DNA of 64,000 bases from Mustelus asterias (lineage: Eukaryota). The translations under genes and the position numbers were made by a program. Positions 1-64,000 of this stretch are shown in pieces (within the stretch, counting starts at the first letter, position 1; each line of letters opens with the position of its first letter). Location of the stretch: NCBI RefSeq assembly GCF_964213995.1, contig NW_027590150.1, positions 434,001 through 498,000 of the forward strand. The letters are read 5' to 3'. The notes under the pieces are model-generated. The model searched no databases, was not told the DNA's origin, and saw nothing but the letters and a program-made list of their open reading frames with translations.

Positions 1-895
1 CAGGATTTGTCTCTTTACATTACATCAGAACCTGTCTCTGTTAATCCAACATACGACCATGAATATGTTGCCTGTCGAGATATGATCAATCACGATATAA
101 TATGGGTTTGCCTGTCCGGTACCAATCATTCTTGTTTCGAAGAGTCGGTTTATTTTTTTGCTAATATATATAAATAGCTGTGAGAAACGTCTAATTGCTC
201 TGCTATCATGTGGGTAATATTTAGCGTGAACGTCATAACAATTTCTCAGTGATTAACCGGCATTGGGGACAAGTCAATATCTGAACAATCGTTCGGTGCT
301 CGTTGCAATAACTTCAAGCAACCTCTGTTGTGATACATTTTATTAGTTGAATATTGTGTTGCACTGAGTCAATATGCCACAGAGTTTAGCGATAAAAATT
401 GTTCGCCTATCTTATTTTATTTATACCATTCAACTGATATACTGACAGTGAGAGACAGAATTGTGTCCTCACAATATCGCCAGATGGGCTCCCACAGGCT
501 AAATATCTGTCCATTCATTATTTGCTCATCTGTTTCAGAGAGAAACAAACCGAAATGGCCACAGAACAAGTGTTGACTGGTACGTTATGTTTGAATAGAA
601 TTAAAAACATATATTTTCTGCAATTCGTATTGTTATCTTCAAAATTATTTTTCAGTTTGGGATGTGTTCATCTGTCGAGGCCCTAAGCTCTGTTATTCCC
701 TCCCTAAATCTCGTTACTTCATATTCCTCGTCTAAATCAATCCATAAAACTATCACTTTTATTGGCCATCCTGTCAGTAACCTGATTAAATATCTCGTTG
801 CTCATCAGGAAGATATTGCCGATGCATGGGTCTGAAAAAAAATGCTGAAACACTGAGCAGATCATTCATCATAAATGGAGTGGTATTAATGTGCA

Positions 896-962
896 TCTCT
901 CTCTCTCTCTCCTTGTGTGTCTCTCTCTCTCCTTGTGTGTCTCTCTCTCCTTCCCTCTCTGT
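896..962. repeat. (CT)n microsatellite with repeated CCTTGTGTGT(CT)n unit
   Basis: Directly visible; explains the spurious EREGER ORF at 786-971. Confidence 0.9.
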
Positions 963-1062
963 CACCCACATTTGGCGCAGTCATGTACAGTAATGCACTA
1001 GGCCATGCCTATTTATATGCTGCATGTGAGCATTTGCAATAGATCTTGGTGTCTGTTTACAT

Positions 1063-1394
1063 TAGAATCATAGAAACCCTACAGTGCAGAAAGAGGCCAT
1101 TTGGCCCAGCGAGGCTGCACCGACCACAATCCCACCCAGGCCTTACCCCCATAATTACCCGCTAATCCCTCTAACCTCCGCATCTCAGGACATTAAGGGG
1201 CAATTTTAGCATGGCCAATCAATCTAACCCGCACATCTTTGGACTGTGGGAGGAAACCGGAGCACCCGGAGGAAACCCATGCAGACACGAGGAGAATGTG
1301 CAAACTCCACACAGACAGTAACCCAAGCCGGCAATCGAACCCAGATCCCTGGAGCTGTGAAGCAGCAGTGCTAACCACTGTGCTACCGTGCCGC
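1063..1394 (-). mobile_element. HE1/V-SINE-type tRNA-derived SINE, full length
   Basis: Minus strand has a tRNA-like head (GCACAGTGGTTAGCAC...GGTTCGATT), the V-SINE core GGGTTTCCTCCGGGTGCTCCGGTTTCCTCCCACAGTCCAAAGA, and a CR1-like tail ending (TTCTATGA)n. Confidence 0.85.
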
Positions 1395-1493
1395 ACTAAA
1401 ATGACATCCGATCTATTCTCTCCACTGATCAAAGCTCTCTGCTTCGTCTCCCAGTCTCTTCCGTGCAGCTTCTATGAGCTAGATTTTGTTTTC

Positions 1494-1566
1494 AGATTCC
1501 AGTGAGAATTGAACTCGCGACCCCTGGTTTACAAAGCCAGTGCTTAAACCACTGAGCCATGGAGCC
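1494..1566 (-). tRNA. tRNA-Thr(TGT)-like, probably pseudogene
   Basis: GGCTCCATGGCTCAGTGG...CTGGCTTTGTAAACCAGGGGTCGCGAGTTCAATTCTCACTGGAATCT matches vertebrate Thr-TGT, but has C-A mismatches in the acceptor and anticodon stems. Confidence 0.8.
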
Positions 1567-2059
1567 AAATGCTGCTATTACTTTACTTTACATAATATGC
1601 CGCTTCATTTATTATTACATCACGACAATGCTACAAGTCATTATTTCTGAGTTTTTGTTCAGTCAAGAGGCCATTTCTGTTACACTCGGCTCCATCTCAG
1701 ATATTATTGCGCTAGGCTCTATGTCGTGCACTACTGAACCATCCGTGCCTCACCTTGTCTTATATATAAAGCAGACACTGTCTCAGCAATTGGTTTTCTA
1801 TAAAATGCGTCTGACAGATGGAAAGAAAGAAGGGGCGAGCGAGAAAAGATGGATATTAGCTTAAAAAACGTAATATATTTCGGTCGATGAAAGGGGTTCG
1901 AAGAATGCGTTTCGTCTTGTTAATAACTATTAGGTGTTGCGTGTAATATTTAATTGCTCTCGTATTGTCTGCAATATTTTGTTGAAAGTTTGGGATGCAA
2001 CTTGTAACATCCTCTTGTTCAGAAGAGATTAATAAACGCACGCCACGTTGCAGAGCAAA

Positions 2060-2250
2060 CGGACACTAAAGGGCTATTCAGCATGGCCACTTCAACTAAC
2101 CTGTACATCTTTAGACTGTAGGAGGAAAGCAGTTAACCTGGAGGAAACCCACGCACACACGGGGTGAATGTGCAAACACCACACATTTCCACAAGGCCGA
2201 AATGGAACCTGTGCCCGGAACAGTGTGAGGTACCAGTGCGAACCACTGGC
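2060..2250 (-). mobile_element. Degenerate V-SINE fragment
   Basis: Diverged V-SINE core (ggaggaaagcagttaacctggaggaaacccacgc). Confidence 0.6.
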
Positions 2251-3084
2251 TAAATAATTGCTATTACCTTTAAACATGATACGGTAATTTATTCAGTATT
2301 CACTTACACATTCTATGCCTCAGTCAATACCTAAAGTTAATGAATTGCCCTGGACGCTCTTGAATGTGATGCACAGCTGGCCATTTCGCTGCCAACGCAA
2401 TGCATCTTTCAAATGACTCACTGAATTTCTCTCCTCTCTTTCTCAGCCTCAGGCTGCACCTAAATCAGATAACCTACCTTCTCTCTCTCAGTCTCCATTA
2501 ACTCGCTTACACAGGTATCCAGGAGACGGATCTGGCTACGAGTTAAAAAAAATATTTTTTTTGTTGTTTAAGGCACCTTGTATCTGAAAAGATAAAGTAC
2601 AAAAATCTCATCAGCGGAAAATTCAGTGTCGGAAACAAACCAGTTCACTCACTTAACCTTTCTCCTCCATTTCTCTCACACAACACCTAACACACTTAAA
2701 CTTTCTTATATGGAATACCTCTGCGGGGAAAAAAATGCTGCTTTAATTTTCCCTCTTTTCCCTCAGTGATAGCCTTCGGTCCATCTTCACTTCAATTAAT
2801 CTATTTAAACCCCAAATATGATCATTTTCTTGATTCATTAAACTGGGAATAGAAGTGAATGTAATACTGAGACTGGCAGCAATCTGTGTGGTTGTTCTTG
2901 ATGCTGTCAGAGTGAGTTCACTCTCACAGTCAGGAAGAATGTTTACGGTGATAACATCAAACTGGCCTCGGTTGTTTCATTCTCAGGTAACACAACTTCC
3001 TGTTTCTTGCTGCCGGTTCCAAACCGCACATCTCACTTCTGAGCAGAAAATAAATCCATGGACCACAATCTGGTGAGAACATCT

Positions 3085-3300
3085 GTCAGTGCGGCCTATA
3101 TCTGTCCACAGAGTCAGGGCAGAGTCACACAGATCACATTGCGGTGACATTTACAAATGAGCCTGGTGTGATCTGCTTAGAGTTTCCATTCCCGGACATA
3201 ACTCGATGGTCAGTGGATTAGCCACTGAGCTCCCCCGGGTTCCGTGACGGAAGGGAATGATAGCTGTTATCTTGCAGTGTTTGATCATTTTCTCTCCATC
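3085..3300 (-). pseudogene. Possible highly decayed TCR V relic
   Basis: Minus strand gives GEKMIKHCK (Cys23-like), PGGAQWLI in another frame, and GACTCTGCCCTGACTCTGTG (DSALYYC with two 1-nt deletions), followed by CGCACTG-ACAGA resembling the end of the 35.2-kb V. No nonamer seen. Confidence 0.3.
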
Positions 3301-4780
3301 TGCTTTTTATTTTTTGTTCCTTATCTGTCAGCACCCCGTTTTTCTTTCTGCTAACTCTCCCGGTATCTCTGTCTGTCTCCTATCTTTTGAACACTTTTAT
3401 TAGTGTTCATAATCATGAAGTTGTGAGTGGGGTAATTAAAGAGAGAATGTTTCAACTGGGAGGACGGTCAGCAACCAATGGGCACAAATTTATTTTATTG
3501 AGCAGGGAGACAGAAATATAATCGTTTATTTTTACACAGACGTTGTTATGAACTGGAATAAAGAGCTTGAAAGGGTGATCGAATCAGATTTCACAGTAAC
3601 TTTAGAAAATAAATAAGATATATCCTTCATGGGGTTACAATTTGAAGGGTTTTCAAGAATGGGAGCAGTTTGATGGTTCATCTATATAATTGTCCTCGCA
3701 TCCTTTTTGTGTCTCTCCCTGCCCTTCATTGAGACTCAATAGAACGCAATATTTATACAGCTGTCGTCTTGTGTTAAGATAAGAGTATCACTTTGAACAA
3801 ATTAGCATTGGATCGATTGTTTAGGAAAAGCACAATTACCCTTAATATTTATTGCACTGTTCTTTTTTCCTCCGATGAAGTTTTCATATTTAGACTTTTC
3901 AGTCATCATATGTCCTAATTCTGTCTGTAAATGTGGAACTGTTTGTAGGAAAGAGAAGAAACAGATTATTTTCTGTTCCTCTGACAGATTCACCATTGTT
4001 ACCTCAGATAACAGAAATTTATGGAGCCCGCCACGATTGTCCCCCTTGGGAATAACAGCTCTTAGTCAGGTAGAGTCAGTCACTCCTGCGGTCGTCATCG
4101 GGTTTTCAATCCGTGTTTGCCACACAAATCCCTACGAGACTCGTCATGACAAAGAAACCTGCGCTAAGGCCCTAGAACTGATTGCTTACTTATATCAGTT
4201 CCCAGTCCGACTCCGGGCCCAGCTGTCTCTGTTAGTGATACACTGGAGCCGGTCATTCAAATTATAATATTCTAATTCTCCATGATTATTTCTGGAAACC
4301 GTTAGCCAATCAGTTGTGAATTACAACCTATATCTGATTTTGTTTCATTTGACACCTGCCGGTTATCATTGGACAAATTACTTTTTTCGAGAATGATCAC
4401 ACGCACAAAAATGTTTATTTAAATGTCATATCATGTTCTGTCTCTCCTATTCTATATATCCCATACATTGGTTTACATGATTCTCCCCCGGTCAGTTTAT
4501 GTCATCATTGCGCTAGCATATCTGTCTATATTAGATTAGATTCTGTCTCTGTTGTTCCTGAATAAGTTTTAATCATTTATGGGATTTGGGCATCACTGGC
4601 ATCTGTTGCCCTTCCCTAATTGCCCCTGACAAAGTGGTGATGAGCTGCCATCTTGAACCACTGCGATCCATGTTCAGCAGCCCGTATCACTGTTTATACC
4701 ACACAAGCTCTGAACACCCTTACGATACACCTGATCCTGATTAATCATATTACCGAAATTGTACAACCTATACTATAATA

Positions 4781-6633
4781 GTAAAAGTTTTTACAAGTAT
4801 ATAAAAAGGAATAGAGTGGCTAGAGTGAATGTTGGACCCTTGGAAGATGAGAGGGGGGATTGAATAGTGGAAAACGAGGAAATGGCTGAGACGTTAACTA
4901 AGTGCTTTGTGTCGGTCTTCACGGTGGAAGACACAAATAGTTTGCCGAATATTAGAGATCGAGAGTTGGTGGGAGGGGAGGTCCTTAATACAATTACTGT
5001 TACTAAGGAGGTGGTGCTTGGTAGACTAATAGGACTGAAGGTAGACAAGTCCCCGGGCCCGGATGGAATGCAGGGTACTGAAAGAAATGGCTGAGGTAAT
5101 AGCAGATGCGTTAGTAGTAATTTATCAAAATTCGCTGGACTCTGGGGTAGTGCCGGCTGACTGGAAAACAGCGACTGTTACGCCGCTGTTTAAAAAAGGA
5201 AGTAGACAAAAGGCGGGTAAGTACAGGCCGGTTAGCTTAACGTCCGTAGTTGGGAAGATGCTAGAGTCCATTATTAAAGAGGAAATAACAGAACACCTGA
5301 ATAAGAATGGTTCGATCAAGCAGACGCAGCATGGATTCATGAAGGGAAAGTCGTGTTTGACGAATCTACTGGACTTTTATGAAGATGTCACTAGTGCGGT
5401 TGACAGAGGGGAACAGGTGGATGTGGTGTTTTTAGATTTCCAGAAGGCATTCGATAAGGTGCCTCACAAAAGGTTGCTGCAGAAGATTGGGGGACACGGA
5501 GTTAGGGGTAAGGTGTTGGCGTGGATTGGGGATTGGCTATCTAACAGGAAGCAGAGAGTTGGGATAAATGGGTGCTTTTCTGGTTGGCAGTTGGTGACCA
5601 GTGGCGTGCTGCAGGGATCGGTGCTGGGGCCTCAATTGTTTACCATTTACATAGATGATCTGGAGGAGGGGACTGAATGTAGGGTATTCAAGTTTGCTGA
5701 TGACACGAAGGTGAGTGGGAAAGCGAATTGCGAGGAGGATGCGGAAAGTCTGCAGAGAGATTTGGATAAGCTGAGCGAGTGGGTGAGGGTCTGGCAGATG
5801 GAATATAACGTTAGCAAATGTGAGGTTATCCACTTTCGAAGAAATAATAGTAAATTGGAATATTATTTAAATGGAGAAAAATTACATCGTGCGACTGTGC
5901 AGAGGGACCTGTGGGTCCTTGTGCACGAATCGCAAAAACTCAGTCTGCAGGTGCAGCAGGTGATCAAGAAGGCGAATGGAATGTTGGCCTTTATCGCGAG
6001 GGGGATAGAATATAAATGCAGGGAGGTCTTGCTGCAACTATACAAGGCACTGGTGAGGCCGCAACTGGAGTACTGTGTGCAGTTTTGGTCCCCTTATTTG
6101 CGAAATGATATATTGGCCTTGGAGGGAGTGCAGAGAAGGTTCACCAGGTTGATACCGGAGATGAGGGGTGTAGCTTATGAGGAGAGATTAAACAGATTGG
6201 GTCTGTACTCGTTGGAGTTTAGAAGGATGAGGGGTGATCTTATAGAGACATATAAGATAATGAAGGGGCTGGATAGGGTAGAGGTGGAGAGATTCTTTTC
6301 ACTTAGAAGGGAAACCAGAACTAGTGTGCACAGCCTCAAAATAAGGGGGGGCCGGTTCAGAACAGAGTTGAGGGGGAACTTCTTCTCTCAGAGGGTAGTG
6401 AATCTCTGGAATTCTCTGCCCATTGAAGTGGTGGAGGCTTCCTCGTTGAATATGTTTAAATCACGGGTAGATAGTTTTCTGATCGATAAGGGAATTAGGG
6501 GATATGGGGAGCAGGCAGGTAAGTGGAACTGATTCGCTTCAGATCAGCCATGATCTTGTTGAATGGCGGGGCAGGCTCGAAGGGCCAGATGGCCTACTCC
6601 TGCTCCTGTTTCTTATGTTTCTTACGTTCTTAT
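4781..6633 (+). mobile_element. CR1-type LINE, 5'-truncated, RT region (ORF 5063-6532)
   Basis: KSPGPDG, YRPVSLTS, QHGF, LDFQKAFDKV, QGSVLGP and FADD motifs; (TCTTATG/TTCTTAC) tail; frameshift near 5068. Confidence 0.95.
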
Positions 6634-8195
6634 GTATACACAATGGAAAATATTTAGGTTGGTTACCATGGAATTGGTGAAGGTAACGGTTACACAGAAA
6701 TATTGCTCCTTCTCTGGAGAGCAGCAGATGTTTCCATCCTTTGCATCAATAGGAATAAGAGGACTGAGAATTAAAGTTATAATTATCTCCTGTCGGCTAT
6801 ATATCCAGGTTCATTTTCGGCATCATTTTCACAAATCGGAACATATTCGAGTCTTATTTCAGGAAATTCAGTGAGAAACTGAGAAGGTCATTTTCTTAAA
6901 ATCTCCTCGCCATTTGACATGTGAGTTATTCATTTTCCAACTGATCTCTGAAGACAAATAAGTCAACGCTGGGAAAATAGTCAGTCTGAAATCATTTTGT
7001 AAACAAGAGCACAGAACAGAATGGTTGACAATAAATAATTACAGTATTACCTATTCTTCAATTTAATACATGAATTGTTTCGGGTTTTCATACACTCACG
7101 GAAGGCAGAAATGGATTGAAGGTTATCACTGGAAAATTGAAGGGAATTTGCTAAATGAAAGTTTATTTCTCCAAGTGGGGTTAATAGAAACTAGATTAAT
7201 TTAAATAAATAAGCAGACAAATATTTAAGGAGGGAAATTATGTGATATTTCTTAGACATAGAGCCATATGATCCTTATTGTGGAGAAAAAGGTCATTTGG
7301 CCCATCGAGTCTGCATCCCATCCAGGTCATTCGGCCCAAATTTCCTTCTACCCTATGCCATTCTACCCTTCCTTCTACCCTATTCCCGATGGCCCTGCAC
7401 ATTTACGATGGCTCATCCACGTTACCTACACATCTTTGGACACGAAGGGGCAATTTCGCATGGCCAATCCATCTAACATGGTATGATTAAATAAAAATTG
7501 GGGGTAGGCGTTTGTTCAGTAATGCAGAGACAGGGCCGAGTGCAACAATTATTTATACAGTACCTGCACTAGTATGAATGGAGGTTGGGTTCAGTTCAAT
7601 AATTCTTGAATGTCTTGTGTATTAGTAACTAGCGTGGTACTTTCTAATATAAACAGAGACATGCAGCTGTAACAAAGACAAGATTTATTCTAATATCAGC
7701 GGAGACAATGTGCACAATAATTTCAACTGAGACAGGTTCTAGTGTAATGTAAACTCATATAAGTGCTATCAACATATAGGGACATGATCTAGCGTGATAT
7801 AAACAGAGATGTAGCCCAGTGGAATAAAAAGTGAGGCAATGCAGAGTAAAGCAATAATTGAGAGAGGATGATGTGCAAAATGAACAGCGGTATGGTTTAG
7901 CGCATAATAAAGGAGAGAACATCAAACGGAATAAAACTGACAGCGGGCCGAGAATAATTTTGTCTGATTCTGGGCATTGTATAATATAAAATGAGACAAA
8001 GCCTGACACAGTAATTTCAGACCAAGGCCTTAGATTGATATAAACTTTGACGCGGCAAGTGCATCAATAAATGAAACGTGTAATTAAACAATAATTACAG
8101 AGACAGGATGCTGTTCGCTATAAACATGGAGGTAGACTGGTGCAGGAGTGATTGAGATATTGTCGATGTTTGTTATATACGTGGCAGGTTCCAGC

Positions 8196-8523
8196 AATCA
8201 TAGAAATCCTACAGTACAGAAAGAGGACACTTGGCCCATCGAGTCTGCACCGACCACAATCCCACCCAGGCCCTACCCCCATATCCCTACATATTTTACC
8301 CGCTAATCCCCACATCCCAGGACGCCAAAGGGGAAATTTTAGCATGGCCAATGAACCTAACCCGCACAGCTTGAACTGTGGGAGGAAACCGGAGCACCCG
8401 GAGAAAACCCACGCAGACACGAGGAGAATGTGCAAACTCCACACAGACAGTGACCCAAGCCGGGAATCGAACCCAAGTCCCTGGAGCTGTGAAGCAGCAG
8501 TGCTAACCACTGTGCTACCGTGC
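8196..8523 (-). mobile_element. HE1/V-SINE
   Basis: Same head, core and tail as 1063-1394. Confidence 0.85.
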
Positions 8524-9674
8524 AATAACAGACCGAGCCTCGTGTCATAAAAACAGTAACGTGTTCTGGTGCAGTATCAGAAGACAGAGGGTCAAGTGAC
8601 GTAACAACAGAGACATGGAGAATCATGACATTAGCCGAGAATTAATTCCGTGCTGCCGTAACTACCAGAATGCACGGTGCAATATCAACTCAGGCTTTGT
8701 TCAGTATAATAACAACTGGGATTTTGATGAGTACGGAATCAACTCAGAATTATTGTCATATTATCAGAAATAGGATTTCTTGTCATATAAACTGGCTCTA
8801 GTTTACGATGGGCAAAGCCTGAGTCCATGGCAGCAATAATTGAGACAACCTCAGTTTTGTGTCATGCCAAAAATCACGGTTTCACTGCCATCTCCTGGAC
8901 AACCTTTGCTATTGCAGATGTTGTGAAATGCTGATTTTAGTTGCTGTTTCTTATTTTTTCATTGTCTGTTATCCCGGCTGGAGAGGCCAGTAATCGCTAA
9001 TACTCTGAATTTATTGGGTTTCTAAAGCATCACAGCAGGCCGTTAGCGCCAACCACTTGGAGGCCTGGAGTTACGTATGGGCCAAGCTGGGGAAGGATGG
9101 AAGGTTTCCTTTTCCAGAGGGCATTAGCGAATCTAACGTGTTTTTTTGTAATAGCAGCAATTAAGGAAACAAACTTTAAATTCAAAATTTTAATTGCATT
9201 CTAAATCCCACGTACTGTTGTAGTTGTCTTTGAATATATACCTTGAGAAAATTGCCTCCCCTCCTAATTACTAGCCCAGTGATATTACCACTATGCCACT
9301 GCCTCCCCTTTCAAGGTTCATAGAGCATTTACAACAGTGGAGAAGGCCATTTGACTCATCGTGTATGTGTTTGCCCTCTAAGGGAGCAATTCATCCAACA
9401 GCACTCTCTACCCCACAGTCCAGCATTTTGTTCATTTCCAGACAATAATTCAATCCCATTTTGAAACCATCAATTGGCGCTGCCTGCACCAGACTCTCAA
9501 ACAGCACATTCCAAATCTGAGTCAGTCACTGTCTGAAAATGTTTTCCGTTATGTCTCCATGCTTCTTTTGCCAATTAACTTCGACCCGCACCCTCTGGTA
9601 CAAGATCCTTCTCCCAGTTAACGGTTCCTCTCTATCGACTCTCTCCAGACCACTTTGCATTTTGAATGCCTTAA

Positions 9675-10363
9675 TAAGAACATAAGAACTAGGAGCAGGA
9701 GTAGGTCATCTGTCCCCTCGAGCCTGCTCCGCCATTCAATAAGATCTTTTCGTGGACTCAGCTCCACTTAACCGCGCCGCTCACCATAACCCTACATTCC
9801 TTTACTGTTGAAAAATGTATCTATCCTTGCCTTAAAAACATTCAATGAGGTAGCCTCAACTGCTTCACTGGGCAGGGAGCTCCTTGTATTCCATCTGCCA
9901 GACCCTCGCCCACTCACTTAGACTATCTATATCCCTTTGTCGACTTCCAGCATCCTCTGCACACTTTGCTCTGCCACTCATCTTCGTGTCGTCTGCGAAT
10001 TTTGACACACTACACTTGGTCCCCAATTCCAAATCATCTATTTAAATCGTAAACAATTGCTGTCCCAACACTGATCCCTGAGGCACACCACTAGTCACTG
10101 ATCGCCAACCAGAAAAACACCCATTTACCCCTTCTCTTAACTTTCTGTTAGTTAGCCAATCCTCTACCCATGCTAATACATTACCCGTAACACCGTGCAC
10201 CTTTATCTTATGCAGCAGTCTTTGGCGCGGCACCTTGTCAAATGCTTTCTGGAAATCCAGATACACCACATCCACAGGTTCCCATTGTCCACTGCACATG
10301 TAACGTTCTCAAAGAATTCCACCAAATTAGTGAAACATGACCTTCCCTTCACGAACCCATGCT
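9675..10363 (-). mobile_element. CR1-type LINE fragment with internal deletion
   Basis: YLDFQKAFDKVP...GVPQGSVLG (10042-10299); tail TAAGAACATAAGAAC at 9675. Confidence 0.9.
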
Positions 10364-11681
10364 AAGATCACGTCAGTAACTCCCTGTCAAGGAAAACAGT
10401 CCTAACCTCTCCAATATATTCTTGTAATTGAAGTTTCTGAACTCTGGAACTATTCTCGTGTTTTTCCTCTGCAGCCATCCTGTTGGCTTTACATTCCTCC
10501 TTAAGTTTGGTGCCCCGAATTGGACGCAATATTTCTGTTGACTGTTTTCCATTGCTTTCGACAGATATGGCCTAATTTCCTTGCTTCTGTATTCTATTCC
10601 CCAATAGACAAAGATTGTTAACTATTTTATTGACTGCAGTCTCAACTGTCTTCCACCATGGATGATTTATTCACATATTCTCTCAGTTCCCTCGGCGTCG
10701 AAACCCACTTTCATAGCGTTTTCATCATTTCCATTTGTCTCTTCACATTTTGCACAACACAGCTAAGCATGTAACTTTACTCTGCAAAAAACTAAACCTC
10801 CTAATTGCACGCCAATTGCACCAATTAGGATCTTTTTCGTTCTAAAGTTCTGCATGATCTACTGATGGTTGGCAATGTTTCCAAGTTCTGTATCATTCAC
10901 AGGTCTTGAAAGTCTGACTTCCATACCAAGCTCTCGGTCATTACTATGCCAGGAAGGTCAACTATTCCTGGCAACTTCACTACAAGCTTTGCTCAAGTCC
11001 GAAAAATAGCGACGAGTTGTTTCCTGGCACTCAGCCAATTTCCTATCCATGTTACTCCTGTCCATTTTATTCTGTGAGCTCCATACTTACTCACAAGCTG
11101 TGGTGCAGCACCGTATCACATGACTTTTGGACGCCCAATAAGAGAAATACCCTCACAAACCATCTCTGTTACTCAGCATAAAACTCAAGCAAGTTAATTA
11201 TACACGATTTGACCTGAACAAATGCATTCTGGCTGAATTTGTCGCGAAACATATAAGTGGGATGATTTCTGCAGTGATGAAGAGAGTGAAGATATAAATG
11301 CTAAATCTGCTGACGACACAAAGATAGATCGGAAAATTGAGCATTGGCGAGGGCATTGGGCATGTCTCGAATATTGTGTGCACTACTTGTCTCCTTATCT
11401 TAAGAAAGATGTTAATGCGTTAGAAAAAAGTTCAGAGGAGTTTCACTAAACTATTACCAGCTATGAGCGGGTCAGTTTATGAGGAAAGAATGGTACCGTC
11501 AGGTTTGTACCCACGGGAGTTTAGAAGAGTAAGAGGCATATTGGCTGAAACCTTCAAAACCCTAAGGGGTGCGAACAGTGTGGATGTTGAGCGGATGTTT
11601 CCTCTTGTCCAATGTTGTAGCTGTCCTGGATATTCTCTGAGTGCCGATATCTCAGATCTTGGTTCTGCGTCTGTTACCACT

Positions 11682-11820
11682 GCTGTACTGTCCACGGGAG
11701 GGCGCTCTTTGATCACTTACCGAACATCAGTCTCCTTTTGCAGAAAGTGACAATTTGCTGATGCGAAAATGGGCGGAGAAAAGAAATCCCATCCAATCAC
11801 ATTGCATCTTCCCGGTTCTT
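11682..11820 (+). promoter_or_regulatory. Orphan paralogue of the TCR V upstream/promoter region
   Basis: GCTGTACTGTCCACGGGAG...GATCACTTA...ATGGGCGGAGA aligns with 26300-26400 upstream of the V leader at 26513; no leader follows. Confidence 0.6.
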
Positions 11821-12111
11821 TTGATTCAACCTTTAACTTCAATACATTTATTTAACTCAAATGTCCTCATTCTGAATTGAATATCTCTGAAATAGAGAAC
11901 ATTGAATTGCAAGCATGACTGACCAACAAAAGAAAGCGAGTCACTGGGAAATACACATCCCATGGTACCTTTTTGAAATTGACCGCAGTCAGCTTTCAAA
12001 CAAAAGCAAATATCTTTCAAGGGAAGAGATTTAAGAATGATCTGTTAGTTATACTTGATCCTTCTTTATTCTGTGTGTCGAACATTCTGGCGCTTAAATA
12101 TCTTTCATCTA

Positions 12112-13222
12112 CAAGGTACTAACATGGATTGACGATTGGCTGTCAGACAGAAGGCAGAGAGTTGGGATAAAAGGTTCTTTCTCAGAATGGCAACCGGTGA
12201 CAAGTGGTGTCCCGCAGGGTTCAGTGTTGGGGCCACAGCTGTTCTCTTTATATATTAACGATCTAGATGACGGGACTGGGAGCATTCTGGCCAAGTTTGC
12301 CGATGATACAAAGATAGGTGGAGGGGCAGGTAGTATTGAGGAGGTGGGGAGGCTGCAGAAAGATTTAGACAGTTTAGGAGAGTGGTCCAAGAAGTGGCTG
12401 ATGAAATTCAACGTGGGCAAGTGCGAGGTCGTACACTTTGGAAAAAAGAATAGAGGCATGGACTATTTTCTAAACGGTGACAAAATTCATAATGCTAAAG
12501 TGCAAAGGGACTTGGGAGTCCTAGTCCAGGATTCTCTAAAGGTAAACTTGCAGGTTGAGTCCGTAATTAGGAAAGCAAATGTAATGTTGTCATTTATCTC
12601 AAGAGGCTTGGAATACAAAAGCAGGGATGTACTTCTGAGGCTTTATAAAGCACTGGTTAGGCCCCATTTGGAGTACTGTGAGCAATTTTGGGCCCCACAC
12701 CTCAGGAAGGACATACTGGCACTGGAGCGGGTCCAGCGGAGATTCACACGGATGATCCCAGGAATGGTAGGCCTGACATACGATGAACGTCTGAGGATCG
12801 TGGGATTATATTCATTGGAGTTTAGGAGGTTGAGGGGAGATCTGATAGAAACTTACAAGATAATGAACGGCTTAGATAGGATGGACGTAGGGAAGTTGTT
12901 TCCATTAACAGGGGAGACTAGGACGCGGGGGCACAGCCTTAGAATAAAAGGGAGTCACTTTAGAACAGAGATGAGGAGAAATTTCTTCAGCCAGAGAGTG
13001 GTGGGTCTGTGGAATTCATTGCCACAGAGGGCTGTGGAGGCCGAGACGTTGAGCGTCTTCAAGACAGAAATTGATAAATTCTTGATTTCTCGAGGAATTA
13101 AGGGCTATGGGGAGAGAGCGGGTAAATGGAGTTGAAATCAACCATGATTGAATGGTGGAGTGGACTCGATGGGCCGAATGGCCTTACTTCCGCTCCTATG
13201 TCTTATGGTCTTATGGTCTTAT
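12112..13222 (+). mobile_element. Young CR1-type LINE 3' fragment
   Basis: Open RT C-terminal ORF 12197-13135; (TCTTATGG)n tail; translation differs by one residue from the 51952-54249 ORF. Confidence 0.95.
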
Positions 13223-13645
13223 AGGAGGTTCGCACTGATTTCCGATTTCCTCATCGGCCTGAATGGTCTTTCCCATTTCTTTATCAGGAAGAACAATTTT
13301 AAAAATAAGCTTCGAAGCAATGTGTGCCATTTCCTCTAGTTCAGTTACAGTTTCACTTGTGTCTGTCCTTATGAGCCCGCACTGCTGGGAGACATGTTTC
13401 AGATGGTGATTAAAGCTCTTAGTCTGCACCTGTAAACGCATTAAATTTTATTGTGGACTGAACGGGTTGCGAATATGCATACAAACAATACAGACATTTA
13501 TTTCCTGCCATTGCATCCTAAAACACGGCAATTCTGATTTTCCTAAAGACAATTGAGTTACTGTAAGATCCGATTTTCCCAAAAGCATTTGAGTTGGTGT
13601 AACATCGAGATTCACATAACGTTGAGCAATGATGGTTGCACAGTG

Positions 13646-13957
13646 GGGGCGGCACAGCATCACAGTGGTTAGCACTGCGGTCTCACAGAGACCTGGGTTC
13701 GATTCCTGGCTTGCGTCACTGTCTGTGTTGAGTTTGCACGTTCTCCCCGTGTCTGTGTGGGGTTCCCCGGGTCCTCTGGTTTCCTCCTACAGTCCAGAGA
13801 GTTGCGGGTGAGGCGGGTTGGCCATGCAAAATTGCCCCTTAGTGTCAGGGGGACGAGCCAGGTAAATACATGGGGTAATGGGGATAGGGCCTGGGTGGGA
13901 TTGTGTTCGGTGCAGCTTCGATGGGCCGAATTGCCTCATTCTTCAGTATGTGATTCT
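13646..13957 (+). mobile_element. HE1/V-SINE
   Basis: tRNA-like head, V core and CR1-like tail. Confidence 0.8.
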
Positions 13958-14010
13958 CGGAAGTTAAACTATGCAGGCTTCGCACGCCATTAATAAGAAA
14001 GGTCCCAAAG

Positions 14011-14083
14011 TGTTTCTGTCGGGTTTTGATACGGGAATCTTTCGAGTGTGAGGCGAACGTGATAACCATGACATTACATGAAC
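14011..14083 (-). pseudogene. tRNA-Val(CAC) pseudogene
   Basis: Reverse complement of a Val tRNA, with several stem and T-loop mismatches. Confidence 0.8.
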
Positions 14084-15257
14084 AGCTGACAGCATATTTT
14101 AGCTAATCGGCATGTCTGCAATGTCCAACTGCGCTGCGCTGCTGCAGGTTCCAATGGTTAGACTGAGAGCCCATGTCACTGAATTCAAGAAGAAAACTGG
14201 TACTTTTAACCTGATTTCACAACTTATCTTGAACATCAAAATTTAAAAGCTTTCGTCTGGCAAATATCTGAGGGAGCAATGATTTCTGCCCATTCATTAA
14301 TGCATCATTCTCATCTTCCTTCGAATAATCTCAAACAATTGTACTCATTAATAAAAGTAATTACTGCGGATGCTGGAATCGGAAACCAAAAGAGAAAATG
14401 CTGGAAAATCTCGCAATATCTCAGCATCTGTAAGGAGAGAGAAGGGCTGACGATTCGAGTCCAGATGGCACTGTGTCAAAGCTAATTGAGCAATTGCACT
14501 CAGTATTTGTTTCAATATTTAGTATCAATGCATTATTTAACACATATGTCTTCATTATTAATTGAATATCTCTGGAATTGAATGTCACAGAATTGCAAAC
14601 ATAACTGACTAACAGAACGAATCGAATCACCGGGTAATACAGATCGCAATTTTGAGATTGATCATAGCCAGCTTTTAAACAAAGTCAACTACGTTTAATT
14701 GGAAGTGATTCAAAAATGAACTTTTCGTGACACTTGGGCCTTTTTTTTATCTAGGGGGTGAAATATTCAGGCGCATAAATTCCGACCATTTATAGGAAAG
14801 TCCAGAAGATCTGCACTGAGTCCCGATTCCCTCATCTGTCTGAGTGTTTTTTTTTCTATTTCCTTGTTGTGAACAACGATTTTAAAATGGAATCTTCTGG
14901 GAAATGAGCGCCATTTCCGATAGATCACTTACAATATCACTTGTGTCAGTCTTCTGGAGCAGACACTACTATTAGATATATTTCAGACGGTGATTAGCCA
15001 TGTCAGTCTGCACCTGTAAACCCATTAAATTCTGTTGTAGACTGAACGAGATGCGAATATGTGCACAGTGTCAAAATCGAAACGTTTCTTTCCTGTCAGT
15101 GCATCAAAACAAAATCAGCATTTCTTATTTTACAGAAAACATTAGAGGCCGATGTCAGAGCCGATAATATGCCTGTAATACCGAGGTTCAGATAATGTTG
15201 AGGAACGAACTGAAATCATGCAATTTTCCTTCACCCGACATGAGAAATCTTAATGAA

Positions 15258-15330
15258 TGTTTCTGCTTCGTTTGGAACCAGGATCCTTCCGCGTGTCAGA
15301 CGAACATAATAACCACTACACTACAGAAAC
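15258..15330 (-). pseudogene. tRNA-Val-derived pseudogene, anticodon GAC
   Basis: GTTTCTGTAGTGTAGTGGTTATTATGTTCGTCTGACACGCGG...; T arm degenerate. Confidence 0.8.
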
Positions 15331-16449
15331 AGCTGGACGCAAGCTGCAGCAAATCGGCCTGTCCGCAATGTTCAACTGCTGCAGGTTCCAATGGTTAGAC
15401 TGAGAGCACATGTCACTTAATTCAGGAAGATAACCGTTGCTTTCAATCTGATTGCTCAACTTATCATGAACTTCAAAAGTTAAAAGCGTTCTTCTGGCAA
15501 ATATCTAAGGGAACAATGATTTCTGGCCATTCATTAATGCATCATTCTCATCTTCCTTCGACTAATCTCAACCAATTTTACTCAGCGATAAAAGCAAATT
15601 CCCGCGGAAACTGGAATCGGAAACCAAACGAAAAAATGCTGGTAAATCACAAAACGTCTGCCAGCACCTGTAAGGAGAGAAATGAGCTGATGTTTCGAAT
15701 CCAGGTGACACTTTAACAAAGTTCATTGTACAATTGTACTCAGTATTTGTTTCAGTATTTAGTCTGAATGCATTATTTAACACATATGTCTTCATTATGA
15801 ATTGTATATCTCTGAAATTCAATACAATAGAATTGCAAATATAACTGACCAACATGAATCGAGTCACCGGGGAATACAGATCACAATTATGAGATTGACC
15901 ATAGCGAACGACATTTAAACAAAGTGAACTACATTTAAATAGACGAGATTGAAGAATTATCTGCTATTGACACTTGTGTCTTTTTTATTATGGGCGTGAA
16001 ATATTAAGGCACATAAATTCCGGACACTTAAATGAAAGTCCAGTAGATCCGCACTAAGTCTCGATTTCCTCATCTGTCTGAGTGGTTTTTTTTTTCCTAT
16101 TTCTTTGTTTTGAAGAACGATTAAAGAAAAAGATTATTCTGGGAAATGTGCGCCATTTCCGATAGTTCGCTTGCAGTATCACTTGTGTTAGTCCCCTGGA
16201 GCACATACTACAATTCGAACAGTTCCAGATGGTGATTAGCTACGTTAATCTGCACCCATAAACTCATTAAATTCTGTTGTTGACTGAACGTGATGCGAAT
16301 ATGTGCACAGTGTCAAAATCGAAATGTTTCTTTCCTGTCATTTCGTCACAAAGCTATCAACATTCTTATTTTACAGAAAGCACTTGAGGCCGAGGTCAGA
16401 GCAAAGATCATATGGCTGCAATATCAAGATTCGGATAACGTTCAGCAAC

Positions 16450-17224
16450 GAAGGTCTAATACAGATAGGAAATATACAGTAAATGGCAGCACCCTTAAGA
16501 GTATTGATAGGCAAAGGGATCTGGGTGTACAAGTACACAGGTCACTGAAAGTGGCAATGCAGGTGGAGAAGGTAGTCAAGAAGGCATACCGCATGCTTGC
16601 CTTCATCGGCCGGGGCATTGAGTTTAAAAATTGGCAAGTCATGTTGCAGCTTTATTGAACCTTATTTAGGCCGCACTTGGAATATCGTGTTGAATTCTGG
16701 TTGCCACACAACCAGAAGGATGTGGAGCTTTGGAGAGGGTACATAAAAGATTTACCAGGATGTTGCGTGGTATGGAGAGGATTAGCTACGAGGAGAGATT
16801 GCAGAAACTTGGTTTGTTCTCACTAGAGCGACGGAGGTTGAGGGGCGACCTGATAGAAGTCTACAAGATTATGAGAGGCATGGACAGAATGGATAGTCAG
16901 AAGCTTTTTTCCTAGGGTGGAAGAGTCAATGACTAGGGGACATAGGTTTAAGTTGCGAGGGGTAAGGTTTAAAGGAGATGTACGAGGCAGAATTTTTACA
17001 CAGGGTTTCGTGGGTGTCTGGGACTTGTTGCCAGGGGAAGTAGTGGAAGCGAATACGGTCGTGACTTTTAAGGGGCGTCTTGACAAGTACATGAATAGGA
17101 ATGGGAACAGAGGGATATGGTCCCCGGAAGGATCGGGGTTTTAGTTAATTCGGGCAGCATGGTCGGTGCAGGGTTGGAGGGCCGAAGGGCCTGTTCCTGT
17201 GCTGTAATATTCTTTGTTCTTTGT
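16450..17224 (+). mobile_element. CR1-type LINE 3' fragment inside a tRNA-Val unit
   Basis: RDLGVQVH...LAFIGRGIEFK; (TTCTTTG)n tail; splits the unit sequence gttcagcaacga|actgaaatc. Confidence 0.9.
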
Positions 17225-17643
17225 ACTGAAATCATACAGATTTTCCTCAATCTAAATTAGGAAGCTCAATAAATGTTTCTGCCAGGTTTTGAACCGGGAA
17301 CCTTTCGCCTCTCTGCAATTTTCAACTGCGCTGTATTGCTGCAGTTTCAAATGATTAGACTGAGAGCCCATGTCACTTGTTTCAGGAAGATAACCGTTAC
17401 TTTCAATGTGATTGCTCAACTTATCTTGAACTTCAAAATTTGAAAGCGATCGCCTGGCAAATATCTAAGGGATCAATGATTTCTGCTCATTCACTAATGC
17501 ATCATATTCATCTTCCTTCGAATAATCTCAACCACTTGTGCTCATTAATAAAAGCAAATTACTGCGGATGATGGATTCTGAAACCAAAGGAGAAAATGCT
17601 GGAAAATCTCATATGGTCTGGCAGCATCTGTAAGGAGAGAAAG

Positions 17644-17684
17644 GAGCTGACGTTTCGAGTCCAGATGACACTTTGTCAAAGCTC
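17644..17684 (-). ncRNA. Minimal type-I hammerhead ribozyme motif, U3-A8 variant (best-preserved copy)
   Basis: Minus strand reads GAGCT TTGACAA A GTGTC ATCTG GACTC GAA ACGT C AGCTC: stem I GAGCT/AGCTC, core UUGACAA and GAA, stem II with one U-U mismatch, palindromic ACGU in place of stem III, GUC cleavage triplet. Confidence 0.65.
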
Positions 17685-18108
17685 ATTGTACAATTGTACT
17701 CAGTATTTGTTTCAATATTTAGTATCAATGCGTTATTTAACACATATGTCTTCATTATGAATTGAATATCTCTGAACTTGAATATCACTGAATTGCAAAC
17801 ATAACTGGCCAACTGAAAGAGTCGAATCACCGGGTAATACAGATCCCATGGTGTTTGTTTGAGATTGGCCATCGTCAGCTTTTAAACAAAGTCAACTATA
17901 ATTAAATGGAAGAGATTGAACAATTATCTGTTAGGTATACTTGAGCCTTTTTATTATAAGTGTGAAACATTCAGGCGCATAAATTCCAGCCAGCTATAGG
18001 AAAGATTAGTTGATCCGCACTGAGTCTCCATTTCCTCATCTGTCTGAGTGTTTTTTTTCCGATTTCCATGTGATGAAGCAACATTTTAAAAAAAGATTCT
18101 TCTGGGAA

Positions 18109-21100
18109 ATAGAACATAGAACATAGAAAGCCACAGCACAAACAGGCCCTTCGGCCCACAAGTTGCGCCGATCACATCCCCACCTCTAGGCCTATCTATA
18201 GCCCTCAATCCCATTAAATCCCATGTACTCATCCAGAAGTCTCTTAAAAGACCCCAACGAGTTTGCCTCCACCACCACCGACGTCAGCCGATTCCACTCA
18301 CCCACCACCCTCTGAGTGAAAAACTTACCCCTGACATCCCCCCTGTACCTACCCCCCAGCACCTTAAACCTGTGTCCTCTCGTAGCAACCATTTCAGCCC
18401 TTGGAAATAGCCTCTGAGAGTCTACCCTATCCAGACCTCTCAACATCTTGTAAACCTCTATCAGATCACCTCTCATCCTTCGTCTCTCCAGGGAGAAGAG
18501 ACCAAGCTCCCTCAACCTATCCTCATAAGGCATGCCCCCCAATCCAGGCAACATCCTTGTAAATCTCCTCTGCACCCTTTCAATGGCTTCAACATCTTTC
18601 CTGTAATGAGGTGACCAGAACTGCGCGCAGTACTCCAAGTGGGGTCTAACCAGGGTCCTATAAAGCTGCAGCATTATCTCCCGACTCCTAAACTCAATCC
18701 CTCGATTAATGAAGGCCAGTACACCGTACGCCTTCTTGACCGCATCCTCCACCTGCGAGGCCGATTTAAGAGTCCTATGGACCCGGACCCCAAGGTCCTT
18801 CTGATCCTCTACACTGCTAAGAATGGTACCCTTCATATTATACTGCTGCTTCATCCCATTGGATCTGCCAAAATGGATCACCACACACTTATCCGGGTTG
18901 AAGTCCATCTGCCACTTCTCCGCCCAGTCTTGCATTCTATCTATGTCTCGCTGCAACTTCTGACATCCCTCCAAACTATCCACAACACCACCTACCTTGG
19001 TGTCGTCAGCAAACTTACCAACCCATCCCTCCACTTCCTCATCCAGTTCATTTATGAAAATGACAAACAGCAAGGGTCCCAGAACAGATCCCTGGGGCAC
19101 TCCACTGGTCACTGACCTCCATGCAGAGAAAGACCCCTCCACAGCCACTCTCTGCCTTCTGCAGGCAAGCCAGTTCTGGATCCACAAGGCAACAGCCCCT
19201 TGGATCCCATGCCCTCTCACTTTCTCAAGAAGTCTTGCATGGGGGACCTTATCGAACGCCTTGCTGAAGTCCATATAGACCACATCCACCGCTCTTCCTT
19301 CGTAAGGCACGACCTGCCCTTGACAAAGCCGTGCTGACTACTTTTGATCATACTAAACTTCTCTCAGGATCCTCTCCATCAACTTACCAACCACTGAGGT
19401 TAGACTCACCGGTCGGTAATTTCCCGGGCTGTCCCTGTTCCCTTTCCTGAATATAGGGACCACATCTGCAATCCTCCAATCCTCCGGAACCTCTCCCGTC
19501 TCCATCGACGATGCAAAGATCATCGCCAAAGGCTCCGCAATCTCCTCCCTCGCCTCCCACAGTAACCTGGGGTACATCCCATCCGGTCCCGGCGACTTAC
19601 CAACCTTGATGCCATTCAATAGTTCCAACACATCCTCTTTCTTTATGTCCACATGCTCGATCCTTTCTGTCCACCGCAAACCAGCAGTACAACCACCCAG
19701 ATCCCTTTCCACCGTGAATACCGAGGTAAAGTATTCATTAAGCAGCTCCGCCATTTCTAACGGTTCCGCACAAACTTTTCCCCCTTCACCTTTTAAGGGT
19801 CCTATGCCTTCACATCTCATCCTTTTACTCTTGACATATTTGTAGAAAGCCTTGGGATTCTCCTTAATCTTACCCGCCAAGGCCTTCTCATGACCCCTTC
19901 TCGCTCTCGTAATTTCCTTCTTAAGCTCCTTCCTACATCCCGTATACTCCTCTAAATCCTTAACACCTCCTAGCTCTCTGAACCTTCTGTACGCCTCTCT
20001 TTTCTTATTCACCAGGTTCATCACAACCTTCGTGCACCACGGTTCCCGTACCCTACCAACACCCCCCTGTCTCATCGGAACGTTGTCATGCAGAGCTCCA
20101 GACAAACATTCCTTGAAAATCCTCCACTTTCCTTTGGTACTTTTCCCCAAGAATGCCTCCTTCCAATTTACCCGTCTAATTTCCTCCCTGATGACACTGT
20201 ATTTCCCTTTACTCCAGAGAAACACTTTCCTAGCCTGCCTGATCCTATCTCTTTCCAATGCTATCGTGAAGGAGATAGAATTATGATCGCTATCCCCAAG
20301 ATGCTCACCCACCGAGAGATCCTCCACCTGTCCAGGTTCATTAGCCAGCACCAGATCAAGTACAGCCTCTCCTCTAGTAGGCTTATCCACATACTGTGTC
20401 AGGAAACTCTCCTGGACACACCTAACAAACTCCTCTCCATCCAAACCCCTAGCCCTAGGGATATTCCAATCTATGTTTGGGAAATTAAAATCTCCCATCA
20501 CGACAACTCTGTTATTCCTACATCTCTCCAGGATCTGTTTCCCCATCTGCTCCTCAACATCTCTGTTACTATTGGGCGGCCTATAGAAAACACCCAGCAA
20601 CGTTACCGACCCCTTCCTGTTCCTAACCTCCACCCACAGAGACTCCGTAGTCAATCCCTCCACGGCGTCCACCTTCTCTACAGCCGTGACACTATCCCTG
20701 ATCAACAGTGCCACTCCCCCCCCCTCTCTTGCCTCCCTCCCTGTCCTTCCTGAAACATCTAAAACCCGGCACCTGAAGCACCCAGTCCTGTCCCTGAGAC
20801 ATCCAAGTCTCCGTAATGGCCACCACATCACAATTCGAAGCAGCAATCCACGCTCTAAGCTCATCCACTTTATTCACTACACTCCTGGCATTAAAATAGA
20901 CACATCTCAGACCTTCAGCCTGAGCACTTCCCTTCTCCATCACTCGTCTAACCTCCCTCTTACCCTGTTTACATTCCTTATCTATTTCCGAGCTAACCTC
21001 CTCGCTCTCAGTCCCCTCATTTCGATTCCCTCCCCCCAACCTTTCTAGTTTAAAGTCTCTCCAGTAGCCTTAGCCAACCTTCCCGCCAGGATATTGGTCC

Positions 21101-21800
21101 CCCTGGGATTCAAGTGCCACCCGTCTTTTTTAAACAGGTCACACCTGCCCCTAAAGAGGTCCCAATGATCCAAGTACCCAAATCCTTGTCCCTTGCTCCA
21201 GACCCTCAGCCACGCATTCATTCTCCACCGATTCCTGTTCTCACTCTCCCGCGGCACAGGCAGCAATCCCGAGATTACTACCTTTGCATTCCTCTTTCTC
21301 AGCTGTCTACCTAACTCCCTATATTCTCTTTTCATGACCCCTTCCCTTTTCCTACCTATGTCAGCAGTACCTATATGCATCACGACCTTCGGCTCCTCTC
21401 CCTCCCCCTTCAGGATTTCTGGGACTCGACCAGAGACATCCCGGACCCCTGCACCAGGGAGGCAAACCACCATCCGAGAGTCCCGTCTGTGTCCGCAAAA
21501 ACGCCTATCTGACCCCCTCACCGTAGAGTCCCCAATTAGCACTACCCTCCTTTCCTTACCCTTTTGCACTACTGGGCCAGGCTCAGCTCCAGAGACACTG
21601 CCACCGCTGCTTCCCCCAGGTGGGCTGTCCACCCCAGTAGTACTCAGACAGGAGTACTTATTATTAAGGGGCACATCCATCGGGGTGCTCACCATCAACC
21701 GAGCTTTCTCCTTCCTCACTGTTACCCAGTTACCCTCCTCCCGTGGTCCCGGTGTGACCACCTGCCGATAGCTCCTGTCAATGACCTCCTCACTATCCAT
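18109..21800 (-). mobile_element. Near-full-length CR1 LINE: ORF1 SGNH/GDSL esterase (21045-~21790) and broken ORF2 APE endonuclease/RT
   Basis: ORF1 VLIGDS...CLPGA...HIGT.D...DGWHLN; ORF2 YFNARS, ITETW, FYRPP, MGDFN, SDHN, FADD; frameshift near 20710 and deletions near 19300-19355; (TTCTATG)n tail. Confidence 0.95.
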
Positions 21801-21836
21801 TGTGAGGAGGTCATTGACAGGAGCTATCGGCAGGTG
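21759..21836. repeat. Perfect 35-bp inverted repeat with 8-nt loop at the LINE 5' junction
   Basis: CACCTGCCGATAGCTCCTGTCAATGACCTCCTCAC tatccatt GTGAGGAGGTCATTGACAGGAGCTATCGGCAGGTG. Confidence 0.95.
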
Positions 21837-23757
21837 CGCCATTTCCCCGAGTTCACTTTGAGTATCACTTGTGTTTGTCTTTTTGAGCACACACTCCTAT
21901 TAGACATGCTTCAGATGGTGATTCGCTATTTTAGTTTGCCCCTGTGAACCCATTAAATTTTGTTGTCCACTGAACAAGATGATACTATGTGCAGGTTGTC
22001 AAAGTAGAGACGTTTCTTTCCTGTCAGTGCGTCAAAAAAATCAGCGTTTCTTATTCACAGAAACCATTTGAGGTTGAGTTCAGAGGAAATATAATATTGT
22101 TGTAATATCGAGATTCGGATAATGGTCAGCAACGAACTGAAATCATACAGGATTTCCCTCATCTTACATGAGAAAGCTTAACGAATGCTGTTTCCCCGTT
22201 TCGGACCGGGGACTCTTCGTGTTTTAGGGGAACGGGATAACCACTCCACTGCAGCTAGCATTGGGGCCTCAATGGCCCTGACTACAATGTTTAACTCCAC
22301 TTTGTTGCTGCAGGTTTGAATGGTATGATTGAGGGCCCATGTCACTTAATACAACAGCACATCCCTGACTTTCAACCCGATATCTCAACTTACCTTGTTC
22401 TTCAAAATTAAAAAGTGTTCGTCCGGCAAATATCTAAGGAAGCACTGATTTGTGCTCAATTATTAATGCGCCATTCTTATCTTCCTGCGAATAATTTCAA
22501 CCAATTATACTCAGTATCTGTTTCATAGAATCAGTGCAGAAACGGCCAATCGGCCCAACGAATCAGCAGCGACGCCAGAGTATCATAACCAGGCCATTAC
22601 CCCTGCTGTCCCCACAACGCTACTCTTTCCCCATGGCTAATCAATCTAACCGAGGGGCAATGCCCAATCCACCTTGGATCATCATTCAATTTTTAATATC
22701 AATACAGATTTTTAATATATATATGTCCAAATTCTGAATTTAATATCTCTGGAATATGCAATTGGTCTGACTGCATTGTTCAACCCCGCTCTATTGCTGC
22801 AGGTTCGAATGGTTAGACTGAGAGTCCATGTACCTCCGTGCAAGAGACAACCGTTACTTGCAACGTGATGTCTCAACTTGTCTCGAATTTCAAAATTTAA
22901 AAACATTCATCGGACAAATGTCTAAGGGAGCAATGATTTCTGCTCCATCGTGAATGCGTCATTCTCATATACCATCGATTAACTTCAACCACTTATATCC
23001 AGTATTTGTTCGGCAATCAACATTTACTATCAATCCAGTTATTTAACACAGATGTCCTCATTGCGAATTGAATATGTCTGAAATATACAAAATTAAATTG
23101 CAAACATTACTGACCAACAAAATAAATCGAGTCACGGGTAATACACATCCAATGGTGCTTTTTTGAGTTTGACCATGATCAGCCTTTAAACCAAATCAAA
23201 TATATTTAAAGGAAAGAGATTCAAGAATGATCTGCCAGTTATACTTGATCCCTCTTTATTCTGTGTGTGAAACATTCTGGCACCTAAATCTCGTTCATCT
23301 ATAGGAGATCCAGAAGGTCCGCTTTGATTCTCGATTTCCTCTTCTGTCTGAGAGGTTTTCCCTATTTCGTTATTATGAAGAACAATTTTAAAAAGATGCT
23401 TCGGGGAAATGTTCTCCATTTTCTCTACTTCAGTTACAGTATCACTTGTATCTGTATTTGTGAGCACACAATACTATTAGACATGTTTCAGTTGGTGATG
23501 AATTATGTTAGTCTGCATTTATAAACCTATTAAATTCGGGAGTGGGCTGAAAATATTGCTAATATGTGCACGGTTTTAAAATAGGAACATCTATTTCCTC
23601 TCATTGCGTCATGAAAATACAAGGTTTCTGATTTTGCTGAAAGCTTTTGAGGTGAGCGCAAATATAACATGGCTGTAACATCGAGTTTTGGATAATGTTC
23701 AGCTACAATCTGAAATTATACAGACTTCCCTCAACCTTAATGGACAAATGTCATTAA

Positions 23758-23830
23758 TGATTCTGCTCGATTTCGAACGTGGGCCCTTGCGTGCGTGAGG
23801 CAAATGCAATCAGCACTACACCACAGAAAC
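23758..23830 (-). pseudogene. tRNA-Val(CAC) pseudogene
   Basis: GTTTCTGTGGTGTAGTG...GCCTCACGC...GTTCGAAATCGAGCAGAATCA, many mismatches. Confidence 0.75.
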
Positions 23831-24518
23831 TGTTGGCTGCTCCGTAGCCCAATGGGGCTGAGTTGATATGTTGCAATATTCGTTGGGAATGCTGGAGACA
23901 CATTAATCTAAGAATGATTGAAAATGGTTAACAATGTCACAGAACGATGAGAGGCTCATCAATCCATCAGATCTTTGCGAATTATTTTATGAGGAGCTGA
24001 ATAATTAAGATGTCGTTGCGGGATTGATGGGTCGAAGGGCCTGTTCCTGTCCTGAACTGTTCTTTGTTCCAATTTCAATTTCCTCCTCTAATTCCATGAA
24101 GTTGATGTTTCTCCCTTTTAAGTCATTGAAAAATCCCAATTTGAAGAAGGAGTTTCTGCGGAATCCATGGACAATTTGCTTTAACAACCTTTCCCTTACC
24201 CAATGGCAGCAAGTATTGGATTTAGCTTCCTGATATAGTTTTCAACGTAAACATATATTTATTTTTGCAATTGATTTTATATCGATTTTACAAAACGAAT
24301 TTAAATCTGATGAAGCATCTCCTCATTATTTCTGAATTATACCTAATATAACTACATTTACTCCACAACCTTCCACAGAGTGTGGAATATAACAGACGAG
24401 AATAAATCACCTACACCTGAAGCAGTCTTCTTGTGCTGTCCTCCTGTGTCCTGAACATCCAATCCGAAAACCTCGAGAATGGATGGAGAATCTGTCTTAT
24501 TCACACGGACTTCACATA

Positions 24519-24700
24519 GGCCAACACAGTGGCACAGTGGTTAGTACTGCTGTTTCACAATGCTAGGGACCCGGGTTCAATTGAAATTCCTCCTTCGTGT
24601 ACACGAATAGGCGGCGGAATGTGGCGACGAGAGGATTTTCACAGTAACTTGAATTATTAATTGCAGGATTAATGTAAGCCTGGTTGTGACACTAGTAAAT
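24519..24700 (+). mobile_element. SINE with tRNA-like head and a different (non-CR1) tail, internally deleted
   Basis: GGCACAGTGGTTAGTACTGCTG...GGGTTCAATT joined to GGATTTTCACAGTAAC...GTAAGCC..TTGTGACACTAGTAAA. Confidence 0.55.
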
Positions 24701-25243
24701 ATGTTTTGCACACGGACACATCCAGAATATGTTTGGCGTAAAAATAAATATATCCATTATTGCTTATTCTGCAAAAGGGTCCACGTCGATTTGTCAATCA
24801 ATGATCACCATTGATGAGAAATAGATTTCTGGCTGCTCCTGTTGTTAAAATGTTGTGTTCCATCGCAATGAGTATCTAACACGATATTGCCGCACTTACA
24901 CCACACCAGGGAATTCCAGTTCAGGAAGTTTACTCTGGAGCTAGCACGCTTTTTACGTTGCCAATGAGTTCATGTCTCTTTTGTGTGTCAATGGCTGTGC
25001 CAATCTGCTTGGTTATCTTTCTTAGTGATTGTCCGTGTGTCTCGTGGAACAAGCTGCCAGAGGTATTAGTAGAGGCCGTTACAAGTTTATCTTTTAAAAA
25101 GCATTTAGATAGTATATGGGTACGATGGGTATAGAGTGATATGGGCCAAATGCGGGCAATTGAGATTAGCTGAGGGGTTTAAACAAAAACGGGCGGCATG
25201 GACAAGTTGGGCCGAAGGGCCTGTTTCCATGCTGTAAACCTCC

Positions 25244-25735
25244 AGAGATTTTAGAGAGAGTGCAGAGGAGGTTTACCAGGATGTTGCCTGGTATGGAAGG
25301 GCTTAGTTATGAGGAGAGATTGGGTAAACTGGGGTTGTTCTCACTGGAAAGACGGAGGAAGAGGGGTGACCTAAGAGAGGTGTATAAAATTATGAAAGGC
25401 ATAGATAGAGTGAACGGTGAGAAGCTTTTTCCCAGGTCGGTGGTGACGTTCATGAGGGGTCATAGGTTCAAGATGAGGGGTGGAGGGGGGGGGGGGGGGA
25501 GGTTTAATACGGATATCAGAAGGAGGTATTTTACACAGAGGGTGGTGGGGGCCTGGAATGCGCTGCCGGGCAAGGTGGTGGAGGTGGTGGGAACGTTTAA
25601 GACTTATCTAGATAGCCACATGAACGGAGTGGGAATGGAGGGATACAAAAGAATGGTCTAGTTGGGACCAGGGAGCGGCGCGGGCTTGGAGGGCCGAAGG
25701 GCCTGTTCCTGTGCTGTATTGTTCTTTGTTCTTTG
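25244..25735 (+). mobile_element. CR1-type LINE 3' fragment nested in the tail of another CR1; absent from the right arm
   Basis: QRRFTRMLPG...FTQRVVGAWNALP; empty site at ~59455-59480. Confidence 0.9.
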
Positions 25736-26512
25736 ACTCTATGACTCTATGTTTGAGTCGATCGGTTTGGGAATCTATCACTTAGTTTACTGGTCTCTGT
25801 GTTGATTCTGTGCAGTATCTGAGACTTCCAGTGAACACGGAGGTGGAGGTATTCATGCATTATCATGGTTAGCAACGCAAACTAATAGGTGTCAGAAATC
25901 TGCAGAATAATTCTGGATTTATAACGAGGGACGTTAGAATTGATGTCACTGTCTGGGCATATATCTATATGGTTATATATCCTTATTCGTGTTGGTCTTT
26001 CCACGTGACCGTGTGTCTATCTGTTCTCCGCATGTCTGCTGGGTTTCCTCGGGTGCTGTGGTTTCCTCCAACAGACCAAAGATGTGCGGATTAGGTGGAT
26101 TGGCCATGATAAATTGACCCCTAGTGTCAGGGAGATTATGTGTGCGGTTACGGGAATAGGGCCTCGGTGGAATTGTGGTCGGTACAGATTCGCTGGGCCG
26201 AATGGCCTCCTTCTGTACTGTAGGGGTTCTATGATTCAATGTTCTCTATAAGTGTCAGTCTTTTCAGGTTGCCGCGTGTGTCCCTGTTTCCAATATGCGG
26301 CTGTGCTGTCCACGGGAGAGTACTCTCTGATCACTTATGAAAGATCACAATCCCTTTCTAAAGGAAGCGTCTGTTTGAAGATGTAAAGATGGGCGGAGAG
26401 ATGGAGTCACTTTGGACCTCATAACATCCCCCTGACTGTTTCAACATCTCCAATTGCAGATCTGATTCAGACAGTGATCAGTCTCTCTGTTTCTGCTGTT
26501 CAGACTCGAACC

Positions 26513-26984
26513 ATGGGGGTGAAACTCTGTCTCACTCTGGTTATTGTCCTGATTACAGGTCTGTCATTTTGAACTTCTGCGTGAAATCTGCCAGTCACCA
26601 CATTCATTCCCCATTTCCATCTGGAGGGGATTATTCCATTGTTGTTACTCCTTCTAACCCACTGCGTGTCTGTTACCTATTTTCAGACATGAGTAACGGT
26701 GACTCAGTGTCCCAGTCAGGACCAGGTGTTGAAGCAGCAGAGGGTGAAGATTCAGCAATACCCTGCAGTTACTCGGGACAGAGTTTAACTGTACAACATT
26801 ACTGTTCTGGTATCGCCAGTATACACACCGAGCTCCTCATTGACTGCTCAGAGCCGCGAATGTACGGGTCTCAAGGTTTTTTACATTGCAGCGGGAATCT
26901 CAACCTGAAACAAAGCACTTTTCACTTGCCCATGAAAGATTTGAAGGTGACAGACAGCACCGTGTATTACTGTGCACTGAGAGC
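26513..26984 (+). CDS. TCR alpha/delta V segment; leader 26513-26558, V exon 26687-26984; open frame but FR2 read out of frame
   Basis: Leader MGVKLCLTLVIVLIT, GT..AG intron, GDSVSQ...IPCSY...STFHLPMKDLKVTDSTVYYCALR, then a 23-RSS. WYRQ is encoded but in another frame. Confidence 0.85.
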
Positions 26985-27023
26985 CACAGTGAATGAGGCT
27001 CCCGCGGGCCTCATACAAAATCT
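26985..27023 (+). promoter_or_regulatory. 23-bp-spacer recombination signal sequence
   Basis: CACAGTG + 23 nt + ACAAAATCT. Confidence 0.95.
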
Positions 27024-27555
27024 GGCACAGGTCGATAATCAATGATTCATTGTCAGGACAACACATGGGGTTAAAAATCAGCGAAAATTTACTCATAGTG
27101 AACCTGACAATACAGTCCCGTCTAAGTGTTTTCCCTCACTGAGGTTACTGATTGTCACTGTTGGGAAGTTTGACATGTTTTTACTCATATTACTATCACA
27201 TCAAGTCCAATCGCTCCCCGATCCTTTCACACAAACCCACAGATCTCCCAGGTGAACCATGTCATCAGACAGACCACACCTTTCAAAAGTGATCAAGTTT
27301 CAAAGGCAGACTCAGAGTTGTCACATGTTGAAGTTGCTGGTTAAAATTATTGACTGTAACATGTGTACTTTATAAACAAAAACCCCCAGTTGCAAACAGT
27401 CGAGGTAACAATATTGGACGGATATTTTGCTGGAACTTAAAGTCCACAAATGCTGATGCGGTAAGTTATTTAATCAATTTCGGCTTTCACTCGAGGTGTC
27501 AGAACTGCTTTGTAGAAAGTTAAACAATTTTTATTTTGTTAGCTACTAACGTGCA

Positions 27556-27645
27556 GGTTCGTTGGTCTAGGGGTATGATTCTCGCTTAGGGTACCTCGCC
27601 CCATTAGCATGCGAGAGGTCCCGGGTTCAAATCCCGGACGAGCCC
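27556..27645 (+). tRNA. tRNA-Pro(AGG) with 18-nt intron (27592-27609)
   Basis: Exons match vertebrate Pro-AGG except one G-U acceptor pair; TACCTCGCCCCATTAGCA sits between nt 37 and 38; TTTT terminator at 27648-27651. Confidence 0.85.
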
Positions 27646-27982
27646 CGTTTTGACCGAAATATTGTGTTCGAAAGGAGATATTTTGATTTATTTAAGGTGC
27701 AAACGGCGGGATGGCTTTCTGCTGACTGGCTCCGAAAAAGAGTCATAAAGGCACAGAATCTTACAGCACGGATAGAGCCCACTGGGACACCCACATGGCA
27801 GGCGGGGACACCCACATGGCAGGCGCGGACACCCATCTGCGCCTGCCACGTGACAGCTGGACGGGAAGCGTTAGTTCTGATTCTCGCTGCACAGATACTT
27901 CCAGAAATGCTGACATAACCCAGCATTTTCTGTTTTTATTTCAGATTTTGAAAGTCCGCAGTGTGCGGCATTATATTAGACT

Positions 27983-28600
27983 TTGGGCTGACAAGTGGCA
28001 AGTAACATTCGCGCCAGACAAATGCCAGACAACGTCCATCACAAATAAGAGAAAATCTAACCACCGCCTCTTGACAGTCAATAGTTGTTCCATCACTGAA
28101 TCCCCCATTGTTAACATCCTTACGGTTACCATTGACCAGATACTCAATTGGACTCGCCACATAAACACAATGGCTACAAGAGCAGGTCAGAGGCCAGGAA
28201 TACTGTGGCGAATAACTCACCTCCTGACTCCCCAGAGCCTGTCCACCATCTACAAGGCACAAGTCAGGAGCGTGATGGAATATTCCCACCTCGCCTGGAT
28301 GGGTGCAGCTCCAACAACACACAAGAAGATTGACATCATCCAGGACAAAGCAGCCCGCTTGATTGGCACCACATCCTCAAGCATTCAATCCCGCCACAAC
28401 CGACGCTCAGGAGCAGCGATGTGTATTATCTAAAAGATACAGAGCAGCAATTTACCAACGATCCTTAGACAGCACCTTCGAAACCCACGACCACTTCCAT
28501 CCAGAAGGACAAGGGTAGTAGACACATGGGAACACCACCATCTGTAAGTTCTCCTCCAAGTCACTCACCATCCTGACTTGGAATTATATTGCCATTCCTT
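27983..28600 (+). mobile_element. Older CR1/L2-superfamily LINE 3' fragment (inverted copy ~56640-57255)
   Basis: WADKWQVTFAPDKCQ...LSTIYKAQVRSVMEYS...IQDKAARLIG. Confidence 0.8.
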
Positions 28601-28689
28601 AGCATGGCCTTATTCTGTGGTGTACTCATTTTCTGATTTAGTGCGGACCTCACCCTGAGGCCGTGAACCGCAAAGTATTTTCTCATTTC

Positions 28690-29435
28690 TGTCATCTCTC
28701 CCTCAATGTCAACAAAACGGAGATTGTCATTGACTTCAGAAAGCGTAGAGGAGAACATGCCCCTGTCTCCATCAAAGGGGACGAAGTAGAAAGTGTCGAG
28801 AGCTTCAGGTTTTTAGGTCTCCAGATCACCAACAGCCTGTCCTGGCCTCCCATGCCGACACTATAGTGAAGAAAGCCCATCAACGCCTCTACTTTCTCAG
28901 AAGACTTAGGAAATTTGGCATGTCAGCTACAACTGTCACCAAGTTTTACAGGTGCACCATAGAAAACATTCTTTCGAGTTGTATCACAGCTTGATATGGC
29001 TCCTGCTCTGCCCAAGACCGCAATAAACTACAAAGGGTCGTGAATGTAGTCCAATCCATCACTCAAACCAGCCTCCCATCCATTAATTCTGTCTACGCTT
29101 CCTGCTGCCTCGGCAAAGCAGCCAGCATTGTTAAGGACCCCACGCACCCGGACATTCTCTCTTCCACCTTCTTCCTTCGAGACAAAGATACAGAAGTCTG
29201 AGGTCACGTGCTAGCCGACTCAAGAACAGCTTCTTCCCTGCAGCCATCATACTTTTGAATGGCCATTACCTTGCATTAAGTTGATCTTTGTCTACACCCT
29301 GACAGTGACTGCAATACCACATTCTGCACTCCCGTTTCCTTCTCTATGAACAGTACGCTTTGTCTGTATAGCGCGCAAGTGAAAATGCTTTTCACAGCAT
29401 ACTATTACGTGACAATAATAAATAAAACTAAATCA
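28690..29435 (+). mobile_element. Rex1/Babar-like LINE 3' fragment (inverted copy ~55790-56545)
   Basis: LSLNVNKT.EIVIDFRK, VESFRFLG, KKAHQRLYFLRRLRKFG, FYRCTIE...CITAWYG; AATAAA-rich tail. Confidence 0.75.
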
Positions 29436-29702
29436 AATAGTTTCATTTCTCCTGACTTCCACACTCTTCCTGTTGTTACATTTCCTCCCTCCTGAGTTTC
29501 AGTCGTTTCAAATTCCCACATTTTTCACCTTTTCCTGTTGTAATGAAAGGCCATGGACGTAAAAGATGAGCTTTGTTTCCCTGTCCACAAATTCTGCCTG
29601 AATTCCTAAGTTTATGCAGCATCTTCCGCCTTCGCTGCAGTTATCTGATCGGCTTTGAATGGCCAACAGAGCATCTTTTCTTTCAATCAGTGGCTGCTTA
29701 TA

Positions 29703-29783
29703 GGCTCCTTGGTGTAGGGGTATGAATCGCATTTTGGTATGCCTTAACCACCGAGATCCCGAGTTAAAATCCGAGACTAACCC
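29703..29783 (+). pseudogene. tRNA-Pro(TGG)-derived pseudogene with ~9 extra nt 3' of the anticodon
   Basis: GGCTCCTTGGTGTAGGGGTATGA...TTTGG...AGATCCCGAGTTAAAATCCGAGACTAACCC. Confidence 0.6.
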
Positions 29784-29857
29784 TACTGTTTCTTCTTATC
29801 CCTGTTACATCAAAACATCGGAAGCAGGAGGAGGTCATTGGAACATCATCTACCATT

Positions 29858-30201
29858 CATAGAATCATAGAAACCCTACAGTGCAGAAGGAGGCCATTCG
29901 GCCCATCGAGTCTGCACCGACCACAATCCCACCCAGGCCCTATCCCTACCCCCACATATTTACCCGCTAATCCCTCTAACCTACGCATCTCAGGACTCTA
30001 AGGGGCAATTTTGAACCTGGCCAATCAACCTAACCCGCATATCTTTGGACTGTGGGAGGAAACCGGAGCACCCGGAGGAAACCCACGCAGACACGAGGAG
30101 AATGTGCAAACTCCACACAGACAGTGACCCGAGCAGGGAATCGAACCCGGGACCCTGGAGCTGTGAAGCAGCAGTGCTAACCATGTGCTACCGTGCCACC
30201 C
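29858..30201 (-). mobile_element. Young HE1/V-SINE, left arm only
   Basis: Full-length SINE; empty site near 55360-55380. Confidence 0.9.
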
Positions 30202-30469
30202 CTACCGTGCCTGATAATCAAATTCAATACCCTGATCCGCCATTTAGCACCAAGAGTATATTAAACTTCTCTTGAAATCATAGTGTTTGGCCTCAACGAC
30301 TTTCTGTGGGAGTGAACTCTGCAGATTCACCACTCTCTGGCTGAAGGAAGTCTCATCATCTCAGCCGTTATCCTCAAACTATAATCCCCAGCCCTGGACT
30401 CCCCACTAACGTGAACATTCTTTCTGAATCTACCCTGTTTCATCCGGTCAGAATGTTATAAGGTTCCAT

Positions 30470-30788
30470 TAGAATCATAGAATCCCTGAGTACAGAACAA
30501 GGCCAATTCGGCCCATCAAGTCTGTACTGACCACAACCCCATCCAGGCCCCACTCCTGTAACTACATGCATTCACCCTGCTAATACCCCTGACACTAGGG
30601 CCAATTTAACACGGTCAATCAACATTAGCCGCACACCTTTGGACAATGGGAGGAAACCGGAACACCCGGAGGAAACCCATGCAGATACGGGGAGAATGTG
30701 CAAACTCCACACAGACAGCGACCCGATGCCAGATTTGAACCTCGGACCCTGGCGTTTTGAGGCGGCAGTGCTAACCAATGTACCACCC
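30470..30788 (-). mobile_element. HE1/V-SINE shared by both arms (copy 54778-55097, +)
   Basis: V core plus head and tail. Confidence 0.85.
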
Positions 30789-30874
30789 AAAACATATCTG
30801 CCCAGAAATAGCCAGGATTAGTTGGCAAGAAATGCATTTGCCAATGTTGGACACCTAAGTGTTAAAATAAGCCG

Positions 30875-30947
30875 CATCCCAGAAGTGACTCGAACACACG
30901 CTCCCTGGTTTAGGAAGCCAGTGCCTTACGCGTTAGGTTACTGGGAC
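30875..30947 (-). pseudogene. tRNA-Arg(CCT) pseudogene
   Basis: GTCCCAGTAACCTAACGCGTAAGGCACTGGCTTCCTAAACCAGG...GTTCGAGTCACTTCTGGGATG; D-loop GG lost, T stem mismatched. Confidence 0.8.
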
Positions 30948-31329
30948 TATCGGTGAGCTACTGCTGCAACTTTAAAAAGCTGTATATCTCCATCCACATA
31001 GACAGTGACTAACCCCAGAATCGAAACCAGGTCCCTGGTATTGTGAGCCAGCAGAACTAGCCACTGTGCCCCTCTCTCCCACGAAGATTTGATCAGATTT
31101 CATGAGCTGCAGATTTTGTTTTTTTCTTTGCATTGCAGACTTTGGGATTGGTCCACATGGGGTTTCGTTTGAGAACCTGAGCACAAACTGTGAGGAAACT
31201 ATCAGCACAACACACTCGCTCGAAAATAAAGATATGATCAACAGGGTTGGCTATGTAACTTGACGTTCATTTTATCTCCATTCACCTCTTCAGCTGGCCC
31301 CATGATTATGGGTTCAGTGAGCTGCCTGG

Positions 31330-31830
31330 ATGTTTCTTTTTGTTCATGTGGGTGTCGCTGGCTAGATCAGCATGCACTGCCCATCAGTATTTAGCCTTGA
31401 GAAAGTAGTGGTGAGCTGCCTTCTTGAAACGTTGTAATCCATTTGTACAGGTACACTTACAGTGCTGTTAGGGAGGGAAGTCCACGAATTTGTCCCAATG
31501 ACAGTGAAGGAACGGCGATATATTTCCAAATCAGAATGCTGAGGGAATTGAGTGTGGTGTTGGCTGTGTGGCGTTGGAGGGGGGAGGGGGGGAGAGGGGG
31601 CGGGGGGGGGGGGGGGGGCTGGCAGGGGAGCTGCCAGGTGGAAGCGGTCTTGGGTTTGGGAGATGCTGTCTAAAATGCCTTTGGTGGATTCCTGCATCAT
31701 GCAGACAAGTGGAGAATATTCTATCGCACTCCTGACTTGTGCCACGTCGATCGTGGACTGTTTTGTGGGAGTCGGGAGATGAGTTACTCCCATAGGATTC
31801 CCATCCTCTGCCCTGCTCTTTTAGCCACTG
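31330..31830 (-). mobile_element. Decayed CR1/L2-superfamily LINE fragment with G-tract
   Basis: AQVRSAIEYSPL, same family as 27983-28600. Confidence 0.65.
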
Positions 31831-32265
31831 AATAAACTGATAACATGCGTGCTGAGTCAGAATAGGTGTGTCTTCTTTCCTGCTCAGTTTGTCGTGAATT
31901 TTCCGCACTTTTGTCTTTTCCTGAATGTATTTTGAGGCTCAAGTAAGGGCCAATGTCATATGATTGTAAGATACTACATTCAGGTAATATTCAATCGTGG
32001 ATTCACTGGCGGGAGGGGTACGGTTTCGAGTCATGTTGTTGACGCTGGATTGATAAAGCAGAGAAGCAGGCTGAAGCTTTGGGAACCAGGGTTCGAATTC
32101 CAACACAGCAGGTTAACGCAATTCAAGGCAAAGTAGAATTACTGTAAGTGAGTAGAGAAAATTTTAATTATGCAACATTTCCTCACTAAAATGTTTTGAC
32201 CATGTTTCTGCCGATTTTGAAGCCTCGGACCGATATGTAAACATTGCTGCATGTGGTTTTGCTGT

Positions 32266-32338
32266 GGGCCAGTGGCGCAATGGATAACGCGTCTGACTAC
32301 GGATCAGAAGATTCCAGGTTCGACTCCTGACTGGCTCG
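32266..32338 (+). tRNA. tRNA-Arg(ACG)
   Basis: Matches the conserved vertebrate Arg-ACG except one base (C-A mismatch at the base of the T stem). Confidence 0.92.
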
Positions 32339-33575
32339 GTGTAATAATTTAACAGTAGTTCATGTGGATTTTAACAATATTCGTGTGGATGAAAAATGTG
32401 TTTTCACAAATTTTGGACCAATTCAGAGAAATGTTTTGACCAAATGCAGTCAGCTTCTGTGATGAAATTTATCTTAGCCAATGATTGTTCAAAAAAATGT
32501 TGACTATTTTAAGAAAAAAATACTGATAAAGTTCAATTAAGTTTTTATTTAAAAAATAGTTTCTTTAAATGACGAATTCTCGTTAAAGTATTCGGGGAAA
32601 ATATGTTAGCAAGTTTAAGCTACCTTTTAAAAAGGTGGAAATTTCTCGAAAAATACGTGGAAACATTACATTTTTCAAAATAGTGAAAACACTTTCTAAA
32701 ACGTTGATGAACTCTGATTAAACATGTTTAATTTTAAGAAGCAAAATACACAGAAATGTTTTTTAAAAGTTGACAAATTTCAGTTAAATCAGATGGAGGA
32801 ATTTCTTTGGAGTAAGTTTAGTTTTGAAAAGTTCAAATTAGCCAGAAGTTTCTGGTTTGTGATGCTGGGATTGTTGTCCATTGGAGCGAAGGAGATTGAG
32901 GAGCGATTTAATCGAGGTGGACTAGATTAGGGCAAGTTTAGAGGGGGAGGGGCAAATTTTAAGATATTGGGCAAGGCGGGGGCGAAGAAGATTTGGAAGC
33001 AACATTTTTTCCACAGCGAATGCTCAGGACCTGGAACTCATTGCCTCCGAGAGTTTTGGATGAGGTCAATTTAGGTAATAGAAATTCTGAGGTGGACATG
33101 GACCTCCTGAGAAAGAAGATGGGTCTCCAGGAACATTCTTTAGGCAGGTAGATGGATCTCCTCGGTGACATTGAATCTGAAGATCAACCTGTGGAAGCAC
33201 ACCCCTTCCCCGGCCACCGCCCCCACCCACTGTTGAGAACAGTACAGCACAGGAAACAGGCCCTTCGGCCCTCCAAAATGTTTGACAAGAACCCCGCTGA
33301 TATTAAATGCAAGGGCATCAAAATCAAAAAGGGTATTTTGGACCATTCGTTCTTCGTTGTAGATATTTTCAATATCATATAACGTGAAAAAGGATATGCA
33401 AAATATTCAGACTGTTGAATGGGAACTCCCGACATTGTTACAAGGACAACATTAACCATTTACCTCATTGTCACCACCTCAGAAGCTGTCTTGGCCAAAG
33501 GGCCAACATTGCGGTGAATCCTCGTTTCGGTCCCGCTGTGGGGAAAACAACTTCATTGATTCACTGGCCCTGCTC

Positions 33576-33685
33576 TGACGTAATAAACTGGAGAACAAAG
33601 GGTCTGTGAGCTGATTGGATGAATTGGAGAATCAGGGACATGATTGGACGTCACCAGTTGATTCGTTTGGGAACTAACCAATCGC
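33576..33685 (+). promoter_or_regulatory. TCR V promoter with CRE/ATF-like sites and CCAAT boxes
   Basis: TGACGTAA at 33576, GACGTCA at 33647, several ATTGG/CCAAT, 95-200 bp upstream of the leader ATG at 33778. Confidence 0.6.
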
Positions 33686-33777
33686 TGGAGAGACCGGAAA
33701 TACATGTAAATATCTTCACCCAAACAATTACAGATTGAACCCATTCTGTTTAATTCCGCAATAAACTCGCTGCAAAC

Positions 33778-35257
33778 ATGTTGGGTATCATTTTGTATTC
33801 GTTTCTCACTGTTTCAGCTCTTTTGCCTGGTAAGTCTACAAGGGACATAAACTTCTTCTTGCAAGCGATGTCGACAGTAATTTAGGTCCGCTTTGCTGTA
33901 GATGATAATGTGATCCGTGTTCTGATGTTATGAGTTACAATAGAATGATAATAACACCTTAACTTTCAATATTTCTAAATTTCTGCCGGTGTCACTACTG
34001 GAGACTCAATATCAAAGGAGCCGGTTACAGCGATGAAGTTTGAATGGGACTCAAAGAACAAAGAACAAAGAAAGTTACAGGCTCTTAGGCCCTCCAAGCC
34101 TGGACCGATCATGTTGCCCGACTGAACTAAAACCCGCTATCCTTCCGGGGACCATATCCCTCTATTCCCATCTTACTCATATATTTGTCCGGACGCACCT
34201 TAAATGTCACTATCGTATCTGTTTCCACTACCTCCTCCGGCAGCGTGTTCCAGGCACCCATCACACTCGGTGTAAAACACTTACCTCATTAATCTCCTTT
34301 AAACCTTGCCCCTCGCACCTTAAACCTATGCCCCTTAGTAATTGACTCTTCCACCCTGGGAAAAACCTTCTGACTATCCACTCTAGCCATGCCCCTCAGA
34401 ATCTTGTAGACTTGTATCAGGTCGTCCCTCAACCTCCGTCGTTCAAGTGAGAACAAACCAAGTTTCTCCAACTTCTCTTCTTAGCTAATGGGCGGCATGG
34501 TAGCACAGCGGTTAGCACTGCTTCCTCACAGCTCCAGGGACCTGGGTTTGATTCCCGGCTTTGGTCACGGTCTGTAGCGTAAGCACATTCTCCTCGTGTC
34601 AGCGTGGGTTTCCTCCAGGTGCTCGGATTTCCTCCCACAGTCCAAAAATGTGCGGGTTAGGTTTATTAGTCATGCTAAAATTGCCCCTTAGAGTTCTGAG
34701 ATGCGTAGGTTTGAGGGATTAACGTGTACATGTGGGGGTAGGGTCTGGGTGGGATTGTGGTCAGTGCAGACTCGATGGGCCGAATGGCCTCCTTCTGTAC
34801 TGCAGGGTTTCTATGATTCTGATGCTCTCCATGCCAGGCAACATCCTGGTAAATCTTTTCTGCACCCTCTCCAAAGCCTCAACATCGTTCTGGTAGTGTG
34901 GCGATCAAAATTGAAAATTATATTCCAAGTACGGCCTAACTAACGTGCTATAAAGCTGCAATAGGACTCGCCATTTTTTAAACTCAATGCCCCGGTGACC
35001 AATAGATTAACGGCACAGCAGCTGGTGCATATTACATTCAATTGTATCGCCAGGACCGGGAGAAAGTTCCCAGCAAAAAGAACGGAGAAAGCCCCCATCT
35101 TCTTGATCTATATCTCTTATTATGAAGATATTTCCAGTGCAAAGGGTGTGGGAACACTATTTTCTGCATATATCGAGAGGTCGAAAAGCGAGGGGAACTT
35201 CAGCATGTGTGAGCTGCGGCTGTCGGAAAGCGCGGTGTATTACTGTGGACTGAGAGA
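33778..35257 (+). pseudogene. TCR alpha/delta V pseudogene interrupted by a LINE with nested SINE
   Basis: Leader MLGIILYSFLTVSALLP|GTAAG (33778-33829); acceptor mutated to CCG; GVTTGDSISKEP; resumes YYIQLYRQ...APIFLIY...ELRLSESAVYYCGLR; Cys23 region lost; 25-nt insertion in FR2. Confidence 0.9.
34052..35000 (-). mobile_element. CR1-type LINE fragment with nested SINE (34490-34820, +)
   Basis: (CAAAGAA)n tail at 34052; LGLFSLERRRLR.DLI. Confidence 0.9.
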
Positions 35258-35296
35258 CGCAATGACAGAAACCAGAGGGAGCCTGGTATGAAAAAA
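35258..35296 (+). promoter_or_regulatory. Degenerate 23-RSS
   Basis: CGCAATG + 23 nt + ATGAAAAAA. Confidence 0.65.
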
Positions 35297-35419
35297 AAAC
35301 ATTGCCCCAGAGTGACAAGATGAACGGAGCAGAGAATGGTAATAATATTGGGCTATAAATAGAGCATGATTCACTCTGTGGTGCTTCTATACATTTTCGG
35401 TATTGCTGATATTCACAAC

Positions 35420-35710
35420 AGGAGAGGTGATGGCCGAGGGGTATTATCCTGAGACTATTAATCCAGAAACTCAGCGAATGTTGTGCGGACCCGATTCAAC
35501 TAAAACAATATCAACAACTAAGAATCTATTGACGACCATGAAGCCATTGTCGATTGTCGGAAAAACCCACTTTGTTCACTCATGTACTTTGGGGAATGAA
35601 ATCTGCCGTCCTTACCTGGTCTGGCCTACACGTGACTCCAAAGCCAAAACAATGTGGTTGATCTCAACTACCAATGGACAACTAGTGGTATCCAAGTCCC
35701 ACACACAGAA
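35420..35710 (+). mobile_element. Older shark SINE-like repeat (related copies ~9000-9310 and ~61190-61530)
   Basis: Shared CTGCCGTCCTTACCTGGTCTGGCCTACACGTGACTCCA-type block. Confidence 0.45.
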
Positions 35711-36279
35711 AAAATTCACTGGAATCACTGTTAAAACTGTCCTGATAATAAGGCTAATGGACGTATTGAGAAAAAAAAAACAAGGACAGAACTATTTAGC
35801 CTCCATTAGCTTCCGGGTCACAGTAAGAAAATAAGGGTTTTTTGTGGAATGTCAATTATTGAGCATGTTCAAAAAAATCAACAGCTTTTGGAAGCCTAAT
35901 GGCATTAAGCGCTATGCAGATAGCGCGGGAAAGTGGCGTTCAGGCTGGTCAGCCCTGATCTAACTGAATGACGAAGCAGAATCGAAGGACAGAATGGCCT
36001 ACTGCTGTTCCCATGTTCCTGTACCCCATTTTTCTACATTCTTCCCCAAGTCAATAGCTAAATGTGTAAGTTGTCTCTGTAAGGATGATTATATTAATCC
36101 AGCTCACGGTGCGTCTGGTTACTGTCTGCTATCTCACCACCTGGGTGTCACACAGCACCACTGGAGACAGAAGGGAGGGAGCTGAGAACATCCGGAGAAA
36201 GGAAGCTGATTATTGAAGGCGGGGATTAGACCGGATAAAATCAAACACACAGCTCCCCTTTTACAGAGCGACAGCGGCA

Positions 36280-37918
36280 ATGCAGCTGCTGTGGGGATCA
36301 TTCCTGACAGGTAATTATGTGCAAAAGACGTTGCACCATTTCACACGTTTCCCAAGCTTGGTTCCAGACCACAAATTAATCATACGCCCTTCTGACCATT
36401 TTCTGTTTTGTTATTTCCATATTTGAGACATGGAGATTCTGTCACCCAGCCGCTCACATCAGATGTTAAGAGAGAAGGCGAGATCGTGACTTTAACATGT
36501 AGCAATGAAACCAAGCACGCTGAATGTCTTCTTCACCACTCTGTCCACCTGTGACTCCACTTTCAAGGAGCAGAGAGCGACTATAGGTTGTACTGGTACC
36601 GACAACATCCAGACACGCAGCCCGTGTTTATAGTGCGGAAAGATACTGATAGTTATGAAAATAAAGCAGATGTTTTTAAAAGTCGCTTCTTTGTAGCTAA
36701 TGTCGCTCTGTAGGAGGTAGCTAAATTGATACAAAATTGGCTTGATGACAGAAGCCACAGGGCGGTTGTAGAGGGTTGTTTTTTAAACAGGAGGCCTGTG
36801 ACCAGCGTTGTGCCTCAGGGATCGGTGCTGGGTCCACTGTTATTTGTCATTTATATTAATGATTTGGGTGAGAAAAAAGGAGGCATGTTTAGGAAGTTTG
36901 CAGATGACACGAAGATTGGTGGCATAGTGGACAGTGAAGAAGGTTATCTCGGATTGCAACGGGATCTTGATAAATTGGGCCAGTGGGCTCACGAATGGCA
37001 GATGGAGTTTAATTTAGATAAATGCGAGGTTATGCATTTTGGTAGATTGAACCAGGGCAGGACTTACTCAGTTAATGGTAGGTAATTGAGAAGAGTTACA
37101 GAGCAAAGAAATCTAGAGGTGCAGGTCCATAGCTCCTTGAATGTAGAGCCACAGGTGGACAGAGTGGTGAAGAAGACATTCAGCGTGCTTGGTTTCATCG
37201 CTCAGAACATTGAATACAGGGATTGGAACGTCTTGTTGAAGTTGTACAAGACATTGGTAAGGCTACACTTGGAATACTGTGTACAGTTCTGTTCACCCTA
37301 TTATAGAAAGGATATTATTAAACTAGAAAAAGTGCAGGAAAGATTTACCAGGATGCTACCGAGACTTGATGGTTTGAGTTATAAGAAGAGGCTGGATAGA
37401 CTGGGACATTTTTCTCTGGCGTGTAGAAGGCTGAGGGGTGACCTTATAGAGGTCTATAAAATAATGAGGGGCATGGATCATCTAGGTAGTCAATATATTT
37501 TCCCAAAGGTAGGGGAGTCTAAAACTAGATGGCATAGGTTTAAGGAGGGAGGGGAAAGATGCAAAAGTGTCCAGAGGGCAGATTTTTCACACAGAGGATG
37601 GTGAGCGTCTGGAACAAGCTGCCAGAGGTAGTGGTAGAAGCGGGTACAATTTTGTCTTTTAAAAAGGATTTCGACAATTACATGGGTAAGACAGGTACAG
37701 AGGGATATGGGTCAAATGTGGGCGATTGGGACTAGCTTTGGATTTTTTTAAAAAAAGGCGGCATGGACAAGTTGGGCCGAAGGGCCTGGATCCATGCTGT
37801 TAACCTCTATGACTTCATGACTCTAGGTCTATCTCCAGACCTCGAACAAATTCATGAGTTTAAGTATATTTGATCTGAGCCTGACTGATGCTGCCGTTTA
37901 TCATTGCGCGTCCAGACT
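36280..37918 (+). pseudogene. TCR alpha/delta V pseudogene with a LINE in FR3 and a LINE-derived insert in CDR1
   Basis: Short leader MQLLWGSFLT|GTAAT; acceptor mutated to CAT; GDSVTQP...VTLTCS, LYWYRQHPDTQPVFIV...KSRF; after the LINE, LQTSNKFMSLSIFDLSLTDAAVYHCASR. Confidence 0.92.
36700..37825 (+). mobile_element. CR1-type LINE 3' fragment
   Basis: VPQGSVLGP, FADDTK; (ATGACTCT)-like tail. Confidence 0.92.
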
Positions 37919-37957
37919 TACAGAGATAGAAAGAAGGCTCACCCTCATTCAGAAACC
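37919..37957 (+). promoter_or_regulatory. 23-RSS with mutated heptamer
   Basis: TACAGAG + 23 nt + TCAGAAACC. Confidence 0.8.
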
Positions 37958-51405: not shown

Positions 51406-51478
51406 GTTTCTGTAGTGTAGTGGTTACCACATTCGCCTAACACGCGAAGGGTCCCTGGTTCGAAACCAGGCAGAAACG
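51406..51478 (+). tRNA. tRNA-Val(AAC), best-folded array copy
   Basis: GTTTCTG/CAGAAAC, TTCGC/GCGAA and CCTGG/CCAGG all pair; discriminator is G rather than A. Confidence 0.8.
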
Positions 51479-51864
51479 TTCATTGAGCTTCCTCATGTCG
51501 CGTAAGGGAAAATTGATTGATTTTTGTTTGTTCCGAATCATTATACGAGCCTCGATGTTAACGGCATGTTATCATTGCTCTGACGTCACCCTCAAATGCA
51601 TTCTGTGAAATAAGAAACGCTTTTTTTTGACGCACTGACAGGAAAATTCGATTTTGACACCGAACACTTATTCGCATCTCGTTCAGTCTACAACAGAATT
51701 TAATGGGTTTATAGGTGCAGACTAATATGGTTAATCGCCATCTGAAATATCTGACAGTAGTGTGTGCTCAAAAAGACAGATACAAGTCATACTGTAAGTG
51801 AACTCGAGGAAATGGCGCACATTTCACAGAAGAATCTTTTTAAAATCGTTTTCATCACTGAGAA

Positions 51865-54254
51865 ATAAGACCATAAGACCATAAGACATAGGAGCGGAAG
51901 TAAGGCCATTCGGCCCATCGAGTCCACTCCACCATTCAATCATGGTTGATTTCAACTCCATTTACCCGCTCTCTCCCCATAGCCCTTAATTCCTCGAGAA
52001 ATCAAGAATTTATCAATTTCTGTCTTGAAGACGCTCAACGTCTCGGCCTCCACAGCCCTCTGTGGCAATGAATTCCACAGACCCACCACTCTCTGGCTGA
52101 AGAAATTTCTCCTCATCTCTGTTCTAAAGTGACTCCCTTTTATTCTAAGGCTGTGCCCCCGCGTCCTAGTCTCCCCTGTTAATGGAAACAACTTCCCTAC
52201 GTCCATCCTATCTAAGCCGTTCATTATCTTGTAAGTTTCTATCAGATCTCCCCTCAACCTCCTAAACTCCAATGAATATAATCCCACGATCCTCAGACGT
52301 TCATCGTATGTCAGGCCTACCATTCCTGGGATCATCCGTGTGAATCTCCGCTGGACCCGCTCCAGTGCCAGTATGTCCTTCCTGAGGTGTGGGGCCCAAA
52401 ATTGCTCACAGTACTCCAAATGGGGCCTAACCAGTGCTTTATAAAGCCTCAGAAGTACATCCCTGCTTTTGTATTCCAAGCCTCTTGAGATAAATGACAA
52501 CATTACATTTGCTTTCTTAATTACGGACTCAACCTGCAAGTTTACCTTTAGAGAATCCTGGACTAGGACTCCCAAGTCCCTTTGCACTTTAGCATTATGA
52601 ATTTTGTCACCGTTTAGAAAATAGTCCATGCCTCTATTCTTTTTTCCAAAGTGTACGACCTCGCACTTGCCCACGTTGAATTTCATCAGCCACTTCTTGG
52701 ACCACTCTCCTAAACTGTCTAAATCTTTCTGCAGCCTCCCCACCTCCTCAATACTACCTGCCCCTCCACCTATCTTTGTATCATCGGCAAACTTGGCCAG
52801 AATGCTCCCAGTCCCGTCATCTAGATCGTTAATATATAAAGAGAACAGCTGTGGCCCCAACACTGAACCCTGCGGGACACCACTTGTCACCGGTTGCCAT
52901 TCTGAGAAAGAACCTTTTATCCCAACTCTCTGCCTTCTGTCTGACAGCCAATCGTCAATCCATGTTAGTACCTTGCCTCGAATACCATGGGCCCTTATTT
53001 TACTCAGCAGTCTCCCGTGAGGCACCTTGTCAAAGGCCTTTTGGAAGTCAAGATAGATAACATCCATTGGCTCTCCTTGGTCTAACCTATTTGTTATCTC
53101 TTCAAAGAACTCTAACAGGTTTGTCAGGCACGACCTCCCCTTACTAAATCCATGCTGACTTGTCTTAATCCGACCCTGCACTTCCAAGAATTTAGAAATC
53201 TCATCCTTAACGATGGATTCTAGAATTTTGCCAACAACTGAGGTTAGGCTAATTGGCCTATAATTTTCCATCTTTTTTCTTGTTCCCTTCTTGAACAGTG
53301 GGGTTACAACAGCGATTTTCCAATCCTCTGGGACTTTCCCTGACTCCAGTGACTTTTGAAAGATCATAACTAACGCCTCCACTATTTCTTCAGCTATCTC
53401 CTTTAGAACTCTAGGATGTAGCCCATCTGGGCCCGGAGATTTATCAATTTTCAGACCTTTTAGTTTCTCTAGCACTTTCTCCTTTGTGATGGCAACCATA
53501 TTCAACTCTGCCCCCTGACTTTCCTGAATTGTTGGGATATTACTCATGTCTTCTACTGTGAAGACTGACGCAAAGTACTTATGAAGTTCCTCAGCTATTT
53601 CCTTGTCTCCCATCACTAGATTACCAGCGTCATTTTGGAGCGGCCCAATGTCTACTTTTGCCTCCCGTTTGTTTTTAATGTATTTAAAGAAACTTTTACT
53701 ATCATTCCTAATGTTACTGGCTAGCCTACCTTCATATTTGATCCTCTCCTTCCTTATTTCTCTCTTTGTTATCCTCTGTTTGTTTTTATAGCCTTCCCAA
53801 TCTTCTGACTTCCCACTACTCTTTGCCACATTATAGGCTCTCTCTTTTGCCTTGATGCATTCCCTGACTTCCTTTGTCAGCCATGGCTGCCTAATCCCCC
53901 CTCTGATAACCTTTCTTTTGTTTGGGATGAACCTCTGCACTGTGTCCTCAATTACTCCCAGAAACTCCTGCCATTGCTGTTCTACTGTCTTTCCCACTAG
54001 GCTCTGCTTCCAGTCGATTTTTGTCAGTTCCTCCCTCATGCGCCTGTAATTACCTTTATTTAACTGTAGAACCTTCACATCTGATTCTGCCTTCCTTCTT
54101 TCAAATTGCAGACTGAATTCTACCATATTATGATCACTGCTTCCTAAGTGTTCCCTTACTTTAAGATCTTTTATCACGTCTGGCTCATTACATAACACTA
54201 AGTCCAGAATAGCCTGTTCCCTCGTGGGCTCCATCACAAGCTGTTCCAAAAAGT
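51865..54254 (-). mobile_element. Young CR1-type LINE, 5'-truncated, uninterrupted 765-aa ORF2 portion (51952-54249)
   Basis: LDLVL, SDHN, KSPGPDG, QHGF, PQGSVLGP and FADD motifs; (TCTTATGG)n tail. Confidence 0.97.
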
Positions 54255-54619
54255 TCCATAATCATGGGGCCAGCTGAAGAGGTGAATGGAGATAAAATGA
54301 ACGTCAAGTTACATAGCCAACCCTGTTGATCATATCTTTATTTTCGAGCGAGTGTGTTGTGCTGATAGTTTCTTCACAGTTTGTGCTCAGGTTCTCAAAC
54401 GAAACCCCATGTGGACCAATCCCAAAGTCTGCAATGCAAAGAAAAAAACAAAATCTGCAGCTCATGAAATCTGATCAAATCTTCGTGGGAGAGGGCGGCA
54501 CAGTGGCTAGTTCTGCTGGCTCACAATACCAGGGACCTGATTTCGATTCTGGGGTTAGTCACTGTCTATGTGGATGGAGATATACAGCTTTTTAAAGTTG
54601 CAGCAGTAGCTCACCGATA

Positions 54620-54692
54620 GTCCCAGTAACCTAACGCGTAAGGCACTGGCTTCCTAAACCAGGGAGCATGTGTTCGAGTCACTTCTGGGATG
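54620..54692 (+). pseudogene. tRNA-Arg(CCT) pseudogene (duplicate)
   Basis: One difference from 30875-30947. Confidence 0.8.
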
Positions 54693-55446
54693 CGGCTTAT
54701 TTTAACACTTAGGTGTCCAACATTGGCAAATGCATTTCTTGCCAACTAATCCTGGCTATTTCTGGGCAGATATGTTTTGGGTGGTACATTGGTTAGCACT
54801 GCCGCCTCAAAACGCCAGGGTCCGAGGTTCAAATCTGGCATCGGGTCGCTGTCTGTGTGGAGTTTGCACATTCTCCCCCTATCTGCATGGGTTTCCTCCG
54901 GGTGTTCCGGTTTCCTCCCATTGTCCAAAGATGTGCGGCTAATGTTGATTGACCGTGTTAAATTGGCCCTAGTGTCAGGGGTATTAGCAGGGTGAATGCA
55001 TGTAGTTACAGGAGTGGGGCCTGGATGGGATTGCGGTCAGTACAGACTTGATGGGCCGAATTGGCCTCGTTCTGTACTGCAGGGATTCTATGATTCTAAT
55101 GGAACCTTATAACATTCTGACCGGATGAAACAGGGTAGATTCAGAAAGAATGTTCTCTTTAGTGGGGAGTCCAGAACTCGGGATAATAGTTTGAGGATAA
55201 CGGCTGAGATGATGAGACTTCCTTCAGCCAGAGAGTGGTGAATCTGCAGAGTTCTCTCCCACAGAAAGTAGTTGAGGCCGAACACTATGATTTCAAGAGA
55301 AGTTTAATATAGCTCTTGGGGCTAAATGGCGGATCAGGGTATTGAATTTGATTATCAGGCATGACAACAATGAGTGGTAGATGATGTTCCAATGACCAAC
55401 TCCTGGTTTCGATGTTTTGATGTAACAGGGATAAGAAGAAACAGTA

Positions 55447-55527
55447 GGGCTAGTCTCGGATTTCAACTCGGGATCTCGGTGGTTAAGGCATACCAAAATG
55501 CGATTCATACCCCTACACCAAGGAGCC
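55447..55527 (-). pseudogene. tRNA-Pro(TGG)-derived pseudogene (duplicate)
   Basis: Reverse complement of 29703-29783. Confidence 0.6.
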
Positions 55528-57532
55528 TATAAGCAGCCACTGATTGAAAGAAAAGATGTTCTCTTGGCCATTCAAAACCGATCAGATAACTGCAGCGAAG
55601 GCGGAAGATGCTGCAGAAACTTAGGAATTCAGGCAGAATTTGTGGACAGGGAAACAAAGCTCATCTTTTACGTCCATGGCCTTTCATTACAACAGGAAAA
55701 GGTGAAAAATGTGGGAATTTGAAACGACTGAAACTCAGGAGGGAGGAAATGTAACAACAGGAATAGTCTGGAAGTCAGGAGAAATGAAATGATTTGATTT
55801 GGTTTTATTTATTATTGTCACATGTATTAGTATACAGTGAAAAGTATTTTTTCTTGCGCGCTATACAGGCAAAGCGTACCGTTCATAGAGAAGGAAACGG
55901 GAGAGTGCAGAATGTGGTGTTACAGTCATTGTCATGGTGTAGAGAAAGATCAACTTAATGCAAGATAATGTCCATTCAAAATTATGATGGCAGCAGGGAA
56001 CAAGCTGTTCTTGAGTGGGCTAGTACGTGACCTCAGACTTCTGTATCTTTCTCTCGAAGGAAGAAGGTGGAAGAGAGAATGTCCGGGGTGCGTGCGGTCC
56101 TTAACTATGCTGGCTGCTTTGCCGAGGCAGCAGGAAGCCTCGACAGAATCAATGGATGGGAGGCTGGTTTGAGTGATGGATTGGGCTACATTCACGACCC
56201 TTTGTAGTTTATTGCGGTCTTGGGCAGAGCAGGAGCCATACCAAGCTGTGATACAACTAGAAATAATGTTTTCTATGGTGCACCTGTAAAACTTGCTGAC
56301 AGTCGTTGCTAACATGCCAAATTTCCTAAGTCTTCTGAGAAAGTAGAGGCATTGATGGGCTTTCTTCACCATAGTGTCGGCATGGGAGGCAGGACAGGTT
56401 GTTGGTGATCTGGAGACCTAAAAACCTGAACCTCTTGACCCAATCCACTTCGTCCCCTTTGATGGAGGCAGGGGATGTTCTCCTCTACGCTTTCTGAAGT
56501 CAATGACAATCTCCGTTTTGTTGACATTGAGGGAGAGATGACAGAAATGAGAAATGAGAAAATACTTTGCGGTTCACGGCCTCAGGGTGAGGTACACACT
56601 AAATCGGAAAATGAGTACACCACAGAATAAGGCCATGCTAAGGAATGGCAATACAATTCCAAGTCAGGATGGTGAGTGACTTGGAGGAGAACTTGCAGGT
56701 GGTGATGTTCCCATGTGTCTACTACCCTTTTCCTTCTGGATGGAAGTGGTCGTGGGTTTCGATGGTGCTGTCTAAGGATCTTTGGTGAATTGCTGCTGTG
56801 TATCTTTTAGATACACATCGCTGCTACTGAGCATCGGCTGCGGTGGGATTGAATGCTTGTAGATGTGGTGCCAATCAAGCGGGCTGCTTTGTCCTGGATA
56901 ATGTCAATCTTCTTGAGTGTTTTTGGAGCTGCATCCATCCAGGCGAGGTGGGAACATTCCATCACGCTCCTGACTTGTGCCTTGTAGATGGTGGACAGAC
57001 TCTGGGGAGTCAGGAGGTGAGGTATTCGCCGCAGTATTCCTGACCTCTGACCTGCTCTTGTAGCCATTGTGTTTATGTGGCGAGTCCAATTGAGTTTCTG
57101 GTCAATGCTGACCGTAAGGACGTTAACAGCGGGGGATTCAGTGGTGGAAAAACTATTGACAGTCAAGAGGCGGTGGTTAGATTTTCTCTTAAGGTGATGG
57201 ACATTGTCTGGCATTTGTGTGGCGCGAATGTTACTTGCCACTTGTCAGCCCAAAACCTACAGTCTTATATAATGCAGCACACTGCGGACTTTCGAAATAT
57301 GAAATAGAAACAGAAAATACTGGGTTATGCCAGTATTTCTGGCACTATCTGTGGAGCGAGAATCAGAACTAACGTTTCCCGTCCAGATGTCACATGTGGG
57401 TGTCCGAGTGGGCTCTTTCCGTGCTGTAAAACTCTGTGCCTCTTTGACTCTTTTTCGGAGCCAGTCAGCAGAAAGCCCTTTGCACCTGAAACAAATCACA
57501 ATATCTGACTTGGTCAATAAGAAACAAATGAG

Positions 57533-57622
57533 GGGCTCGTCCGGGATTTGAACCCGGGACCTCTCACATGCTAATAGATTGCGGTACCCTAAGCGAGAAT
57601 CATACCCCTAGACAAACGAACC
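57533..57622 (-). tRNA. tRNA-Pro(AGG) with 18-nt intron (57569-57586)
   Basis: Intron TACCGCAATCTATTAGCA at 37/38; two exon differences from the 27556 copy. Confidence 0.8.
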
Positions 57623-58192
57623 TGCACGTCAGCCGGTAGCGAAATAAAAATTGTTTAACTTTCTACAAAGCAGTTCTGAGACCTTGAGTGAACGCCGAAA
57701 TTGTTTAAATAACTCACCGCATCGGCATTTGTGGACTTTAAGTTCCAGCAAAATATCCGTCCAATGTTGTTACCTCGACTGTTTGCAACTGGGGGCTTTT
57801 GTTTATAAAGCACACATGTTACAGTCAATTATTTTAACCCAGCGACTTCAACATGTGACAACTCTGAGTCTGCCTTTGATATTTGATCACTTTTGAAAGG
57901 TGTTGTCTGTCAGACAGTTAAAAGATCTGGAACATTTAAAGTACAGATTGATGACATCGTTCACCTGGGAGATCTGCGGGTTTGTGTGAAAGGATCGGGG
58001 AGCGATTGGACTTGATGTGATAGCAATATGAGTAAAAACATGTCAAATTTCCCAACAGTGACAATCAGTAACCTCAGTGAGAGAAAACACTCAGACGGGG
58101 CTGTATTGTCACGTTCACTATGAGTAAATTTTCTCTGAAGTTTAACCCCATGTGTTGTCCTGACAATGAATCATTGATTATCGACCTGTGCC

Positions 58193-58231
58193 AGATTTTG
58201 TCTGAGGCCCGCGGGAGCCTCATTCACTGTG
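58193..58231 (-). promoter_or_regulatory. 23-RSS
   Basis: CACAGTG + 23 nt + ACAAAATCT on the minus strand. Confidence 0.95.
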
Positions 58232-58708
58232 GCTCTCAGTGCACAGTAATACTCGGCGCTGTCTGTCACCTTCAAATCTTTCATGGGCAAGTGAAAAGAA
58301 TTTTGTTTCAGGTTGAGATTCCCGCTGCAGTATAAGAAACCTGGAGCCGTTTCGGTACATTAGCGGCTCTGAGCAGTCAATGAGGAGCTCGGTGTGTATA
58401 CTGGCGATACCAGAACAGGTAATGTTGCATCGTTAAACTCGATCCCGAGTAACTGCAGGGTATTGCTGAATCTTCACTCTCTGCTGCTTGAACTCCTTGT
58501 TTTGACTGGGACACTGAGTCACCGTTACTGATGTCTGAAAATAGGCAACAGACACGCAGTGGGTTAGAAGGAGTAACAACAATGGAATAATCCCCTCGAG
58601 ATGGAAATGGGGAATGAATCTGGTGACTGGCAGATGTCACGCAGAAGTTCAAAATGACAAACCTGCAATCAGGACAATAACCAGAGTGAGACAGAGATTC
58701 ACCCCCAT
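58232..58708 (-). pseudogene. TCR alpha/delta V pseudogene (leader 58663-58708, V exon 58232-58534)
   Basis: GDSVSQ...PCSY...YLFWYRQYTHRAPH* (TGA at 58377-58379), then a frameshift before ...KVTDSAEYYCALR. Confidence 0.92.
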
Positions 58709-59710
58709 GGTTCGAGACTGAACACCAGAAACAGAGAGACTGATCACTGTCTGAATCAGATCTGCAATTGGAGATGTTGAAACAGTCAGGGGGATGCTAT
58801 GAGGTCCAAGGGGACTCCATCTCTCCGCCCATCTTTACATCTTCAAACAGACAATTCCTTTAGAAAGGGGTTGTGAACTTTCATAAGTGATCAGAGAGCG
58901 CTCTCCCGTGGACAGCACAGCCGCATATTGGCAACCTGAAAAGACTGACACTTATAGAGATCATAGAATCATAGAACCCCTAAAGAACAGAAGGAGGCCA
59001 TTCGGCCCAGAGAGTCTGTACCGACCACAATTCCACCGAGGCCCTATTCCGGTAACCGCACACTTAATCTCCCTGACACTAAGGGTCAATTTAGCCTGGC
59101 CAATCCACCTAATCCGCACATCTTTGGACTGTTGGAGGAAACCACAGCACCCGAGGAAGCCCAGCAGACATGCGGAGAACAGATACACACACGGTCACGT
59201 GGAAAGACCAACACGAATAAGGATATATAACCATATAGATATATGCCCAGACAGTGACATCAATTCTAACGTCCCTCGTTATAAATCCAGAATTATTCTG
59301 CAGATTTCTGACACCTATTAGTTTGCGTTGCTAACCATGATAATGCATGAATACCTCCACCTCCGTGTTCACTGGAAGCCTCGGATACTGCACAGAATCA
59401 ACACAGAGGCAAGTAAACTAAGTGATAGATTCCCAAACCGATCGACTCAAACATAGAGTCATAAAGACATGGAGGTTTACAGCATGGAAACAGGCCCTCC
59501 GGCCCAACTTGTCCATGCCGCCCTTTTTTGTTTAAACCCCTCAGCTAATCCCAATTGCCCGCATTTGGCCCATATCCCTCTATACCCATCCTACCCATAT
59601 ACTATCTAAATGCTTTTTAAAAGATAAACTTGTAACGGCATCTACTAATACTTCTGGCAGCTTGTTCCACGAGACACACGGACAATCACTCAGAAAGATA
59701 ACCAAGCAGA

Positions 59711-62700
59711 TAGCTGGTGATGGTTTCGTAAAACTCCTCTGAACTTTTTCTAATGCATTAACATATTTCTTAAGATAAGGAGAGAAATAGTGTACACAAT
59801 ATTCGAGATATATCCAATGCCCTCGCCAATGCCCAATTTTCCGGTCTATCCTAGTGTCGTCAGCAGATATAGCATCCATATCTTCACTGCCTTCATCACT
59901 GCAGAAATCATCCCACTTTAATGCTTTTTGACAAATTCAGCCAGAATGCATTTGTTCAGATCAAATCGTTTTTCGTCAACTTGCTTGAGTTTAATGCTGA
60001 ACAACAGAGATGGTTTGTGAGGGTATTTCTCTTAATGGGCGTCCAAGGGTCATGTGATATGGTGCTGCATCACAGCTTGTGAGTAAATGTGGAGAGCAGG
60101 GAATAAAATGGATAGGACGAACACGGATAGGAAATTGGCTGAGTGCCAGGAAACAACTCATAACTGTTTTTCGGACTAGAACAAAGTTTGTAGTGAAGGT
60201 GCCAGGAACAGGTTATATGACTCTTGATCTTCCCGGCATAGTAATGGCCGAGAGCTTGGGATGGAGGTCAGACTTTCAAAATCTGTGTATAATGCAAAAC
60301 ATGGAAACATTGCCAACCATCAGAAGACCGAGCAGAACTTCAGAACGAAAAAAAAACGAATTTGTGGAATTGTCCTGCAATTGGGAGATTTAATTGATTG
60401 CATGTAAAGTTACATGATTAGTTTTGTTAAGCAGAATGTGAAGAGACAAAAGGAAATGATGAAAACGCTATGAAAGTGGCGGTAAGACGCCGAGGGACCT
60501 GAATGAATATGTGCACAAATCATTCATGGTGGAAGACAGTGGAAAATAAAATAGTTAACAGTCTTTGTCTGTTGGGGAAAAGAATACAGAAGCAAGGAAG
60601 TTATGCTAAATTTGTTAAAAGCACTGGAAAATAGTCAACTGAAAAATTGCGTCAAATTCTGGGCACCAAACGTAAGGAGAAATGTAAAGTCAATAGGCTG
60701 GATGCAGGGGGAAAATACGAGATTAGTTCCAGAGATCAGAAACTTCAGTTGCGAAAATATATTTGTGAGGTTCGGGCTGATTTCCTTGACAGGAAGTTGC
60801 TGATGTGATCCCATTGAGGCCTTCAAAATCCTGAGGGGTCTTGACAGAGTAGATAGAGAGGAATTGTTCAATAGCAGGTGGATTTTGTAACAGAGGGCGC
60901 GGGTTGAAGTTAATTGGTGAAAGAAGCATGGAGTCATAACGAAAAACATTTTCGGACAGTGACTGATTCAGACCTGCAATCTGCTGTTTCAGAGTATGGT
61001 TCAGGGAGCGCCAATTGATGGTTTCAAAATGGGATTGGATTATTGTCTGGAATTGAACAAAATGCTGGACTGTCGGGTATAGAGTCTTATTGGATGAATT
61101 GCTCCTTAAGAGGACCAGCACATACATGATGCTTCAAAATGGCCTTCTTCTCTCCTGTAAATAGTCTACCAGTGTGGAAAATGAAGTCAGTGGCAAAGTG
61201 GTAATATCACTGGGAGAGGATTTCAGAGGGGAGGCAATTTTCTCAAGGTATATGTTCAAATCTAACTGCAAAAGAACGTGGGTTTTAAAATGCAATTGCA
61301 ATTTTGAATTTAAACCTCGTTCCGTAATTGCGGCCAATACAAGTAATATAACAGATCCTCAAATGCCCAGCAGAAAAGGAAACCATCCATCATTTCCCAG
61401 TTTGGCCCATAGCTGACTCCAGGCCCACACGTGTTTGGCGTTTACATACCTTCTGTGATGATCTAGGAAACCAATGAATTCAGAGTACTCGCGATTGCCA
61501 AATTATGCTGGCCTTGCCAGCTGTGTGTACACCCCATGAAAGAATAAGAAACAGCAACGAAAATCAGCATTTCATAACATCTGCTATATCAAAGGACGTC
61601 CAGGAGATGGCAGTGAAACCGTGCTCTTTGGCACGACGCGAAACAGATCGTCTCAGTCATTGCTGCAATAGATGCAGTCTTTATCCATCCGAAACTAGAC
61701 CTAGTTTATATGACACAAAATCATAATTCTGATTACATGACAATAATTCTCAATTGATTCTATACTCAGCAAAATACCAGTTGTCAGTATACCGTACCAA
61801 GTCCCATTTGATATTACATTGCTGGAACCTGCAACGTCGAAAGAAACCTCGACTATACCTCAATCACTGCTGCACCAGTCCACCTCCCTGTTTATACCGA
61901 ATAATATCCTGTCTCTAATTATTGTTCTATTTCATGACTCGTTTATTGCTCTAATGTCCCTGTCAAATCTTTTAACAATCTGAAGCCTTAGTTTGAAATT
62001 ATTGCATCAGCTTTGTCTCAGTTTATATCATACTTTGCCCAGAATCAGATTGAACAGTATTTGAACCGATTGAACAGGTGGAGTTTTATTGCGCTAGCGG
62101 CTGTGTCCTTTATTAATGCGCCAAACCATACCACTGTTCATTTTACACATTATCCTCTCTCAGTTATTGCTTTACTCTGCATTGCCTCACTTTTTATTCC
62201 ACTGGGTCACATCTCTGTTTATATCACACGAGATTATATCCCTATATTCTAATAGCGTCCATGTGAGATTACATTACACTAGAACCTGTCTCAGTTTAAA
62301 TTATAGTACACATTGTCTCTGCTTACATTGGAATAAACCTTGACTTTGTTACAGCTGCGTAATTCATGTTTCTGTCTATGTGAGAAAATATCACGCTGGT
62401 TAGTACTACGCTATACAAATTCCGGACAAATGTGAGGTAATGCATTTTGGAAGGTCTAATACAGATAGGAAATTTACAGTAAATGGCAGAACCCTTAGGA
62501 GTATTGATAGGCCAAAGGGATCTGGGTGTACAGGTACACAGGTCACTGCAAGTGGCAAGGCGGGTGGAAAAGGTAGTCAAGAAGGCATACGGCATGCTTG
62601 CCTTCATCGGCCGGTGTATTGAGTTTAAAAATTGGCAAGTCATGTTGACGCTTTATAGAATCTTAGTGAGGCCGCACTTGGAATATATGGTCAATTCTGG

Positions 62701-63990
62701 TCGCCACACTACCAGAAGGATGTGGAGGCTCTGGAGAGGGTACAGAAAAGATTTACCAGGATGTTGCCCAGTATGGAGGGCATTAGCTATGAGGAGAGGT
62801 TGGAGAAACTTGGTTTGTTCTCACTGGAGCGACGGAGGTTGAGGGGAGACCTGATAGAAGTCTACAAGATTATAAGAGGCATGGACAGAGTGGATAGTCA
62901 GAAGCTTTTTCCCAGGGTGGAAGAGTCAATTACTAGGGGGCATAGGTTATGGTGCGAGGGGCAAGTTTTAAAAGAGATGTACGAGGCAGATCTTTTACAC
63001 AGAGAGTTGTGGGTGCCTGGAACCCGTTGCCGGGGAGGTAGTGGAAGCCGACACGGTAGTGTCTTTTAAGGGGCGCCTAGGAAAGTACATGAATGAGATG
63101 GGAATAGAGGGATATGGTCTTCGGAAGCGTAGCGTGTTTTAGTTAAGTCGGGCAGATGGTCGGTGCAGGCTTGGAGGGCCGAAGTGCCTGTTCCTGTGCT
63201 GTAATTTTTCTTTGTTCTATACCCGCTCTCAGTAAGCACTGAACTGGACCCAGTCTACATTCATATTAGTACAAGTGCTGTATCAATAATTGATGCACTC
63301 GACACTGTCTCTGTATCACTGCACAAAACCCGTCCTTCGTTCATAATACAACAGATCGTATTAGATGGATTGGCTATGCGAAATTGCCTGTTATTGTCCA
63401 TAGGGTATGTGGATTCGCCATGGTAAATGTGTGGGGCTAACGGGGACAGGGCAGAGGGGAGGGCCTGGGTGGGATGCAAACTCGGTGAGCCAGATGGTCT
63501 TTTTCTGAACTCTAGGGATTCTATGGTTCTATGTCTAAGAATTATCATATCATACCTTGCTTAGACATTCGAGTGCTTATTTCTTTTAAATATTCTTTTC
63601 TCCAATTACCCCCTTTGGAGCAATGGTTTCTTTCAGCAATTTCCCTTCAGTTTTCCAAGTGATAACCTTCAGTCCATCTCTGCCTTCCGTGAGTGTATGA
63701 AAACACCAGACAGTTCATGTATTTCAACTGAAGAACATTTCATATGTAACTATTTATTGACAGCCATTCTGCTGTGTGCTCTTGCACACAAAACGATTTC
63801 AATCTGACTATCTTGCTCCCAGCGTTGACTTATCTGTCATTAAAAATCTGTTGGAAAATGGATAAATCACATCTCGAATGACGAGGAGATTACTGGAAAT
63901 TGATCCTCTTCGTGTCTCACTAAAGTTCCTGATTTTCGACTCAATTATGTGCTGATTTGTGAAAATGATGGCGGCAGGAGATAATTACAC
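59711..63990 (-). repeat. Segment A': diverged inverted copy of 6780-11463
   Basis: Colinear reverse complement; may continue beyond the window edge. Confidence 0.85.
62420..63218 (+). mobile_element. CR1-type LINE 3' fragment, right arm only
   Basis: Same subfamily as 16450-17224 and 34052-35000. Confidence 0.9.
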
Positions 63991-64000
63991 CTGTAATTCT

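Follow-up and report, generated by a model that had tools for sequence, protein, structure and literature searches.

The hammerhead motif that recurs along a tandem tRNA-Val array of Mustelus asterias is an ordinary relic of a known kind. On the sequence evidence, this 41-nt motif is very probably the start of a 5′-truncated Penelope-like element (PLE) end bounded by target-site duplications (TSDs), which likely inserted once into a unit of the array, has been copied passively since, and is likely non-cleaving.

In the window (the 64,000-nt stretch analysed, positions 434,001 to 498,000 of contig NW_027590150.1), all ten motifs reported in a first-pass annotation were found again at the same coordinates and on the same strands. 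Three are on the minus strand (14444-14484, 15684-15724 and 17644-17684, each named by its low coordinate) and seven on the plus strand, starting at 42065, 44136, 45641, 46867, 48088, 49548 and 51015. The 5′ part of the motif consists of stem I (GAGCT), U3-U4-G5-A6-N7-A8-A9, one extra A and stem II, and the 3′ part of G12-A13-A14, the palindrome ACGT, C17 and the stem I arm AGCTC; parsed in this manner, the 17644 copy has its predicted cut between 17649 and 17648, where it had been placed. Because a 35-nt pattern yielded 2,813 exact matches genome-wide and its reversed control none, the motif is not a product of chance. The repeat unit, described as ~1.2 kb, measured about 1.22 kb, and the motif lay 391-439 bp upstream of the tRNA position in six plus-strand units measured, in agreement with the ~400 bp given earlier. 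The pairing of motif and tRNA holds in ten units, but several homologous units in the same span have a tRNA-Val position and no hammerhead. The Rfam search proposed as a check returned no hammerhead family at E ≤ 1, such a search being uninformative for minimal hammerhead motifs.

Each of the ten motifs is the start of a 124-137-bp Penelope-like 3′ end (pseudo-LTR, pLTR), and 15-bp TSDs with 0-3 mismatches flank all ten window copies. On the minus strand, the pLTR ends occupy 14351-14484 (core and stem I both disrupted, with TSDs at 14491-14505 and 14336-14350; 120/133 nt identical to the dispersed pLTR), 15588-15724 (core, stem I and palindrome all disrupted, with TSDs at 15731-15745 and 15573-15587) and 17548-17684 (TSDs 17691-17705 and 17533-17547; 127/135 nt identical), the last of which carries the best-kept hammerhead, 17644-17684, with core, stem I and palindrome intact. 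Those on the plus strand occupy 42065-42201 (palindrome broken, stem II 3/5; TSDs 42044-42058 and 42202-42216), in a unit interrupted by two CR1-type LINE fragments, 44136-44271 (U16.1 changed; perfect 15-bp TSDs 44115-44129 and 44272-44286), 45641-45777 (core and stem I both disrupted, with TSDs at 45620-45634 and 45778-45792), 46867-46990 (a member of a subfamily with a 13-bp deletion, the 3′ arm of stem I now reading CGCCC), 48088-48211 and 49548-49671 (stem I, stem II and palindrome broken in both), and 51015-51138 (stem I broken). The 17644 copy had been singled out as the only one with core and stem I intact; the 42065 copy retains them as well (stem I 4/4) with a broken palindrome, and 17644 is unique in the window in combining core, stem I and palindrome. 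All ten window motifs, 17644 included, harbor a U-U mismatch in stem II that had not been flagged. Folding of the motif copies revealed no unusual stability (z-scores -0.73 to +1.25); stem I was absent from the minimum-energy fold of the 46867 and 51015 copies, and the 17644 copy folded as an isolated 41-mer with a 5-bp stem I.

The source of the insert was apparent from dispersed copies, to which its likeness is confined between the duplications at 30/30 loci. At one locus, L051, the hammerhead end lies downstream, on the same strand, of a 732-aa ORF matching RVT_1 at 29.8 bits (E 6e-7), just above the cut-off of 29.6, and GIY-YIG at 17.3 bits (E 0.006), below the cut-off of 22.6; a second locus, L053, has the same arrangement and a similar ORF, but with both domains below cut-off. 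Ahead of the GIY-YIG stretch, both ORFs display a C-X4-C-X2-C motif; assignment to the Neptune/Nematis clade depends on a CX2-5CxxC linker between RT and EN, as given in a passage of PMC8557442, together with placement in an RT tree. UTR and motif were contiguous in 45 of 52 ORF-selected loci, L050 and L052 among these being one place. Most of the 30 dispersed pLTR loci have just a few common bases upstream of the core, 10 of the 30 carry a second motif on the opposite strand, and the 5′ end of L053 bears a copy in inverted orientation; the same source (PMC8557442) lists among the traits of EN+ PLEs that copies are often truncated at the 5′ end and that such truncated copies occur inverted. 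Contig C1 alone yields at least 100 matches to the pLTR pattern. The element form keeps all type I minimal features in 13 of 42 ORF-linked copies, and none of 159 array units has the full set. The identification of the motif as a Penelope-type minimal type I hammerhead is supported.

Metazoan Penelope-like pLTRs are known to hold minimal hammerheads (Cervera and De la Pena 2014, PMC4209133). Those described here share with them the type I order, a 4-5-bp helix I, an extra nucleotide between 9 and 10.1, G10.1-C11.1, the U3-A8 core variant, the palindromic 15.2-16.2 segment, a prevalence of solo motifs from truncated elements, and a repeat downstream of the RT + GIY-YIG ORF. They differ in that one solo copy has been multiplied by a host tandem unit, and in that the element has a helix II of 5 bp, which contains a mismatch in the copies of the array.

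Units preserving the target site in its empty state were found in the window at 22502-22516 (minus strand; the TSD sequence present once, the unit also containing a decayed tRNA-Val at 22198-22254), 22990-23004 (minus strand; 5′ and 3′ flanks continuous) and 40140-40154 (plus strand; in a unit with a tRNA-Val at 40407-40478), and 45 of 46 junction-spanning matches were true empty sites. In a midpoint-rooted tree of units that recombine, a 100/99 branch separated 14 non-redundant empty units from 30 sampled filled ones; one such branch does not prove a single insertion, yet empty units forming a branch of their own fit one insertion followed by amplification. That this branch is deep and separate led us to reject later deletion as the origin of most empty sites. 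The tree counts two changes because one unit labelled empty, L126, is a filled unit with an internal deletion and groups with the filled units. Genome-wide, 139 array-junction matches have T at stem-II position 10.2 and none has G or A; those listed fall on C71 and smaller contigs and none on C1-C70, since the contig-ordered list begins at C71. Two short contigs from one public run, presumed to be RNA, do not span an insert junction, and diverge into unlike sequence at 45776-45778, at the end of the 45641-45777 pLTR end.

Rates of change were determined in 88 non-redundant units out of 159 fetched. Position 10.2 of stem II is T in 154/159 array units versus G in 41/42 ORF-linked copies, so the G-to-T change, carried by nearly all array copies, would have occurred at insertion or soon after. 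Core letters were intact in 117/159 units; core, stem I and palindrome were kept together in 10/159, and none of 110 adjacent co-oriented pairs had both members intact. Stem I was intact in 0/33 copies of the five youngest arrays, whose repeats are 95-99% identical. Under four matched nulls, the core of the 88 units changed at 2.92 per site versus 2.85-3.46 expected (P 0.30-0.57), in a test whose 12 sites give low power; the borderline core constraint of a first sample of 45 non-redundant units (1.25 versus 2.39 expected, P 0.043) disappeared and was rejected. Nor did any of 12 tests on the 88 units show the ribozyme to be better conserved than the remaining unit sequence (P 0.24-0.79), and the remainder of the pLTR decayed at flank rate (3.44 versus 3.25-3.73 expected). 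Tree-free diversity was 0.142 in the motif and 0.120-0.128 in the flanks. In the sampled units, the core mutates as fast as its flanks, an outcome that the first-pass annotation had named as counting against its proposal. Non-CpG core sites of ORF-linked dispersed copies varied less than the rest of the pLTR (0.022 versus 0.037), which suggests an effect of base composition, though active lineages are also reflected in these copies. In one unit, L121, a compensatory change restores stem II but G12 is lost. In an axolotl hammerhead, according to a passage of PMC7229834, a basal U-U mismatch in helix II is not enough on its own to abolish cleavage. Given its decay at the rate of its neighbours, the ribozyme of the array looks dead and is likely a passenger rather than a tRNA-processing device.

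At 59.9 bits, the tRNA-Val(AAC) at 51406-51478 on the plus strand scores highest in the array; others on this strand, variously decayed, lie within 43289-50188 (43289, 44575, 44818, 46045, 47258, 48480, 48656, 49940 and 50116). Minus-strand tRNA-Val positions are 14012-14078 (decayed), 15258-15330 and 17275-17308 (3′ half only), the tRNA of the 17644 unit having lost its 5′ half. The family alignment revealed a hypervariable stretch at -17 to -5 of the 51406 tRNA (51389-51401), and this strong mutation hot spot accumulated, over -17 to -6, 19.9 versus 3.5 changes per site; the tRNA body was not conserved, changing about twice as fast as the flanks. In 5/5 spacers, 6-9 consecutive T follow within 210 nt past the tRNA. 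The hot spot suggests a Pol III start at its position, just before the tRNA and downstream of the ribozyme. Transcription-associated mutagenesis at tRNA genes likewise makes divergence peak 12-15 nt ahead of the mature tRNA and, as here, raises rates within the gene and in its 3′ flank (Thornlow et al. 2018, PMC6130373); unlike in that study, our peak was read from the paralogs of one genome, and the tRNA body is unconserved compared with active human tRNAs.

A history consistent with these data would begin with the RT and GIY-YIG endonuclease of the element inserting a short cDNA by target-primed reverse transcription; the filled unit would then have multiplied by unequal crossing-over and segmental duplication. 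The tRNA would be transcribed by Pol III, now or formerly, from a start just upstream and terminate at the nearby T-runs, which would leave the ribozyme normally outside the transcript. The caveat of the first-pass annotation, that of a passively amplified relic, is supported by the TSDs, empty-site paralogs and flank-rate decay.

The same annotation had proposed that read-through RNA of the array could be cut into unit-length RNAs containing the tRNA; in a system like that of retrozymes and satellite 2, each hammerhead would release 1.2-kb RNAs of linear or circular form. The single co-oriented motif of each filled unit, the frequency of intact cores with the first P value, and the proposed origin of animal retrozymes from PLE pLTRs (bioRxiv 10.64898/2026.07.22.740005) speak for it. 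We nonetheless hold it to be highly improbable: the motif belongs to a TSD-bounded retroelement end with empty-site paralogs, constraint is absent from the 88 units, the youngest arrays lack stem I, no two neighbours are intact, and minimal PLE hammerheads failed to cleave as monomers and cleaved at a low level as dimers (PMC4209133). Dispersed, transposed arrays, a hallmark of retrozymes, were not seen among the junction matches. It is also very unlikely that a dimer-type hammerhead functioned in the ancestral filled unit, of which 17644 is the best-kept descendant, cutting Pol II read-through transcripts into unit-length RNAs, and that some unsampled transcribed arrays still do so, a retrozyme being born by capture of a host tRNA gene unit.

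That the whole 1.2-kb unit might be a non-autonomous retroelement, moved by Penelope machinery via the captured pLTR, accords with its combination of a Pol III gene with the natural 3′ terminus of the element; this, too, appears extremely unlikely, as the pLTR sits internally, between duplications of its own, rather than at array ends, the contigs with listed arrays are limited as above, the same neighbours recur (tRNA-Arg adjoins six fetched arrays), and duplication in the window runs into flanking LINE copies. Alternatively, pLTR DNA, acting as promoter, boundary or recombination element rather than as ribozyme, may have helped the filled tRNA-Val subfamily to be expressed or to expand. The filled type forms the youngest and most homogeneous of the fetched arrays, and by visual inspection decay is more advanced in the tRNAs of empty-type units, but filled-type queries found the arrays, biasing this comparison; with the rest of the pLTR at flank rate, the 13-bp deletion spread through the majority subfamily and one unit bereft of most of its insert, this possibility is very unlikely. 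Passive amplification of a Penelope end thus remains our preferred reading.

Tandem tRNA gene arrays can amplify by unequal crossing-over, with passenger retroelement insertions. The present array resembles them in its 1.2-kb units, birth-and-death decay, nested LINE/SINE insertions and segmental duplication, and is unlike ordinary ones in that the passenger carries a ribozyme motif. With animal non-LTR retrozymes, newt satellite 2 and Schistosoma Sm-alpha it shares a single co-oriented, PLE-related type I hammerhead per unit. As described in PMC7229834 and bioRxiv 10.64898/2026.07.22.740005, the units of these systems span 51-972 bp, mostly 150-450 bp, need two intact consecutive ribozymes and produce monomer and circular RNA; the unit studied here, in contrast, is 1.2 kb, older than the arrival of the ribozyme, equipped with a tRNA gene and devoid of an intact consecutive pair. 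We found no literature report of a Penelope end inside a tRNA array, and repeat databases or supplements may contain the element family.

If true, capture of the unit by a working ribozyme would mean that a tRNA array is processed by ribozymes and would mark a stage in the origin of retrozymes. The hot spot, which changes nearly six times as fast as the flanks and is readable from paralogs in a single genome, may provide a sequence-only test for germ-line-transcribed tRNA array families. Finally, the array serves mostly as a control case: a lone Penelope end-piece, hitch-hiking in a host tandem repeat, can place a hammerhead in each tandem unit, so that empty sites and constraint should both be examined before a retrozyme is called.

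Ten hammerhead motifs were found in the window, one per ~1.2-kb tRNA-Val unit, as the first-pass annotation had described. They fit the minimal hammerhead published for Penelope-like elements (PMC4209133): helix I is short, one base is left unpaired between positions 9 and 10.1, the G10.1-C11.1 pair and the U3-A8 variant of the core are seen, and helix III is replaced by a palindrome. The Rfam check of the window for a hammerhead returned no match. Core, stem I and palindrome are all kept by only one of the ten motifs, at 17644-17684 on the minus strand (the 17644 copy), and the tRNA of that unit is devoid of its 5′ half.

The hammerhead segment is an insertion in the tRNA-Val unit. Alignment of units with and without the motif delineated an insert of 124-137 bp starting at the motif, with 6 extra bases before it; a 15-bp sequence is duplicated on both sides (0-3 mismatches) in 10/10 window copies. 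Window units at about 22.5, 23.0 and 40.1 kb lack the insert and harbor the 15-mer once. A genome search with the empty junction yielded 939 candidates, 40 of which were scored; the empty site was present in 30/30 fetched loci, and 45 of 46 junction-spanning hits were true empties, the exception being a filled unit that has lost an internal segment. On a midpoint-rooted tree of flanks only (30 filled units sampled from 79, plus 15 non-redundant junction-spanning hits), the 14 true empties were all placed to the same side of a 100/99 branch. Decayed tRNA-Val is present in empty-type units too. Contigs from three public runs, made on two samples of a single study that may itself be the source of the assembly, displayed joints skipping the insert; hundreds of their loose ends fell at 45776-45778, where the element has its 3′ end.

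The insert is the end of a Penelope-like element. In the 3.68-Gb genome searched, a 35-nt pattern had 2,813 exact matches and the control 0. The first 30 dispersed loci, with 5′ truncation and inverted partners seen among them, resembled the tRNA unit within the insert only, and longer dispersed copies (25,232 candidate places, 150 of them scored) extended upstream into an endonuclease-like frame. One such copy carries a 732-aa ORF, with RVT_1 above and GIY-YIG below the cut-off (E 0.006), followed by the motif. The C-X4-C-X2-C linker present in the Penelope ORF may point to a Neptune/Nematis type (PMC8557442). Relative to the dispersed Penelope end, the inserts of the window show 84-94% identity; an older decayed end of a related Penelope type lies outside the tRNA array, at 57338-57393 (minus strand).

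Dispersed reference copies, selected by ORF irrespective of the motif, carry GGGTC/GACTC as stem II; among 42 gap-free ones, position 10.2 is G in 41, five stem-II pairs are formed in 30 and the full feature set is present in 13. In the array set of 159 units (window plus 37 fetched loci, many being near-identical duplicates), position 10.2 is T in 154, and the five pairs occur in a single unit that is missing G12. Genome-wide, the array junction pattern had 139 matches with T and 0 with G or A. In the array form, the stem-II hairpin weakens from -3.9 to -1.5 kcal/mol. The core is kept in 117 of the 159 units, stem I in 28, and core, stem I and palindrome together in 10, of which 8 have also lost G10.1-C11.1. 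Stem I is kept in 0/33 copies of the five most homogeneous fetched arrays (repeats 95-99% identical).

To measure constraint, parsimony changes were counted site by site along a tree built from non-redundant units. With 45 units, the core displayed 1.25 changes vs 2.39 expected (P 0.043) and the stems 2.3 vs 2.6. With 88 units, in a test of limited power on units that recombine, the core displayed 2.92 vs 2.85-3.46 expected (P 0.30-0.57), a rate like that of the flank and one of the outcomes that the first-pass annotation had set against its proposal; stems and core plus stems were likewise unremarkable (P 0.24-0.79). The 41-nt motif window varies more than 61% of windows in these 88 units, and diversity computed without a tree comes to 0.142 for the motif vs 0.120-0.128 for its surroundings. 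In the test reported in PMC4209133, monomers of minimal Penelope motifs failed to cleave. An axolotl hammerhead tolerates a U-U mismatch in helix II, according to PMC7229834, so that the 17644 copy may, contrary to a dead-relic reading, retain weak activity.

In the family alignment, a mutation hot spot occupies positions -17 to -5 of the tRNA-Val genes (for example window 51389-51401), with 19.9 changes per site, counted over -17 to -6, vs 3.5 in flanks and 6.8 in the most variable 12-nt flank window; the stretch comprises 50 distinct strings among 62 gap-free units, with conserved anchors on either side. A similar peak, 12-15 nt ahead of active tRNA genes, is described with transcription-associated mutagenesis in PMC6130373; the likeness suggests that Pol III initiates at the hot spot, with the ribozyme lying about 375 nt further upstream. 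The tRNA body changes at ~2 times the flank rate, and most copies thus look redundant. CpG sites are ~1.5 times more variable than other sites in array flanks and ~3 times in dispersed Penelope copies, a hint, from two measures that differ in method, that the tRNA arrays are less methylated in the germ line. In 5/5 spacers, 3-7 runs of at least 4 T precede the next motif, with a run of 6-9 T within 210 nt in each. Pol II read-through of the array is conceivable.

The contig-ordered array junction matches begin on assembly contig C71, and C1-C70 are thus without any; among the matches listed (100 of 139), all lie on C71 and smaller contigs. The same neighbours recur beside fetched arrays. This distribution and these neighbours fit a spread by tandem and segmental duplication rather than by retrotransposition. 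Five loci on C71 and C89 (L111-L115) consist of young higher-order repeats of 2.68 kb, 95-99% identical, each pairing a 1.22-kb unit with one of 1.46 kb that holds an extra tRNA copy; the window stretch at 47.4-51.6 kb is of the same kind. Part of the array region is found again at 100% on C71 and C138.

The window is otherwise a mosaic of LINE fragments with long RT ORFs, which we take to be of CR1 type, a SINE-like repeat of ~330 bp, tRNA genes and large inverted duplications (25003-31311 vs 54256-59711, and 6818-11464 vs 59710-63973, with 80-98% identity). Its repeat features would be in line with a cartilaginous-fish origin. A near-perfect 78-bp palindrome (21759-21836) lies where a CR1-type element meets a tRNA unit. 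The surroundings of the array form a mixed tRNA cluster, with genes or pseudogenes for Arg-ACG (32266-32338, plus strand) and Thr-TGT (1494-1566, minus strand); decayed tRNA copies in the inverted duplication lie at 54620-54692 (plus) and 30875-30947 (minus). Two immunoglobulin-superfamily V segments, presumably T-cell receptor alpha/delta-like, at about 26430-27023 (plus; Pfam V-set E 2e-4) and about 58190-58800 (minus), are the two arms of one inverted duplication; each has a frameshift in its V exon and terminates in a heptamer, a 23-bp spacer and a nonamer-like signal.

A literature search, outside supplements and repeat databases, found no report of a Penelope end within a tRNA array. Retrozymes are recognized by two intact consecutive units in bioRxiv 10.64898/2026.07.22.740005 and PMC6155905, and core, stem I and palindrome are kept by both members in 0/110 adjacent co-oriented array pairs. 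The likeness to retrozymes drawn in the first-pass annotation holds for layout and is limited to it: the array motif behaves as a solo Penelope pLTR, the 3′ end of the element, and nothing beyond.
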